Below are positions 1 through 64,000 of a DNA stretch of 64,000 nucleotides, one piece after another. Where the stretch lies: contig QPGO01000024.1 of NCBI GenBank assembly GCA_008632985.1, forward strand, positions 635,848 to 699,847, in the 5' to 3' direction. The position numbers were made by a program, and so were the translations under genes. Positions within the stretch are counted from its first letter, which is position 1; every line of letters begins with the position of its first letter. Source of the DNA: Psammoneis japonica (lineage: Eukaryota). Below the pieces are notes generated by a model, which ran no database searches, was not told where the DNA came from, and was given only the letters and a program-made list of their open reading frames with translations.

Positions 1-947
1 ACCCGGAGTCAGAACGGCTTAATCGTGCAAAACAGATGTTGGCAGGTGTGAATCTACTTGATAGAGTGCAGGTGAAGGAGTTTTGTACCGATGACGAGGA
101 TCGCATCCGTGGTTGCTACACGTCGCACATTTCTGTCCTAAAAGATGCATTGGTCGACACCGATAGAAGAGCAAAAGGAAATCCTTTCAAACAGATGTTC
201 AAAGTGTTCGAAGATCAGGAATCTACTACTAGAAGCGATGACGGCGACGAGGACGCAATTGTGCTTGTGTTGGAGGACAACTTTTCTTTGAGTGGAAGCC
301 TAGACCAATCTCTACTTGCTTCAATTGCTAATTATGCCTCCAGTGGAACCCATTGGGATATGATTCATTTGAGTTACACCCCATACGTTCCTAACCTTGT
401 TGTTACCAGAACCGAAAATAAGAAAGTGGTGAAACTGAGTTGTGGGTTGGGTTCTGCACTAGGAACCTCCGCATACCTTATCAACACGTCTGCAATTAAA
501 GCCTTGCTGGAAGAGGACGCAGAACAGGGATACTACGCAGCAATTCCAGATGTCATGGCAGGCCTGTTCCCGGAGACTAGATACTCTGCATTCCCGACGC
601 CCTTTGTTCGTGCCCATTCAACTAAGAGTTTGGTTAATCCTCAGCTTGACGATATCCGGACGCTTCTGTTCAGGCCAGCCGTGACATCCCAAGTGCAGAA
701 AATTCTTGCGTTCTCTGGAGTAAGCACCAACAAGCTCCTCCCTATCGCTATTCTGCTGCTGTTGGCAGGAACGGTTCTTTCCGTTCAGAGCAGTTTGACA
801 GCACTTTTGAGTCTACTGGCAACTGGATCCTACGATGGACCTCTCATATTTCCGGTGCTGAGCACGTTTTTCACTATGTGCTCGCTAGCAATCATAGCCC
901 AAGGCATTCTTTTGGCACCCAAAGCGCAAGATAACGCTTCTCAATAA
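1..947 (+). CDS. Glycosyltransferase family 25-like membrane protein (5' end probably outside the window)
   Basis: Frame is open from the window start. Motifs GCYTSH, VLVLEDN, WDMIHLSY and GTSAYLIN resemble GT25 (Lic2A/LgtB-type) motifs; two C-terminal hydrophobic helices. Confidence 0.6.
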   Translation, partial: PESERLNRAKQMLAGVNLLDRVQVKEFCTDDEDRIRGCYTSHISVLKDALVDTDRRAKGNPFKQMFKVFEDQESTTRSDDGDEDAIVLVLEDNFSLSGSLDQSLLASIANYASSGTHWDMIHLSYTPYVPNLVVTRTENKKVVKLSCGLGSALGTSAYLINTSAIKALLEEDAEQGYYAAIPDVMAGLFPETRYSAFPTPFVRAHSTKSLVNPQLDDIRTLLFRPAVTSQVQKILAFSGVSTNKLLPIAILLLLAGTVLSVQSSLTALLSLLATGSYDGPLIFPVLSTFFTMCSLAIIAQGILLAPKAQDNASQ

Positions 948-2312
948 ACGAAATGAGTCGTCACCCTTGTATGCCATTGGCTAAGTCTCTCTGGAGAGCC
1001 CAATGTTTAGGTACAAATTTTTCAATCACCTCCACAAAGCATCCAGTCACGACCTCGACGTCCACAGTATTCTTACTGCATTCATGAGTTCTTATTTCTC
1101 CTACCATACACTCACAATAGAGAGAGCTGCCACTACTGCGAGCGGTTGCATGAGCTAATGTAGCAAAAGTCTATTACTCGCAAAATTTTATAGTTTATTT
1201 CAAGGCTACATTATTTGTTTTAAGTATATTTAAAATACACAGCCTGTTCGACCAAAGAGTAAGGCAATTCTAAATTGAGGCTAGTAGACTTGAGAGGAGG
1301 TACTCTCTAGTAGCTAGCGACTACGAGAGAGACACGAGGAGATAGATAGAATAGAACGTGAGTGGATGGGAAGCGAAAATGCCATACCGGTAGGCAATAC
1401 TGACGTGTGCCATTTAACAATCACTTGAATCTTCAAATTGCAGAATTGATGCTTTAGGGTATATAATAATTTATATGGAAATAAGTATATATGACGTAGC
1501 TAAATGGTATTTTCCTTTGTAGTAAGATGTACTCAGTACATACGTGGCCTTCAGTAGTCGTACTACGTACCATAGGCAGTATGGATTTATCGACGCGACG
1601 GTGGGGGCGAGCGGCGGCGAAATCCCATTCACAAAATCGATCGACATCAGCCAAAAACAAACCCATGCCATGAGACCAAATTCATCTGGACGATGAGCAA
1701 AAGCAATGACAAAGGCAACGATAAGATCGTCGGTAGTAATCCACCTCTTCGAATTCACAAAGATGAGGAGTTATTGCCGGATGAACCGCCCATGAGGTAA
1801 GCAAATTGAAGCCAAAACTGTCCCTACCATAAGGAGAAGCAACCTGCTTTCGAGATTATTGAGTTCGTCGCATCACTCGACTATGGCAACGAATGAGTAT
1901 CATTGTAGGGCCTTGATCATGCAATGAAGATGCTGGGGGGGACGCCATTGCTGACGATCGGTCACGGGAAAGCCACCCAATTGCTTCGTCATGGCAAGCC
2001 TTTCGTATCTACGATTATCTGGAGCTTCTTGATTGATCCTACGCGCGTCGCTCGTGTCCATTCTGTATTATTTTTTTCGCTTTGCGTTAAATAGATGGAA
2101 ACAGGGAATTGCTCTTTTGATCATTCGAATTCACAGTGACGTGGCAGCGTTAAGTGTGCTATATTCGGGTTTTTGTCCGACAATGTCACGCAGCTTTCAC
2201 GTTCTCTCGAATTCTCGGCTCGTCGTACTTTGCCCTTCACTCACCTCTCTGCTTTGTCTTTGTCACCACGACTATGTTGTGTGAACTTGGATGACTGGAA
2301 ATACCCAGAGCG

Positions 2313-3554
2313 GTGGCAATGCTAGGGCCACCATCCATTCATGACTCATTCGGCGTGCAGCGACCAAACTTTGGATCCCCGCCTCGTTTGGGAATTACTC
2401 GCCCAACTTCTGGTATTTCTTTGAAAGGGGCTCAGAGATATACGAAGGGAGACGAGAGTGTTCAGACGCGAGGAGTTTCCGGCGGAGCTACCAAGGAGTG
2501 GAGCGGGCAAGTCGCAATTCCTCGTGAATGGAAAGTGGACTGTCTTCAGAAAGTACCGCTTGACTTTGAATTGGAACGCACTTCTAAAGAAATCCACGGC
2601 GCTGATGGTGCAGAAGTTGCGTCCCGCATTTCGACGGCTCTGCAGAAGTTGTCGATTGCGGCTGAGTATTGCGGAGAAAGCGCGAAAGCCAAATGCCGCA
2701 CATCTGATTACGTGAGCTTTCGTATCCGTCTGTTTTCTGGTGGAGACGAGGGTCAACCCGTAGTCGTCGAGATGCAACGTCGCAACGGTTCGTGTTGTAG
2801 TTTCATGAAAAGCTGCCGTGCAATTTTAGCTGCTGCCGATGGTCTTCCTTGCCCAATTGCTTGCGATAAGAAGAATATGCCTACGTTCAAGAAACCAATT
2901 GGGGAAATGGAATGTCTGAAAGGACTGCCGAACGAGACCGCGCAGAAGGACATGAAAGCGGCTGTTAGTTGTGCTGTGACCTTGCTGTCACAGAACAAAC
3001 GCGATTCCACGGTTCTGGCACTGGAGAACCTTTGTGTGCTAACGGACGCACTCAAGACCGTTCCCGAAACAGCGCTGCAGACTTCGAAGATTGTGGTTCT
3101 CGGAGACGAAGCGCTTGCGATCAGAGAAGATGTTGCCGAACTACTCAAAGGCGAAGTGAAAGATCTCGACTTCCAACAGGGTATCGAAGGTCTTTACGAC
3201 CAGGCCCTTATTATTCGCCATCTTGCATTGAGTGTCTTCGCTAACGCTCTCTGTCTCACGGCGAAAGAAGGTATCCTCGAAAAGGCAGTAGAGGACCAGA
3301 ACTGGTTTGTGGATTTCCTCATCCCTACGCTTTTGAAGGAAGTCGAGTTTGCCGAAGAATGCCCCAACATTGCTTGCGCAGCATCACGTTGTGTCAAGAG
3401 TTTAGTTTGCTCGTCATCGGTTGCGCGTGACTGTGTGATGGAACTAGAAGGCGAAGAAGCACTCCGTCGAGCTCAAGCTTTAGGAAAGCGTCAACACGCA
3501 TGTCTCGACCAAGAGGCAAAGCACTGCTTATCCGGTCTGCATAAATCCGTTTAG
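2313..3554 (+). CDS. Hypothetical protein with a KA1-like (kinase-associated 1) segment and a helical C-terminal region
   Basis: 413-aa ORF with normal codon composition. FRIRLF...VVVEMQRRNGSCCSF resembles the KA1 'E.QRR.GD...F' motif. First ATG is at 2319. Confidence 0.55.
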   Translation: MAMLGPPSIHDSFGVQRPNFGSPPRLGITRPTSGISLKGAQRYTKGDESVQTRGVSGGATKEWSGQVAIPREWKVDCLQKVPLDFELERTSKEIHGADGAEVASRISTALQKLSIAAEYCGESAKAKCRTSDYVSFRIRLFSGGDEGQPVVVEMQRRNGSCCSFMKSCRAILAAADGLPCPIACDKKNMPTFKKPIGEMECLKGLPNETAQKDMKAAVSCAVTLLSQNKRDSTVLALENLCVLTDALKTVPETALQTSKIVVLGDEALAIREDVAELLKGEVKDLDFQQGIEGLYDQALIIRHLALSVFANALCLTAKEGILEKAVEDQNWFVDFLIPTLLKEVEFAEECPNIACAASRCVKSLVCSSSVARDCVMELEGEEALRRAQALGKRQHACLDQEAKHCLSGLHKSV

Positions 3555-3834
3555 GAGAGTTGAATGGCCAAATCGATGTCAATGTAGCGGCGATAGCAAG
3601 GAGTAGTTGAAACGTTTCATTAGATTTGATTAGATGCTTAGTCTAACGTTTTTCTTCTACACAGCAAATATCGTTGGACGCATGTGTCGAGACGCAGTGA
3701 TTCCTTTTCCATGGAAAGAATCTAGACACTGGCACTGGTGTCGCTCGCGAAAGAACGGAAATGTTTATGTGTGATGACGTGAGCGCAGTGTCGGCGATGT
3801 CACCGAAGGAGACGCCTGAACCGAAAATGCCCAC

Positions 3835-5209
3835 TCAACTAGAGTGTAGCAGGGCCCTCTCTAGCAGCAACACATGCAGAGTTTTGCGCAAGCAATAATT
3901 GCAAATACTAGCACGACCATAAAGTGGTAAAACGCCCCGCTTATCCGATACCGAGCAATCTGACAAGAACAGAAAATGAAATATGTGTAAGGACCACGCC
4001 ATCAAGAACGCAACACTCAAAACAAGCAAGTGAAGAATTACATCAAGATCAAAGCCGATTCTGTCCGCGCGTCCTTGTTCTTCAAAGTGCCGTTTGATCG
4101 TTCTGTAGACTGATTGTGATAGCGGCGGTTCAATGGCAGTCTTCCAAGCTAAAATCTGAGAGTTGTGGAACTCGTCCAGAAACAAATCAAAGGGCAAAAA
4201 GTTCTTCGCAAGCAGCCTGGCGTTTATGGCTAGGACAACACCTGTTCGTTGGTATCAGCAGAAGGATAATGCAGATAAAACTCAAATGAGAAAATGTGAA
4301 ATTCGTGATTACATGTATGGTCGAGTCTCGGAGAGAAAATACATACCGGCTGACTTCTGCGTAACATTGAAGTCTCGAATGAGCTTCGAAATTTTGGCCA
4401 GGTCGACTTCGTGAAACCCTTGCATCATGCGATCCGTGCTTTTGTATCCAAGAGAAAATGCAAACTCGAGTTTCTCGTCAACATCCTGTACAAAGAAGAG
4501 AGGACAAGACTGTATTGAAAAGAATGCTCCAGAGGCAGTGTCGACGTTGATTCGAGACGGGACGTACTTTGGCGTGTTGGTTAAACTTGTCAAGGAAACG
4601 AATACTAGTTGGCAGGAAAGCATTGGCTTCGATTCGCGCATCCCCAACAGGAAGTATATCGGCATTCAGGAATATAACTTTTCCGTTCGGATCTACATCT
4701 TGAAGCGTGAGTAGCAGGTTGAATACGGGGTCCAGTACTTCCACCTTTTTGAGGTCTAGCTTGATATGTTTGAGAAGCACAGGCCTTTTCTTCTGGCTGT
4801 CCGTAGCTATGACCGTGTCCATGAAAGTTTGGAAGGACAAATCGCCTGATCTATGAGGAAAGTGCCCCATTATTATTTCTTGTTTTTCTCTGTGGCCGCT
4901 CTTGGTAGTGTCTCGCCCAATGATAACGTCAGCTTCGATAGCCGTAATGCGAGTATCCTGGAGCGCCCTGTGTAACTCTCGTCTGGAGTTGGTGGCATGT
5001 GACCAGACTTGAGAAGAGGACGGAAGCCTCGATTTTGTGGAGTTGCTTGTACCATAATTGCAGTCCTGACAGCGCAGGGTATAACCAGCTCGAGAAGACT
5101 TGTAACCCACTTGAGATAACCAATGCATCGATCGATCATTCAAATTGCAGTAGCAAAATAACACAAACAACGAAATGGCTGCCAACGCAAATCTTCCTCG
5201 GCCGCGCAT
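3835..5209 (-). CDS. Menorin/FAM151 (DUF2181)-like protein, paralog A, multi-exon
   Basis: WSHATNS, AIEADV, IMGHFP, KHIKLDLK and FLNADILP motifs in ORF 4478-5209; continued by exon pieces FAFSLGY (in ORF 4309-4665) and LAINARLL...QILAW...IGFD (~4030-4240). N-terminal hydrophobic anchor. 3' end approximate. Confidence 0.7.
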
Positions 5210-7255
5210 GAAACAAAGCGGCTGAGCGGAAATGATATCATTGTGTCGAGGTTGGCCATGGGGGAAATGTGTCCACCCGTCCCCGTTTCTACCTGCAATG
5301 AATCATCATCATCACAACCACCTTCAATCTCCAGAGGTAGGGCTACTTTCATTGCGTGTCGAAACTTATTCTCTAGTAAGAAGCTGGCTCTCATGTCGAG
5401 GATATGATAGAAATATCAATAACATTGAATATAGGTCTTCGTCATGATGGACTATGGACCGCAATAAGAGATTAGAAGCATTTCAGAAGTCAGAAGAGAG
5501 AAGGGAGCGGTTAAATCACAACAGATCACAGTGGGCGGGGTCGGTACCGCCATGGCTCAGCACGCTGATATTCACAGATCAGAGCGCGCGCAGATCGCAC
5601 TCGATCCGTCCGTCGTCGATCCGATTTTTTTCGAGCCAAAAATTGGACGCTTCGCTGAACGGCTGTCTCATTGTCTTCATGAACATGCATTTTTTAAGAT
5701 AAAACAGTTGATGCCACCGATCCAAAAGAGCACCCATCATCACATCAGCTGTTTGTCTGTTTGTCCACAAAGGCTTTGAACAATGACTGGCATCAAGAAT
5801 GACTGAACTGTTTCATCAAACGCAGAGAGAAAGAATCAGTGTGGGGCGAGATTCTGTCATGCTTTTGAACGATTCAAGAGTTGACAGCAGATGATGTGAA
5901 GGAAATCAATGAGCACATGGTTGAGTCTGGGCCTGGTGACACTGGAAAGTGACATCCCAAGCAATGTAACCTGTGCTGTTGCCACCGCCAATCTGGGCAG
6001 GAACGTGTCGATGACACATTTTCAAGAAGGCACACCACAGAAGGAACACACCACTCAAAATCTCTTGCAAAGCCACCTCCTCCAACCCCCACAGCCACCC
6101 ATTGGTCTTGGCCTTGTTGCCCTGCTCTGAGCAAGAAACCTCAAATGGAAAAAAGCAAAACACAACAGGTGCAGGCATGTGGATTTTCAAGATTAGATGT
6201 CCAGCGACACATTTTGTTTGCAGCCTGCCCAGATGCTCACACCAAGCAAGCTGGGGATGAATCAACAGGCATGTTCAATGTGGACCCACTTCTCAAAAGC
6301 TTTCCCATGGTTGTCACCCTCTCCAACAATGAGCCTCAATGAGAGCGTGGAGATGAGAGAGGCCAGCAACACTGCTGGCTTTCTAAGAGATCAGAGCTGT
6401 CAGAAGATGTTTTTTAGATGATTCAGAGTTGACAAGGTCAGGGTTGATGGTCGCTGGGTGAGGTCAGCCTGTGTTTCACAAGCTGAGTCCATTGTCTTGA
6501 GGCATGTCATCACAAGGAGAAAAGGCTTGTTTCACATTCAGTCATGCATTTTCAACTTTCCTGTTGCTGTGATGGGTTTCATTCAAAAGAGAATTCCGAG
6601 AATCAGCCAGAGGATGCAGATGACTCCATTCCCAGTTTTGTGCAACAACACAATGACTGTGCACCACAAGCTCCAGGCAGGGGGAGGGGAGACAACGCGA
6701 GCCTGGTTTTCTCAACAACTGTGAGACCAGAGTGACAACAAGAAAGGGACTTTGTGTTGGGAAGAAGCTTGAAGGCAGGAAAATGAAGGGCAGGTCATTG
6801 GCGCTGAGTGGGTTCCTTGGTCACTTCAGGAGCACACACAACAAGAAAAGAGAGGGGTCCAAGAAGGCTCTCAGGGCTGCTGTGAGTGACTGTGCAATGC
6901 ATTGCAGCAAAGATTGCAGTCATCAGACAATTTTTTTTGACAAGATGGCAACAATCTAGCTGGGCTTGCGTCATGCAATTGTCCTTGTCAGGTGCAGAAA
7001 CAAGAGGGTTGAATTGTTTGCACACGATCCCCGGTTTGAAAGTGAGCGTGCACGCAAAAAGCACAAAATCCAAATGACATGCATCATCTCAACAGAAAAA
7101 CAAACCATTGTGTCACACACAAAAAGTTCAATGAATGAGAGACAAAAGCAACTGGCATTCAAACATTTGCCATGACAAATGACCTCAAAATAGAGAAATG
7201 ACAACCAATCAATTGGCCAGGAGTCAATGGCATCCCAACCGGAAAATGACCAAGG

Positions 7256-8576
7256 CACATTCCCACTCTGATGATTTGGCCGCAAAACAAATGCAATTTG
7301 GCCAAATTTGTGTAAATTACAGGCGTCAGGCTGGGAATGAATTCAAACAGGGAAAAAGATCAAAATCTCACGTCGAGCTTGGTGAGGACTGAGGACGCTG
7401 CTGCAGAGCTAGAGAGGTGCCATGCTGGATGACATGACATCATGCAGCAAGATCACGAACCTTGTCAGTGACAATCGTTGTCCATTTTGCGATGGCTCTG
7501 CACTCGAGACTCATGACAAAACCAGTGAAGGTCAGAAGAAAAGCATCCAATCTGCTGGCAAAAGGTGCAGAGAGAGCAGAAAGATTGACGATCGCATGCA
7601 GCATGACTGCAGCATGCATAAAGCATCAATGCCAAATGAAATTTCCACAGCATGCAAGGTTCTAAAAAGTGCTGGACTTGACTCTTGCCTGCTCAGCAAT
7701 GGCCCAAATCCATTTCACAGAGCAAAGAAACACAGAGCAAGTCACAGAGAAGGGCTGCAGACTGCAGACAATGGAGCACAGAGCAAGGCACTGCATGAAT
7801 GAGGCACATTGCCAACGCTGTTGTGCAAACCATTGACCCCCACCAGCATCATTTTCCGACCGCACGACAAGAGTCATGAAACAAGTGCAAACAGCCTTGT
7901 TCATCATCATGTTCCATCACAACAGAGCACAAGCCTTGTTGTCATTGTCGATGACCACAATTCTTGTGTTCTTGACTGTCAATCAAATGACAACCTGGAG
8001 TGTGCACCAAAGAAACACCCCAATGATTCGTCAGAGCACACACTTCCATGTTGATTCAGCATCAAGTTGGCAGACGTGTGGTTTGTGAAGAGTCCCACAT
8101 GAAATCTGAACAAGAGAAACAAAGACAGCAAAAATGCCATTAGTCGACATGGTTGTCACAAGCCACAACAACAATGAAAAATCAAAATTCTGACAACTTG
8201 ATCGCACCAAGCGCAGCCTCATTGATCTGTCTCCACATTCTCACCTTCATAGACAGGATGGTCGTTTGTGCATGAATGGGTCCATTCATGGCAGCAGCCA
8301 TCATGGTTGTTTGCAGATGTTGGAGAAAGAAAAATGGGGCTTGTGACGTGGCACGTTCGAGCTCCCAAAACGCCGAATTTGCCATGAAAATTGTGTTTGC
8401 GGGAGAGAATTTACAACGACCAACACCTGTCACTGTAATTTGCCAACAATTTCAGCTGTAAATTGGCGGATGGAAAACAGATGTGCGATTTTTCTTGTGC
8501 GAGAGTTTCCACAGTGATTTTGTGCAGAACGAAATTACGTTCATTTTGCAGCCAAAATCATTGGGGTGGGAACATG
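7256..8576. mobile_element. Non-autonomous DNA transposon with ~45-bp imperfect TIRs and a probable 7-bp TSD
   Basis: 7256-7299 cacattcccactctgatgatttggccgcaaaacaaatgcaattt versus the reverse complement of 8532-8576 catgttcccaccccaatgattttggctgcaaaatgaacgtaattt. Flanks accaagg (7249-7255) and tccaagg (8577-8583). CA...TG termini. Confidence 0.7.
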
Positions 8577-8760
8577 TCCAAGGCAATGTAAAATTCAGAA
8601 TGTTTCACATGTGTTGACAAAGTGACTTTTGTGATGTTCTGAAGTGTGCAAAAGTCATTGGATTCCATTTTGTGTGCAAAGACCCCTTGCAAATTTGGTC
8701 ATTTTGAAAGTGGTCAGCCCCAGATCCTGACTTTGTCTCACCCATCTGTCTCTGGTCCAT

Positions 8761-9032
8761 TTGTCCCAAGGTGCTGATTGCCATCCCAAGTGCCAGCCAT
8801 TTCTCCAAAACTTGAAGATGATTGGATCTTCAGCAAGAGGAAGGATGAGCACAGTGTCCTCCAGAAAAAGTGGCAGCCCTTTTGCAAAAGCCCAAATGAG
8901 TGGCACAGAGACCGCACCTCTCTTTTGAATGTGTTCTTGAGCTTGCCATTTGTCCTGAGTGGAGCAGCAAGAATGAGTGTAAAATCATGGGCCTCTTGCT
9001 CAATGCAGGAAGCAAATTCAAAAAATTGTGGA
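8761..9032 (+). pseudogene. Hypermutated fragment homologous to 13609-13868 (part of ORF 13328-14242)
   Basis: Direct alignment: KLEDDWI...LQKKWQ...KSPNEW...DRTSL...CEIM/CKIM.LLLNAGSKFKK shared; small indels present. Confidence 0.9.
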
Positions 9033-12000
9033 TGTCCACATGCCACAATCTCAGCAGCAGCCCTTCAGAAACAGCTCCAGCATCTTGCTGTTGTTTGCTT
9101 GTCCCAGAGTGCACCCTTTCTGGATGGCACCTCAACAACACTCAGCTCTGGCAGCTGGCCAAAGTCTCCTTCAAAGAGCTTGGCAGTGGAGGGCTGTTTC
9201 TGACCTGCCAGAGGTGCTGTCCCACACACATGCTTGAAGGTTGTCTCTGGCGTGGAGGGAGCCTGTTGTGCAACTCCCAGAACACATGCACCCTTTCTGG
9301 TCTGTGCCTCCAGAATGTTCAACTCTGGCAGTCAGCACAGGCAATCTTCCTTGAGAGTTCTCCATCAACAAGCTTGTTGGGGGCTGTTCCTGACTTTTGC
9401 ATGTGTTGAGTGACTGATGTCAGAGGTGCCCTTCTGTGAATGTGCTTGAAGGTTGTCATCTCCAGAGGAAACCCATCACACAACTCACTCTTTTGGATGG
9501 AGCTGGGCTCTGCTGCACAGTGGCAAATGTGCAAGAAGCAAAAATTGCTTGCATCAAAAAATGACACACCCAGGCACCCAGGCATTTGGGTTGGTGGCAA
9601 ATGATGAAAATGCAGTTGTCAGGCCAGAGTTTGTTTGGCATCGTCAGCATTTGACAGCATGCTGTGTGTTTTCATGATGCACATTTTCTGCACTTCCACA
9701 GTTTTGGCACATGTCCAATGCCATTTTCCACTTCAATGCAAGCAGTGCTCCACATTTGCTCTCAAACCAATTTCTTCACCACTCCCCCCACCCCACCCCT
9801 GCAAAAGCAGTGCCAGTTTGGGTTGCCCAGGGCCCAAGCCCACCTTGGTGCACTTTTCCAGTGCTCTTGGCCTTGCTGGCACATCATCTCTGGCAAAGCA
9901 AAACAAACTGCAGTGTCAAATGCCAGAAAGTGAGTCCAAGTCCAAGTGGGCTCACATTGGGCAAGACAAGCTGACAGCAGCAGGGGTGAGAATGAGAAAT
10001 GAAAAGCTCTGCTTCCTCTTGGGGAAGTTCTGCCAGGGTGACACATTTGTGTGACCTCTGGAAGAGAGAAGAACAAAAGCAGCATCATCAACCACCAGCC
10101 ACAAATGCCAGTGCAATGTTGGGTGTTGGTGGTTTGGTGTTTTTTCCTCACAATCAGAAGAAAGGGTGGGATGTGGCACCAATCCTCCCTTGGCTCACTC
10201 TGACTCCACATGAACTGGAGACCAAAATTGCCAAGCCAGCACCTTGCAAAGAAAGATGAGGGTTGCTGTTGACTCAAGTCTCAAGTGCTTGGTGGTGTGT
10301 GGTGCATCGTCACTGCTGGGGTGCCTCCAGCACTTTGCAGCAAACTCACTCCCTTGCTGCTCTTTTGCTTGTTTTGTGCCATCAACTTTGAAGCCCCAAA
10401 CACAGCACCTTAAAAATGCCACCTTCACCCAAAGAAATTCCCTTTGGCCAACACTTTTCTGGCAAACCTCAGCAGTTTTTTTTTTGTTTTCATGGCCAAC
10501 AAGTCAATCTTGGGTCAATCAGCTGAGCCATCAATGATGTCCCCACTGCATCTTGAAATCCTCAATGGCAGAGCATTGTTGTCTTCCTCAATGGACAGTG
10601 ATGAAATTGAGCCATTGTTTGTGGTGGAGATGTTGGAATGTGCCAATTCCAAATCTTGCTTTGACTGTGTCTGCAAAGAATGTGATGGTGATGGCAAAGG
10701 TGATTGGTTCAGCAATGCTGTCTGCCTGCCAGAATGATTGCTGGTGTTGACTGAGACCATGTTGCTGGAGAATTCTGGCAACAAGTGCATGTGCTGTTGA
10801 CCTTGGAATTTGGTTTGTGCCAATGCAGTCAAGGTTCAGACTGCACTGGAGGATGAAGTCTGCCATTTGGAAGAAGAAGAAGAAGAAGGCGCCATTGTTG
10901 GTTGTGACTGCCATGTTGCAGGTTGTTGGAAGCTGTCAGTTGTGGGGACGCTCGTGATTTTTGTGCAAGCGTGCACACAGAAGAAGCGGCGTGCAGCACA
11001 TGTGCCTTGTTCATGCTGGTGGGAACATTTGGTTTTTTACACCATGCGATGGTTGCTCCCTCTGCACTCTTGGGTCTTCTGGGTTGAAGTTGGGAATCAT
11101 GAAAAAGTGCTGGTGCTTGATCACATGATCTGAAATGTTCTGACTGAATTGTTGAAGTTGTTTGCAGAACTGCCAAAGAAAAGCATCAAGGACCATCATC
11201 TGATGAGCATGATCAAATGAACAGGCACATTGTCCACATCACACACAAATGCGCTGGTGCATGAACAATGCAATGCTGGATGGCACAGGTGAGCTCAAAT
11301 GCGTTTGTGCATTTGCATGACACACCACATTGTGTCAATTGTGGCATTGCGGTTGTGTCAACAAGACAAGCCAATGACAACCCATTTGTCTCATTGGCTG
11401 CTCCAATCAACAAGGAGAGGAGGTCTGGACCATGGTGCCATGTCCAAATTTCAATGGAGGAATGAGGTGTGCCTCCAATCTGTGGCACATGTGTTTCTGT
11501 GTGGGGCACTGCATGGTTCTGATCAGATCAAGCAGCTCAAGGTCAGATTTAAAAGGTGATTTCTCAAAACTGTGGTTGCAAATGCAAGCAAATGAGGTTC
11601 TTTGGCTGAAGCCAACTCCATTGCCATGGAAGCAAGATTGGGGTTTGTGCCGCAGTGGATGGCAAATCATGCTGCCACAGTCAAGACAAGCACACACGCA
11701 ATTGATGCCAACAGCAAATGCCTTGGTGCAAATGACTGTCTCTGTCATTTCCCACAAAACACTGCAAAGTTCACATCCACTCTGCTGCTTAAAGCAGAGA
11801 AAGGGGAAGCTGCATTCAGGAAAAGACAGTGGCATGAGTCTTTCTTCTGTGTGAGCAAAACAAGCACCAAAGGGAGCAACAGCAATCAAGAGGAGCATTT
11901 TTCTTGGGACAATGCTTTGTGTCTTCTTTTGCTTGAGGCCGAGCATGAGAATTGGACTTTGCTCTGCCTTCTTCCTGGGTGCAACAATGCCAGTGCTTTC

Positions 12001-12635
12001 AACTGAGTGTTTGATTCATTCTTGTCTTGCAGCTCCTTCCACCCAACCGCTGCCACACACATCATGAATGATGCTTGGGCTCCTTCAACAAGTCATTTTG
12101 TCACAATCTGTGATGGACACAATGGGAACAACGAGAATCACTGTCAGCTGCAAAGCATGCAATCAACTGTGGACATTCAGCATCACAAGTCCAAGCCAGA
12201 GCTCCGTCGCCAACCACAACTTTGACCCAAACAGCGCCCAATTTGAAGAAGATGATGGCAACATGAGTCACCACAATGATGCTCAAAGCATGGCTCCCTG
12301 GCAAGGGAATTGCAACACAACCTTTGCCAATTGCAGTGCTGTGCATGTGTGGTGCCAGCTGTCCTTCAGATGCACACATTGCCAACAAGAGAAGTGCACA
12401 CACCCTCAGAGAACGTCTTCTTCTCACAAAAATCTTCTGAAGGGTGGCTGCTGATTTGGATGGATCCACACTGATGTCTTCAGGTCAACAACAGTTGTTT
12501 TAACAGTTGACGCCTGGACAGCAGCATGGTTTGGCAGTTCACACCATGTGCGGCTGCTGGCACACCCCAAAGAGCCCAATTTTTCAGAAGTTTGGCAGCA
12601 ACAACTCACAGAGAGGCAGAGGGGGAACAGACAGA

Positions 12636-12731
12636 TGGGGTGCAGATTCAGATTTCCATCCAAAATAGGTGCAGATCTTATGCAACCCCCTAAACACAGG
12701 TACAGATCCTTGCTGTAAATGGGTGCAGATG
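12636..12731 (+). repeat. Four short GGT(G/A)CAGAT repeats spaced ~22-31 bp at the right edge of island 1 (possible subterminal repeats)
   Basis: ggtgcagat three times and ggtacagat once within ~100 bp. Confidence 0.5.
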
Positions 12732-13076
12732 TTCTATGATGCTCAGGAAAGCTCAGGTTACCAGCAGCAGTTCTCATGCTCGCTCGCGATCGCGCTCATC
12801 AAGCAATCAGTCCGTCTGTCAGTCATTTTCTCTAACGTCGCGAGCGGGCGCAATCGTTTTGTCGCGCCAAAAAAATGAGCAAACTTTTTTCGCGTCTTGT
12901 GCGTGTGCGTGTGCTGGCATGTGGCATGGCATGTGCTAACCTTACACAAACACACAACGAACGCACGCGACGACAGGTGCTTACGATCGTTTCTGGAGTC
13001 CATCGCCTTGTCGCTCATCAGCACAGTCAGATCGCAGGAAATCAGTATTGCATATTGGTAAAGCGTCGAAAGAACC

Positions 13077-14242
13077 ATGCCTCCTACAAGTACCGAGAAC
13101 AGTAACGACGAGAACCTCGAGCCGGTCGCCAATAACCGAGGAATGGTAGATACTTCCTCGTCAGGCGCTACCGGTATTAACAAGCCATCCTTGCAAGACG
13201 CTGATACCAAGTATACTGTTTGTCGTTTTGAAATCAGTAGGCTTGAGGGCGGCCGTGGCTTGCCGAGAATGACTACCACATTGACCTTGTCGTATCGAAA
13301 CACGGACTCTTTGATATCGTCACGTCCGTGTTTGACGTGCTGCAGAAAGAGAATTTGACTCTCGATTCGTACTACAGCCATCTATGGTCGCTTCAGTTCA
13401 ACGACACCAAGTTCAACTATGGTTGGAGAGACTGCAGTGGGGCAGCGGTCAAGAACCACCTGGATCACAAAGAGCCGCATGTGCTGAACGGGCTCGCAAA
13501 ACATCTCCAAGACGGGCAGCAAGGATCCTTTTCAGGGGAATCTGCAACTTTTGATTTTGTAGTCAAGAGCGCTGCTTTTAAGGAAATCCGTACGAACCAA
13601 GTAGACGCTTATCCCAAGGTGACTGCCATCCCGAACGCCATTTCTTCGAAACTTGAAGATGATTGGATCTCCGACGAAAGGAAGGATCAGTGCCGCATCC
13701 TTCAGAAAAAGTGGCAGTCCTTTTATAAAAGCCCAAACGAATGGCGTAGAGACCGGACCTCTCTTGAATATGTTCTCAAGCTTCCCATTCGTCCAGAGTG
13801 GAGCGGCGACGAGTGTGAAATCATGGCCCTCTTGCTCAATGCAGGAAGCAAATTCAAAAAATCGTGGACAACTGTTCTGCAGTATGCCTTTTGCGATCGC
13901 GCCGAAACCGCTACATCCGGAGAATGGTACAAGCTGCAGCGAGAAAGCTATACTCGTGACCACTATGGACGATCCATGTCAAATGACGCCAAAATACAGT
14001 TGGCCAAGCGACTTGCCAGGGCTCGTGTCAACAAGTTACTAAAGCAGGGAGGTCCTCCCCAGGGTCCTCCACCTCATCCTTTTGTCAAGACGGAAACCGT
14101 GTTGCGCAAGCGTGGACTGATTACCGATGACATGGATGACAAGACAAAGAAACGTCAGCTTCGTATGTTTGAATGGGATGTGCGAGAGGGGCTATTCGAC
14201 AGCGGTGAGGAGGGCAGGAACGGCGGTGTTCGTATTCGTTAG
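13077..14242 (+). CDS. Hypothetical protein (intact member of a repeated family; main ORF 13328-14242, possible upstream exon from 13077)
   Basis: 304-aa ORF with normal TA/CG content; a homologous decayed fragment lies at 8761-9032. No family recognised. Confidence 0.55.
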
Positions 14243-14590
14243 AGGTTCATGGGTAACCAGAAGTTCCAGAGAATGCATTGGCATGTTTGAACGCTTTAAC
14301 TTTTGTGTGATGTGACCGATGGAAGTGAATAGGAATGATCCGGTTTCGTCTTTGGTAAAGAATCGAATCCGGCTTTCGTTCTAATTAGGTAGAAATACGC
14401 AAATCTTTTTAGTAGGGATCTCCATGAGCAGATAATCGAGAGTCATTTGCAACATATTCAACACGCAACATACTCTAGTTTCTTCATCTGTGACATCATA
14501 CCAAGGAGTGCTCGTCGATCTGCTAGAGCAATTGAGAAAACAGGTTGTTCCTGTGCTTTTGGTTACAATCGTCTTTAATGAGGTTCTACT

Positions 14591-15757
14591 TTATGGTGAG
14601 TCGCTGTGAATATTGCAGTCAAAACCAATGCTGTCTCCTATTCCAGCGGCGCAAAAGTGTGCTTTGATCCTGTCTATCAGTTCCATCGGTATGGCTGGCT
14701 CTCCGCTTCCAGTCCACGCCAGAATCTGAGCCAAAGGGAATTTTCTTAAAAAGTCGACAAAGGGCTGAACATTCTTTGACATTAGCCTCGCATTAATGGC
14801 AAGAACGAGTCCTATGAGAAAGGAGCGAAACGATACGAAGTGATGAGAGCACAAACCACAATGTCAGTTCTTACAGGAGGCCTCGAAATGAGTGTGATTC
14901 CTGTGTTTACCTGCCGACCGTTTCATAACATTGTACTTATTCACTATTGCGATCATTTGATCAAGATCGTCTTGCACAAACGCAGATTCGGAGCGATAAT
15001 CACATCTGTACCCCAAGGAAAAGGCGAACTGAAGACCTGGCTTAGTGTGCTTACACGCAGCAAGAAGCGGCATCAATGTGAATGATCCATTTTTCTAGAT
15101 CCACAATTGTGTGCATCAAACACGATTACTCACCTGTGAATCGATACACCGTAAGCAAGTTTGCATGAACGCGTCGGCTTCAATAGTGGCTTTCTCTCTG
15201 GAGCCCGGGCCGGGAAGCACGTCTGCGTTCAAGTACACAATTTTGCCACCCGGGCTTATTCTCATCGACGTTGCAATTTCCAAAGATTTCCCAACTGCTT
15301 CCAGTTCCTTAAAATCTAATTTGATGTGCTTTATTAGCGTGCGAGACGTGGTTGACGTGTTTCTTGGTGCAGCCATGTCAAAGAATTTTTCCATTGAAAG
15401 ATCACTTTCAATTGCCGGCGGGTGAGCGGCGATCGGAATCGTTAGTTTCTTGTTCAGAGCATATCCCATGAGAATATCTGTTTCAATGGCACTAATATCC
15501 TTGTCTTGTAACGCATTCGTTAACATTTGTATCGTCGTGGTAGAGTGCATCCACTTTTGATCTGCGGAAGGTAGCCGAGTGGCGTCGAAATCATCCCGCC
15601 CATCCTTCATTACTTCGATGTCCCTCTTTGGAAAAAATAAAGGAGCCTGTAATACAACAAAAGACCGATGACAAGACAAAACCAAATAAAGCATCAATAC
15701 AACAGAGTCGTCCTCAGCTACGGCAAGAATCGAAAGCTCGTTTCCTTCACGCTTCAC
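14591..15757 (-). CDS. Menorin/FAM151 (DUF2181)-like protein, paralog B, multi-exon
   Basis: WMHSTTT, AIETDILMG, AAHPP, KHIKLDFKE, YLNADVLPGPG; exons FAFSLGY (in ORF 14864-15076) and LVLAINARL...QILAWTG.GEP...IGFD (in ORF 14591-14854). Same exon pattern as paralog A. Start uncertain. Confidence 0.75.
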
Positions 15758-17051
15758 GGTCTTGCGTCAAGGGGTCTTGCTATTGGACGCGAATGAACTC
15801 TGCGCTCTGCGCACTCGGATCTCGGATCGTTCCCGACGCGACACCAATAAGCTAATTTTCGTTTTCTCGACACCTACTCTTGCGCGACAGATGGCTAATG
15901 AGACCATGCATATGATGCAGGATCACGCCATGTGAGATGTGAGATGTTGTGACATGGCGAACAGTTGTTTTTATTACAGAAGTTGCGTGCCTGATGGCGC
16001 CGTTTAGTTGTGCGGACTTTTTGAATATTTTGAAGTTGATTTTGGATTTTTTCATTTTTCGATCTATTCAACGTGGATCAAACAAGCAGACAAACACACC
16101 ACGCGATCAAACTGCCGGCTGTTGGAAAGCATTTTTCGGAGGTTGGACGGGACGGGCAGGTGGAATGGCTTCAACTTTCTTCTTCCAAGGCTTGAAGCCA
16201 GCAGGATTGAGCCATTGTCCAAGAAAATTGGCCTCTTGAACACATCATTTTTGCACTTCACAGAGGGCACACTTCTTGGTGGCTGGCCCTCGCAAGAGCC
16301 CACTCTCTCTTGTTGCAACAAGGGGCGCAAGACTTTCTAAAAACAAGACAACAGATGAAAACCAAAAGTGATGTCAAAAGGCTGGGCATCATTGTCACAA
16401 GTTTCAACATCCTAACTGTGCACAGTCTTTTCAACAGCAGCAGCTTGTGCACAACATCGTGAGCCTTCTTCGCTCTTGACCATGACATTTTTCATCAGCT
16501 GGGTCCAGCCAAATCTGTCTTTGCAGCACTCAGTTTGGGTTTTCACAGCTGTTGTTGAGTTTGTCCATCAAATCTGATGCCACATGCCAACTTTGTGACT
16601 TCCACCAGTGGGGATTGTCTCCATGGGGATGACACAATCTGGCCAACAAAAAGGCCTTGATTTGCAGTGCCGAGCTTTGGACCAACCTCTTGTGGAGGAA
16701 ATCTCAGCCCAACATCTGCACATCATCAAACAGAGGAGGAGCTCCAGTCCCATTGACTCATCAAAAGGTCTTGTCACACTCCAGCAAAGTCAAGTTGCTG
16801 AGCAAAGCTCTCCATCTGAAATGAAATGATGATTTGGCCAAAATTTTGAGAAGAATGAGTTCCTTGTGTTCCTCCTTGCCAAGCAAGGGGCTGTGCCTCA
16901 ATGTGACACTCCTTGGAACAGATCCTGGGCACACCAGCCCCCCTGGAGCAAAGCAACACCCATGTGCTGTTTGAGACAATTTGTGCTGTTGAGTCATGCA
17001 CACATGAGATTTGTGTGACAGCTGGGGCAGGCCATCCTTTTTTGCTGCCCC

Positions 17052-17105
<54 letters not shown>

Positions 17106-17108
17106 TGC
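17052..17108. repeat. (TGT)n-(TGC)n compound trinucleotide microsatellite
   Basis: tgttgttgt...ttgctgctgctg visible directly. Confidence 0.95.
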
Positions 17109-18339
17109 CACAGCCTTCAGAACAGACACTGGGACTGTCACAGGAGCAGAGCTGTGCCGTGCACTCCAAATGGCGTGGCAGTCAGCTGCAAGTGCAAAAC
17201 TGAAGTGCCGCAGTGCTGAACAATGTCAGTTGTGTTTGGGAAGCAACAAGGGTGGTGTGCAGGAGAAGAGCAAGTGCAGCTGCACAACCAACAAGTCACA
17301 TTGTGGCCTTGTTGTAGCTGATGCAGCTGAAACTGTGAAATGTGTTTGCACTGGGCTGACTTGAGAAAACAAAAAATGCAAAGGTTTGTGACTCATGAAT
17401 CTTGTTTCTCTGCAGCTCTGTTGTCTGTTGCTCTTGAGCCTTTTGCAGCATGCAACGACCCCCAATCAATCCTGTTCACACCTTCAGAAGCTCAAGCACC
17501 AATGGCCAATCTGACAGCTCATGCAGTCTGTGACCACCAATGTCAACAAGAGTTGCAAAATGGCAACCAAATGGACATTTCAGCCCGGGGATTCTGTCTG
17601 TGAACAAATGACAGACACTGCAGTGAACACAAGAGCTGCAAATGCAATGCAGCATCTTGTCTGATGAAAACTCTGGAACAGATCACAGCAGATTCACTGG
17701 AAGGAGAAGAAGCAGAAGTGCCTCAAGCCACATCTTGAACAACACCACCACTTTGCACCCATCCCAGTGGCATGGGTGCTGCGGCAGCTCAGTCAGAAAG
17801 GAGGCTCAAGAGCTGCCCTGCAATTGGTCACCTCTAAAATTTCTGACAAATGGCAAAAGCCACACTCAAAAGTTTGTGGATTCATCAGTGCAAGGTTTGG
17901 CATTGCTCCAGCAAGAGCAGCTCACTGTTGCATCAAGGGATTGCAAATTCCCTCTTCACAGATTAGCGCCAGACATTTCTGCAATGCACCAACTGCAAAG
18001 ACAGCCAAGTCAAGACAAACTGTCATTGCGTGTGAACAATGAAAAACCCATGCCAAGCACTGACAGCATCCCAAACCTGCTGCAGCATGAAGACAAAGCA
18101 CCAAAAATGATTCAAAGTCTGTGCATGATTGCTCTTTGCAAATTTCTTGTGTGCACAAAACCCAGTCCTGTGTTCATGTGCTCTCTCAACTGCACAAATC
18201 CTCCTTTTCTCTCTGCAAATGAGGGGTGAAAAACCACATCTCATCACCACTGCAACAGCTGGCATTTGGCATTTCTTTTCTTGGCAACCAAGCTGTGCCC
18301 CAAGGCAAGAAGGGCTGCTGCACCACTTGCAAGCAGTGC

Positions 18340-21000
18340 CACATCAAAATGACTGGCAATTGTGCAAGTGACTCTGGCAGCAAGTCTCTTTGCTTTGTGG
18401 ATGCTTGACTTGAACATGGGGCACACCATTGCCAACCAATTCAGCAACATGGGGGTGGAGTGAGTCAAGTGTTCATCAACCGAATCAAACAAGTGTGCCT
18501 TGTTTTTTGCCAGACAGTCATCAACTCTTGAGTGGATGGCCTTGACTTTTGCCTTGGTGTCACAACAATGAGAAGACTTCCTGGTTTCAGAGACATGGCC
18601 ATGAAAACAATGTCATTGCAACAATCCCACAATTTCCACCATTGGGACCAGATGTGTGAATCTGTTGCAGCTGGTTGAGCCACTGCCCAGTCCAATTGTT
18701 GCCAGCAGTGTTGCTGCCCTGATCTTGAGATCTGCTTTCTGCTGAACATGGCTGCTGAGCTTCACTTTGCCATGCAGAAAACCTGCCATTAAAGATGTGA
18801 TGCCACCCTGTTCCATCTTGAGAATGGAAGACAGCACAGATGCTGTGGCATGCTTTGTCAGAATGTGGTGGAAACTTTTCTTGAAACCAGCAGGACTCTG
18901 TCACACAACACCAAGTCACACGCAAAGAAGGAGAAGTGTCCACCTCATTGCACTTCCTTCTTGCACAAGCTCTGAAGGAAAGCTCAGCACCATTGTTCGT
19001 TGCAAGGGCAACCAAGAACATGATCCCTGTCTTCCACAGGAGACTGGCAATGAGTGCAACAGTCCAGGCAAATTGGACTGTGCCAGCAGATGATTTCATC
19101 AGTGGGCAAAAGATCTTGAACAAGTTTGACAGCTGTTTTGCATGAACCTGCCAGTTGATGGAATGCAAGATGGCATCAGACCATCCATGCTTGTCCTTCA
19201 TGCAGATGCAGAGTGCAAGAGCAGATGCTTCATGGTGCAGCACTGATGTGAACTTTGTCACAGAAGATTCATTTGCAAAACAAGACTTGCCACACAAGGA
19301 GGCAAGCATGGTGCCAGCTTCTTGTTTCCCAAGAAGGAACCATGGTGCCATCCTGCCAGGCAACCAGCTTGGACATTGCTCAACTGAGCCAGCACGGAGA
19401 GCAACTCATGTGGAACAATGTCTTCCTGGTGACTTTTTGTCCATGACGCCACCACTTGAGCACCGGCAAGGTCACCAACAGAGCACTCTGATCCATGTCC
19501 ATTGGAGTGAATGGAAAATTTCATGCAGCATGTCCCAATCAGAAGCCAGAGCATGTTTGCAATGTGACGTTGGTGTGCAAAGTCACTGTCTGGGTCTGGC
19601 AATGCCTTGTCATCTAAAAGGGGGCACAAAGTGAAAATTGGAAACACTGTGAACCAGAGAGGAGGAGTTGTTGCAAAACAATTCAACTTCCAATGGAAAG
19701 ACCATTTGAGAGTGCTCTGCAACTTGGAGAAGGAAGCAAAGAAACAACAACAATCTGTGAGCCTCAGCTTGGTCTGAGGATGGCCAAAAACCAAAAACCA
19801 AGACTGCACAATCAACCTGAGGAGGAGTGCCATTGATGGTCAAAGTCCAGCCAAAGAAAGTGTTAAAATCAAATCCAACAAAGAGCACAGCAGCCAAGGA
19901 ATGAAAAGAGGAGTTGGAACAATCCTGCACAGAGCACCACTTTGTGTTGAAAAAGGCTTGGCACAGGCGTGCTCTTTCTTCTTGACACAATTGGCTTGAG
20001 TGTGGACATCACTTCCAACCATGCCCAGATGACATGTTCTGGGTGTGGTTGGTGTTTTTGTTCTGCCAACTTCACTTTTTGTCATGCAAGCACATGGGCT
20101 GGCCTTCATTGCTTGCTTGGTCAAAATGATGGGCAACAGCAGCATGACCAGCCTGAGCAACACTTGCCACGAAGCTCAATCTTAACAAGAGATGAGCAAA
20201 CAATGCAGGACCCATTGGTGTGTTGCAGCTGGTGAGCCACTTCTTGATGAAAATGATTTTGCATGTGCAACAACATCTCAGTGATGTGCTCTCTCCTTCC
20301 TCCAGCAAAAATTGGACAAATTCCAGCACATTTGGAGCCATCATTGAATTCTTGAGTGTGCTTGTCATCTTTGAGCAACAAACAAAGGTTGAATGTTTGC
20401 TCAACACACACATGCTGGACTCCAGAAAGCAGCTTGGCAGATGCAACAAACAACAAATGTCTCTGGCAGCAATCAACAGGAGCAAAAAATGGCAAATGCT
20501 TCACAACAAAATGGGTTTTGACAAGATCAAGAATGTGCAGCAACTGGGTTGGGCCTGGCTGGCAACTCACCCTTGATCCAATTTTTCTTCTCTTTTCTTG
20601 TTGACCCAAGTTGCAAAAATGAGGGTGTCATTGCAACAAGGCAGAGCAAACACAAGCTGGTGCAACAATGAGAGCACAACTTTGTGAGCAAGAAGTGCCA
20701 AACGGTGGCTTGTGAAGACAACTTGACACTCTTCTCCTTGACAATTGTGCAAGGAACAAGGAGCCAAGAAGGAACTGCTGTCTGGGCACCACCCTTCTGC
20801 TGTGGCTCTCATGGCACACAATGTGTTGGTCAGGGTGTGCACATGTGGTGTGTCAGAGGAAGCACACACTGCTGACACATGAAGCACAAGTGGCCATTTT
20901 GTTCCAAGAGTCTTGCATTGCCAAGACAAACTTCACTCAAGAGACTTTGGAGAGTCTCCTCTCTCATAATTTTCAATCTGATTGCAGCAGCACCAGTGCC
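18340..21000 (-). mobile_element. 5'-truncated, decayed non-LTR retrotransposon (RNase H domain and C-terminal region)
   Basis: Minus-strand fragments FGW.L, PSSDQAEAHRLLLFLCFL (cf. PSSYRAEAYGLLSFLRFL), FCNNSS (cf. YCDN), WTKSHQED...LSVLAQL.NVQAGCLA (cf. W.K.HQD...LN..AD.LA), GWSDAILHSINW, HIFNGRFS, WWKLWDCCND (cf. LW..RN). Consensus motifs recalled from algal non-LTR elements, not from a search. Confidence 0.7.
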
Positions 21001-21557
21001 TTGAATCCACTGTGTGTTGACATGTGCCATTGTCTGCTGGCTGTGCTCTGCAGCCAGTCACACCCGCGCTTCGCGAATCATCACAATGCGTGAGGAAGGG
21101 TGGGGTCATCACCCCAGCTGGAGCCTTTTCATTTCTCTCCAGGCCCCAGAGAGGATTCTTATACTCTCCACCGGTGCGCTATGAGGCCCATTTCATTGTT
21201 CCTGCCCTCCCGCACTTTTGGATGCTGTGTGGCTCTTTCTGTGTCCGAGATTGCTGTCGCACTCATTTGCAAACTTTAAACCCTAGTTTGCATTCACCGC
21301 TACGTGCTTTAATAACACAGAGTCCATGGCTCAAGGAGAAAAGCTATTGACAGCACACTATCGTGTTGCAACACAAGAGCTCAATTGCTGATCTACGAAA
21401 CTAGTAACTACCTAATTTACGGTGTTGTATTTCGATCCCTGATGTGCTTCGCGTCAGTAACCTAGAACACTTGTATGCTTCTTGTAGAATGGCTATCAAG
21501 CGACTTTCATGGTAACGGTGTGTTCTCGACAATTAGTTTAGCATTCCGTTTGATCGC

Positions 21558-22031
21558 TTATCGCCCAAGCCTCACGCTATCGCAGAAGATGCTTCGCTGA
21601 CTACGCGGAAAGAGTATGTGCAGCGTCCGAAGAAGTGTTTCATTATTATTTGAATGGGACGCCCCGGAAGACGCTGAACTTGTCGAAACCATTGGTACAC
21701 GAAGTGCAACAGCATGTCCATTGTAATCCTTGACGAGTAAGGCGGACTCCTCTGTTTCAATCGTAATTAAAGGAGACTGCTGCGCTTCATTCTTATGCAG
21801 CAAGGTGGACGCCAACCGCGTTAAAGAGGTAAAGATCCCAGTTTCGTCGTTCTGAGGCTCTCCTTTCTTGGAGAGTAATAGCCCGCTGGGGTCATTGCAA
21901 ACAGCACCCGTGATACCTGCGGGTTGACCTGGAGACACCAAGAAGGACTCGTCCGCTATCACGCCGTTCTGGCTGCTGTTGTTACTGGTTGTTTCAAACT
22001 CCCTTTCGGTAACAACTTGCGCACGACTCAT
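21558..22031 (-). CDS. LAMTOR5: Ragulator subunit LAMTOR5 (HBXIP)-like
   Basis: GITGAVCNDPSGLLL...GIFTSLTRLA...PLITIETE...LLVKDYNGHAVAL matches the roadblock-fold LAMTOR5 pattern (GV.C.D.QGL...G....L...A...P.V.LE). 3' end may be spliced. Confidence 0.7.
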   Translation of the reverse strand: MSRAQVVTEREFETTSNNSSQNGVIADESFLVSPGQPAGITGAVCNDPSGLLLSKKGEPQNDETGIFTSLTRLASTLLHKNEAQQSPLITIETEESALLVKDYNGHAVALRVPMVSTSSASSGASHSNNNETLLRTLHILFPRSQRSIFCDSVRLGR

Positions 22032-22339
22032 TGTTCGGTAGATTCAAGGATAAGAAGGCTCACAAAAATGCAGTATGAATCTTTGGGAAAGGGTTTTGGG
22101 GTGGAGTTGGTTTCAATTGTATTCTCCTTTTGCGCCGCAGTTGCCAATATCTTTTGTCAACTTCTCACGTCATGGTCGACTCCTCAGACCGGCGTACCGC
22201 GCGCGTTAAACGCACTACGCACGCACCGGTATTTACTGTTGACATGCCGCAGAATTCGTGACTTGGAATGCCGGTTCTCCAGTTGTGATCATACAATTTT
22301 CCTCACGTCGATTGACAATTGACATACCGGTACAGTACG

Positions 22340-23389
22340 ATGGGTTGCTGCAGCTCCAAGTCGGATGATGGCATCAAGATTCCTGCTGTGGTTCGCAAGG
22401 CCGCAGACGTCGACGCCATTTCCGATGAGAAGCTGCCACTGGGCATTCTTCTGACGGGTGGTCTTGTCCTGAGGCAGGAAGGACTGGACGGAAGAGGCGT
22501 TCGCATCGCTGTCATTGATTCTGGTATTGACGAAACCCATCCTGGGTTCAATAACAAGGTGCAGCGTAAAAAATGGTTCCGCTCAGGCAATCCCTTGACT
22601 GTGGACGACCATGGGACACATGTCGCGGGAACCATTCACCTCATGGCACCGCAAGCCGAGATTTTTGATTTTCGCGTATTCGGCCCACGTGGGACTGTCT
22701 CGGTTACCGAAGCAATCGCCAAGTCAATCCGGGAGGCAGCCGACATGAATTGCCAGCTAATCAACATGAGTTTGGGAGGTCCTGTTTCTAGTCCATCTAT
22801 CAAAAGTGCGGTGCAGTACGCAGCAGAGAAAGGAGTAATAATGGTTTGCGCGGCGGGGAATGAAGGAGACAACAACCCTTTAACCAACGAAATCAGGTAC
22901 AGCATGTCGGTTGAGTTTTCAATGTCAAAGTCTCAATCGCGAGTGTTTCACATTTTCGATTCCTATTCTTTTTCTGATTTCATATGCAGCTACCCTGCCT
23001 TTTACGAAGAGTGCACGAGTATTGCAGCTGTAGGAAAAAAGAACGGCTTTCCTGTTGCTGTCTTTTCCAACTCAAACAGCCAAGTCGACTACGCCGGCAT
23101 TGGTGTTGACGTTGTATCTTTCAAGCCTGGTGGCGGATATCAGACAATGAGCGGTACATCCATGGCATCGCCGCATTCATGTGGCTTGATTGCCTGCTTG
23201 ATTCAGAAGTTTGGCGGTCGTCAAACGGAGTTGCGCCGTGTTCTCGACGAGTGCCACGCAATTGATATAGCCGCCGAAGGCTATGATAATGCGACGGGTG
23301 TCGGTTTCTTGACTTATCTCGATGAAAGCGCCTTTGACGAGCTCCTCCCGCGAAAGATAGGTGGTCTGAGCCCCGTACGTGTCAATTAG
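22340..23389 (+). CDS. Subtilisin-family (S8A) serine protease with N-terminal MGCC motif; in-frame intron 22897-22989
   Basis: Catalytic triad motifs IAVIDSG, HGTHVAG and SGTSMASPH, plus oxyanion AAGNEG. Removing the 93-bp GT..AG intron restores NEISYPA. Confidence 0.9.
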   Translation: MGCCSSKSDDGIKIPAVVRKAADVDAISDEKLPLGILLTGGLVLRQEGLDGRGVRIAVIDSGIDETHPGFNNKVQRKKWFRSGNPLTVDDHGTHVAGTIHLMAPQAEIFDFRVFGPRGTVSVTEAIAKSIREAADMNCQLINMSLGGPVSSPSIKSAVQYAAEKGVIMVCAAGNEGDNNPLTNEIRYSMSVEFSMSKSQSRVFHIFDSYSFSDFICSYPAFYEECTSIAAVGKKNGFPVAVFSNSNSQVDYAGIGVDVVSFKPGGGYQTMSGTSMASPHSCGLIACLIQKFGGRQTELRRVLDECHAIDIAAEGYDNATGVGFLTYLDESAFDELLPRKIGGLSPVRVN

Positions 23390-23888
23390 TTCCCATCTGG
23401 CATTTAGAGTACTCTCAAACTTGTTACTCGCCGAGGCTTTCAACCGAATGAATCTAATTTATAAGGAAGGGTACTTTGATATGTGTCTGATACGTCGAGT
23501 ATTCGATGCAGACTCCATCGTTGGGCGTCTCTGCGGATTGGCACACATCTGATACCGGTCAACCATTGGGACTCGCCTTACAAGATATGACCCACAGGCC
23601 ACAAGATTCGTCTTGACTGCCCACTTCGCAAAGCCATTCTATTCATGGGCTCAGAATGTGTCAGATAGCAAGGTGCGCACGTTTACGTTGGAAGATGGAT
23701 AAAGGTAGCGTCTATCGGGTTTTAGTGTTTAAAAAAGAGATGCGTCTATCGAACAAGTGAGGTGGCACCTGAACGAGTTGGATCTTGACGGTGTCCATAC
23801 AAAAAGGCCGCAGCGCTGATTGAGGCGAGAGTGCCCTCGTTCGGCTACGTTATTCGTCATCATGGTCAAGAAGAAAGAAATACCATAT

Positions 23889-24945
23889 TCATGGGGGGCG
23901 ACTCGTTGGAGCCTGCGCGGCTGGCGGTGTTGTGCTCGTTTCAACGTTTTCGTCGTCATCTCCATCCCCTGCTATTATAGCTTGCAGAGGGTTTTCTTCG
24001 AGCCATGCTCGGTATTCTTCGGTTCGTTTCACAGTGATGATGATTCGGGCTCTTCGCAGCTCCCTCTCCCGTCCTACAGATACCTTTGCGCCGGACTTTT
24101 GTCGCCCGGACTGTTGTACCGAGTACTCAGATGCCGGAAGCGCAGCGTGCTGCTGAAGCGAGCCACTTGCGAAGCTGCTCTCCGTTGGTTGGACGGGGCC
24201 GGTAGTAGGGGTTGCATACGTGGGAGTAGCCGATGAAACACTAGCAGGGAAGGTTTGTTGACCGTGTACGTCAGCACTACCTGCCTCTGTTGTGTAATGC
24301 TTCTGTTTCTTCCGCTTTGGTTCCACGGTTACATAAGATGTTGAAACCCTGGAAGGAAAAAAGGTTTCGAGAAAATGGATGAAAAAGCATGATTAGGATG
24401 ATGATTCGATGCCTACTCTTATCCATCAACGCCAAAGACAGCGAGACAAGAGACGATGGTTCAAGTATGGCGGAGCGTACTTACCGTACAATGGTCGCCA
24501 GTTTTGATCTTTCAAGGAGATGAGCTGCGTCTACTGCTGACACTATAGCTCCCTCTAGAGCTGATAGGTCACAAACTTCATCGGTTGCGAGGAACTTTCT
24601 AGCTAGATTGAAGAACGCAGCGGGACCCTTCGATGCACTTACGGCGATGACCTGCCTCGGTCTTGAGGCATCATCCACCTGCTGATCACTCGCTGGCCTT
24701 GCTGGGAGCTTTGTATCTTCTTCTTCGTGTTGCTTACGTGCAGTGTCTGTGGCTTGCGGCTTTCGTTGCTCCCCCGAAGGCTCGCTACCGCCATGAGAAA
24801 GCTCATGCTGTGGTCCCTGAGTCGGATATGTCGTGGTTTCTGCAGAATCGGCGATCAGTTGTTGTGGTTGTTGCGTCGTTCCCTCAGGCGCCTGGTCCTG
24901 TCTATGTTTGGAACTCTTATCCCTTCCCCCCCCTTCCGTGTACAT
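23889..24945 (-). CDS. Alba-domain nucleic-acid-binding protein (intron ~24350-24485)
   Basis: IAVSASK...FFNLARKFL...LSALEGAIVSAVDAAHLL......IVR|VSTSYV is an Alba signature split by a GT-AG intron. Confidence 0.75.
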
Positions 24946-25721
24946 TCTAATAACGGAACAATCTGTGGGTGTTTGTTCTCGTTCTCTCGGTTGCCTCTAC
25001 TAGAAGAAATTCTACCAACAGAGAGATACTCAACATTCTGTGAACCACGACGACACAGAAGGAACTGCGTATCGACGACCTAATAACCCTCACCAGATAC
25101 AGCAAACGACCTCCAAAGACCTTTGATCGTCAAAGGATCGCCTTGAAACAACACGTGATGGGGTCGGAGGACGATGGTTTTGGGTGAGAAAGTGGCGAGC
25201 AGATCCAACACTTCAATCAAGAAGATCCGTACAAATCCTGCGTACAATTCTACGAGAAAATCGGTGAATTTGATTCAGGACCTGGATGTAAGATTTGATG
25301 CAAGTTGCGTGATGATGACGTAACGTTTCTCATCGCGCGGCGTGCACGCGCGCTGCGCCGATTGAACGCGCAAGTCTGGTCTGTCATTGTACCGTTCGAA
25401 CGAGCGACGAAAAAAGGATATGTAAATATTCATGATGTATACCTTTCTAATAAATTAATCAATACTTATATAAATGATTAGGATAGTATTCGTGTCTGAA
25501 TTATTTATATTTCCTGCAAAGAACTCCTGCGTGGGTTCGCAGTTGCCAGTTCCCTCCACTCGAGACACGAGCACGAAAAGAACAAGCGAATGAGAGGTGA
25601 CAAACAACATCGCTCGAGAGAGGAAGAATACCTACTGTCAGCAAATGACGGGGCTGTCAGTGAACCAGACAAAGGTTGTTTGTATATTTTTCATTTTTGA
25701 ACTCTGATAAAAAGCTTAGAA

Positions 25722-26968
25722 ATGGTTGACAACGAGTTAGCGTTCCTCGAAAACGCCTCAGCTTCCTTACTCTCATTGAAAGCGTTGGCCCGGCTTCACC
25801 GCCGCTGGCATTTGAACCGGCAATTATTGGAAGAGCAGAGCGTGTCGACGCGGCTGTCTACAACCCTGTAACAGAGGATGTACTAGAAGTTACAAATATA
25901 ATTTATGAGCGACACCCGGACGGTCGGCCTCCAAAACGCGCTTATTGGGTTGGAAGAAAACTGAAAAAGTGTATCTTTGGTGTAGTCAAGTCGTGCACAG
26001 TCCTTAAGTTTCGAAATATGCACGATGTACCATGGGAGGTGACAGAACAGAAGGCAGCTGTAAAAATAATGTCGTGGCAAAAGATAAAGGACTTGCAACA
26101 TATTGAAGATCCAGAAAAAGAGGTGGCTGCTATGCAGCACGTTTCAAAAGATGGCGTACATCCACACGTTATGGGCGCCATTGATATCCTCAAAGACGAA
26201 GACTACTTGCTGTTGTTTATGCCGTTTTGCTCCTCTGGTGATTTATTTGGATTTGTACAGCAGGCAGGGAGATTTCCGGAAGAAATGGCACGGTATTGGT
26301 TCAAGCAGATATTAGAGGTTAGTTTGGCTGCTCTGTCGCCGCGAAAAAGAAAAGCATCAGTGGTTCGGTGTTTAGGCCATTATCTTATGCTTTTGTCACT
26401 TTCTACCTCAGGGACTGACACATCTTCAGAAAATGGGAGTTTGCCATCGAGACATGTCGCTTGAGAATATTTTAGTTGATCAGTATCGAACTTCCGTTGT
26501 GATTGATCTTGGAATGTGTCTTCGTGTTCCGTTTGCTCGAGACGGGGGTGGAGTCACGGACGTGGCTGGCGGGAATCTAAGACGACTTATTACTCCCATG
26601 ACTCCCTGTGGAAAACCAAATTACATTAGCCCAGAAGTCCTGGAGAGCTCACACGCCTTCGATGGATTCGCGATTGATTTGTGGGCGGCTGGTGTTATCC
26701 TATTTATCATGCTTGTTGGACTGCCCCCATGGGAGTTTGCTCGACCCGAAGATCCTCGATATCGAATGGTGGTCTCTGGCGAACTTGGCGGATGCTTCGA
26801 AGTTGGGGGCGCGAAGTGAGCGGTTGGGCGACAGATCTTTTGCAAAGCATGCTCATGGAAGATCCACGAAGGCGTCTATCACTTACTGAGGTTAAAGACC
26901 ACCCTTGGGTATGCGATCTCAACATAGAGACACAAGAAGCTCCAGAGCAAGAAGGATGGAGAGGATAA
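25722..26968 (+). CDS. Ser/Thr protein kinase (CAMK-like), multi-exon, apparent -1 frameshift near 26787
   Basis: AAVKIM, HRDMSLENIL, IDLG, CGKPNYISPE, DLWAAGVILF, DP..R.S..EV..HPW. Intron ~26318-26411; 5' exon approximate. Confidence 0.85.
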
Positions 26969-27327
26969 CAGCTACAAAAAAGCGTCAACTTATGTAGTGA
27001 GAGTTTTGTGATTGACGTTTCCTGCGGTCGTGCCTATCACGTCTTTGTTCTCGGGCACAAAGCAACGATACTTTCGGAAGTTGTATGCTGCCCTTGTACT
27101 GTAGTAAAGCCTTGTTTTGCAGGATTTGTCAAGCAGAACAGTCGTCTCTGCATTTCTGTAATACGGTATCTATCTATGCTATCATCCATCTGCTTGCTCT
27201 CGTCGTCTGTCATGTGCGTGCGACGGACGTCCAATAACTGCCCCAGCCTTCCCGCCATTTTTCCAGAAGCGAGCGACAGCGACTGAGGTATTTAGGGCCA
27301 TCATACTGTAACACCATTCGCATCGCC

Positions 27328-30091
27328 ATGGAGTTTTCAAAGTTCTTTGACGACGTGAAGAAGAAGAAGAAGCCAGCGCCTGATAGTGTCCAGTCAGAAT
27401 CTTCTAAAGACATGTCGTCCAGGAAGCGAAAGAATCGAGGGAAAACGGGGAAAAATGTGGGTGACACACCGTCGATTGGAGTCGGAGTCAAGGCTGGGAA
27501 GAAGAGGAAGCGCAACAGGCCGCCGAAAACCAAGAACAGCGGTTCAGACAGTGGCAAACGAAGAAAGTCGTCGCCGCCATCTGAGGAGGCCCTTGCTCTC
27601 TCATCGAGTCTCAAAGAGCTGTCAAAAAAGAAAAGCCTAAAACATGCGTTGAAATTGTATTGGGATCCTTCCAACGACGGCATTAGGGATGGCCACCATG
27701 GATGCATTATGGTAGACTGCTGCGCACGATCCGGGGATATCGAGGTGAGATTGCAAGTTCCAAGAAGGAATACCTCTCTAGAAGATGGTTTCTTGTCTTT
27801 AGTCTTTTCTTTCGTCGCCTCACTGCTCATCGTACCTGCCAGCAAGGTGAAAAAATAATTGCATCTATGCGAAAATCTCGAATTCATGTTAACGTTGAAA
27901 CGAACACGGCTCTTCTCAAAGGCTATTCACATTCAGGCATGATGGAAAAGGCGTCAAGTCTATTTAGAGAAATGTGCATGGCGAAGGGTAAGGCGCATTG
28001 TAGCTTCTCATGCGCTCGTTGCAAACTGGTCACCAATCTCTGACAGGTTCTCCTTCCTCATTACACTTTTCCAGCGAGACGAGACCGACCAAATGTCCGT
28101 ACTCTCAATACGCTACTCCGTGGATGTTTGTGGACAGCTGCTAGTTTATCTTGCGGGTCCCCGCGGAGACCCGTCGGTGGAGTGGTTACGAGCGAGGAGG
28201 CCTTGTCATTGTACCGGTCGAGTTTAGCAGAAGACGTCGAAACTGGACAGGAGATGGATTTGTCGTCATACGAATATTCCATTACGATGCTGTGTCAGGC
28301 ACTTTTATGTGACGCCTCTTCGAATAGAATCGACGAAATGAAACAAATGCTGGGAATAGGATTGCCTGGTAATGGCGGTAGTGTTGACAGATCCGCTACT
28401 GAGTCACTTGCTGTTTGTCTTCTATCTCTTTCGCGTTCCTATTCATTGCTTGGAAACTATGCAAAAGCCTCTGACGCTGCGGAGCATTCACTGAAGGCAT
28501 GTAACGAGGCGATTTCCTTCTTTGCGGACACGGTAGACGAAGGAAACTATATCGAAAACCGACGGCGTGGCATTAAGAAGAAAGAAACTTGTGGTGGTAA
28601 GTTTCTTGGCGGTTCGACGTTGTTATGTAGATCTTGTGCCACATAATTCGCGCCTGCTCACTTCTGTAGCATTTTTTGTTCGCTGTGGAAGGAAAACGGG
28701 CTTGGCGCAAACGGGGCGAAAATCCAACGATGTCCGCGAATGATGCACAAACGACTCGGAGAACTAACTCCAACACTCTCTTTCGCGTTCATCGCTTGAA
28801 AGAGATTGCTTCAGAGTGTCATCTGATTTTGTCAATGTGCAGAGAGAACCGACTTGAGTTAGGGGCGGATGCACTTGTCTTTTTCTTACTAACGCGACTG
28901 TTGTACTTCTCGGGCGGGGGCACGACAGGACTGTCAGCCACTCGCTCTCAGCGGAAGGATAAGGAACTGTCACCAACTCCAGAAGAGACTACTACCCAGC
29001 TTTTAACTTCTTTATGGCACTCATTTGGTCTCAAGGCGGCTCTTGACTGCTCCAGTTTCGAGCACAAGACACTCTCAAAGCAACATGTCCTGAGTGAGGA
29101 CGAATGCGGGAAGCTTGTCAAGGCTGCTGGCCTTTCAGGGACTGCTATTGACAATGAAGGATACTTAGACTTTAACTTCGTGTTCACGCCACAGTCGCAA
29201 GTGAATCGCACGAAAGAGGCATCAGCAAAAAGACCTATATGCATTGAGCTAGGATCGGGCTTTGGGGATTGGATTACTGTGCAAGCCCGGCTCAATCCAT
29301 CGACACAGTACGTTTCAGTCGAACTTCGTTCTGATCGAGTGGCACAGACCTTTTCCAAAGCGATGCTATACAACGGAAGCTCTCCGTTGAGCAATTTGTG
29401 CTGTGTGGGATCTGAAGCACTTTCATTTCTCCGAGACCGTGTACGACGCGGATCTGTTTCGACTGTTTTTGTGAACCATCCTGAGCCACCGACGCAAACG
29501 CATGGATCCTGCACTGTAGATTTGCTTGAAGTAGCAGATGGTGGGGATGAGTTGGCTCATATGTTAAACTCTGAAATGCTTATTTCTGCTGCTCATTGTC
29601 TCAAGGAAGGAGCTCAGTCTAGGCTTGTAATTGTCACTGACAACCGATGGTATGCGAGACTCATTTGCGCCACTCTGTTGAAGGTAATGCGTGAAAACAG
29701 CGGGTTGCTACATTCCGCAAAGTTGGGGGACAACAAATCAAGTGGCTTTCGTCAAGTTGAAGTCTTCCCTCGTGGACGCAACGAAACGGATCGCGTTATT
29801 CTGTACGAAGGGCAACCCTCTGCAGCCATTGGCCATGCATTGGATACAGGAAGTAAAGCAAGCATCGGAGTGAGCTATTTCGATCGCCTGTGGAGAATGG
29901 GAGCTGGAAGCCATGCTGAAGATAAGAAAAGATTTGTTATTGTTATGGAGAGGCCATCACAACACGTGAGGGGTAGTACGAACCACACGAAGTCGAAAGA
30001 TGTCGGACAAAAGAAAAAGAGGAAGAGTGAGGCAAAGCAGAGGAGGAGAAACGAACGAAGACTAAAGAAGCAGCTAGAAGCGTCAAACTGA
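27328..30091 (+). CDS. PPR-repeat protein fused to a TrmB/Trm8-like tRNA (guanine-N7)-methyltransferase domain, multi-exon
   Basis: PPR-like motifs (IMVDCCARSGD, NTALLKGYSHSGMMEKASSLFREM, PNVRTLNTLLRGC) followed by IELGSGFGDW...VELRSDRV...VNHPEPP...IVTDNRWY. Introns at ~27745, ~27988 and ~28597. Confidence 0.7.
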
Positions 30092-30449
30092 GGCCTTCGC
30101 CTGACGTAAAGATGTCGTTGGCGGCCAAGATTGGAGGTTGCGATGCACACCTATGCTCTTCTTTCAGTCACAAATCCCGAAACTAAGTCGTAGCTCGAAT
30201 ATTGTTCTGCTTGGCTATCGGATAAAACATAACCTCCTCCTTAGTGCTTAAAAAATGTTTCGGAGAAAAATACCTGGTTGTCAGAGTGTGATTTCATTTC
30301 CCAATGCAAAGTGTGCAAGTTCGGAGGTTTATGTTGCTTACTCGAGTGTGTTCATCAACAGTTGTTGCGGCGTGTCTAGAGTAAAGGGGTACTTGTAGAG
30401 TTCCTCCCTGATTCGGTGGGACAAAATCATCTTTCAGCTTGCCCCGGTA

Positions 30450-30895
30450 GGGCTAAGTGACCGGTACTCTACTCTCTAGTAGTTAGTAGCTCTAGCAGCA
30501 GCTCTACTCTCTACTAGAGAGAGTCGAGTACCAGGTTAGGTAGTCTTTAAAGTGTCGGCAGCGCAGACGGATCGGACAGATACCGTACGTAGATAAGATA
30601 GAATTAGTCTGAGAGCTCTACTAGAGTAGAGAGTAGAGTAGCCATAGCGCTACGCTACTCTCTCTCTACTCTAGAGTAGTACCGGTAGAGAGAGGAGAGT
30701 AGCTACTCCAGCTAGCTCTACTCTCTAGCTATAGCGTAGTAGGGCTAGCTAGCTAGGCTAGCTACTAGTAGATAGCTACTCTCTCGTCTCTCGCGTCGCG
30801 CGCTCTATCTTATCTATTAGATAGATCTATCTATCGGTAGATTATCACGTCTTGCATTCCATCCAGCCATTATGATACCTCTCTCTCTACTTGCT
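30450..30895. repeat. TA/CG-rich, TG/CA-poor low-complexity tract (CTAG/TAGAG/CTACT motifs) upstream of the FCP gene
   Basis: 30601-30840 has dozens of TA but only 1 TG and 2 CA (counted by eye). Confidence 0.85.
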
Positions 30896-31094
30896 ACAAA
30901 AAGGAGAGCGAGACCTCGAGGTAGGAAGCAACACTCCTTGAACTCGTATCTTGCTACGTAAACTTTCTACCTGCAACTCTGGTACATGAAATTCGCGACA
31001 CGCATTTTGAATCAAAGGATCTTCTCTGACGAGCCTCCGCCTCTCAATGCTCTCACTCTTTGAACGTACCAAGCAGTCGTAACAAGAAGTAACA

Positions 31095-31718
31095 ATGAAG
31101 CTCGCCGTCGCCGCCCTCCTCATCAGCTCTGCTGCCGCCTTCGCCCCTGCCCAGAACGGACGGGCTTCCACCACCCTCAATGTCAACGAGCTCGAGCTTG
31201 GAGTCACTGAACCCCTAGGTGTGTTTGATCCCCTCGGATGGCTCGAGACCGAGCCCCAGGCCTTCGAACGTCGTCGTGCCGTTGAGCGTAAGCACGGACG
31301 TGTCGCAATGGCTGCCGTTGTTGGAGTCATCGTGCACAACAACCACATTGTCTTCGATGGATACCTCTCCCCCTCCAACAACCTCAAGTTCTCCGATGTT
31401 CCCACCGGCATTGACGGAATCCGCGCAATCCCCACCGCCGGACTTGCCCAGATCCTTGCTTTCTTCGCCCTTGTCGAGCTCGCCTGGATGCCTGCCTCCA
31501 AGTACGACGGAGACTATGGTGTTGGTTACTTCGGTACCGATATTGAGGACCCCGAAGAGAAGGCCCGCAAGCTTAATGTCGAGCTCAACAACGGCCGTGC
31601 TGCTATGATGGGTATCATGGGTAACATGGTTGCTGAGGTTCTCACCGGACAAACCATGTACGAGCAATACGCCGATGGACACATCTCCCCCTTCGGTGAT
31701 GGACAGGGTGTCTTCTAA
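31095..31718 (+). CDS. Lhcf: Fucoxanthin-chlorophyll a/c binding protein (Lhcf; FCP-A-like), copy 1
   Basis: Signal peptide plus AF-AP plastid motif, FDPLG, ERKHGRVAMAA, ELNNGRAAMMG. Closely resembles the Chaetoceros PSII FCP-A sequence as I recall it. Confidence 0.97.
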   Translation: MKLAVAALLISSAAAFAPAQNGRASTTLNVNELELGVTEPLGVFDPLGWLETEPQAFERRRAVERKHGRVAMAAVVGVIVHNNHIVFDGYLSPSNNLKFSDVPTGIDGIRAIPTAGLAQILAFFALVELAWMPASKYDGDYGVGYFGTDIEDPEEKARKLNVELNNGRAAMMGIMGNMVAEVLTGQTMYEQYADGHISPFGDGQGVF

Positions 31719-32059
31719 GATGTGACCTTTCGCAAGTCATGAAACTATGCTACGTCTGCAGTTTGGGTGAACAATGAGCGCTTCTTCCATTGCGAGTAGA
31801 CTTTTTACAATAGAGATTCTTAGCAAGGACAACAGTTGTTTTCAGCTATACATAGCAGGTCATTATGTTTGTGTAGAGAATGTCTATGTTTGCCATGGCA
31901 TGTTCTTATTACTTATCTTGCGGGCATCCCAACCCCAAACATTCATCCTTGATCTATCAACTATCAACCTTCAAAACTGATTCGAAATGAGGGACGACGC
32001 TGGCAGCTAAAGACATTTTGGCGATGATTCGAGACGCCAAAAAAGGGATTTTTGGCGTC

Positions 32060-35000
32060 ACAATCAAACAGGTTTGTGGCGTTTGTGGTGCCACTACAGC
32101 GCGATTTGCGTTGCATGCACACACGACATCCACATAGATGGGTGCGGTGCGTCCGTGTGTCTAACAAATGACAAGGATTCGCCTTCTTATGTAGAAAAAG
32201 CAGGTAGAGGCAGGACCAACGTTCTGCCGTCGCTCAGAAGCTCAAGCTTTTTCGGACATGTGCAAACAGATGCTTTCGCAATGCTTTGTTTCAGATCATC
32301 TTGATTGAGTTGTTCCTGGAAGCAGCTTGAACAACGAGCATTGCATCCACAAGCGCTTGCTGAGCTCTTGTCATTCCAGCCTCGCTGCCATGCAATGCTG
32401 CCGTGGAAAGCTCCTTTCGGTTTCCCAACACCGTCGTGCTGTGCAGGCAAACCTGTCGCCCAGTGGCAACCATCATGCCTTTGCAGTCGGCATGCTCTTC
32501 TGTCACAGAGAGTGATGATCAAATGGAAACGACTGGAACAGCAATCAACCCAGAAGAACGTTTGGATAATTTGGCTGAATCTTCGCTGTGATTTTTGATG
32601 ATGCCTGTGTGCACGCAGTTTTCTTCACTTTCTTTTGGTTCAAGCTCGGCTTCCTGGCATCAGCCTTGAGGGGTTGAATCTTTGGCATCGTGTCTCCGAT
32701 GTAAATTTCATCATGGATGAATGCCCCATGTTCTTTGCCTTTCACCACTTTTGTGCTGTTCACTGTTCACACAGGTGCTGCTGCCATTGATGACTTGAAT
32801 GGCACAGAGTTGCTTGGTGGCAGCAAGAACAAGCTTGACACGAGAAGCCTCCAAGTCGGAATCATTTGTCAAGACGAATCATGCGGTCCTTTGGATGCCA
32901 AAAGAAGGATGCTGCATTCGGAAGCCGAGGCAGCATCACTTGAAGGGGCACGTTGGGTCTCAAGTGCTTGATGGCACATGGTGCAGGTCGCCATTGGGGC
33001 ATTTCCAGTGCTCTGAGATGAACTTTTGATCTTCAAACGGGACTTCCTCATCACTCTTTTTGCCCTTCACGCCATCAACCTTGAAGCCTCGAATGTGCTC
33101 TGCCCAGCAAGAACCAGCTTCACCCAAGAACTCCCCCTTCATCAATGAAAATGCGTCTCGGGTGAATCTTGGCAGTTTTGTTTCCTTCTCGCGATTGATG
33201 ATTTTGGATCGATCCCAGTGCGCCTGAACCATCTTGGCTGATTTCTTCTAAAGGGCGGCCAGTTTGGATGGATCCGTGCTGACAACTCCAGGTGAGCAAT
33301 GGTTGTTTCAGGATTTGACACTTGAACAGTGCTGCACGTCATGGTGCGATGCCATCTTCCATCAAGTTTTTGGAAGATTGGTGCTGACGTCCCCAGTCTG
33401 CGGGGAAAAGAAAAAGAATTTGCAACAGACCGCTCCACTGCAGCAGCAACAATGGTGGCACTCTCTCCACTGGCTGGCACTGCATGCAAGACGAGAGACG
33501 AGGCTCATCACACTTTGCACAGTCGAAACTCGCCTTGGCTTCATCTTCAGCAATGAGGCGATGAGCGATGAGAAAAGTGATGGGAAGCAGAGCAGACTCT
33601 GCTGCTCTGCTAGATGTGACAGAGGGGAGCAAGCCTCTGCAAGGTCCGATGCTTTTTTTGCGAGGTCCAATGCATTTTTAAAAAAAGCAATTGAACCTCA
33701 TGCAGTGCAGCAGGCAAAAAAGAAAGCACAACACAAGAGCATCAATGCAATGTGCACAACATTGTGGTTGTGACATCCATCCATCCCAGCCCAAAGCCTC
33801 AAATGTTTCCATTGCATCCTGCCCTTCTCCACCTGGAAGTCAATGTGCCACTTCGTCACTCGCAGGCACGCACGTGCGGCAATGGTTGCCCATTTCACTT
33901 GTGTCACATCGGCGGGAAGTTTTGGCTCTCGGAACCCAAGCAACGGCCCCTCTCTGGTGATGTGAAGAGCAGAAGACCCACAATTGTGATGATGTGGTGT
34001 GTTTCAAGATGTTTCACTGCTGCAAACAGCTCTGTGAGACACTCGTTGACCTTGCTGAGAATGCCGGCAGCTTTGTGTTGATCGGAGCTTGGCAGAGTGT
34101 TGTGTCTTTTTCAAGACAGACCAACAGTGAGTCAGCACAAGGTGCACAAGCCACATTTGGTGGACGGAAACTCAAGCAGAATGACTTGGATTGAAAGATG
34201 TTCCTGTGTGTGCGTGTCGATGCAACTGGCATTGTAACTCCATTTTCGATGATGAGATGCGGATGCATGGCATGATTCATGGGCAAATCACTGTCGTCAC
34301 ATCATCACGTGAATCGAAAGAGATTCCATGTGAGGTGAGTCATTAAACTCTCACACACTGCATTTTCTCTGCATTTTGGGAATGACCATTTCTTGCTGTT
34401 GCCAGTGTCAGCACGCGAAAGCCAGGTTGCTGCCAAATGGATTCGTTGTTGCTTCGCCAAGACTCCAGAGATCGAGCTCGCATCTTTGGAAGTTTCAGCG
34501 GGGGCGGCAGCGGCGATGTTGCAAACAATTGGATGCAATCCATTCAAAATGGAGCAGGAGGCAGCAACAAGCAGCAATGCAGTGCATTGACACAACACCA
34601 GCCATGCCAGTGTAGACATTGCACATGTGACGGGGTTGACTCACAAGTCAATTTTGGTGCTCGTTCTGCAAAATCTGGTGCAGACGAGAAATTCAGTCCA
34701 AACCTCATTGTCTTGACCAATGCACTGCTGTCTCCATGGGGGAGAGTCGTTTGGGCGGGATGCAAAGTTGCAGCACCCAAGAATCAAAACGAGTGGAGAA
34801 CCCAAATTGAAAAGACACAATCTGGACCATGCGGCAGTGGCGGCACAGTCTGCACTGCTGGATTGCCAGGCAAGTGCTGCAAAGTTGCGTCGAACATTTG
34901 CAGGAGTGCACAGCAGAAGATTGACTTTTGAATGTCGTGTTCAACAGCAGCACTTGTGTGGTTGGCTCTGTGGGCAGTCTTTCATGACACACCCGCTGTG

Positions 35001-35440
35001 GCCCGGACACGATCTCACACGGACAAACGAAGGAAGGAGCAGCAATCCATTTTCCAATGGCAACCCCGCTGAAACGCACTTTCAATGATGAAGCCTGGTT
35101 GGATTGCATGCTGAATGTCACACAGCATGCATGGTGGAACTTCTTCGAGAAAGACAAGGACCCCCCTGCCACACACCAAATGTCTTGTTGGAACTCCCAC
35201 TGCTCCCTCGCAACCGGCTGCTTCAGTTTCTCTCCATCCTCCTCACCTCTTTGCAGCAGCAGCAGCAAAGAGGTGCAACAAAGGCTGCATTGCAATCTGT
35301 TGCGGCATCCCGACACTGCCACAGGGATTGTTCTTGCTCGTTTTCGTGCCTGTTCTCATGATGGATTCCTCCAACCGCGAATGAACATTCACATGACATT
35401 TGAAAAGAAAAACACAAAAACCTTTTTTTTCTCTTCTAAG
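32060..35440. mobile_element. Island 3: TpA-depleted but partly CpG-retaining repeat island bounded by hairpins
   Basis: 33241-33600 has 1 TA versus 13 CG (counted by eye). Hairpin at 32033-32059 and palindrome at 35454-35481 lie at the edges. No family recognised. Confidence 0.7.
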
Positions 35441-35453
35441 AAGTCGGGTGAGT

Positions 35454-35481
35454 CGTACCGGCGCGGCGCCGCGCCGGTACG
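35454..35481. repeat. Perfect 28-bp GC-rich palindrome
   Basis: cgtaccggcgcggcgccgcgccggtacg equals its own reverse complement. Confidence 0.95.
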
Positions 35482-35607
35482 GTAGGTACCTCCACAGTAC
35501 TACCACAAGCGTCATTCAGTGCTTGTCCATCAGTCCACATCTTGATGAAATCGCTCATGCCTCATGCATCTCGCTCTTGATTGCTTATGGGACTCTTGTT
35601 GTAAAGA

Positions 35608-37346
35608 ATGTGGCGGAACCTCCATTTTTTAATTGGCGTTCTACATGCAGTTTTCGGATCTTATCATGATTTGTCACCTGGAGATCTTTTGTCTTTAGGG
35701 GACCAAGCTTTGGCCTCGTCCGAGTTAGACAGTGCGACTGACATATACCAGCAGGGGATAGAATCGCTCACGGGCGACGAGTCTTTGGTTACTGCTCTAT
35801 CGCTGCACACAAATCTAGGAACTGCGCTTTCTACAATGGGAAGAGATCAGGATGCGATCGAATCTTACAAAAACGCAATTGCGATCTTCAGTGATGAAAT
35901 TGAAGACATTGTTGATAAAGGTGCGAGGAACGACGCTGAGAAGATCGCTGCACAAGCGTCCTTCTTTCTTGGTATGGTTTATCAAGAACTTGGACAGCAC
36001 CAGAAGTCTGCAGATGCATATGCGTATGCAAACACCCTGGATCCCCAGCACTGGGCTGCGCTGGCCAACATGGGGTCGGTTTTGCATGACGACCTCAAAC
36101 AGCACGGCGACGCTCTTTTGGCATACAACAAGGCTTTCGAGATATTGACACAGACAGAGGTGGAGCCAACTGACCCACCCGAGAATCCGCGATACATTCT
36201 TTCACAGTTACAATATCGAATGGGATTGGCCATTACATCTGATCCGAATCGGAAATGCGCGCTGATGGGAGATCCGACAAATCCAGTGTCTTGCCAAGAA
36301 ATGGCTGCAAACGCGTTTTCTACAGCACTTAAGTATGATCCTAACAATGAAAATGCGAAACACATGTTGGCAACGATTACAGCAGACGCGACAATGAAGC
36401 GAGCTTCGAATGTGTATGTGAAGGACCTGTTTGACGACTACGCTGCAAAGTAAGTTTACCATTGCCCAACATTCCTTCGATGTTCTTCCAAAAATCAAGA
36501 ATCAGCTGACACTCGTATGCTGTTTGGCTGCTTTGCTAGTTTCGAGCATTCGTTGGTGTCGGAACTTGGCTATAACGGATTTGAGCGTTTGCGTCGGGGA
36601 TTCGACAGAGCGTTTGGAGGAGAAGTACCTCGGTTTCCTGTTGTCATTGACGCTGGTTGCGGAACAGGACTTGTCGGTGAACAGGTAAGGGTATTGAAAC
36701 GCTAGAACATCACTCGCTATTGAAACGGGAAATGCGCTAACAGATCCTTTCGACTTATTTGCGTAGTTCCGAAACGTAAGCGGAAAGCTGATTGGTGTCG
36801 ATCTCAGCCAAGCCATTATTGATGAAGCGATAAAGGCTCGCCCTAACCTTTATGATGATACCAGAGAGGGAGACGTCATGGACGCCTTTCGCGAAATGAA
36901 GCCGATATCATTAATCGTTGCTGGGGATTCGTACATATACTTTGGGGACCTTGACCCCCTATTCGAATCCATGCAATATGGTCTCGCGGATGGCGGATAC
37001 GCCGCTTTTACGCTCGAGAATGTTAGTAAAGAATCAGAGCAAAGGTAATGATGGCTGTTTACATCAAAATGCATAGAATGGCTTTTAGCTTGGGATCTCA
37101 CGGAACCCTGCTCCCGCCGTTTCCTGACTTAGCCTTGGAGAAACGAAACCGGACTGGCGGTGGCAGCTCACGCCATCAGGGCGTTTCGCCCATCGAAAGG
37201 AATATGTTGTTTCTGTGGGAGAGGGACATGACCTGGAATTGTTCCATTACGAACCGCTGGAGGATTTCCGTTTTGAAAACGGTGTTGGGGTGCGAGGCCA
37301 CATTTTTGTGATGCGGAAGAAAGGAGCAGAAACTCAAGAATTATAA
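35608..37346 (+). CDS. TPR-containing class I SAM-dependent methyltransferase, multi-exon
   Basis: TPR helices, then YVKDLFDDYA|FEHSLVSELGY, IDAGCGTGLVG, LIGVDLS, YIYFGDL, SGRFAH...Y. Introns ~36450-36538, ~36685-36766 and ~37045-37132. Ends ETQEL*. Confidence 0.85.
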
Positions 37347-37616
37347 TTTCGCTACAAAGTAACCGACCAGATACTTTTTTCTAACAAAACAGAGTATGGA
37401 AAAAGGAATTTTGATGTCAGCGTTTCGAGCTTGTTCATTACAGTCTGCTCCAAATACTTTTATTCAAACTAACGTACAACACATATAAAGGTAGATAACC
37501 GAGGTTTGCCATGTTTAATTCCATCAACCGAACGCAGCTCGTTTCGATTGCACTTCTCCCTCTCCAACGCCAGCCGGGTGTTTCAGCAATGCTAAGATGC
37601 GTCGAAGAGACTTTCT

Positions 37617-39057
37617 CTACACGTTGTACCCGGCGTTACCTGAGGAACTATTTCTCGACGCTGCCTCTCGAACCGGGGCAAAGTAAGGATGAGCCGAAGC
37701 CTCTTTTGCAGACAGTCTCTCCTGGTGATCGTATCTGAAGTATTAAAAAGTCGAAACAGTACAATGATTGAGTAATCCTGAAAAAACCACAGTAACGCAC
37801 TCGAATGAAACGGCAACTTACCTAAGCAACTTTGATACAAAGTCAATAGCTTCCTCCGACACCAAGTGCTGATTTTCTGACGTGACAAACTTCTGCCACG
37901 GCTTCTTTGAGTGGCGCCCGAGAATACCATCAAAATGAGGATCAAGCTCGAGATCATAGGTATCAAGGTAGTGGAAGAGCTCTTCTGTACCTAGCACCTT
38001 TGCAATCTTGACCAGCTGGTCGTAATTGTCATGTCCGTGGAAAAACGGTTCCTTTCTGAAAATCATCCCCGCAAACATACATCCCAAGCTCCACATGTCA
38101 AGCGAGTAGTCATATTCCTGTAAATCCACCAAAAGCTCCGGTCCCTTGAAATAGCGCGACGCCACGCGGACATTGTATTCCCGACCGGGATGATAAAACT
38201 CTGCCAGTCCCCAGTCAATCAACGGAGCTGACGCTTTTCATGGTCAATCATGACGTTGTGAGGTTTGACATCACGGTGCATGACTCCATTCGAGTGGCAA
38301 TAGTCGAGAGCTTTGAGAAGCTCGAATATGTAGAACCGAATATCATAATCCGACAGAGTCGGGTATAGCACCTTGAAGTCGGTATTGTTGACATGCTCAA
38401 AGATGAGAGAAGGTGTCTTGCTTTGGGGATCACGGACCACGTCCAATAGCTGAATAATGTTAGTGCCACCGCACATGTTCTGCAGAATTTTGATTTCGCG
38501 CTTGATTTTCTTCTTTTTGACGGGCTTGAGAATCTTGATAACACATTTGGTAGCGTTTGTAACATTGGCACCTTCAAAGACCTGTGCAGCAGAGACAACA
38601 GAAATTCGTGTGAGGCATGCAATCTCACGGAGCTGTCCGAACATCACCGTCAAGAGTGCATCCGCGGCAGGAGCATACAGTCAACAGATAAGCTACGCGG
38701 TTCACTCACTTCACTGTATTTACCACGACCAATCTTACGAATGACCTCGTAGTCTTCTTGATTTCCCCAGTTTACTGTCAAAGCTTCATAGTCCCAATAA
38801 TCCCTCGGCCGATGAACGTTGACGTCGGCATATACACTGAAGGAAACGCAAAGTAAATAAAGCGCGGTGTGAGATAGGAATGCGTACAAAAGCCACACGT
38901 CTCAGGGCATGGTGAAGTGCGTCCCGCTAGCTAGGAGCAAGTAGTAGGTTGAAAAATACCGCATTTTTCCGCACCCCAACCTACATCCTTTTCCATACCG
39001 ATTGAATCTGCTCTCACGACGCTGCTCCTCATCTCAAACTTACCGCGCACGGCTCAT
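37617..39057 (-). CDS. CSNK2A: Casein kinase II catalytic subunit alpha, multi-exon, apparent 1-bp deletion at ~38221
   Basis: MSRAR|VYADVN...YWDYE...[11 protein letters not shown]...[15 protein letters not shown]...HRDVKPHN...[11 protein letters not shown]...[13 protein letters not shown]...|[17 protein letters not shown]. Confidence 0.97.
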
Positions 39058-39440
39058 GATATAAAGATGCCTGACTTGTCGTTGCTGCCTGAGACGCAGC
39101 AACACCGCTCTTGTTGTTAGTTTCGCGTTGATCTTGGCAGTGTTTCGTGCCGTCAGTATGAGAGAGAGAGAAACTCGTGGAGGTTGTGTGCGTGTTGCGG
39201 ATGGCAATGGCGGCCGCCGCCGCCGCGCGCCGCGAAGAAAGACCCGAGCGTGCATCTGAAAAGCACGAAGTAGGAATCCGGAATCTCATTGAGAGGACAG
39301 CTTCACAACCACGCACCTCACATTTTTTTGAGTTGTTTTGTTGGTTGTTGGTTGTGGCATTTGATCGATTGTTGATTGCACTGCAGTGCTACTGTAGCTA
39401 CTATCCATACTACGAGTATCTCAAAAACAAACGAAACAAC

Positions 39441-40820
39441 ATGAAGCAACTTTTAGAAACGTGCGACGATAATTTATTCATCGCTGGCCTGAACGATCGT
39501 GCCTACGTCGTTGTAACTATCAACAAGGATTCATCGCCTGTAGTTTGCGAGCTGCTTCCACCTGATACTGCGAAAGAAGGCGATGCGAGAGAGACCAAGA
39601 ACCAAAAACAAGATGAGGAGGAGCCAAACTTGCATGAAGTACAAGCTGTTGCTATTCAAAGGTGCAGTGACGGGAAAATTTGGTGCGCGGTGTCGAGGCG
39701 AAACAAAGTCCTGTCGCTGTATGAATTTGTAGCATCCGGTGACGAGAAAAGCACTCTATCTCCAAGCGTATCGCACAGTACTGCCAAGAGAGTATGCTGT
39801 CTCTCTTTTGCAAGCGTCCCAGCTAGTACGGGAGATGCTCCAGATTTAGATGTCATTGTTGCTGGAGATTTAGTTGGGGACGCCATTGCCTACCCGTTGA
39901 CCACGTCACTCCAACCAAGCGAAGCAGCAAAAAACGGCGACTCTGATGATACCACGTTATTGCCGAGGTTGTTGCTCGGTCACACAGCGTCCATCTTGAC
40001 TGCCGTCAAACTTGTAAAAGTCGGGGACTCACAATGCATACTTACTTCTGATCGAGATGAAAAGGTCCGGGTGAGCCAGTTCCCACAGACAAACGTAATT
40101 GAGGGATACTTGCTAGGGCACACAGCATTTGTCGCAGCCATGGATGCCACTACTCATCCAGATTGTTACCGCTGTGTCACTTGCAGTGGCGATGGGACGA
40201 TTCGTTTGTGGGATTATAAAACGCACAAACAATTAGATCGAATCAACATATCTGAGAATAGCGTGGCAGCAGAAGGTGGAGAAGAAGCAAAAGGAGACCA
40301 AGGCGACTACTATGCAAGTCTCGTTCCAACAGCCATATCCATTAGTCCGAACGGTGCTCATGTGGCTGTTATCTTTGATAAAACCCCAACAATTTATTTG
40401 TACACCGCAATGGATGGGGTCCTGAAGCGATGCCAAACTCTCGAATGTGATACGCCTCTCCTTGCTGCCAAGTTTGTGGACAATCAAAGGCTGTTTGTTG
40501 TGACTACAGAACCAAATTATCTTTTGTCTTACAAATGCACGAATGATATATTTGCTCCCTGCGTAAATGACGCTGTCTGTGAAACTCTCGCAAAGACTGC
40601 AATTACTGATGGAGTCAGCATGCCCACAACTGTTTTGGAAACGGACAAAAAGGGTAAAGCAAGACTTAAACTCAAGGAAAAGGAGGAAAGGTCACGCAGA
40701 AAGCCATGGAATAACGTGGAGCGCATTCAGATCGCCAAGGAACGAAACGCGCGAAGACGAAAACGCAAGCGTGACGAACCACAAGGCGACAACGACGAAG
40801 CGCAAGATATCATGGAATAA
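39441..40820 (+). CDS. TRM82: tRNA (guanine-N7)-methyltransferase non-catalytic WD40 subunit
   Basis: LLLGHTASILT, ILTSDRDEKVRVSQFP...IEGYLLGHTAFV, SGDGTIRLWD are typical of TRM82/WDR4. ATG at 39441 chosen within ORF 39177-40820. Confidence 0.85.
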   Translation: MKQLLETCDDNLFIAGLNDRAYVVVTINKDSSPVVCELLPPDTAKEGDARETKNQKQDEEEPNLHEVQAVAIQRCSDGKIWCAVSRRNKVLSLYEFVASGDEKSTLSPSVSHSTAKRVCCLSFASVPASTGDAPDLDVIVAGDLVGDAIAYPLTTSLQPSEAAKNGDSDDTTLLPRLLLGHTASILTAVKLVKVGDSQCILTSDRDEKVRVSQFPQTNVIEGYLLGHTAFVAAMDATTHPDCYRCVTCSGDGTIRLWDYKTHKQLDRINISENSVAAEGGEEAKGDQGDYYASLVPTAISISPNGAHVAVIFDKTPTIYLYTAMDGVLKRCQTLECDTPLLAAKFVDNQRLFVVTTEPNYLLSYKCTNDIFAPCVNDAVCETLAKTAITDGVSMPTTVLETDKKGKARLKLKEKEERSRRKPWNNVERIQIAKERNARRRKRKRDEPQGDNDEAQDIME

Positions 40821-41055
40821 TCGCATGCCCCCAGCTGCTGTATCCTACGGCCGTTGCAAAGTACTCCCACTTGTAGTCTTACTGTGAAATGATCGGAAGT
40901 CCATCAAGACGTGCACTCTTGCACTGCGTCAATGTCAGACTACTCAAAACAGCTACAGCTACGTCCGACACCACTTTGTACCTTGTGAATAGCAGAAAGA
41001 AGGCAAACGACAGCACTGTAGGTGGAAGTGCTTCTGTCCGGCTCAGTGAAGATGA

Positions 41056-43512
41056 AAAGGATGGGTCGGTGCTGACAGCATCACCCACAGCAACAATGCT
41101 TGTGGATGGTACGGTGTTTTCAGTCAGAGCGTTGTGCTTAATTGTGAATGAGTTCTCGAATTGTTTCTATATGATGTTTTCCGACAAGGAGGTCTTGAAA
41201 GATACACGTCGAGTTTTGGAGGTTTCAAAGGCAAGCGATTTCGTGATAGGGACACCATGCTTCCGAGTAGGAAGCGATGATGCCGACAAGAGAGCCGGAA
41301 CGAGGAGAAGCAACAACTGAAACAAGTTCATCATGGTGGCTAGTGACATCGACGAGCGCGAATGATATGGGCAGCGTGTCTCTTATGAAGAGTCGCTCTG
41401 CTATCATCAGGATTCTTACAAGTATTCCATTTTTCCTGTCGTGGCGCCAGAACACCAATCACAGACTAAGTGGCGGGTATTGATGCATGCACGTATTCCA
41501 ACAATGAGAGCATGGCATAGTGAACAAAATGCCGTTCATCCAAAGCTTGTCACGACTAACCAGGTGGTCAACATCGCACCACTTCGCTGTTCTGACATGT
41601 GCCCTGCCCTTTTTCCAACCGCCCGGTGCATTGTTCTGCAGTAACTAGCGTTGAGACAAAGACTGAGAATACCATACGTGTAGTAGGTTACTTGCCGACA
41701 CTAAAGGTCGTGGCGGTTTTACGTGCGGCATACAGAGGTTTTGTGCTTAGGTCTGGACAGCAGCAACTTCCTTGCCAAGAGTTTCCTTGACGATCCTCAT
41801 GGATGGACGTTCGGAAGCCTTCTCGGACCAACCGCGCAAAATGAGATCGCGAATCGCCTGTGGCCACGACTCATCCACCTTTGTTGTCAAGGCTTTCTCG
41901 GCGATCAGATGATCATTGAATGGAGTCGTGGGAGGAAGGAGGGGCTAGTGGATCGATCTGTCTACTGGGACTGCAGGCTTCGTTGGGTTTGGGATGTTAG
42001 AGGGTATTAAGATCCGGCGTGTGACGAGACGAGAGATGAGAGTGGCGTCGAGTGAAGGCAATGCCGGATTGAGCTTGCACGGGGCTTGGCCCGAGGTCGT
42101 CGCTGTGTTTCGACGTCTCTGCTCATTTTGAATCTTGCAAGTTGCGCTTCGCTCAAGTATCCGTTGCTTCTGCGGCTGCTCGAATCAAAAACCAAAGCAA
42201 CGAGTACACCTCTGCCCTCTGCCGTGTTGAGTGTTGACAGCGCCTGCCGCGAAGAGTATGACCTGGAATACTGTAATCCATTTTCATGACGTTGGTTATG
42301 TTCTTGCCGGCGCTATTCATCGAAAGCGTGAGCTGGAGTTCAGCGCGATTAGACCTGTCACCATCATTAAAAATACTACCCTACCGTGTCAAAGGCGATC
42401 ACAATTTTTTTCCGGCTACGCTACGGCCACTGCAACACTTCTACTACTTGTAGCAGGGAAGTTCCATTTAGACATGACACCGTGTAAGAAATCTTCGGAG
42501 CCACAAATGTGCTATCCACGATGGTCTATTATTGGCACAGGAAACATCCGACACCAACGTTACTGGTTTATGCAAGACTCAAACATGACCACCAGTACGG
42601 GTACTACTTGCAAGGTAGGCAACGCTTTCCGACCATCACAATCGCTTCTTCATGCTTTTCAACCCAGGTCAGCAACACCTTTTCAGAAATCACTTTTACT
42701 CCATCAATATCGGCGGAAGCGAGAACCGCTCTCATGAACATGCCAAAATGAGCTTCCACAACGGTGCAGCTAGCGGTGGAATGCATTTGTTTGCGCTCTC
42801 CTCGGACGTTGTGGGGTATTGACCTTTCTTACCTCCCGAAACAATCATGCATTGGCTCGTTCAAGATTTGAGACGTGCCACTTCTCCGACGATGCGACGA
42901 TTGTATCCTTGGATTGTCGCCCATTTTCATCGTCCGTCCAACTCTTCTTGGGGAGATCCAGAAAAGATTCCAAACCTTTTGATGCCTTCGAGGAATTGTT
43001 CCACAAGTATCAGGTGGATGTGCTTTTTGCGGGACAGGTGCACAATGTGGAATTGACAACGCCCGTCTTGTTCAAGCTGCTAATCCCTCCAACTATTAAC
43101 CCACGTCGTACTTTGAGGTACATGTTTGGTCATGCTACAATGGCGGTTGGGCCTGCCACCAAGGGGATGACGAGATTATTACGATTGAATTTGCACATTC
43201 CCCAACGCGAGAAGTACGTAGCTCATCGTGTCGCTCTGGTCAAGCCCAACAAGCGGACACCGACAAGAGAACAACAAACGTGAATACGGAGACCTCGCAT
43301 TTGCGAAATCAATTCTTGCGGGAGTTACGACCAGCCGGAACAGTTATAGTATCTGAGAATGAATTTTGGATATCCGTTCGTCCAGTGTACCTTGAGCACA
43401 AGTTGCTGCGCCCCGACAAATCTACGACACACTGGGAGGGCCTTCCTGGCTACAAAGCAAAGGATGGGTCGGTGCTGACAGCATCACCCACAGCAACAAT
43501 GCTTGTGGATGG
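41056..43512 (+). repeat. Identical 54-bp direct repeat at 41056-41109 and 43459-43512
   Basis: aaaggatgggtcggtgctgacagcatcacccacagcaacaatgcttgtggatgg occurs at both positions. Confidence 0.9.
42500..43100 (+). pseudogene. Fragmented purple acid phosphatase (metallophosphoesterase) remnant
   Basis: WLVQDLRRA....R..YPWIVAHFHRP and FEELFHKYQVDVLFAGQVHNVE.T.PV lie in different frames; the metal-binding GHXH is altered to GQVH. Confidence 0.65.
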
Positions 43513-44811
43513 ACTTGCCAGCCTATAGTGAAGAAAAATGGAGCTAACTAGGCATAATGGCTCTACTTCTGCCGTCCGACAATTTGCGCTGGGATATCAC
43601 ATATCTTGAAAATGCATTCAGTGCTCTCGGAACTTCGACCAAGCTCTATAAGTTGGAAGAAGCTTTTCTAAGAGTACACACGATTGCACTTTCCCCGTGG
43701 TCTTCCTCGGCTGCGTCCATTTCAGGTCATCTATCTCTTCCTCGCAATACCGGGCATTCCTTTCTGGGACGCCAGCAGCTGTCGGGTATGTTGCCTAATG
43801 CTGCAGGCCATTTGCCACGTTTTTCTGGTGGCTACCTATTCAATCGAGTTGGCTGTTTGCTCTGGTTGATGAACACCAAGATTGCAACTGGTTCCGTTCC
43901 ATTGTGTGTCTGTTCGAAAAGGCACAACGAGATTCTTTGGATGGGACCGACATCTCTGGTGGGCCATGCCTTACAGCATCACGTCATACTTTCAACAGCC
44001 ATTGCAATTGCGCCAATTGCACAACGCCAAACGATTTTGCATCGTTCCACCAAGACATGGAGACTATCAATGGTGCCGGCATGTGCGTACACCTTTCTAG
44101 GCCCTAATTGCCAATGCCCACATACCACCCCTTCTGCAATAATGGAAGATCATACTGACGCGTCGATTTCATCAATTTCGAACTGATTACGCCCCGAAAT
44201 TGGTGCGAAAGTCGGAGAGGACGGAATTGCGACCATTAGTCTACCGACCTTTTCTTCGCGACGACAGACGATAAGAGATCCACCATTTGGACGATGAAAC
44301 CGCATCGGATATACTGTAGTGGTAAGGCCTAAAGGGCGTTCAGAGGTCTTTATTTCATTGTGAAAGGTTTCGGTGGACGGAAGATTTCGCTCGCTCCAAT
44401 TTTTGACTTCCTAGCTGACAAACTGGAAGCCAAGCATTATGAACTCTGCAAGAACTCAGGAGGATTTTCAAATTTGGATTGTGATGCTCACAATCTTTGG
44501 AGATATGTAAGATGAAAGATTGATGGAGTATCATTGATGATTCTGCAGTCCAGTGTTTCGAGATTTACAATTTGATCCCTCCATATCCTTATTGGGATAG
44601 ATTCCCCGTGGCTTCTTCCGGCAAAAGGTTTTGGTGGATCGCGCCAAGTAGATTGTCGCGGTCGCTGCAAAAGAGTAAGAGGACAGTCACAGTGAAAATG
44701 GCAGCCGTTACGTGGCCCGGAGCGAACAAAAAGCTCGGCAGTGTGAGAAAGGCCTTCGAAACACCCTACTTATGTGCCAGAACATGAACAATTTGAACAG
44801 CTTGCATTGCG

Positions 44812-45263
44812 AGACCGTCCATAGCAAGAAGAAGACGAGGCTCATCACGATACTCTGACTCTAATACTCTCCCGTCAAGAGAGCTACTCGTTCTCAAGAC
44901 TAGTCGTCACCTTTTTGCAGATAGGGCGCAAAATCTACTCAAGAATAAAGTTTGTGGAAGTCCAAGACCGTCCATAGCAAGAAGAAGACGAGGCTCATCA
45001 CGACTCTGACTCTAATACTCTCCCGTCAAGAGAGCTACTCGTTCTCAAGACTAGTCGTCACCTTTTTGCAGATAGGGCGCAAAATCTACTCAAGAATAAA
45101 GTTTGTGGAAGTCCAAGACCGTCCGCCATAGCAAGAAGAAGACGAGGCTCATCACGACTCTGACTCTAATACTCTCCCGTCAAGAGAGCTACTCGGTCTC
45201 AAGACTAGTCGTCACCTTTTTGCAGATAGGGCGCAAAATCTACTCAAGAATAAAGTTTGTGGA
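44812..45263. repeat. Three near-identical tandem copies of a ~152-bp unit
   Basis: Units start at 44812, 44965 and 45116 (agaccgtcc...agtttgtgga). Confidence 0.95.
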
Positions 45264-45740
45264 GGAACATATCGTAGATTGAACACAACGCATCACTGCT
45301 ACTGTGGACCATCAGCGGTTGTGCGTACCTAAAACGAGATTATGATTCAATACGGCTGGCTCACGTGTCCCGATTGAAACGACCCATCGTCCCTATCGCA
45401 ACGACCTCCTTCTCAATTCTCCTCCTCATCTCGCGACAATTTTGATAAGCTAAAAGGGGCAATGACGTGTTCAGGCTACTAAACTAGCTTATGATGCAGT
45501 CCACACGAGCCTCATCGTTTTGTTCAACAGCTTGAAACTGTTTGCGTGCGATGCAATGCTTTCACCAGCAACCCAACACCAATCCACTCTTTTTTATCTA
45601 TAATTACATAAAGAGCAGAGAAGGACTCGCCTTGCTGTACAACATAGAGCATTAATACTTGTGCTCGGAAATAATGAGATTGCAGCAAGCGGCGAATCGA
45701 ACGTATGCTCGTCACTTTTGACAAAGAAAAGACTCTAGTT

Positions 45741-46400
45741 TTACGACGCTGTGATTTGCGCGTATTGTGGCCGTGGTTTTTGTTCTTCCATGGGTGGAGG
45801 AGGTCCACGAAATGGAGTGGCCTTGTGTATTGTGATTGGGTTGTTGGGTTGATCGTCGCTATTGGTTCCAACCATGCCCATGCGTTGCACCACGCCCATG
45901 CCAGAATAGATTCTACCAAAAATCGTATGTTTGCCGTCTAGCCAGGGTGTGGATTTGAGTGTAATAAAGAACTGCGACCCGTTCGTGTTGGGACCTGAAT
46001 TCGCCATTGAAACGACACCAGCTCCGGTGTGCTTGAGATTTCGTGTAATCTCGTCTTCAAATTTTCCTCCAAAGATGCTCTCGCCTCTGTGTGATTTTAA
46101 AGAAAGCAGTTTCAACTTGGAATTTAGACCATAAATCATAGAAGCTGTGCAATCTCAATTCACAAGGATCAAATTGTGGACGTACCCTCTCCCAGTCCCA
46201 GTCGGATCTCCGCCCTGAATCATAAAATCTCTGATTATGCGATGAAAAATCGTTCCATTATAGTAGCCGGCATGGGAAAGAGCGGAGAAATTATAGCATG
46301 TTCGTGGTGCATGTCGATGATACAATTCAATCACAAACACGCCAGTAGTTGTTTCAAACTGGACGTGCGTGTACGGCGACGACTCTTCTTCTGTTGTCAT
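45741..46400 (-). CDS. PPIL1: Cyclophilin-type peptidyl-prolyl isomerase PPIL1 (intron ~46088-46184)
   Basis: ELY..HAP.TC.NF..L...[64 protein letters not shown]...[11 protein letters not shown]. Confidence 0.9.
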
Positions 46401-46784
46401 GGTAGTTTGGTTATTTGGTTGTGTGTTACTCTACTCCGCAATGGCGGTACGTACACGCACGAAAGAGACAGACAGACAGTGACTCAAGTAAGCTCAGCGC
46501 GCGAGCGCAGCCAGCAGGTAAGGTCTGTAGTTCGCCCGCTATGAGAAGCACAGACAGAGCGCCTCACATTATTTTGCTTTCTGATCGATCTGTCGATCTT
46601 GTATTGCTCTTTGGTAACAGCATCATCATCTAAATCATCACAACATCCATAGTGCCAACAACCGCAGCACACCAGACACCAGGCTGACGAAGGGAACGTC
46701 GAATTTAGCAAGCTTATTGGTGCAAAGAACCACCTTGAATTATTTCGTAGTTGAATACCTTGAACAACGCACAATACAGGAAAA

Positions 46785-48183
46785 ATGAATTTCTCATCGA
46801 AACTGATTGCGTGTTGGTGCGCATCATCGCTCGTGACAGCAATTGCTGGCTTTTCCCTGAGCATGGGTACCGGCAACACTTTCGGACGTGTCTTCAGGAT
46901 ATCGACGTGGGGCGAATCGCACGGTGGTGGAGTAGGGGTCACGTTGGATGGCTGTCCACCGCGTATTCCCTTGACGAGAGAGGAGGTGCAAGTTGATCTG
47001 GATCGCCGCCGCCCCGGACAATCTCGCATCACAACTCCTCGCTCCGAAGCCGATGCTGTGGAAATCATGTCTGGTCTGTCGCCCGATGGCGTCACACTCG
47101 GTACGCCTATTGCTATGTTAGTACGAAACAAGGACCAGAGATCTGGAGACTACTTGGATAACGACATGAAAGTCGCCTACCGACCATCCCATGCTGACGC
47201 CACGTATGATGCCAAGTACGGAGTGCGGGCAGTCGCAGGGGGTGGGCGGAGTTCTGCTCGCGAAACCATTGGAAGAGTTGCTGCCGGAGCTATTGCACGC
47301 AAGATTCTCAAAATGTACAACAACATTGAAATATTGGGATACGTGTCAAAGGTCCAAGACATTGAAGCCAAGAACGTTGACGAAGACACCTTTACAATGG
47401 AGGATGTGGACGCCAACATTGTTCGTTGCCCAGACGAGGAATCTGCCACTCTAATGCTGGAGCGGATCGATGAAATTCGCACCACTGGCAACTCGATTGG
47501 AGGTGTCGTCACTTGCGTAGCTCGCAACGTTCCTGCCGGACTGGGATCGCCTGTCTTTGACAAACTGGAAGCTGACCTTGCCAAGGCATGCATGTCTATT
47601 CCGGCAGCCAAGGGCTTCGAAAGTGGATCTGGATTTGGTGGGACACTCTTGACTGGAAAGGAGCACAATGATGAGTTCTACATTGATCCCAAAACCGGAG
47701 CAACCCGAACTAAAACCAATCGAAGCGGTGGTATTCAAGGAGGAATCAGTAACGGAGAGAATATTGTGATTCGAGTAGCGTTCAAACCGACATCCACTAT
47801 TGGGCAGGCACAGGTAAGAAGGATACAACCAGAGCATATTTCTCCTGCACACTGTATTCAATGAAGCTCACGCTACTATTGCAATTCACTTGTCGTAACA
47901 GGAAACGGTCACACGAGATGGTCAGGAGGTGGAACTTCGAGGCAAGGGCCGACATGATCCATGTGTCCTCCCTCGTGCTATACCCATGGTAGAAGCCATG
48001 GTCGCGCTCACGCTGATGGATGCGCTCATGATGCAACAGGCGCAGTGTGAACTTTTTCCCAATGAGGCTGATCAGGATGCTAAACCAAACCCCATGGGAG
48101 TAACTGCTCACCGCGAAGGAGGACCTAGGGTGGTTGTTTCAGCCTCCGACGCTCCAATCAGTCAGCGTGTTGACGAAGAGTAG
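46785..48183 (+). CDS. aroC: Chorismate synthase, probably plastid-targeted (intron ~47814-47901)
   Basis: [57 protein letters not shown]-terminal signal ending ..AIAGF. Confidence 0.97.
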
Positions 48184-48283
48184 TTTCGATGCAATCATAC
48201 GAATTCTGTAGACGGTAGACGGTAGATCCTGATTTTGGTAGGTACTTCATCGCGTTCTGTGGATGGAGAGTGAAGCACAGCAG

Positions 48284-48718
48284 CAACTTCAGGTGATACC
48301 CTACCAGTTCATAGACAAGCACCGTATTATTTCTAATCGATAACGCCCTTCTTAAGGTTAACTCGGCTTTCCTATACGATCTAAGCCTCCTCAACTTCAG
48401 GTGATACCCTACCAGTTCATACCGTAGACAAGCACCGTACTATTTCTAATCGATAACGCCCTTCTTCAGGTTAACTCGGCTTTCCTATACGATCTAAGCC
48501 TCCTCAACTTAAGGTGATACCCTACCAGTTCATAGACAAGCACCATATTATATCTAATCGATAACGCCCTTCTTTAGGTTAACTCGGCTTTCCTATGATC
48601 TAAGCTTCCTCAACCTCAGGTGATACCCTACCAGTTCATAGACAAGCACCATATTATTTCTAATCGAAAACGCCCTGCTTAAGGTTAACTCGGCTTTCCC
48701 ATACGATCTAAGCCTCCT
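48284..48718. repeat. Four tandem copies of a ~108-bp unit overlapping the stop codon and 3' flank of the minus-strand gene
   Basis: Units start at 48284, 48392, 48505 and 48611 (caacttcaggtgatacc...ctaagcctcct). Confidence 0.95.
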
Positions 48719-49277
48719 CTTCTTCTTCAGCAGAAGAGGCAATGAAGCACTTGGCGATGAATTCGGCCTCCTCCTGACGGGCAGCAGCAGCTTGCATCTT
48801 CTTCAATTGCTTCCTACGGCTCAAACCACGCCTACCACCAGTAGAGAATTTACGCATGTTTTCTCTGTTGCGCTTAATCTTTTCTTTCTTGGCATTGACA
48901 CGGCATCCGTAAAGGGAGGTCGCCGTCCTGGTCACTCCAAATGAAGCCATGGGAGCAAATGCCTGCGGCGAAACATCGCGACGACAAAAAGCCGGAAGTT
49001 AGATTTCCTGATGAGGAATGTTTTAGTAATGGCAGATTGGTACACCCTTGTAGGTAACAAGACGAAGTATAAACGACAAAGGCTCGGTCAAGACTTGATG
49101 GCAGCTAATGAACTCGACGGCGAAGAACAGCGACTACTAGAGGACAGAACTGCCACATCGCAATTGAACACCCTGCATTGAAACTACTTCAATACCATCG
49201 ATAAAGGCCTAACTTACTTCGATGGAAAGAGCCATAAAGGCAAAAACCGTAATAAGAAGGAGACTACGAGCCGTCAT
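48708..49277 (-). CDS. Small basic, probably plastid-targeted protein of unknown function (intron ~48963-49217)
   Basis: MTARSLLLITVFAFMALSIE|AFAP signal/transit pattern across a GT-AG intron; K/R-rich mature part. Confidence 0.7.
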
Positions 49278-49696
49278 GGTGCAATTCTGCTGGTCTAACG
49301 AGTACATACAACAGCGGCGGTGATCGTGAGGTCAGCAGCAATCAGTGATGGATGACATGGATGCGTGTGCCGGTGAACGCAAACGTACTTTCACTGCTTT
49401 CTACAGAATCATCAATGCGACGGCGACTCTTGGATTCCTGTGACGTGGTTGATTCTACGTGATTTCCAATTAGACCGCGCTTCAGCAAGGAATCATCATC
49501 ATAGCCGAAATCATATGACAGATTACAGACACCCATGACCTACCTGACGACGACTCGCAGGACCAACTCAGACAAGCATCGCAATCACGCAACAATAATC
49601 ACAGCAAGAAGAGCATTGCTCTGCTGCTTTTGAATACACATAATTCTAATATTGCAGCAGACAGCACAACTAGAGAAGAAACAGCTACTCCAACGA

Positions 49697-50416
49697 ATGT
49701 CCCAGCAGCAACAACTAAGGCAACGAAGCGTGGCGAGCCCAACAGACATGAACAGCGACAAGAACAACTTGGAACGACGTCGTGGGACTGGATTGTCGGC
49801 TGAGTCGATGATGAACGCTTCACCTACTCAACATGGATCTGCATTGAAGCTTCATGTGCCTTTACTGTATTCTATTCTGCCCTATTTTTTGAAACGGTTT
49901 CTTGCATCCTGGCGGTGTTTTTCATTCATGACCCCAACGTGGAAAGAACGATACTTGATTCTGATGTCAAGCTTTCTCTACAAGTTTAAGGATCAAGAGG
50001 CGTCAAATCCCAAGGGAACGCCCTTTATGGTAGAATCTATCGATGTGCACTTTGTTAGCGGAGGAAACGTTGGCGTGGGACCCGAAATTGAAACAGAAAA
50101 TTTGCCACCTGGATATCGTGCCGTGTTCTGCGTTTCATCCCTTAGGAAGAAGCACTACTATGCGGTGTCATCTCGGGAAGAATGTTTGGCATGGATCAAT
50201 TCAATAGAGCAGGCACGTCAGGAAGCGATTAAGAGATCTATGGGCCATTCCCAAGTTCCATATCCACAAACATTGGAGCATTTCGACAGTCTTGGGAAGA
50301 GTCTGGTTAGAAGCAAGGAGCGAATTAAGACCAAAGTGGAGGAGTCGCATGCAAGAGAGATCGAAATGGCAGCAATGAATGATGGTGGGCCGTTACCTCG
50401 CGGGTATTATGGATAA
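49697..50416 (+). CDS. Pleckstrin-homology (PH) domain protein
   Basis: WKERYLIL..SFLYKFK.....PKG...FCVSS..K.HYYAVSSREEC.AWINSIEQA. Confidence 0.8.
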   Translation: MSQQQQLRQRSVASPTDMNSDKNNLERRRGTGLSAESMMNASPTQHGSALKLHVPLLYSILPYFLKRFLASWRCFSFMTPTWKERYLILMSSFLYKFKDQEASNPKGTPFMVESIDVHFVSGGNVGVGPEIETENLPPGYRAVFCVSSLRKKHYYAVSSREECLAWINSIEQARQEAIKRSMGHSQVPYPQTLEHFDSLGKSLVRSKERIKTKVEESHAREIEMAAMNDGGPLPRGYYG

Positions 50417-51079
50417 TTCTCTGTATAAATTCTGCCGAACTTATTTGACCTAGAGAGACGCGAATTCTTGTCGGCAAATGTTTTGCGTTCGGTGATTTGG
50501 AGCCTGCGTTGCTGGGGTTGGTCCCCCACGGCGAAAGCTAGCCTGGAGGTACCGCCATCACTCTGTAGAGTAGAGCTAGTGGGCATAGGGTATTAGCTAC
50601 TTTAGATTTACGAGTAAGCTCGCTATGCAACGCTCTGCGCTCTCTCGCTCGCTCTTTCTGGTCTAGATGCTACTTCTACTCTAGCTAGAGTGTAGTAACT
50701 AGACTAGTAGAGTAACGGCAGCACGGTATGATAGGTAGCCTAGACTAGGCAAGGTACGATTTATTAGGCAACAGTTGCAATCAAGCAATCAATCAAATCA
50801 ATCAAAAGCATGGCAACCGGGGGAGCTCGGGCGCCTGTTCACTGTTCACAGTCCGAGCGCCGTTTTTTGTCGCCGACATGTACGTACACATCAGTAAAGC
50901 TTTCTGCACGTAAGAAACATACCACAGCTTCCGCACGTACGTGTTTTGGCGGGTGATGTCGGATCTCGAGCGCGAACCACACGCTTTGCGTCGCGTTTTT
51001 CTCGGCATCATCCAGCATCATCTATCCTTTCTCACTAGATCGCACACTTTTTATCCACTAAGCCCAACTAGGAATCACC

Positions 51080-52305
51080 ATGATGCTTCGTGCCTTTGTC
51101 CTTTCCGTGGTTGCCGCCACAGTGATGGCGACAAGCTCTGCTTTTGCGCCATCAATTGGTATGTAGAAATTCACGCATCTTCTCCGAAACGAGGGAAGAG
51201 TGACCTGCTGAGTTGTTACGTACTTTGGTGTATCTAACGGGACATTTTTATTCGTTGCTTTACTCACTCTATAGAGCTCGGCAGAAGCAGCTTCCGTTCT
51301 GTCCCTGCAGTTGTTCAAAATTCTAGAGTGTCGTCCTCAGCTGCGTCAGGAAGCAAGACTCAGCTCAACATGGCTGCCACGGTGGACTTGAAGGGAAAAG
51401 TGGCATTCGTTGCTGGAGTTGCTGACTCTACTGGATATGGCTGGGCTATTGCAAAAGCATTGGCCGATGCTGGTGCCACAATTATTGTTGGAACCTGGCC
51501 ACCGGTTCTCAAGATTTTCCAGATGGGTCTGAAAAAGGGTAACTTCGATGAAGATTCCATCCTCTCAGATGGATCCAAGATGGAAATCGAAAAAATTTAC
51601 CCCCTTGACGCCGTTTTTGACGTTCCTGAAGATATTCCTGATGAAATCAAGGAGAACAAGCGTTACGCAGGACTTGATGGATTTACCATTGAGGAGGTTG
51701 CGAAGGCTGTAGAGGCTGACTATGGAAAGATCGACATTCTCGTGCACTCTCTTGCCAATGGACCGGAGGTTACCAAGCCACTTCTCGAAACCTCGAGGAA
51801 AGGATACCTTGCTGCTTCATCGGCGTCTGCCTACTCCGCTGTTTCTCTTCTTCAGAAATTCGGACCTATCATGAATGAAGGGGGGTCCATGTTGTCTTTG
51901 ACCTACGTTGCATCCGAGCAAGTCATTCCTGGCTATGGTGGTGGCATGTCGTCTGCTAAAGCCCAGCTGGAGAGTGACACTCGTACGCTCGCTTATGAGG
52001 CTGGACGCAAGTGGAGTGTGCGCGTGAACACGATCAGTGCTGGACCTCTGAAGTCTCGCGCCGCATCTGCTATCGGCAAGGAGCCCGGCCAGAAGACTTT
52101 CATTGAGTATGCAATTGACTACTCCAAGGCAAATGCCCCTCTAGGACAAGACCTTTACAGCGATGATGTCGGAAGTGTTGGGCTTTTCTTGTGCTCCGAC
52201 ATGGCTCGTTGCGTCACTGGTACGACCATGTATGTCGACAATGGTCTCAACGTCATGGGAATGGCACTTGACAGCAAGGCTATGGAAGGAAGCCAAGGCA
52301 ACTAA
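51080..52305 (+). CDS. fabI: Plastid enoyl-ACP reductase (FabI/ENR); first intron from ~51160
   Basis: Signal ending [69 protein letters not shown]. Confidence 0.96.
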
Positions 52306-52448
52306 TTTTACCCGCAGTCAGTCCTGTTTTCCACTACGTCTTTCCACGCCTCACACGATTTCAAGCTATAATAGAGTATCGAGACTCATAGTAATCCAAG
52401 TTCAAGTTCTAGAGTTTCTCAAAATTTGTGTTTCAACTATCGTCTTTG

Positions 52449-54228
52449 TCATACTTTTGGTACCGCTGAACTCAAGAAAACTTTGCTCGCGACACCTACT
52501 TTGCCCATTGTCAAGAAGAATACATCACGAAACTTAGCGACGAGTCCTTTTCCAGCCTCGAGATAGCCCAGAAAGGCAGCCTTGACGGATATACTCGTCG
52601 TTTTAGGCCATCGCGTTTCTTCGTATGCCTTGAGAAGTGCCTTTGTGTCCATTTTTGCTTCTTCTTCTTCTGCGTTGGTTCCGTCCATTGCAGCAATCTT
52701 GTTATTCAAGAAAACTTGCTTTGCCAGGCAATAAGAATCTTGAATTGCCTGGTTTGATCCTTGGCCTAAGAATGGAGGCATTGCGTGAGCTGCATCACCT
52801 GCCAGTGTGCAAAACCGTCCTCCTGATCCATCCACCTCCTTACTCCATCCACTCAGACTGAAAGGATTGTGAAAATATACACCCAACTCAAAGAAGCGGT
52901 CGGAGTTTTCAATAACAGGACGAATTTCGAATGATGGGGCGTCGTTTTGACTGAGTTGATTCAGCATTGCACTTCGTGTATCTTTTGTTGACCGAACGTC
53001 CTGTCTCCAATCAGCGTTTTCATCGACGTTCCCAGCGGATGACGACCCCGCCTTTTTGAAGGGACCAATGTAGTCGTCATCAAGAAATACTAGAAAAGCG
53101 GATTTTGTTGCTGGGCGCTTTGAACCAGCACCATACACCCCGCTCACTCCGTACAAACCATTTCCAAAATATTGTCGAAGTTGCCCTTCTGTTTCACTTG
53201 CTAGTGACGAATCGCCGTCTTGGACAGCGTATCGAATTCGAATGCCAGAATATATGGCAGACCCAGTTTCTCTCCTCACTTCTCTTGAAATCTTTCCTGT
53301 TTCAATAAATTCTTTGACTGCAGTCTTGATGCCATCACAACCAACAACCAAGTCAAACTTATCATGTTTCGTCCCATCATCAAACTCGCAAGTAACGCCA
53401 CCACCTTCACTACTTTGAATACCCACAAGTGTTTTGCCGAAAGATACCCGCTTGGACGTTTGTTGAGGGAGTGTGTTCATGAGAGCTTCCTATTGAGATA
53501 ACAGACAGCAAACGTGAATTCGAGATCTCGTTTAGTGGTCGCCTGTCGCGACGATCTTTCCCGTACCTGCAGTGCTCCACGCATGATGTATAACACATAA
53601 GCTCACCGTCCACAATAAGTTCCTTTTCAGTTTCTCCTCCAGTTGATTTTATTGCTCGCTCAAGATCGATTTCAAGTAGCGTATCAAACGGCACACTGCT
53701 GTCAACCATGGTTTTGTTCTGGATTGAATGCGCCTGATGGGCAAAGCCGCTTTAGCAACCTCCTTTTGAACTCTCGGATTAATTTTGCGTAGTACGCTCA
53801 TTCCTGAGATAACATGAGGCAGCCAGTAAAGCAATTTCGTGGACTGGTCGTCTTGGAAAACAAAGAGGGAGACCCAACAACTTACCGCCGTTGATCTGCA
53901 CGCCAGCTCCGGCACCAAAATCCAATGAGGGTCTAGAATCAAACAACGAGACCTCTACGGGTATTCCATCGCCCATGGCAGCAAGATCTGGAGAATTTTC
54001 AAGAGCATGGGCAAGCGATAGACCAGCTATCCCTGTACCGATAACAGCCACACGCCTGATCGGAGCATTTTCGTCTGGAACAGCTTTTGAGACAAGCGAA
54101 GAAGCTGGAGAAACGCTTGAACCCAGCAGTACAAACAAGAAACAATACAGAACAATTTCGCGACGCCTTGGTACCATTCTGGTGCTCATCCGCAATATGA
54201 AAGGAGGAACGAATGCCGATTCAGACAT
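52449..54228 (-). CDS. FAD-dependent monooxygenase (ZEP/UbiH-like class), multi-exon
   Basis: VAVIGTGIAGLSLAHAL, GAGVQINGG, DLVVGCDGIK, LAGDAAHAMPPFLGQGSNQAIQD. N-terminal hydrophobic signal. Confidence 0.85.
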
Positions 54229-54629
54229 GGCGAGAGCACCGCAATTCGTGCGTTGTGTTTAGTTGAAGATGCGAGATGGGTCGATGTCGATGCTGTGATG
54301 GCAAGCATGTACCTTCATGGCATATAGCGATTAGCGATGCATGCTGTGGATGCATGGGAAACTTCAAACTGATGAAATCGCACGTCCATCAACCGGCAGA
54401 GCTAGGCTCTCACTCGCTCTGATCTCGTCGCCATACGCTACGGTACCAACGACTTTGTTGAAAATATCAAGTCAGAAGCGTACGGACAGTGAGAAAGCTA
54501 CTACCGGTAGTAGTGAGACAAGTAAGAATCAGAAAAAGTTCGTGATCAAGAAACTTTAACATTAACGTCGAGCCTTTCGTCGCCACTCAGTTAAATATCC
54601 AGCAAGAAATGCTCTCACAGGAAAGCTTC

Positions 54630-55253
54630 TTAGAAGACACCCTGTCCATCACCGAAGGGGGAGATGTGTCCATCGGCGTATTGCTCGTACATGGTTTGTC
54701 CGGTGAGAACCTCAGCAACCATGTTACCCATGATACCCATCATAGCAGCACGGCCGTTGTTGAGCTCGACATTAAGCTTGCGGGCCTTCTCTTCGGGGTC
54801 CTCAATATCGGTACCGAAGTAACCAACACCATAGTCTCCGTCGTACTTGGAGGCAGGCATCCAGGCGAGCTCGACAAGGGCGAAGAAAGCAAGGATCTGG
54901 GCAAGTCCGGCGGTGGGGATTGCGCGGATTCCGTCAATGCCGGTGGGAACATCGGAGAACTTGAGGTTGTTGGAGGGGGAGAGGTATCCATCGAAGACAA
55001 TGTGGTTGTTGTGCACGATGACTCCAACAACGGCAGCCATTGCGACACGTCCGTGCTTACGCTCGACGGCACGACGACGTTCGAAGGCCTGGGGCTCGGT
55101 CTCGAGCCATCCGAGGGGATCAAACACACCTAGGGGTTCAGTGACTCCAAGCTCGAGCTCGTTGACATTGAGGGTGGTGGAAGCCCGTCCGTTCTGGGCA
55201 GGGGCGAAGGCGGCAGCAGAGCTGATGAGGAGGGCGGCGACGGCGAGCTTCAT
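54630..55253 (-). CDS. Lhcf: Fucoxanthin-chlorophyll a/c binding protein (Lhcf; FCP-A-like), copy 2
   Basis: Encodes the same 207-aa protein as 31095-31718; ATG at 55253. Confidence 0.97.
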   Translation of the reverse strand: MKLAVAALLISSAAAFAPAQNGRASTTLNVNELELGVTEPLGVFDPLGWLETEPQAFERRRAVERKHGRVAMAAVVGVIVHNNHIVFDGYLSPSNNLKFSDVPTGIDGIRAIPTAGLAQILAFFALVELAWMPASKYDGDYGVGYFGTDIEDPEEKARKLNVELNNGRAAMMGIMGNMVAEVLTGQTMYEQYADGHISPFGDGQGVF

Positions 55254-55662
55254 GGTTGCTAGTTTTCGATTCGAGCAGAAAGTAAAAAGCAGATTGGTGA
55301 ACGGAGCATTGTACACCGCGGTGAAAGATACGTGGAGCTTCGGTAGTTGAACTACGTGTACAGAGGATTCAGTACGTTTGCCGTTGGATTCGGAGGATAC
55401 TTCAACTTGCGCGTGTGCGCGAAAAACAACGCGCATTGAGATGCCCACATCCAATGGCCAGAGCGACAGACACACTGACACGGAAAGCGAGAGAGGCCGC
55501 CATCAAGCGACAAGCGACAACATCGAAGCAACAAGCAACAAAAACAACGACAATAAGGCAACAATACAGCAGCCCAAGAGCCAAACACCATTTACCCTGG
55601 CTGTACGGAAACAACTCATAAGGCATCGATACGGGATCAGAGATAAATCAACTGCTAAAAGA

Positions 55663-56708
55663 ATGCAAAGTGCTTCCAAACAATCCTTTCGACTCGCCCG
55701 CGATAGTGATTGGAGCGGCCTCGTGTCACTCTTGAAAACTTCTCCCGATTCAGCTTGCTTGTATTGTCCGCCGTACGCTACAGATATCACCAAGAAACAC
55801 TGCTGCACGTTGTTTGCTACAATTCAAGTGTGACACCTGAAGTCGTGGAAGCAATTATTTCGTTGGATGCGAATATAGTGAGCAAATGCAACTGGCTTGG
55901 AAAAACAGCACTTCACATTGCGTGTGCGATTGGTGGAGCCCGGAGTGTCATAGTCGGACTGTTAGTAAAGGCTCGACCGGATACATCCAGAATAGTTGAT
56001 ATCGAACAGCATGTTTATCCTCTTGAGATTGTATGTCAAAAATTAATCATGAAGGAAGAATTGGTAAAGTATTCGAGAGACGAACAAGAAACCGTTGAAG
56101 ATTTGTGGCATTCCTGCCGGTTTCTAATGGAAGGATTTCTATATTCAGCGCCACAATATACTTCTGATGAGCCATTTTATTTGAAGGAATCACAGCCTAT
56201 GCTTCCTTTGCTTATAAAGATGGGTAGTAACTGCCCCGTGTTTCTGTGGGAACGAGCACTTGAGCGATTCAAGGATGACTTGCTCACACCCAGCGGGAAC
56301 AATAACGACCTCCCACTTCACGTTGCTGCATCGATGCCACCTCGTGAACTCGAGGAAGAGGATGAAGGTACAGACCATTTGTATGACTTGATACGTCTGT
56401 GCCCAGCTGCTGCAAGCGTTCGAAATCGTGAAGCATCCTCTGGCCAATCTCTGCTGCCACTGCAATCCGCAATTAGAAGTGGGCGAGGTTGGATCACGGG
56501 GATATCAGCACTCTTGTCCGCGCACCCCGCGGCACTGGAGAGTCTCGACTTGGTAACTGCGTGCTATCCGTTTGTGTTGGAGAAACTGACCCAGCCACGA
56601 AAGAAGCCGCAGTATGAGGAGCAATGCTTGAGTACCCTCTACCAATTGTTCTTGTCAAAGCCGGACTTGTTGGCGTATGCCGCCAGTACTGACACAGTAC
56701 AAAAGTGA
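55663..56708 (+). CDS. Ankyrin-repeat-like protein, apparent -1 frameshift near 55790
   Basis: ETLLHVVC, GKTALHIAC, YPLEIVC, LPLHVAA, LPLQSAI..GRGW..GI..LL.AHP.AL. The N-terminal MQSASKQSFRLARDSDW lies in the neighbouring frame. Confidence 0.7.
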
Positions 56709-56750
56709 TTCTATAGTGACCCATCAATTTTCTTGCTGGTTTGCAGTATT

Positions 56751-57611
56751 TTAGTTTTCTTTATTGGTACTGGTGTCACTCTTGCGATGAGCTCCACCGA
56801 AAAGACTGCTGAACCATTCTTCTTCGTCCATGCTGCTTTTTGTGAGTCGTTGAATCGGAAACGTAAAGTTCACAATCTTGGGATGAACCGAGAAACGAAT
56901 CTTCCTTCCCTTGGTGGCACGTCGGTCCACTCCTTGTCGTTTCGAGTTTTGCATGACACGACGATGCGACTGCTGAGCACTTTCTCCTCCGCCAGCACAT
57001 GACAAGAAATCCTGCAGCATGTGTTGATAAAGTTTTTCGTCCTGAAATATGGAGTCTGATTCCTTTTGATGATTACGCATAACGTCATGTGATGCTGTGG
57101 AAGTCACTTGATCCCAGAAATTGGAATCCATAACTTTAAACTGTGTCTTGGACGTAACACCCGCGTGTAGCTTCAAATCGTCATGTCGTCGATTCAAAAC
57201 CTCCTTCCACTCCTCCCGGCACACATTGTACTCTTCTTCAAGAACCTCTTGTAATTCTTGTTCATCTGACTGCTCCACGAGCTCCTTGTACTTGTTGTCG
57301 TTTGTAGCGTCGTTGTCTCCCAGCAAGAGCTTTTGTCTAGCCGCGAGTAAATTCGACAAGACGTCGTTACAAACCTCAAGCTCGTCTCTATCGTCTCTGC
57401 GCGAAATAGCTTGTTTGTTTAATTGCGGTTGCATCAGGATGCGGCATTCCATCAAGTGCTTGTACAACCGCGTTTGCCCTTGTGCTGCCTTGGTCTTGGC
57501 TTCGTTCCCCGAATGCTTGGACTTTTTGCTGCGCCTTTCATCTTCCGAATCCAATTCTTGAATGGTGGAAAAGATCAAGGACGCGCTATTGTTTCTTCTC
57601 TTTCTCGACAT
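56751..57611 (-). CDS. BFR2: AATF/Bfr2 family ribosome-biogenesis protein
   Basis: IFQDEKLYQHMLQDF...VDRRATKGRKIRFSVHPKIVNF.FP...FSSLFG matches the TRAUB C-terminal motif. Confidence 0.85.
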   Translation of the reverse strand: MSRKRRNNSASLIFSTIQELDSEDERRSKKSKHSGNEAKTKAAQGQTRLYKHLMECRILMQPQLNKQAISRRDDRDELEVCNDVLSNLLAARQKLLLGDNDATNDNKYKELVEQSDEQELQEVLEEEYNVCREEWKEVLNRRHDDLKLHAGVTSKTQFKVMDSNFWDQVTSTASHDVMRNHQKESDSIFQDEKLYQHMLQDFLSCAGGGESAQQSHRRVMQNSKRQGVDRRATKGRKIRFSVHPKIVNFTFPIQRLTKSSMDEEEWFSSLFGGAHRKSDTSTNKEN

Positions 57612-58098
57612 GGCGTATGGACCGGGAAACACCTCTCTAGGTAGCCAATCAGGACTCGGGGAGGATCGATAATCAATAATAGAGAGACAAGCTCACACAA
57701 AACCACATACAGCAGTGATAGATGGAGCATCAACACAGAAGAAACACGAATAAAAAATGAGCTGAAGCAGACAAAAAAGCGCGGGAAAGGGGCGAGTGGT
57801 GCGCATTCGCTTTGGCTTTATTTCATATCAGGATTCCTCATTCCTCACCGATTCGTTCCTAAACTCATGTTAGACATGCGCAAGAAAGGAATCTTGATTC
57901 GTTTTGTGTCTTTCAGGCGACTGATACAGTAATTCAATCTCTGCTCTTCTATTCTGCTATATCTTCCCGCCGCCCTCCCATGATCCCATACCGTACCATG
58001 ATGCTTGTACTTGTTCTTGCCGCTGCCTCTAACTGGTAGGCTTACGAAGTGCTTGCGAAGAAAGAGCAGTGATTATTACGTCTCATCATTTTATTACA

Positions 58099-59219
58099 AT
58101 GTCGGATCAGCAAGCTACCGTCGAACCTACCGCTCCTTCCGACGAGAGTAGTAGTAGTTCGCTGTTGAGTCGTTGGGATGCAGCCGTGGGATTGGTGGAG
58201 TCTTGTCCGTCAGACGCGATACCCTTGTTGGAAAAGCTCCAAGTAGATGCGTCGACTCTTGGCCTATTTTCTCCGAATGAAACAATTGATGACGTTGGGT
58301 CGAAGTCCATTCCTCTCTTGGGTTAGATTACTACTTGGGGATGGCACACTTGAACGTTGCGTGCATGGGAAAGGAGCGATTGCTGCACCTCGAAAAAGGC
58401 ACGCACTTTCTCACGAGCTTTTTACATCGTCTCGAGGAATATGAGCTCTTGTCCGCCGACCAAGCAAAGGATTACGATGAAATTCGAGATTTGCAGGAAA
58501 ACGAAAACAGCGACGAGGTCGTCTTGGGTGGTACACGCAACAGCAACATTACTCGCGAACAAAAGATTGCTCGATATCGCGCCAAACAGGTCATACAAGA
58601 AGAAATACAAAAACTGCAGGCTCTACAGAAACGTCGAAGTCGACTTGATATTGCAGAAACAGAACAAATGGATGGACACGACCAGGAATCACTCGAGCGA
58701 AACTTAGCCGTGTCCTTGATTCAGGTTCACGCCATTTCAGCTATTGACGAGTGGCACCAAGCGCAACGGGAACTTCCAATGGTAAAAATGATGATTCAAG
58801 CGCAAGATCAAAATGCTGGTGTTGCTCCACCACGGCCACCACCGCCTCCTACCGGCAGGCCACTACATTTGACCCACATTACCAAAGACAGTGCTACGGG
58901 ACAATTGAATATTCAAAAGGAGGAAATCCGTTCCAAAATGTTTCGTCCTTCTTGGAACCAACCAACCATGACCTTGAAAGAATTGGGCGACATTGAAGTG
59001 GCACAGGCTCGAGAGCGAGAGGCAAAACAGGCGCAAGCAGAATTACAACAAAAAGACAAACCAAGACGTTATGAACAACTGCTGGCGGATGGACAAGAAG
59101 ACAATGCCGACCTGGTTGACGCCAGTGCCAAGATGGACCGCGAGTGGGATGACTTTAAGGATGCCAATCCAAGAGGATCTGGCAACAAAATGGGCGATCG
59201 AGGCAATAGGAATTTTTGA
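58099..59219 (+). CDS. TAP42: PP2A regulatory subunit TAP42/alpha4 (IGBP1), apparent 1-bp deletion at ~58323
   Basis: LGLFSPNETIDDV, REQKIARYR, PTMTL.E, REWDDFKDANPRGSGNK. Confidence 0.9.
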
Positions 59220-59409
59220 AACTACAAGTACACTACATTATTCCTACTCTCTATTCCGTTGTTCGTTCGTTCGTTGGCAAGGTTGGCGAAAGGGACTGTA
59301 CTCCAGAGTCGAATCCAACTTGGCGGCTTTTAGAAGCTGAGTGTGAGATAGCTTTTCATTGGCGCTGTTGGATGATGTCGGCTGCTCGTCCCCGAAAAAA
59401 TAAAAAATA

Positions 59410-61760
59410 AAAAGCATTCTCAAGCAAAAGTGCGATCTCGCTGCATCCACATCCGAGGGGGTGAATCCGTCATGGCGTCTTCCAGGAATGACTGTGCATC
59501 CGCGTGGTGCACAAAGGAGAAAATCAGCCACAAGCTGCCGCGCCACATTTAAATGACATTGGAGGGACTGCCCACCAGAGGATTGTAGATGAGCAGGAGG
59601 TGTTGTTCTTTTGTTCCATGCAATGACACACGTTCTGTCCTGATGAAAGAGGGTCATCCGCAGTTTTGTCGGATTCTCCAAAAATGGACAACAGCAAGTC
59701 AGAAGTCCTGCAAAGCTCCAAGAGCACAGTGCCTCAAGCAGGGCACATATTCTTCAGATGAAGAAAAATGGTTTCAGTCTTCTCAATGCTTTGCACATTG
59801 TGTGTGCCCACAACATTCTTGCTTGCTTGTAAGTCAACATCGCACGCTGGAATCCATTGGCCCTTTGGTGGTTGAATCTGTGCACAATCAAATCTTTCCA
59901 CTTCTGCTGACCCTCAGCCAATGATGTCTTCATGCCCATTCTTGAGATTCTGAATGTCACAATGACTTTGGCATTCTGTGCTCCCTCAGCAAACCGGTTT
60001 AAAAAGACATGCTTTGCTTTTCACTTGGCCCCTTCAGTGCTGGCTGGGCAAGTTCAATGTGGCATGATCTTCTCTGGCTGCAGAGCTGTCATTCCCACAA
60101 CACAACTTCTCACTGCTGAAAGGCAAGGGAATGGTTTGATTCCCACCAGTGACTCCTTTTTGTCTTTCAGTTTGAGAGCTGGTCTTCATTTAGCAGCAGC
60201 AAATGCAACTGGCTCATTCGTTTGACATTTTTTCCAAAAAAGCAGTCATGTCCATTGTTTTTAAACCCAGCCATCATTGCCAGCAACCAAATCTCTTTTG
60301 CACAAATGCCCAGCTGTTTTCTCTCAACTTCTGGGGCTGGCAAGTTGCCAGCAATGGTTGCACAAATGTCAGCAACACATGTGCTCCCCAACTCAATGCC
60401 AAAATGAGAACATCACAATTGCAGAGCTCTGCTTCTGGCAAAAGTTTGGCTCCACCTTTGGCTGTGCCTCTGTTGACTTTGTTTTTTGTTTTTTCTTGAT
60501 GGGCTCATCTGGTGCCAGCTCTAACTTGTCATTTGTGCCCCTGTTGAATGTTCTGGCTCTCTGTGCCAGGGGTGGTGGTGGTGGTGGAAAGCTCCAACTT
60601 CAAATGAGTGAAAATCCCATTTGTTGGCTTGCCCCTTTTGAAAGTGCACCACCACTGTTGCTGAGTTTGACAGATCCACTGGTGTGTGCCTGGCAGTGTC
60701 CTCCATTGTTGGCAAGCCTGGAGGAGGAATTGTCAGCAGCACTTGCTTCTGGCAACAAATCTGGTTTGTTGGCACTCTCAGCTCCAGGCTCCCACAAGAA
60801 ATTTGTTGTTTTGCAATGTGCCCCCCCCCCCCCCTCCCCTGTGCCAAGCAAAAGCAAGCCCAATGACCTGAGAGCAGGCACCATCTGCACAGGAGTGGCC
60901 CTCTCCACTGACACAAACTCCCTCAACAACAGCCACCAGCTGCTGTGGGAGTGAACTCATCAGCACCAGCCATGCTGGCAGCAGGTGTGACAATGGTCAC
61001 AGGAGCGTTGACACTCAGATGACAATGACAAACAAGTCAATGACAACAGACAAAAGAAACCAAGAAAATGTTGAGCTTTCTTTTGGCATGAGAGTTGAGA
61101 AACATCTTTGTCCATGCATGCTGAAGTTGATGTTCATTGGCTTTGATGACAGAAAACAAGGTTCAACTGCAGCTGGGGGAAACTTGTGTGTTGGCTCCAC
61201 ATTTGTTCTTTCTTTTCTTGGCTTGGGTTTGCACAATCCTGTCTGGACAGTTGCTGATTGCTGCACCACCCATTGTCTGTTTTGGACTTGACCCTGGACT
61301 GGCATGTTGGATGTGCAAATGCTGGATCATTTGGTGTGTTTCTCTTTTATTTGTTGGACTCCAGAACCTCTGCTCTTGTCAACACTCGCATTGCACTTGC
61401 ACAAGCCCCACACTGACATCCCAGATCTTTTCAACTGTTGCACAGCTTGTGGTTTGCAACTGTTGGCACTCCTCTGTAGAGGAGAAACTGTTTCAAGTGG
61501 TTGTGTCTCTCTAGCCTGTGCAAGTGTTCCAGTCAACAGTGTCTGCCACGTTGACAACAGCAGTTGCAGCCATGAGCATGTCTCTCTGTGTGATCATGCA
61601 AAATGATCCCAAGGGCAATTTCTCTCAATGGGAAATGGGTCTGTCATTGTGGGCATCACACATGAGAAACATGCCCTCTAATCTCTAACCTTTGGTTGAA
61701 AGCTCACGCAACTGAACTTGTTTCTTTGTTGTCAGAGTGGGAATGATCTTTCTCGTTTGT
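59410..61760. mobile_element. Island 4: TpA/CpG-depleted repeat island
   Basis: Same dinucleotide signature and spurious six-frame ORFs as islands 1-2; no family recognised. Confidence 0.7.
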
Positions 61761-62117
61761 GGTCTTGTCCAATCGTTGGATCTAATCGGCGTCTTGCTAC
61801 AAGGATTCTTGCCTTGTCAAAAATGTAAAATCTGAATGCTCACCTCTCGGTGCTAGGCTCTTTTCGCCTTACTTGGCTAATCATACCAAGCTCATAGTGG
61901 GCGGCAAACACAGCAAATGAACGAAAAGGACGATGAGTTTGACGCAATGTCTCTCTACAATGTCATCATCAACATCTCTTTTTGTACATTTGAAGCATGA
62001 TTGGAGAAGACAGTGACAGATAGAAAAACAAGAAGCCTATTCCCTTCGATAATTCACCAATTCTAGGACCACTTGGAATTTTTCCCCGAGTCTTTCTCGT
62101 TACTGCCAACTCTAGAC

Positions 62118-63230
62118 TCATTCAATCTTTCGAATGGTGTCTTCCAGTTTCTTTTTGCCACTCACAACGTCCTCCCACTGTCCAAAGTCGACTAATGAAA
62201 AATCAAAACCGCTCCTTGCCACCTCCTCGAGATACCGCGACAATCCCACCAACTCCACATCACGCTTGCCTCGAGACTTTTTTCGAAAGTACGCCGTCAC
62301 TTTGAGACCGCTATTCAAATTGAGTGCAAAATTTCGAGACAAGTCATCCAAATGAATGGTATTTTTCCCAGACCACTGGGGAAACTTGGTCCAGATGATT
62401 TGAAGAGGCTTGACGTGATGCTTCAAACTCGAGCCGTCTCTTTTCTGAGACTTGATTGCAAACATGCTAGTCTTGTCCAACACAAAGCAAAACTTGTATC
62501 CAGCGTTTGTCAACATACCGAGTTCTGTAAGCTTCGTTTCTAGCCATCGCCAAGAGGTCTGAGACCAAACGACCAGGTCGTAGTTGCAATAGGCTGTAGT
62601 GAGAAACTCGTCCATAAATGGACGCTTCATACGAGCTGCAGCAGAAGCTAAGTTGTGATCTTGTTCTTGTTGAAGACTTCTACTGGAAAAGTCCAGCAAT
62701 GTGTGATCCAGATCCAGAACCATTAGCGGTTTGTTTGGCCTAGGCGGATTCATAATGTGCACCGTTGTGGATTCGGTAAATTTCTTCAAGTTCTCGCCGT
62801 TTGCCACGTGGTTGATCCACTCTTCCGAACCAGCCGAGAAGTCAAGCTCAAAGTCATCAATTACGTCCGGGAGATCATCCTTGTCGGAAGGATCCACAAA
62901 GATATGCTCTTCTGGTGTACCCATTAATATAAAAGAATGTGTAATTGTCGGTCCACCGGCCTTCTTTGGTTGGCGAAGTTGAGCCAGTTCCACCTGATCT
63001 GTCAATGTCTGCTTCTTCGCAGCCATGGATAAACCAACGAGTTTTTGTCGTTTGGGCAAAACACCTGTTTGATCTGTAATCATAGATTTGACTTGGCCAA
63101 TTGTGGTAGAGGGTGATAGATCAGACAACGTGATGCGTTCTTTGCCCCACTTGGCGACTAGCGTAATGCTCGTGGGCGGCGAAGCGTTGACGGCGTCATT
63201 CATGACTTCTTCCTCTTTGTTTTCAGCCAT
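62118..63230 (-). CDS. UBLCP1: Ubiquitin-like domain-containing CTD phosphatase 1
   Basis: UBL domain (TGVLPKRQKLVGL, ILMGTPEE) plus FCP1-type DLDHT phosphatase motif, MKRPF..EFL, VKPL..IW, DDL.RNF. Confidence 0.9.
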   Translation of the reverse strand: MAENKEEEVMNDAVNASPPTSITLVAKWGKERITLSDLSPSTTIGQVKSMITDQTGVLPKRQKLVGLSMAAKKQTLTDQVELAQLRQPKKAGGPTITHSFILMGTPEEHIFVDPSDKDDLPDVIDDFELDFSAGSEEWINHVANGENLKKFTESTTVHIMNPPRPNKPLMVLDLDHTLLDFSSRSLQQEQDHNLASAAARMKRPFMDEFLTTAYCNYDLVVWSQTSWRWLETKLTELGMLTNAGYKFCFVLDKTSMFAIKSQKRDGSSLKHHVKPLQIIWTKFPQWSGKNTIHLDDLSRNFALNLNSGLKVTAYFRKKSRGKRDVELVGLSRYLEEVARSGFDFSLVDFGQWEDVVSGKKKLEDTIRKIE

Positions 63231-64000
63231 TTTCGTCCATGAGTTCGACGTCAAAACGTGTATATGGGTCGACCAGTAGCAAAAAGATGGATTTGGACTT
63301 GGAAGTTGAGGTGATGAATGGCAAATGACATTGGTTGATGCGTTGTCGTTTCTTGTCGTTGCATCGGTCGCATCATGCGAACAAATTCTCAGCGAAAACC
63401 CTAACCCTACTGCGCAGCGAGTCACATAACATTCTATTCGCTCTATCTCATCTCTCACTACTGTATGGAAATAGACAATGAGTAAGGCCAAATTTATCTG
63501 TAGCTACAAGCACGAGAAGCTTCTTGCGTCGACAAGCGAAGTAAAGCACAAGAACTGCTTCAACTTTACATAAACACCATACTGTGAACTGGCTAGTAGA
63601 TGCAACTATCTTTTGTAACAAAGTTCTAATGCTAAATATTTCTTCCGTTCTGTCTGTCAGGCTTGCCGAAGTCTTATCCAGAGTTTTCACATGTCTTTCC
63701 GTTCATTCTTTACTGTCTGGCTTCTTAAATTCTTGGTTACTAAGAATCCAATGAAGAGAAGAACTAGTAGAAGAGCGCAGTTGTCCCCAAAGCGTGAGTC
63801 GGAAACAACTCTAGGAAGGCTAGACTCATCTACTTGCAACCTCCTTCCGAGAGCAAAGCGCGTGCTTGGAATTCCTTCATCTGGCCAGTACCACGTAGTG
63901 AGGAATTTGAGTATGAGTTCTCTGTCCCAATTTGCCATCTTGTTGTCGCGCCAACACGCTGGGCACATTTTGCGGGTTGGAAACTTGGAGGAAAGAATCT

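Follow-up and report, generated by a model that had tools for sequence, protein, structure and literature searches.

Four TpA-depleted islands in a diatom sequence suggest a so far undescribed process that would mutate silenced DNA

In ascomycete fungi, RIP introduces near-saturating, dinucleotide-specific transitions only into blocks of repeats and transposons, destroying their coding capacity and leaving neighbouring genes intact. These transitions are C:G to T:A changes, mainly at CpA, which create TpA and lower the G+C content. RIP is triggered by duplication, with a threshold of a few hundred bp, and its tracts are strand-coherent; it occurs before meiosis and goes with a RID-type DNA methyltransferase-like gene. 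Clustered transitions in mobile elements also arise through APOBEC and ADAR/ADAT editing, although in these systems the changes are asymmetric, G>A or A>G on a single strand, and do not saturate any dinucleotide; TadA/ADAT-type adenosine deaminases favour a 5′ U/T. Another SAR-clade alga group, the dinoflagellates, carries a thymine modification, 5-hydroxymethyluracil, with a preference for TpA. The modified base replaces 12–68% of the thymidine in dinoflagellate DNA (PMC6313786). Oxidised thymine mispairing with G would yield T>C at TpA; however, 5-hydroxymethyluracil is not known in diatoms, nor is there any report of it as mutagenic or transposon-specific. In the N6-methyladenine systems of eukaryotes (AMT1), a palindromic A/T dinucleotide is methylated on both strands, but the site is ApT rather than TpA, and the mark lies on transcribed genes and not on transposons (10.1101/2024.10.28.620566); the part of that study considered here describes no compositional depletion and gives the diatom Phaeodactylum as having 5mC only. 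DNA methylation in diatoms is reported to be mainly at CpG (PMC5124317). A search of the literature found no description of a process that erases TpA.

One 64-kb window from one organism, a diatom, was analysed here, the window being the whole stretch of DNA under study, and it contains four islands that are poor in TA and, to a variable degree, in CG (Table 1). The initial annotation had claimed fairly sharply bounded islands of about 18 kb in total, with neither dinucleotide in 9661–9960, and both statements hold: the islands comprise 17,426 nt, the rest of the window 46,574 nt, and the site lists give 0 TA and 0 CG for 9661–9960. TA occurs 56 times in the islands and 1983 times outside (observed/expected, O/E, 0.05 vs 0.62), and CG 234 and 2631 times (0.23 vs 0.99), whereas TG (1895 vs 3385; O/E 1.80 vs 1.16) and CA (1987 vs 3221; 1.77 vs 1.12) are in excess in the islands. 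At background per-base rates, 742 TA, 984 CG, 1267 TG and 1205 CA would be expected in the islands, so that a deficit of 1436 TA and CG, 686 of them TA, is balanced by a surplus of 1410 TG and CA. The density of TA is bimodal, with 0–2 TA in 82 of the 83 200-nt windows lying wholly in islands and at least 3 in 226 of the 229 lying wholly outside; the longest TA-free run measures 1431 nt (8980–10411) in the islands vs 233 nt outside, and 200 mononucleotide shuffles of the islands never contained fewer than 1116 TA.

Table 1. Coordinates of the islands and of the sequences compared with them (positions within the window; X1, public DNA run).
Feature	Position	Strand	Description or basis
Island 1	5700..12666	.	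6967 nt; TA O/E 0.05, CG O/E 0.20
Island 2	16065..21160	.	5096 nt; TA O/E 0.03, CG O/E 0.12
Island 3	32205..35437	.	3233 nt; TA O/E 0.04, CG still 0.55
Island 4	59550..61679	.	2130 nt; TA O/E 0.08, CG O/E 0.08
Multi-copy repeat within island 1	5690..9072	.	summed X1 contig depth
Decayed host-gene fragment in island 1	8750..9235	+	homology to gene copy 13086–14242; function unknown
Normal-composition paralogue outside island 1	13086..14242	+	unmutated comparator
Island 1 segment	10274..10502	+	homologous to 32953–33201 (island 3); 159 bits, purine/pyrimidine coding
Second island 1 segment	12433..12528	+	homologous to 33244–33336 (island 3); 123 bits, purine/pyrimidine coding
Decayed ORF remnant, island 2	18346..19552	-	tblastn match span
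Spared TA-rich (CTAG/TAGAG) low-complexity intergenic stretch	30460..30830	.	1.4 kb from island 3
Spared light-harvesting (Chloroa_b-bind) gene copy	31088..31720	+	inverted pair, 99.5% identical to 55260–54628

The islands end abruptly, within about 100 nt, and the borders of TA and CG depletion lie 90–115 nt apart at three of the four edges read (the edges of islands 1 and 2). The depletion of TA is even across all blocks (O/E 0.02–0.09), whereas that of CG is patchy, with an O/E of 0.55 in island 3, 0.35 at 5700–8600 and 0.08–0.12 elsewhere; island 1 is thus a composite, its remaining part (8601–12666) having a CG O/E of 0.11. The loss of TA is complete even where half of the CG persists, and it is a process separate from the loss of CG. 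The earlier proposal that the loss of TA goes beyond 5mC deamination is supported, and this loss is both faster and more complete than that of CG. About 92% of the island TA has been lost, yet only 10 transversions have accumulated in ~270 nt of a gene fragment described below, which roughly suggests that the rate at TpA could be tens of times that of an average site. Both strands are hit equally: runs tests revealed no strand-coherent tracts (z −2.9, −0.5, −0.3 and −0.7), the values being comparable to those of background segments. Moreover, AA, GA, TT, TC and CC are not depleted in the islands (AA O/E 1.23 vs 1.12 outside; TC 1.02 vs 1.12; CC 0.87 vs 0.84), and the ratio of TpA to ApT is 56/982, or 0.06.

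The islands share with RIP the features listed above for repeat blocks and their neighbours; however, TpA is destroyed in them through A:T to G:C changes at TA, CpA is enriched 1.77-fold and G+C is unchanged (47.8% vs 47.7% outside), so that fungal RIP is not the explanation, as had been argued from the outset. Strand-coherent tracts like those of RIP are absent as well. Furthermore, whereas RIP responds to duplication, the pair of expressed-type light-harvesting genes in the window, 633 bp long and 99.5% identical, keeps normal TA and CG, although this pair could be recent, and TA and CG are also kept in two tandem arrays, one of three 154-bp units and one of four 113-bp units. Duplication alone is thus not the trigger, and the description of the process as repeat-targeted does not stand as worded. 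The TA-rich intergenic stretch is spared too, the 500-nt bin that covers most of it (30501–31000) having a TA O/E of 1.75. The equality of the strands also separates the islands from the products of APOBEC and ADAR/ADAT enzymes, and APOBEC-type DNA editing was rejected on the O/E values of TC and CC. Deamination of 5mC at CpG would explain the conversion of CG into TG/CA, which is found on both strands, as well as the differences in completeness between islands, but it cannot remove TpA, which makes up almost half of the missing dinucleotides.

The composition of the islands results from mutation, as the initial annotation had proposed, and is not native, on the evidence of a paralogue, of outgroups and of a comparison between islands. 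Island 1 holds a decayed fragment of a host gene, 4.6 kb from a copy of normal composition that has a frame break near 13245. Their DNA identity is 81% (8761–9032 vs 13609–13868), and it reaches 93% in purine/pyrimidine coding (8758–9039 vs 13606–13875). Over 270 aligned nt, the outside copy has 5 TA and 15 CG, against a single CG in the fragment; all 5 TA are changed there, 10 differences are CG to TG/CA, and in total 15 of the 47 differences are TA or CG outside and TG or CA in the island, with 1 in the reverse direction. The two copies differ in addition by the transversions mentioned above and by indels. Residues differ at 26 of 89 codons, and 10 outgroup proteins back the outside copy at 20 of them and the island copy at 2, so that the changes arose on the lineage of the island. 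Tyr has become Cys three times (TAT>TGT, TAT>TGC, TAT>TGT), and CGT>CAC, CGT>TGT and TCG>TTG are also found. The old repeat segments common to islands 1 and 3 provide a second comparison; a BLASTN self-search in the usual four letters did not report the longer of them, and in purine/pyrimidine coding the best of 20 shuffles scored 66 bits. Of 317 aligned nt, 204 are identical, 96 differ by a transition and 17 by a transversion, under a transition-tolerant scoring that may inflate transitions outside the well-aligned cores. Transitions at both positions affect 25 of 69 TG, CA, TA or CG dinucleotides vs 19 of the 237 other dinucleotides (p 7e-8, Fisher test), and CG is kept in island 3 and replaced by TG/CA in island 1 at 7 sites, with 1 in the reverse direction. 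Among the 51 sites with TG or CA in both copies, 26 are the same and 25 show a swap of TG for CA, and these swaps indicate that the two copies were mutated independently, after their separation.

The sequence of the islands is reproduced, over stretches of 1.4–8 kb, by contigs from an independent assembly of the raw reads in public DNA run X1 (~60x), a run that may share the assembly's own sample. Such contigs span 8998–10410, 10477–13857, 13834–17041 and 17119–23000, with 2–16 differences each, and cross the right edge of island 1 (12666) and both edges of island 2 (16065 and 21160) into neighbouring genes. A basecalling artefact at the islands is thus unlikely, and this check favours a real sequence, within the limit of a possibly common sample. 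The single-copy parts of the islands have the depth of the flanks, and island 2 is about single copy. In the repeat of island 1, on the contrary, depth is 867–1384 in the five full bins at 5903–9072 vs ~55–65 in flanking single-copy DNA, and 265.6 in the edge bin at 5269–5902. The left end of this repeat is also that of the TA-free zone, where a flanking contig stops at 5693, with joints at 5685/5691. Such a coincidence between the edge of the repeat and that of island 1 would also suit an element mutated before its arrival.

As for the nature of the islands, the ORF remnant of island 2 resembles the C-terminal ~400 residues of proteins with RNase H-like (RVT_3) and zf-RVT domains, and is probably a relic of a non-LTR retrotransposon. 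The resemblance is based on four weak library matches with E values between 2.7e-9 and 1.5e-4; zf-RVT or RVT_3 is present, below the Pfam cut-offs, in three of them. The ORF contains no Tyr in 272 residues, vs 2.1–3.8% in its relatives. No reverse transcriptase domain was detected in island 2 (Pfam, E ≤ 0.1, six frames), the only hit being a chance-level Spt20_SEP (E 0.097). The view of these blocks as transposon islands is therefore borne out in part, by the multi-copy sequence at 5.7–9.07 kb, the RNase H/zf-RVT ORF of island 2 and the segments common to islands 1 and 3; on the other side, none of the 24 six-frame translations of the islands contains a Pfam transposon domain, and island 4 is without identity. 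Regarding the machinery, 18 ORFs outside the islands were scanned without a match to any DNA methyltransferase, deaminase or TET/JBP dioxygenase; a single ORF matches Methyltransf_4, a tRNA methylase family. Five related metagenome loci, gene-dense and 42 kb in total, contain no islands.

The explanation that we favour, with moderate confidence, is that dead, mostly repeat- or transposon-derived DNA was hypermutated in situ by two context-specific transition processes. Mutation would act on double-stranded DNA where the islands sit. The dominant and faster process would turn the A:T of TpA into G:C, at random with respect to strand, so that TA becomes TG or CA until near completion, and the second would be the ordinary decay of CpG into TG/CA, presumably by deamination of 5-methylcytosine. 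A later transition in TG or CA could re-create TA or CG, to be converted again, which would explain the swaps of TG and CA doublets in old copies. Targeting may follow silenced chromatin rather than duplication as such, the island DNA being presumably silenced, and the process would be enzyme-driven, candidates being the deamination of adenine in TpA, or the oxidation or modification of thymine in TpA followed by pairing with G. The two routes are inseparable by sequence, as A>G on one strand is T>C on the other. The process might serve genome defence, as the initial annotation proposed, with an adenine deaminase, a modified adenine or error-prone repair as its candidate agents.

It is unlikely, in our judgement, that mutation took place before insertion, through RNA or cDNA editing (A-to-I, C-to-U) in the cycle of a retroelement or through amplification of a mutated master. 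The multi-copy family, with its left end at the start of the TA-free zone, and the retroelement-like ORF of island 2 would agree with such an origin; however, one-strand RNA editing predicts an excess of TG on the sense strand only, and the ORF region contains 140 TG and 147 CA, the islands being symmetric as a whole. RNA editing by ADAR/ADAT fixed by retrotransposition was rejected on the same counts, since the one-strand A>G that it entails was not found. Moreover, the TG-versus-CA swaps between islands 1 and 3 point to mutation after separation, an ordinary host-gene fragment was mutated too, and the TA and CG edges, ~100 nt apart, have no common junction. Passive decay with no dedicated system, in which unexpressed and poorly repaired heterochromatin would slowly collect neighbour-dependent damage through UV lesions at TpA and methylated CpG or through error-prone patch repair by a polymerase-eta-like enzyme after 5mC deamination, appears rather improbable. 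The change of CG into TG/CA is the one that spontaneous 5mC deamination would produce, diatom methylation lies mainly at CpG (PMC5124317), and CG decay varies between islands as though their ages differed. Nevertheless, the complete loss of TA with half of the CG left is hard to reconcile with repair patches that start from deaminated CG, the few transversions in the gene fragment make it too young for an ordinary rate to have erased so much TA, and TA-rich intergenic DNA close to island 3 is intact. Polymerase eta has a WA motif (A>G at TA and AA), and its mutagenesis was rejected because AA is not lost, just as TC and CC are not lost in the way that UV predicts.

To a sequencing or assembly artefact, in which heavily modified bases of silenced DNA (5mC at CG, modified A or T at TA) were systematically miscalled and the true sequence keeps its TA and CG, only a small probability is given. 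In its favour, the islands have sharp boundaries that would match those of methylated DNA, and X1, whose library type is unrecorded, is possibly from the same project, but noisy long reads would not yield the close agreement of its contigs at ~60x word depth, and the indels and transversions of the gene fragment, like the swaps between islands 1 and 3, would not come from miscalling one true sequence. Foreign DNA, viral or horizontally acquired and natively poor in TA and CG, is scarcely credible. Many RNA viruses are short of both CpG and UpA, but the relatives of the two recognisable island sequences have a normal composition, as seen from the Tyr content of the relatives of the island 2 ORF and from the host paralogue, the outgroups place the changes on the island lineage, and we know of no genome with a TA O/E near 0.05. 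Hypermutation in situ remains the preferred reading, and the four islands suggest a process, so far undescribed, that would mutate silenced DNA.

The four TA-poor blocks (islands 1–4), which sum to 17,426 nt, contain 56 TA (observed/expected, O/E, 0.05) and 234 CG (O/E 0.23) and are enriched in TG (O/E 1.80) and CA (O/E 1.77), whereas the 46,574 nt of background have O/E values of 0.62, 0.99, 1.16 and 1.12 for TA, CG, TG and CA, respectively, at the same G+C content (47.8% in the islands and 47.7% in the background). From the background per-base rates, 742 TA and 984 CG would be expected in the islands, and the deficit of both dinucleotides amounts to 1436 sites against a surplus of 1410 TG and CA. 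The distribution is bimodal, with 0–2 TA in 82 of 83 island-internal 200-nt windows and at least 3 in 226 of 229 outside ones; the longest TA-free run reaches 1431 nt in the islands and 233 nt outside, and shuffled islands always held at least 1116 TA (200 shuffles). AA, TT, GA, TC and CC are not depleted, the effect being confined to TA and CG. These figures confirm the initial annotation in describing the islands as nearly free of TA and mostly of CG, with the correction that TA loss is even (O/E 0.02–0.09) whereas CG loss is patchy (O/E 0.08–0.55). Moreover, TA loss is near-total in island 3 although half of the CG remain there, thus the process acting on TA is separate from, and faster than, CpG decay. 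TTA or TAA accounts for 41 of the 56 residual TA, TTAA being the most resistant context, while the share of these contexts in background TA is ~38% (summed over 16 flanking contexts).

Features of the TA-poor islands and of the related gene copies
Feature	Position	Strand	Remarks
Island 1	5700–12666		TA-poor block
Multi-copy repeat	~5690–9072		Summed depth 867–1384 in five full bins (5903–9072) vs ~60 flanking
Decayed gene fragment	8750–9235	+	In island 1
Normal-composition copy of the same gene	13086–14242	+	4.6 kb from fragment; frame break near 13245; no cover in RNA-like run X2
Island 2	16065–21160		TA-poor block
Longest island ORF, 272 aa	18587–19405	-	In island 2; four weak library matches, E 2.7e-9 to 1.5e-4
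Island 3	32205–35437		TA-poor block
Island 4	59550–61679		TA-poor block

Island edges resolve to within ~100 nt. At three of them (12666–12780, 16066–16153 and 21065–21160) the TA and CG boundaries are shifted by 90–115 nt with respect to each other, and these offset zones hold TA without CG, or CG without TA.

The flanking ORFs are ordinary eukaryotic genes, including those for chorismate synthase, a subtilase, TAP42, a NIF phosphatase and chlorophyll a/c-binding proteins. Diatoms (Seminavis, Conticribra, Skeletonema and Discostella) supply every one of the closest named relatives of the chorismate synthase, and no relative is more than 92% identical; the organism is thus a diatom whose own proteins are absent from the database searched. 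The RNA-like run X2, with spliced joints at CT..AC, covers 12 of 30 bins, mainly in flanking genes, and weakly (4.6–7.3) three island bins; missing cover was not taken as a sign of silence. Scanning the window against Rfam and for tRNAs gave no matches. An exact 54-nt direct repeat (41056–41109 and 43459–43512, 2.4 kb apart) lies in gene-rich DNA.

Contigs rebuilt from the public DNA run X1 span 8998–10410, 10477–13857, 13834–17041 and 17119–23000 with 2–16 differences each at ~60x word depth, and connect island 1 (at its right edge) and island 2 (at either edge) to neighbouring genes. The initial annotation had listed miscalling at modified bases among the findings that would refute its reading; since the read contigs reproduce and bridge the islands, this source is unlikely, with the qualification that X1, from the one public study that contains the stretch, is possibly the assembly's own sample and has no library type on record. 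Single-copy island parts have the same X1 depth as the flanks, which places the TA-free sequence on both haplotypes. In these parts, four of the eight G>A differences between alleles or contigs fall in TG, which is the chance level (~47% of island G follow T) and uninformative on the present activity of the process.

The decayed host-gene fragment of island 1 and its normal copy outside share 81% identity in four letters and 93% in purine/pyrimidine coding. At 15 of their 47 differences the outside copy has TA or CG and the island copy has TG or CA, the reverse being seen once; all five TA of the outside copy are altered in the island copy, CG>TG/CA accounts for ten of the differences, and CG number 15 and 1, respectively. 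Over 89 codons, 26 residues differ, and ten outgroup proteins match the outside copy at 20 of them and the island copy at two. Outgroup-polarised changes include conserved Tyr TAT to Cys TGT/TGC (three times), Arg CGT to CAC or TGT, and Ser TCG to TTG. This comparison indicates that the island composition comes from mutation and is not native. Moreover, ~92% of TA are lost against only 10 transversions in ~270 nt, which suggests, as a rough inference, a mutation rate at TpA tens of times that of the average site. The outside copy (13247–14242) belongs to a conserved gene family of unknown function with no Pfam family and ten homologues, which in related metagenome contigs are surrounded by ordinary host genes; the AlphaFold model of its product (pLDDT 79.8) matched no PDB fold at E ≤ 0.001, and none of five metagenome loci carrying the family, too few and too gene-dense at 42 kb in total to gauge how common the pattern is, shows a TA-free island.

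Two segments are common to islands 1 and 3, scoring 159 and 123 bits in purine/pyrimidine coding against at most 66 in 20 shuffled controls, and are not reported by an ordinary four-letter BLASTN self-search of the window. Their 317-nt alignment comprises 204 identities, 96 transitions and 17 transversions, counts which may be somewhat inflated beyond the well-aligned cores because scoring was transition-tolerant. Transitions at both positions are commoner in TG, CA, TA and CG (25 of 69 dinucleotides) than in the others (19 of 237; Fisher p 7e-8). Where both islands carry TG or CA, the doublet is the same at 26 sites and opposite at 25, as would be expected if ancestral TA or CG had been resolved to TG or CA separately in each copy, and not if a TA-free master had been copied. 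CG is kept in island 3 against TG/CA in island 1 at seven sites and the reverse occurs at one, which fits a possibly younger island 3. Among copies of the multi-copy repeat of island 1, the four transition classes occur at 98, 104, 88 and 90 places (transversions at 152), and these equally common classes fit copy-by-copy mutation.

Both strands are equally affected, and no long strand-coherent tracts were found in the islands. The retroelement-like region of island 2 contains 140 TG and 147 CA, and this symmetry leads to the rejection of single-stranded RNA or cDNA editing. Around the longest island ORF, similarity extends over 18346–19552, and three of its four library matches bear zf-RVT or RNase H-like domains; it has no Tyr in 272 residues and 5.9% Cys, while Tyr makes up 2.1–3.8% of its relatives. 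Relics of non-LTR retroelements are reported for Phaeodactylum (PMC4504042). The 24 six-frame translations of the four islands (stops as X) contain no Pfam domain save a chance-level Spt20_SEP (E 0.097), and the 141-aa ORF of island 1 has no match in a protein search. Island 2 also includes a trinucleotide run (16907–17203) that reads as poly-Leu, poly-Val/Ala or poly-Ser/Asn/Thr/Ala by frame and strand, within which X1 reads seem to be cut (17042–17118).

The process has spared the light-harvesting pair (633 bp, 99.5% identical), both tandem arrays and TA-rich intergenic DNA located 1.4 kb from island 3, thus duplication by itself does not seem to be the trigger. The Chloroa_b-bind copies forming that pair (31088–31720 and 54628–55260, G+C 0.58) are inverted and 23 kb apart, reflecting either recent duplication or ongoing gene conversion, and the arrays (44812–45263, 154 bp x 3.0, 98% matches; 48284–48719, 113 bp x 4.0, 91%) have normal TA and CG. 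Directly upstream of the light-harvesting gene starting near 31097 lies low-complexity intergenic DNA of CTAG/TAGAG/CTCTA (30460–30830); the 500-nt bin 30501–31000, with a TA O/E of 1.75 and a TG+CA of 0.43, shows the reverse of the island pattern.

The islands probably arose by in-place, double-strand, dinucleotide-specific transition hypermutation of putatively silenced repeats, a dominant TpA>TpG/CpA process adding to the usual decay of methylated CpG. The initial annotation's proposal of a second mutational process, directed at TpA in silenced repeats, gains support from the direction and specificity of the changes and from the independence of copies. Among the rivals, a scenario in which the elements mutated before they inserted, or in which a mutated master was amplified, is unlikely: the left end of the multi-copy repeat is also where the TA-free zone begins (~5690), as it would predict, but opposite doublets are as frequent as identical ones between islands 1 and 3, and the equal impact on both strands speaks against an RNA or cDNA editing route. 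Slightly less likely still is passive decay of unrepaired heterochromatin, which agrees poorly with TA being erased where half of the CG remain and with the roughly estimated TpA rate. A sequencing or assembly artefact, which the possible origin of X1 in the assembled sample would favour, is very unlikely given the same islands in the X1 contigs, and foreign DNA with a native TA/CG-poor composition is hardly credible when the outgroups side with the outside copy at most of the changed residues.

Decay of 6mA is disfavoured, since known eukaryotic 6mA is described in 10.1101/2024.10.28.620566 as lying at ApT, on transcribed genes and without compositional depletion, and is reported there as not detected in Phaeodactylum. 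UV damage was rejected because TC and CC are not depleted, polymerase-eta WA mutagenesis because AA is not, biased gene conversion because it would not be TA-specific, and selection against CpG/UpA because the islands are non-coding wrecks.

In the hypermutation proposed here, the A:T pair of TpA would become G:C on either strand, giving TG or CA, with methylated CpG decaying underneath. A later transition in TG or CA would restore TA or CG, and a continuing process would then re-scramble TG and CA; on this view discordant doublets would come to be as frequent as concordant ones, in line with the 1:1 ratio observed. The candidate chemistries, adenine deamination in TpA or modification of its thymine to a G-pairing base, would look alike in sequence, and either is conjectural. 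More tentatively, a dedicated diatom pathway acting on DNA could be at work, comparable in function to fungal RIP but opposite in chemistry, that would turn A:T into G:C at TpA of either strand in silenced repeats, by adenine deamination or thymine oxidation/modification, stripping TATA-type signals, Tyr codons and TAA/TAG stops, and that would still be acting and re-randomising TG/CA.

Defences that act on mobile DNA by targeted point mutation are known mainly as fungal RIP and vertebrate APOBEC editing, both cytosine-based. The islands resemble RIP in their block-wise, near-saturating, context-specific transitions in repeats; however, RIP makes TpA, lowers G+C and needs duplication, none of which applies to them. 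Ordinary decay of 5mC would account for the CG half of the pattern. Neither the strand symmetry nor the context fits editing of the APOBEC or ADAR type. In a search of largely open-access full-text literature, no account emerged of a TpA-specific loss or of A:T>G:C transposon hypermutation in diatoms or other eukaryotes. All conclusions are based on one 64-kb window with possibly non-independent read support. Hypermutated copies quickly shed four-letter similarity and protein domains, which would affect the finding and dating of repeats in diatoms; since the repeat common to islands 1 and 3 escaped ordinary BLASTN and was recovered in purine/pyrimidine coding, the repeat content and transposon ages of diatom genomes may be underestimated. 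A natural double-stranded DNA adenine deaminase or dinucleotide-specific thymine modifier, if such is the agent, would be of interest to base-editor builders and, if the reading is true, major marine primary producers would possess a new mutational chemistry, exerted through a DNA-modifying enzyme not yet known.

Follow-up and report, generated by a model that had tools for sequence, protein, structure and literature searches.

Islands depleted of TpA and CpG in a diatom genome point to a targeted DNA-editing defence

Results

Islands and genes in the window

We analyzed a single window, a 64-kb stretch of one genome, that of the diatom Psammoneis japonica. It contains four multi-kilobase islands (2.1–7.0 kb each, 17.1 kb altogether) in which TA is 7- to 30-fold and CG 2- to 12-fold less frequent than outside (Table 1). 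TA occurs 42.4 times per kb outside the islands and 1.4–5.7 times inside; the corresponding values for CG are 56.3 and 4.8–34, while TG and CA together rise from 142 to 206–234 per kb. Expressed as rho, the islands have values of 0.02–0.08 for TA, 0.08–0.55 for CG and 1.6–1.95 for TG and CA. Each of the five island parts has a total of 234–242 pyrimidine-purine steps per kb, vs 241.0 outside, and G+C is 0.46–0.50 vs 0.477. Within these sharply bounded islands, the palindromic steps TpA and CpG have thus been turned into TpG or CpA by single transitions, and both the pyrimidine-purine total and G+C have stayed constant through the conversion. At the edges (5700, 12666/12781, 16065/16153 and 20967/21065), TA and CG return within tens of bases. 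The left edge of island 1 is also where multicopy DNA begins, with joints at 5663–5691 in an independent DNA run (X1).

Table 1. Features of the window, with the evidence on which each is based
Feature	Positions	Strand	Basis
Island 1a; TA 5.7/kb, CG 16.5/kb; repeat family with many copies at least 90% alike	5701–9040	.	Composition; X1 depth 191–861 vs ~60
Island 1b; TA 1.4/kb, CG 6.6/kb; single copy at a likeness of at least 90%	9041–12665	.	Composition; X1 depth 51–73
Degenerate internal repeat within island 1b	9090–9500		
Island 2; TA 1.9/kb, CG 4.8/kb	16154–20966	.	Composition; X1 contig record 8 spans 17119–23000
Island 3; TA 2.5/kb, CG still 34/kb (rho 0.55)	32206–35436	.	Composition
Island 4; TA 4.3/kb, CG 4.8/kb	59587–61678	.	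Composition
Gene X, conserved hypothetical host gene, 388 aa with the missing C counted; "before" copy	13077–14242	+	22 relatives; upstream frame; X1 contig
Intact member of the pair, with 5 TA and 14 CG	13609–13868	+	BLASTN, local alignment, dinucleotide count
Pseudogene fragment, "after" copy; at the right-hand limit of multicopy DNA in island 1	8761–9032	+	BLASTN, alignment, X1 word depth
Island 1 segment homologous to 32924–33248	10230–10544	+	Island-island alignment
Island 3 partner of 10230–10544	32924–33248	+	Island-island alignment
Decayed gene remnant; relatives with weak RNase H-like (RVT_3) and zf-RVT matches	18346–19855	-	phmmer, tblastn, Pfam

Two of the islands hint at what class of DNA may be targeted. 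Island 1a is multicopy, and island 2 carries a decayed gene remnant (phmmer best E 2.7e-9 among 1.8 billion proteins searched; tblastn match to amino acids 243–727 of P0024). The zf-RVT and RVT_3 matches of its relatives all lie below the curated cut-offs, and the remnant probably derives from a retroelement. The 218 island ORFs of at least 55 aa contain no Pfam family at thresholds of E 0.01 and E 0.001; the scan at E 0.01 left a single hit of E 0.0095, far short of its cut-off and no better than chance. A search for LTRs or TIRs found none, and the islands show no coding periodicity.

Between islands 1 and 2 lies gene X. The first-pass annotation described an intact ORF at 13328–14242; this corresponds to the 3′ portion of a larger gene that starts with an ATG at 13077. 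One C behind position 13261 is absent from the window and present in an X1 contig (record 6). With this C added, the frame has a length typical of its relatives (360–403 aa), which comprise 22 proteins with E-values of 1e-104 to 5e-44 and 36–58% identity. We looked for a viral relative and found none. In the contig of one relative, the gene X homologue is a neighbor of tocopherol cyclase.

The islands in an independent DNA run

The contigs of run X1 were built from exact 31-letter words. They span the islands together with their flanks, and reproduce 8998–23000 with 0.06 to 0.6% differences, although X1 may stem from the same sample as the assembly. Word depth is 51–74, or about 60x, over single-copy stretches. 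This bears on the possibility that heavily modified DNA (5-methylcytosine, or modified T or A) was misread as TG or CA by a long-read base-caller. Small indels between the window and X1 (the C missing behind 13261; TT behind 20386) are of a kind frequent in long-read assemblies and fit that idea. However, the X1 contigs give the same island sequence, and words at such a depth should not be able to arise from error-prone reads. Because X1 DNA contigs at this depth carry the islands, the islands are not a base-calling artefact, an explanation to which we give next to no credence.

Differences between the window and X1 are denser in islands (26 in 8338 bp) than outside (5 in 7219 bp). These differences do not establish ongoing activity: only 12 of the 25 listed exchange TA or CG with TG or CA, and by our estimate about a third would do so under a neutral, transition-rich model.

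An intact gene segment and its island copy

Part of gene X has a copy at the right end of island 1a. BLASTN of the window against itself aligns the two at 81.25% identity over 272 columns. A formal local alignment, which the first-pass annotation had called for, has 221 of 272 columns identical and 39 substitutions (30 transitions, 9 transversions), with four insertions (3, 4, 2 and 3 nt) in the island copy; the original observation stands. The island copy retains 1 TA and 1 CG. As had been claimed, all five TA sites of the intact segment are altered in the same manner: 13610 (TA>TG), 13724 (TA>TG), 13726 (TA>CA), 13747 (TA>CA) and 13769 (TA>TG). For CG, the earlier count of 12 of 14 changed to TG or CA, one kept and one transversion is recovered under the gap placement used there, but is not a fixed number, varying from 9 to 12 of 14 with the alignment. 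In the formal alignment, the CG at 13632 and 13807 touch gaps, and the 12 in ungapped columns comprise nine TG or CA, two AG and one kept. The single counter-example is also present, with TG at 13816 reading TA at 8980 in the island copy.

We scattered the 39 substitutions at random over the 260 aligned columns in 200,000 trials. All five TA were altered in 0.16% of trials (0.0016), and at least 11 of the 12 CG in none. About 23 of the 39 substitutions fall outside present TA or CG sites, which bears out the suggestion of a diverged paralogue as donor.

X1 word depth falls from 861 in the bin 8438–9071 to 54 from 9072 onward. The fragment of the gene X paralogue lies inside the repeat and was converted together with it. 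We think it probable that the pair represents the input and the output of a context-specific hypermutation that the diatom aims at repeat- or transposon-derived DNA.

Polarity of the changes

The proposal that the intact copy shows the ancestral state could have been overturned by its relatives; as far as the data allow, the 22 outgroup proteins did not do so. The two copies differ at 23 codons non-synonymously. The commoner outgroup residue is that of the intact copy at 20 of these and that of the island copy at one, with two ties. The tyrosine of one TA-bearing TAT codon is common to 19 of the 22 outgroups, and that of a second to 11; the island versions, TGT (Cys) and TGC, occur in none. 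At a TA-bearing CGT codon (Arg), six outgroups have Arg and the other 16 Lys, and none the His of the island's CAC. Another TA-bearing TAT codon corresponds to Tyr in two outgroups, Trp in nine and Phe in seven, and the island's TGT again in none. The island copy therefore has Cys or His where outgroups carry Tyr, other aromatics, Arg or Lys. TA is therefore the ancestral state at 13610 and 13724, and probably also at 13769. The protein comparison covers these three of the five TA; those at 13726 and 13747 span a third codon position and are uninformative. The island copy is the decayed one, since its 4-nt and 2-nt insertions shift the frame.

Separate conversion of related copies

Islands 1 and 3 share homologous segments. 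Over 350 columns, 10230–10544 and 32924–33248 have 185 identical positions (~53% identity), 87 transitions and 18 transversions, and at eight sites island 1 has TG or CA where island 3 has CG. A second such pair lies within ~12380–12600 and 33200–33400. In three island-island alignments, CA in one copy is opposite TG in the other 19, 7 and 12 times (38 in total), vs 3, 2 and 3 (8 in total) for the control exchange of AC and GT. The 19 belong to the alignment of 10230–10544 with 32924–33248. Menorin paralogues outside the islands have two of each. Given these alternations and the eight CG kept in island 3, related island copies underwent conversion independently of one another, after they had split. 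Separate conversion after a split is also seen in the internal repeat of one island.

Both strands are equally affected. TG and CA are about equally frequent in the island parts (325:392, 427:421, 537:583, 330:334 and 247:223). In the runs test, z ranges from -0.06 to -3.09 in islands and from +0.04 to -4.56 outside, and island 1b alone shows any excess clustering.

These observations weigh on whether conversion could have preceded insertion. Retroelements or viruses might have been edited as RNA or replicating DNA by ADAR- or APOBEC-type enzymes and have arrived already lacking TA and CG, a captured gene X fragment having been edited with them. In mobile elements, clusters of transitions left by deaminases are known to have become fixed in the genome (PMC4866542), and ADARs favor a U preceding the edited A (10.64898/2026.01.13.699255, Discussion). 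The coincidence of island and repeat edges, the retroelement-like remnant in island 2 and the many copies of island 1a that are still at least 90% alike are all compatible with such a history. However, ADAR and APOBEC act before integration, on RNA or single-stranded cDNA, and the marks they leave differ between the strands. Editing of one RNA strand predicts TA>TG on that strand only, and ADAR hyper-editing leaves runs of A>G that are coordinated by strand. In the islands, TG and CA are balanced, and the strand runs stay within the level outside islands. Moreover, the 38 alternations and the CG retained in island 3 indicate conversion after the copies split. We therefore regard conversion before insertion as unlikely.

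It might also be supposed that selection rather than mutation shaped the islands, as functional DNA or RNA that avoids TA and CG, for example to evade a nuclease or sensor. We judge this highly improbable. Frameshifts disrupt the gene X fragment in island 1, coding periodicity is absent from the islands, their 218 ORFs yielded no Pfam family, and a likeness of only ~53% between related copies, with mostly transitions, is not a mark of conserved function.

Sequence context of TpA and CpG loss

Fifty TA survive in the islands. With the expected context classes taken from DNA outside the islands, largely coding and perhaps unlike the islands in their original state, TA is depleted 204-fold where the following base is a pyrimidine on both strands (R-TA-Y sites), 18.5-fold where it is so on one strand and 4.8-fold where on neither. 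The effect of this +1 context is strong for TA (chi-square p 3e-11), and none was found for CG (p 0.50). In the gene X pair, a T-A-Y rule predicts whether TG or CA results at all four informative TA sites.

These data can be set against the idea that no dedicated system exists, the islands being old, unconstrained, methylated heterochromatin that lost CpG by deamination of 5-methylcytosine and TpA by an ordinary genome-wide bias unopposed by selection. Outside the islands, too, TpA is under-represented (rho 0.62); a loss of CpG without flank preference is what 5-methylcytosine decay predicts, and the lack of coding periodicity agrees with missing constraint. Yet such a bias does not readily explain the extent of TA loss, edges sharp to tens of bases or the near-absence of R-TA-Y sites. 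In addition, the usual spontaneous bias in most species is from G:C to A:T (10.64898/2026.01.13.699255), opposite to TA>TG/CA. Finally, island 3 has a TA rho of 0.04, showing TA loss without full CG loss. We find an undirected origin decidedly unlikely.

Discussion

A possible two-part mechanism

We infer that TpA and CpG are lost by two processes. TA loss would be faster than CpG decay, because island 3 has lost nearly all of its TA and has kept over half of its CG. In the fast process, the adenine of TpA would be deaminated to inosine in the DNA itself. Either strand could serve as substrate, and 5′-T-A-Y-3′, the context read by TadA/ADAT-type deaminases, would be preferred. The slower one would remove CpG regardless of its flanks, most likely because 5-methylcytosine is deaminated in repeats that are silenced and methylated. 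Together, the two would probably serve to inactivate mobile DNA permanently.

Comparison with known systems

To our knowledge, programmed hypermutation of mobile DNA has long been held to be a speciality of fungi, in the form of RIP, alongside deaminase editing in animals. In Neurospora and other fungi, RIP changes CpA to TpA, which enriches TpA and lowers G+C. It strikes each member of a duplicated pair, occurs in the sexual phase and depends on RID/DIM-2. The islands resemble its products in their dense, context-specific transitions that ruin repeats, in their sharp limits at the repeat and in the unrecognizable relics left behind, and the purpose (inactivating mobile DNA) would be analogous. 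By contrast, here TpA is destroyed, CpA and TpG are enriched and G+C is unchanged. Furthermore, the gene X copy is untouched, with all 5 TA and 14 CG of the segment and an open frame of 388 aa. Its likeness to the island copy is only 81%, over 260 nt.

Methylation-driven CpG decay, as in vertebrates and plants, acts on methylated DNA only. It also yields CpG>TpG/CpA without flank preference and confined to silent repeats, and CG methylation occurs in diatom transposons. It would fit the loss of CG, but cannot remove TpA. Depletion of CG to a rho of 0.08–0.11 with sharp edges also seems stronger than is known for diatom transposons.

The closest known case, for TA alone, is the TpA hypermutation that a 2026 preprint describes for Bigelowiella natans, a chlorarachniophyte (Mettrop et al., bioRxiv 10.64898/2026.01.13.699255). 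In mutation-accumulation lines of this alga, integrated viral DNA (NCLDV, virophage) undergoes only TpA>TpG/CpA changes, with a de novo mutation rate ~1000-fold above background and hardly any G:C>A:T changes in the spectrum; an ADAT2-like deaminase was proposed. Both cases involve A:T>G:C transitions at TpA on either strand and clustered kilobase-scale regions with little TpA and much CpA and TpG. The B. natans regions are associated with foreign or transposon-type, mostly unannotated sequences, and those of the diatom may be as well. In both, an ADAT/TadA-type adenine deaminase is the natural candidate. However, B. natans is a rhizarian and our organism a diatom (stramenopile). TpA is partly depleted there (rho 0.45 in an NCLDV region) and near zero here. 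Rates were measured directly in B. natans, whereas we see the end product alone, with the differences between the window and X1 as the sole proxy for a rate. The main text of the preprint does not mention CpG, diatoms or the +1 context. Here, CpG>TpG/CpA changes join the loss of TA, probably as a second process, and G+C does not rise.

TadA edits within UACG (PMC13170351). In TadA/ADAT2-ADAT3, the edited A follows U or T, and in TadA it precedes C, matching the T-A-Y preference suggested here. These tRNA adenosine deaminases are known as RNA enzymes, although DNA activity of ADAT2 from trypanosome and amphioxus is cited in the B. natans preprint (10.64898/2026.01.13.699255).

Significance

The islands point to a targeted DNA-editing defence, and the window shows the TpA signature of B. 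natans in complete form in a diatom, a member of a lineage of major ecological importance. Beyond the main text of that preprint, it adds a before/after gene pair with tested polarity, a coupled erasure of CpG that holds G+C constant, CA/TG alternations that reveal separate conversion of copies, and a T-A-Y context pointing to a TadA/ADAT-type enzyme.

If the phenomenon is general, islands could be recognized by a simple sequence test that looks for missing TA and CG at an unchanged number of pyrimidine-purine steps, and the finding would suggest a natural DNA adenine editor worth isolating. It would also explain the "unclassified" repeats of diatom genomes; the assembly preprint for Chaetoceros muelleri reports many such repeats, and mentions neither TpA nor CpG.

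More tentatively, and with somewhat less than even confidence, we propose that diatoms possess a RIP-like defence of their own. A DNA adenine deaminase reading 5′-T-A-Y-3′ on either strand, combined with CpG deamination, would erase both palindromic pyrimidine-purine steps from transposons after insertion while leaving base composition neutral. Because the TpA arm is also seen in a rhizarian alga, such a defence would be of ancient origin and broadly distributed across the SAR supergroup. If this is true, it would account for much of the unclassifiable repeat DNA of algae.

Extent and composition of the islands

We found four stretches of the window in which TA and CG are nearly absent and TG and CA are in excess. 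They were first located in 250-bp bins and then delimited at base resolution, and they total 17.1 kb of the 64-kb window. Coordinates of these islands and of other features are collected below. Conversion is restricted to the islands, and the remaining dinucleotides hardly shift between islands and surroundings. The constant total of pyrimidine-purine steps and the constant G+C content are the outcome expected if essentially only TA and CG change, by one transition each.

Features located in the window
Feature	Coordinates	Strand	Remarks
Island 1	5701-12665		
Island 1a, multicopy part of island 1	5701-9040		
Island copy of gene X segment	8761-9032		
Gene X, conserved hypothetical host gene	13077-14242	+	
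Intact segment of gene X	13609-13868	+	
Island 2	16154-20966		
Frame in island 2	18590-19405	-	272 codons
Island 3	32206-35436		
Island 4	59587-61678		
Menorin-domain paralogues (PF10223)	4478-5209; 15116-15757	-; -	
Lhcf-type genes	31088-31720; 54628-55260		inverted; 99.5% identical over 633 bp; 23 kb apart
Short TA- and CTAG-rich intergenic stretches	30460-30830; 50550-50770		first (371 bp): TA 57, TG 2, CA 8, G+C 0.47, CTAG 12 of 112 in window
TG/CA-free run inside 30460-30830	30709-30846		137 bp
Tandem repeat, unit ~153 nt	44812-45263		copies 96-98% alike
Tandem repeat, unit ~108 nt	48284-48725		four copies 91-94% alike; TA-rich
Exact direct repeat, 54 nt	41056-41109; 43459-43512		2.4 kb between

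Composition outside and inside the islands
Measure	Outside	Inside
TA per kb	42.4	1.4-5.7
CG per kb	56.3	4.8-16.5 (island 3: 34)
TG+CA per kb	142	206-234
All pyrimidine-purine steps per kb	241.0	234-242
G+C	0.477	0.46-0.50

An intact segment and its island copy

An intact segment of gene X has a copy in island 1, and this pair is one part of the much larger island feature. The first-pass annotation had claimed that every TA and most CG of the intact segment read TG or CA in the copy. BLASTN of the window against itself gives 81.25% identity over 272 columns, and in a formal local alignment 221 columns are identical, 39 differ by a substitution (30 transitions and 9 transversions), and four insertions of 3, 4, 2 and 3 nt lie in the island copy. 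The intact segment contains 5 TA and 14 CG, and the island segment contains one of each. This alignment confirms the observation for TA: each of the five is altered by a single transition, to TG at 13610, 13724 and 13769 and to CA at 13726 and 13747. The single reported counter-example, a change from TG to TA, is also present (13816 in the intact segment, 8980 in the island).

The claim for CG, that 12 of the 14 became TG or CA, holds only when gaps are set as in that annotation, which gives 12 TG or CA, 1 kept and 1 transversion. In our own alignment, 12 of the 14 CG lie in ungapped columns, where 9 read TG or CA, 2 read AG and 1 is retained; the other two adjoin gaps. When the 39 substitutions were placed at random in 200,000 trials, all five TA were struck in 0.16% of trials and at least 11 of the 12 CG in none. 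When island ORFs were compared at the protein level with the remainder of the window, only this known pair and a link between islands 1 and 3 emerged.

To polarize the changes, the codons of the pair were placed on an alignment of 22 outgroup proteins. Among the 23 codons with non-synonymous differences, the residue commoner in the outgroups is that of the intact segment at 20 and that of the island at 1, with 2 ties. The island residues at four TA codons (Cys, Cys, His and Cys) occur in none of the 22 outgroups. At the first two codons, 19 and 11 of the outgroups, respectively, have Tyr; at the third, all 22 have Arg or Lys; and at the fourth, most have an aromatic residue (Trp 9, Phe 7, Tyr 2). 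Two of the five TA straddle third codon positions, where polarization by protein is not possible. Given the outgroup residues and the frameshifted reading frame of the island copy, the opposite polarity, with TG and CA ancestral, is not supported, and the annotation's reading of the intact segment as the earlier state is supported.

Separate conversion of island copies

Islands 1 and 3 are linked by a self-BLAST of the purine/pyrimidine-coded window, from which long matches alone were retained, as E-values are invalid for a two-letter alphabet. Their alignment of 350 columns has 185 identities, 87 transitions and 18 transversions. If an ancestral TA or CG turned to TG in one copy and to CA in the other, CA should often stand opposite TG. 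Such double differences number 19 in the first pair of segments from islands 1 and 3 (against 3 for the control, AC opposite GT), 7 in the second pair (control 2) and 12 in a repeat within island 1 (control 3). The Menorin paralogues, which are not island DNA, have 2 (control 2).

One alternative is that island DNA arrived ready-made, already free of TA and CG. Eight sites of the first pair argue against this: they retain CG in island 3 and read TG or CA in island 1, so that conversion went on after the copies had split. The island copies were thus converted independently.

Sister copies of island 1a in X1, a DNA sequencing run, read CA against the window's TG at 8640-8641, and TG against its CA at 8850-8851. 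At the latter position the sister copy shares its TG, part of a conserved Cys codon, with the intact gene. Therefore, the window's copy went from TG to CA, presumably via a TA or CG intermediate.

Strand and sequence context

TG and CA are about equally frequent in every island, and a runs test detected no strand runs of TG versus CA beyond the range of z outside islands. Since both strands are affected, editing of RNA from one strand does not fit as the source of the islands.

Fifty TA survive across the islands, and their loss depends on context (chi-square p 3e-11). TA is depleted 204-fold where a pyrimidine follows the A (T-A-Y) on both strands, with 1 site left, 18.5-fold where this is so on one strand, and 4.8-fold where it is so on neither. 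The best-surviving context is TTAA, at 0.42 of expectation. The T-A-Y rule foretells the choice between TG and CA at all four informative sites of the pair, and brings a modest gain to a tetranucleotide model of island composition (r 0.815 with the rule, 0.696 without). Loss of CG shows no context effect of this kind (p 0.50). In island 3, the observed/expected ratio is 0.04 for TA and 0.55 for CG. The context dependence of TA loss, the context-free loss of CG, and the loss of TA with partial retention of CG in island 3 indicate two processes: a faster one directed to T-A-Y and a slower, context-free one at CpG.

Islands in the sequencing runs

The sequence was located in a single study. Contigs of its run X1, which is possibly from the same sample as the assembly and is not an independent isolate, cover both islands and flanks. 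Single contigs extend across 8998-10410, 10477-13857, 13834-17041 and 17119-23000, with 2-16 differences each. A base-calling artefact is ruled out because these contigs, which reproduce the islands, derive from exact 31-letter words, with a depth of 51-74 across single-copy stretches.

The window and X1 have 26 differences in 8338 bp of single-copy island and 5 in 7219 bp outside. Of the 25 island differences listed, 12 are exchanges between TA or CG and TG or CA, in both directions, where a neutral, transition-rich model leads us to expect very roughly one third. This hints at ongoing conversion activity.

No RNA data set was listed as containing the window, but the second run, X2, behaves like a transcriptome. 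One of its contigs omits 4240-4344 and 4485-4566, which have CT..AC ends and are two introns of the first Menorin paralogue, 105 and 82 nt long. No X2 contigs lie over the islands or gene X, which counts neither for nor against expression.

Content and origin of the islands

Island 1a is multicopy, with X1 word depths of 191-861 and many short contigs that are 90-99% alike. The multicopy depth begins at the left edge of island 1 and ends at about 9071, just beyond the end of homology to gene X at 9032. Consequently, the gene X fragment is part of a repeat family or adjoins the end of one.

Island 2 includes the remnant of a gene. Its 272-codon frame was searched against 1.8 billion proteins, of which four are significant relatives (best E 2.7e-9), and one of these aligns across 19855-18346. 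These relatives have RNase H-like (RVT_3) and zf-RVT matches that fall under the Pfam cut-offs, and a profile of them has no PDB match with E < 0.1. A Tyr conserved in all four reads Cys in island 2, and two conserved Arg read His.

No Pfam family was detected in 218 island ORFs at the thresholds used: the 68 ORFs of at least 100 aa gave a single chance-level match (Folate_carrier, E 0.0095, under its cut-off), and no match came from 150 of the 152 ORFs of 55-99 aa. Islands 1 and 2 have no terminal repeats; the sole repeats found there were an internal one of 45 nt and an inverted pair that is weak. The islands have no period-3 signal (median 0.99 and maximum 3.6, versus 2.1 and 15.1 outside). 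Apart from the gene fragments, they are beyond recognition.

An island free of TA and CG begins a few hundred bases to the 5′ side of each Menorin paralogue. Homology between these two islands is not detectable.

Gene X

The annotation had described 13328-14242 as an intact ORF. The frame is indeed open, but it is only part of gene X. Relatives of this gene are 360-403 aa long and share a conserved N-terminal block, VCRF...GYA..DY, which in gene X lies upstream of that ORF in another frame, after the ATG at 13077. X1 DNA contigs have one additional C after 13261, which unites the frames into an ORF of 388 aa; from the window sequence alone, the gene appears frameshifted. Further small indels between the window and X1 contigs occur at 5371, 20386 and 21636, and all four could reflect differences between strains or errors in the assembly.

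A relative of gene X neighbours a tocopherol cyclase gene in a metagenome contig, and none of 58 candidate stretches in viral contigs was confirmed as a viral relative. It follows that gene X is an ordinary gene of the host. No stretch free of TA and CG was found around its relatives in five metagenome loci (22.7 kb in total).

Other features of the window

The genes of the window are compact and of phototroph type, including chorismate synthase, enoyl-ACP reductase and two light-harvesting genes. One light-harvesting protein, of 207 aa, aligns along its full length with the Lhcf1/FCP1 chain of PDB 6J3Y (E 2e-127, about 16 differences). We take this structure to be that of Chaetoceros gracilis. 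A study of the C. gracilis antenna makes use of it as a diatom FCPII structure (PMC10870758). On this evidence the window comes from a diatom that is near to C. gracilis but distinct from it. The Lhcf-type genes may owe their similarity to gene conversion or to duplication not long ago. The two TA- and CTAG-rich intergenic stretches are nearly without TG and CA, a mirror image of the islands.

Proposed mechanism and known systems

We consider targeted, two-armed hypermutation of repeat-derived DNA to be the probable explanation of the islands. In a TpA arm, adenine deamination with a preference for T-A-Y would yield TpG or CpA. In a CpG arm, the same products would arise, probably via 5-methylcytosine. 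For this scheme we infer enzymes, methylation, a targeting signal and current activity. Fungal RIP is a functional analogue of the conversion, although its chemistry at TpA is the opposite. The TadA editing site lies within UACG (PMC13170351) and fungal A-to-I editing favours U at -1 (PMC11156358), both of which are consistent with T-A-Y.

Our literature search found no description of islands free of both TA and CG in diatoms. A genome preprint on Chaetoceros muelleri reports many unclassified repeats, and does not mention TpA, CpG or hypermutation.

Two integrated viral regions of Bigelowiella natans acquired 231 mutations in mutation-accumulation lines, of which 230 were A>G or T>C; all 230 hit TpA, at a rate about 1000-fold that of the background (10.64898/2026.01.13.699255). 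The same preprint reports 124 genomic clusters that are poor in TpA and rich in CpA and TpG, and proposes an ADAT2-like deaminase; CpG, diatoms, stramenopiles and flanking context go unmentioned in its main text (10.64898/2026.01.13.699255). This kind of hypermutation is so far known from that single 2026 preprint, in another supergroup lineage.

Follow-up and report, generated by a model that had tools for sequence, protein, structure and literature searches.

The 64-kb window analysed here (the whole stretch of Psammoneis japonica DNA, with positions counted from its first letter) contains four islands from which TpA has almost vanished and CpG has been lost to a variable extent, and in the third of these islands the two losses stand at different stages. 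As far as a comparison of sequences can establish it, both losses are shown to consist of transitions, CG to TG or CA and TA to TG or CA, which are confined to the islands and arose independently in different copies. The explanation that we favour, with moderate confidence, is that two separate context-specific transition processes, a fast and saturating TpA hypermutation and a slower CpG decay, have acted on dead duplicated DNA with sharp boundaries.

Extent and composition of the islands

The islands cover positions 5700–12666 (island 1), 16065–21160 (island 2), 32206–35436 (island 3), and 59586–61679 (island 4), none being assigned to a strand. Outside the islands, the observed/expected ratio (o/e) in the window is 0.62 for TA and 0.99 for CG; the corresponding values are 0.05 and 0.20 in island 1, 0.03 and 0.12 in island 2, 0.04 and 0.55 in island 3, and 0.07 and 0.09 in island 4. 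The statement of an earlier note on this DNA that islands 1 and 2 have lost both dinucleotides is in agreement with these values, and island 4 behaves like them. The o/e of CpA/TpG lies between 1.6 and 1.9 across the islands (1.6–1.7 in island 3), with an unchanged G+C content of 0.47–0.50. CA and TG are enriched alike, indicating that the process is strand-symmetric. The borders of the islands are sharp and common to both losses, the zones of TA loss and CG loss coinciding exactly. The border motif SGCCAAAAA is not enriched (4 matches vs. 2.07 expected, a number reached in 11 of 100 shuffles). On a scale of 100–200 bp, TG vs. CA is over-dispersed in islands 1 and 4, not in islands 2 or 3; since the background is likewise over-dispersed (p = 6e-7), this gives no signal of strand-coordinated patches.

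The TA-poor zone that defines island 3 extends from just past the TA at position 32205 up to the TA at position 35437. Its start had previously been set at 32060, about 145 bp too early, as residues 32095–32205 still contain six TA. The entire island holds 9 TA and 110 CG, where approximately 205 and 199, respectively, are expected from base composition (2000 shuffles). The stretch 33241–33600 contains exactly what had been described, namely 1 TA (in CTAA, at position 33249) and 13 CG. Among 1414 windows of 360 bp taken outside the islands none has one TA or fewer (minimum 3, mean 15.3), and their median CG count is 20 (5–95%: 13–29). The 96 windows of the same length inside island 3 have a mean of 1.0 TA (maximum 2) and a mean of 12.0 CG (7–17). 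The residual CG are evenly spread along the island, with 4–12 per 250 bp, and their flanking context is background-like (p = 0.28).

Expressed as the fraction of the background that is left for CG and TA, respectively, the values are 0.60 and 0.07 for island 3, 0.20 and 0.08 for island 1, 0.12 and 0.05 for island 2, and 0.08 and 0.11 for island 4. The loss of about 93% of TA vs. about 40% of CG in island 3 bears out the proposal that TA loss is no side effect of CpG decay and is the first of the two to saturate. Indeed, island 3 accounts for 110 of the 234 CG found in all islands, where 18.6% would be expected from its length (p = 4e-23), and its share of the surviving TA (9 of 55) is in line with its length (p = 0.86). 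CG retention thus varies approximately 7-fold among islands (0.08–0.60 left) whereas TA is found at the same floor everywhere. Island 1 is itself a mosaic in its CG level, with 5–10 CG per 250 bp at approximately 6950–8700 and 0–1 at approximately 8700–10950. No window outside the islands, within the 64 kb, combines a low CG with a normal TA content. The residual TA and CG counts inside the islands are weakly correlated (Spearman 0.38, p = 0.036, 31 windows of 500 bp), and the two losses are therefore not fully independent.

Type and direction of the changes

If the islands are assumed to have started from a background-like composition, the sum of CA and TG per kb can be predicted from the background plus the lost TA and the lost CG. 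The observed vs. predicted values are 224.6 vs. 226.0 for island 1, 230.8 vs. 231.9 for island 2, 205.4 vs. 204.1 for island 3, and 224.5 vs. 231.3 for island 4. The gain of CA and TG equals the loss of TA and CG from such a start, and the scenario named in the earlier note as the one that could overturn its claim, a very high initial CG content of island 3, is thus rejected: by our own arithmetic it would predict roughly 260 CA and TG per kb.

A fragment of island 1 (8761–9032, plus strand) has an unmutated paralog of normal composition 4.8 kb away, outside the island (13609–13868, plus strand), with which it shares 81% identity. The outside copy, which is located in an open reading frame at approximately 13247–14242, contains 14 CG and 5 TA, the island copy one of each. 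Over 260 aligned positions there are 39 mismatches, and 18 of these fall on CG or TA sites of the outside copy; 17 of the 18 are transitions (12 of 13 at CG, 5 of 5 at TA). An Atlas look-up of this reading frame gave sub-threshold leads only, the best score being 0.85, and a minority of the members carried Myb-like families.

Segments of island 3 were also compared with other genomic copies represented in read contigs. Among the 15 differences listed, seven have TA (4) or CG (3) in the other copy vs. TG or CA in island 3, and one has the reverse. Moreover, islands 1 and 3 share two homologous blocks, which were matched by k-mer comparison in purine/pyrimidine space. The segment 10274–10404 of island 1 (minus strand) is the counterpart of the kinase block of island 3 described below and matches 32953–33097 of that island exactly in this reduced alphabet over runs of 29–33 nt, at a nucleotide identity of just 62–76%; the segment 12434–12774 (minus strand) is the counterpart of the upstream region 33242–33432. 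The homologous blocks comprise 176 identical positions, 87 transitions, and 27 transversions. At the 57 aligned pyrimidine-purine steps there are 23 exchanges between TG and CA and 26 identities, and these exchanges indicate that each copy was converted independently. CG in island 3 faces TG or CA in island 1 five times, the reverse being found once.

The 55 TA that survive in the islands are not a random sample. Relative to background contexts TTAA is found 5.1 times, CTAA 2.7 times and GTAA 1.8 times as often as expected, and ATAC and GTAC have no surviving TA at all; the bias is significant against the background (p = 1.7e-11) as well as against TA newly made from TG or CA (p = 9e-6). TA is thus removed most efficiently where a pyrimidine comes next. 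TadA-type enzymes prefer UAC, and the removal of pyrimidine-followed TA fits this preference.

Gene content of the islands

Island 3 carries a decayed gene, kinase-like as judged from its putative N-terminal block, whose relatives have a normal TA content. The block (32978–33283, minus strand), which includes the glycine loop and the lysine region, was located by tblastn with the protein P0002 (48% over 104 amino acids, E = 4e-21), and phmmer matches of the remnant have values of 2.8e-14, 4.9e-9, and 1.4e-6. The pseudogene read-through frame P0001 (32189–33232, minus strand) has 348 codons with nine in-frame TGA, and a frameshift near 32978 was read by eye. An alternative frame of the remnant reads CAIKHL where the relatives have YAIKYL, and the replacement of Tyr by Cys or His is the change expected from TA to TG or CA. 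P0001 itself matches 0 Pfam families, and the Pkinase profile scores 20.5 bits for the relative P0002 and 17.8 bits for the relative P0003, below the Pfam gathering score of 31.7. The metagenome relative L002 is a two-exon reading frame, the second exon of which contains kinase catalytic-loop and activation-segment motifs (recognised by eye); a kinase C-lobe was not found in island 3 by tblastn. The TA o/e of the metagenome relatives of this gene family is 0.4–1.0.

When each of the four islands was read through in six frames, 0 Pfam families were found at E ≤ 0.01, where heavy decay may hide domains; domains of a reverse transcriptase, an integrase, a transposase, or a capsid protein were thus not among the results of this search. 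None of the islands is flanked by a pair of LTRs or TIRs. A word-indexed search with P0001, a 272-residue reading frame from island 2, and a 229-residue reading frame from island 4 yielded no match at E ≤ 0.01 among proteins of near length. The recognised content of the islands consists of the kinase-like pseudogene in island 3 and the fragment of a neighbouring reading frame in island 1. While the decoupling of the two losses holds, the view of island 3 as a younger insertion is not supported: with 0 Pfam families and no terminal repeats, insertion of a transposable element is not borne out, and a younger age is no more than weakly suggested by the better preservation of its remnant. Indeed, the remnant in island 3 is recognisable (E = 4e-21) where its counterpart in island 1 is limited to short tblastx and purine/pyrimidine matches, which hints at a more advanced overall decay of island 1. 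A lower CpG methylation of island 3 would explain the same data as a younger age.

Up to five read contigs cover positions 32345–32445, and islands 1 and 3 share two blocks; a multigene family explains these multiple copies as well as a transposable element does.

Candidate processes and comparison with known systems

A hypermutation restricted to TpA in silent DNA was described for the first time in 2026, from a single chlorarachniophyte, Bigelowiella natans, where it affects silent integrated DNA (Mettrop et al., bioRxiv 10.64898/2026.01.13.699255, April 2026). According to this preprint, 230 of 231 hypermutations in mutation-accumulation lines are A>G/T>C, all at TpA, and one is of another type; the de novo rate in these lines is about 1000-fold above background, the candidate deaminase is ADAT2-like, and CpG is not mentioned. 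The islands resemble this case in their strand-symmetric and region-confined transitions from TpA to TpG or CpA, which are seen here at 5 of 5 changed TA sites of the paralog, in the mass balance of four islands and in four paralogous TA vs. TG or CA in island 3. The long-term footprint of low TpA with high CpA and TpG is likewise shared: under the cluster rule of the preprint (10.64898/2026.01.13.699255), seven, five, and three consecutive 1-kb windows pass in islands 1, 2, and 3, respectively, whereas island 4, with two only, falls short of it. Many targets in B. natans are likewise unannotated. On the other hand, the islands are saturated at a TA o/e of 0.03–0.07, whereas an NCLDV region of B. 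natans is given as 0.45, and CpG is lost here too, variably (0.08–0.60 left), unlike in the TpA-only case as described there. Moreover, B. natans is a rhizarian and the host here a stramenopile diatom, and the targets described in the former are viral or TE-like whereas those recognised here are a kinase pseudogene of host-like type and a fragment of a local gene, the domain search having found neither viral nor TE domains. The literature searched, subscription journals lying outside the search, yielded no description of such a pattern from diatoms, and the terms TpA, CpG, dinucleotide, and hypermut are absent from the text of two Chaetoceros genome papers.

The window presents a saturated TpA footprint in a diatom genome, on what appear to be dead host gene copies, and island 3 would be a natural time-point that separates TpA hypermutation from CpG decay. 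If this is general, diatom annotation would need a class of TA-free pseudogenes, silent DNA could be dated with two clocks by setting TA o/e against CG o/e, and the context bias of the survivors would translate into a specific biochemical prediction about the enzyme. The data further show that a low CpG content is not necessarily the earliest or chief trace of mutation in the silent DNA of algae.

In the two processes that we propose, the first would convert TpA to TpG or CpA (A:T>G:C) until each of the four islands retains approximately 2–5 TA per kb; its likeliest chemistry would be the deamination of adenine in DNA, catalysed by an enzyme of the TadA/ADAT type, the alternative being that TpA carries a mutagenic modification. 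The second, slower or more variable, would convert CpG to TpG or CpA and most likely reflects 5-methylcytosine deamination where silent DNA is methylated. In Phaeodactylum, CG methylation of silent DNA is described as dependent on DNMT5a, and diatoms are described as carrying DNMT4 enzymes related to RID (PMC9998398). Island 3 would then be a place where the first process is complete and the second about 40% done. Inferred here are the enzymes involved, their trigger, the silencing of the DNA, and how old island 3 is relative to the other islands. As in 5-methylcytosine-driven decay, CG is replaced by TG or CA in the islands, with transitions at 12 of 13 changed CG sites of the paralog; such decay is, however, unable to remove TpA, and island 3 has the two losses at different stages.

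Fungal RIP acts as C>T mainly at CpA and thereby creates TpA. Like RIP, the mutagenesis seen in the islands is regional, introduces transitions only, and destroys DNA that is duplicated, but RIP raises TpA and lowers G+C whereas the islands lose TpA and gain CpA/TpG at constant G+C, and RIP mutates both copies whereas the outside paralog at 13609–13868 keeps its 14 CG and 5 TA. A duplication of approximately 270 bp may fall below any length threshold of RIP. A bolder view, which taken as a whole we hold to be tentative and well short of an even chance, is that adenine in the DNA of diatoms is edited by a region-targeted system, which would mirror RIP and erase every TpA in silent duplicated DNA of any origin, its targets here being host-type gene copies and not viruses or transposons. 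Decay through CpG methylation would then erase every CpG and leave no self-complementary pyrimidine-purine step, and the sparing of TAA with removal of TAC and TAT would be the mark left by a TadA/ADAT-like enzyme that acts on DNA. If this were true, the presence of adenine editing in Rhizaria and stramenopiles alike would make it a genome defence that is ancient within the SAR lineage.

The common borders of the TA and CG losses, which occupy the same islands, and the weak correlation of the residual counts would fit equally well a single process of dual specificity, in which one deaminase complex attacks A in TpA and C in CpG, at a higher rate on TpA, and island 3 had a shorter or weaker exposure. 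For an amphioxus ADAT2, editing of A as well as of C in DNA has been reported (cited in 10.64898/2026.01.13.699255). We nevertheless regard this as unlikely, given the almost exclusive A>G/T>C changes at TpA in B. natans and a CG retention that varies both among islands and strongly within island 1 at a constant TA floor. Two processes acting on an island 3 as old as the others, where CpG methylation is lower and CpG decay lags, seem rather improbable: the uniform, background-like residual CG is what a uniformly lower rate predicts, but the traceable remnant in island 3 vs. its barely traceable counterpart hints that island 1 is more decayed.

ADAR deaminates A to G with a preference for a 5′ U/T, and an ADAR/APOBEC route through retro-copies leaves a strand bias and needs the retro-copy step. 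The islands share with such hyperediting their clustered transitions, including A>G after T as in ADAR, but differ from it in that CA equals TG and no reverse transcriptase was found. Foreign or mobile DNA devoid of TA and CG before its arrival, through selection or editing at an RNA stage, would account for the sharp borders and for the several genomic copies of parts of island 3, on up to five contigs at one place. It is nonetheless very improbable, as an unmutated host paralog of an island fragment lies nearby, exchanges between TG and CA at about 47% of the common pyrimidine-purine steps of islands 1 and 3 argue against an inherited converted state, the Pfam search gave none of the mobile or viral domains looked for, strand asymmetry is absent, and all frames are interrupted by TGA. 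Modified bases do give transition-like miscalls in some long-read data, and the read contigs may derive from the same sample as the assembly, but base-calling or polishing errors that turned CG and TA into TG or CA are hardly credible as an explanation when the islands reappear in contigs that were assembled independently from a public run and the gene remnant also has frameshifts and transversions.

These contigs (X1), which may represent the assembly's own sample, have a contig mean depth of 54–62, like the flanking contigs, and bridge both borders of island 2 and the left border of island 3; among the contigs listed, the right border of island 3 is unbridged, the pieces ending at 35261 and restarting at 35487. 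Over island 2 and the DNA beside it, these contigs differ from the window at 1 letter in 1.0 kb and at 19 letters in 8.3 kb; for the three pieces in island 3 the differing letters number 0, 10, and 8. The islands are thus not assembly artefacts. Differences between the window and X1 number 15 in approximately 4.6 kb of island 2 vs. 8 in approximately 10 kb outside (p = 0.001), which relaxed constraint fits equally well; interconversions among pyrimidine-purine steps make up 8 of these 15 vs. about 32% by chance, which is no significant excess that would speak for ongoing activity (p = 0.07). A second set of contigs (X2) is spliced and RNA-like, and it has no cover in the bins 16668–21336 of island 2, although contigs cannot show absence. 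At the places listed in island 3, the letters of X2 are all those of other copies.

Composition of the TA-poor islands

Four islands nearly without TA are found in the window: I1 (5700–12666; observed/expected ratio (o/e) of 0.05 for TA and 0.20 for CG), I2 (16065–21160; 0.03 and 0.12), I3 (32206–35436; 0.04 and 0.55) and I4 (59586–61679; 0.07 and 0.09). In the rest of the window, referred to here as background, the o/e is 0.62 for TA and 0.99 for CG, and CA and TG are both raised in the islands (1.6–1.9 vs. 1.12–1.16 elsewhere). The earlier note had counted one TA, in CTAA, and 13 CG in the stretch 33241–33600 of I3; this count is exact (the TA lies at 33249), and none of 1414 background windows of 360 bp has fewer than three TA. 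The left border of I3 had been placed about 145 bp too early, the TA-poor zone itself being real. I3 contains 110 of the 234 island CGs, vs. 18.6% expected by length (p 4e-23), and 9 of the 55 island TAs, a share as expected (p 0.86). The proposed decoupling of TpA loss from CpG loss, with TpA the faster to go, is supported. The TA residue lies at a common floor of 2–5 per kb in I1–I4; the share of CG still present differs by island, from 8% to 60%. If both losses follow simple first-order decay, I3 puts the TA:CG rate ratio at 5 or more, a lower bound because the TA figure is a floor.

The islands are not an assembly artefact. They are reproduced with few differences by contigs built independently from a public read run (X1), possibly of the same sample as the source of the assembly; the island contigs have a mean depth of 54–62, the same as flanking contigs, and both I2 borders and the left I3 border are spanned. 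Within I1, the sub-block 6950–8700 keeps 5–10 CG per 250 bp and the adjoining 8700–10950 keeps 0–1, TA being close to zero in both; this is either a smaller second case of the I3 condition or a patchwork whose pieces differ in history. I2 includes a trinucleotide run (17042–17118) whose three frames read poly-Cys and poly-Leu/Ala/Val; being repetitive, it was passed over in the read comparison. The right border of I3 is followed, after ~17 bp, by a perfect, G+C-rich 28-nt palindrome with many CG and TA (35454–35481), on either side of which the listed X1 contigs end (35261) and resume (35487).

Mutational footprint

Every island has gained as much CA+TG per kb as it has lost in TA+CG from a background-like start (observed/predicted: I1, 224.6/226.0; I2, 230.8/231.9; I3, 205.4/204.1; I4, 224.5/231.3). 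The islands are a mutational footprint and not native composition. This balance disposes of the scenario, named in the earlier note as refuting its claim, in which I3 started out extremely CG-rich, since a very CG-rich start with most CG lost would put CA+TG in I3 far above the observed value.

Copy comparisons were also made. The segment 8761–9032 of I1 (272 bp) is a paralog of 13609–13868, located 4.8 kb away within an open frame of normal composition and unmutated. The outside copy contains 14 CG and 5 TA, the island copy one of each; 18 of the 39 mismatches fall on CG or TA sites of the outside copy, and 17 of these 18 are transitions. Among 15 listed differences between I3 and other genomic copies of its parts, recovered from read contigs, seven have TA/CG where I3 has TG/CA and one is the reverse. 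I1 and I3 have two collinear blocks in common, with runs of 27–33 nt that match perfectly in purine/pyrimidine space although their nucleotide identity is only 62–76%. The 290 aligned positions include 87 transitions and 27 transversions; the 57 shared pyrimidine-purine steps include 26 equal ones and 23 TG/CA swaps, and each copy was therefore converted independently. CG is kept in I3 where I1 has TG/CA five times, the reverse occurring once.

Content of the islands

The minus strand of I3 carries a 348-codon frame interrupted by nine TGA, for which a search against 1.84 billion library representatives gave three protein matches (2.8e-14, 4.9e-9 and 1.4e-6). By tblastn, the best-matching protein aligns to 33283–32978 with 48% identity (E 4e-21). 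These relatives show weak protein-kinase matches, under the Pfam cut-off, and a metagenome relative, L002, is a two-exon ORF in whose second exon kinase catalytic motifs were recognised by eye. The loci of the relatives have a normal TA o/e (0.4–1.0). A neighbouring frame of I3 reads CAIKHL where the relatives have YAIKYL, the replacement of Tyr by Cys or His that TA>TG/CA is expected to produce. Judged from these similarities, I3 is a defunct copy of a kinase-like gene that exists in multiple copies, and the counterpart of this unit in I1 has decayed further. The suggestion that I3 is a younger transposon insertion found no support: Pfam searches in six frames over I1–I4 (~18.6 kb including flanks) gave no family at E<=0.01, no terminal repeats flanking the islands were found, and neither search revealed marks of a transposon, virus or insertion.

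Two Menorin-domain paralogs (4481–5302 and 15119–15766, both minus strand; 36% identity over 160 aa) adjoin I1 and I2, respectively, on the left, a hint that a segment including the future islands was duplicated long ago. In DNA of normal composition, an exact 54-nt direct repeat (41056–41109 and 43459–43512, 2.4 kb apart), the first ~25 nt of which resemble the conserved I1/I3 upstream block (33254–33329), lies near a kinase C-terminal-like exon (41747–41944, minus strand).

Mechanism, known cases and flanking DNA

Most likely, TpA loss and CpG loss would be two processes with one common target, silent duplicated DNA. A single enzyme removing both dinucleotides at two rates is a live rival, favoured by a weak correlation between residual TA and CG counts inside the islands. 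If the floor reflects creation of TA from TG/CA balanced by removal, TpA removal would run, very roughly, at 75 times the ordinary rate of TA-creating transitions. Survival of TA depends strongly on context: among the 55 that remain, TTAA, CTAA and GTAA are over-represented and ATAC and GTAC absent, and a multiplicative model orders removal as TAC and TAT, then TAG, then TAA. TadA-type enzymes prefer UAC; together with the survivor bias this is a lead to such an enzyme, not a test.

The window phenomenon is to be classed with the TpA hypermutation described recently. According to a bioRxiv preprint of April 2026 on mutation-accumulation lines of Bigelowiella natans (10.64898/2026.01.13.699255), two silent integrated viral regions mutate ~1000 times faster than the genome otherwise does, with A>G or T>C in 230 of 231 changes, all at TpA; it also reports 124 genomic clusters of TpA-poor, CpA+TpG-rich windows, and an ADAT2-like enzyme that deaminates adenine in DNA is the candidate put forward by its authors. 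I1, I2 and I3 satisfy its cluster rule. The window differs in host lineage and apparent target, and in that its islands are saturated and paired with CpG erasure; the words CpG and diatom are absent from the preprint text. In diatoms, CG in silent DNA is described as methylated through DNMT5a, and many centric species as having DNMT4 enzymes related to the RIP enzyme RID (PMC9998398). No report of such a pattern in diatoms was found in the literature searched, including a term look-up in two Chaetoceros genome papers.

The window is gene-dense eukaryotic DNA (G+C ~0.47–0.50) with ordinary flanking genes (subtilase, kinase, chorismate synthase, enoyl reductase, TAP42 and others). A fucoxanthin-chlorophyll a/c protein (FCP) gene (31095–31715) encodes a protein that matches PDB chain 6j3y_11 along all 207 residues (E 2e-127) and has a near-identical inverted copy at 54628–55260. 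That PDB entry is from Chaetoceros gracilis, and the source of the window was accordingly taken to be a centric diatom resembling Chaetoceros. The repeated unit (31088–31720 and 54628–55260; 633 nt, 22.9 kb between copies) is 100% complementary by repeat search and 99.5% identical by blastn, which suggests recent duplication or gene conversion. Directly upstream of the FCP gene lies a 361-bp 'anti-island' (30480–30840) of bias opposite to that of I1–I4 (o/e of 2.22 for TA, 0.08 for TG and 0.38 for CA), composed of CTAG/TAGAG/CTCT-like words (11 CTAG, 34 TAG), in which several X1 contigs have loose ends (30621–30658). Tandem arrays occur at 44812–45263 (~151–154 nt, three copies) and 48284–48725 (~106–113 nt, four copies), with 79–99% identity. 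Three of the eight differences between window and X1 outside the islands (24076, 26158 and 28371) are A>C changes affecting the A of a TA (CTAC, GTAC and GTAA); allelic variation may explain them, as may a systematic error in one of the two data sets.
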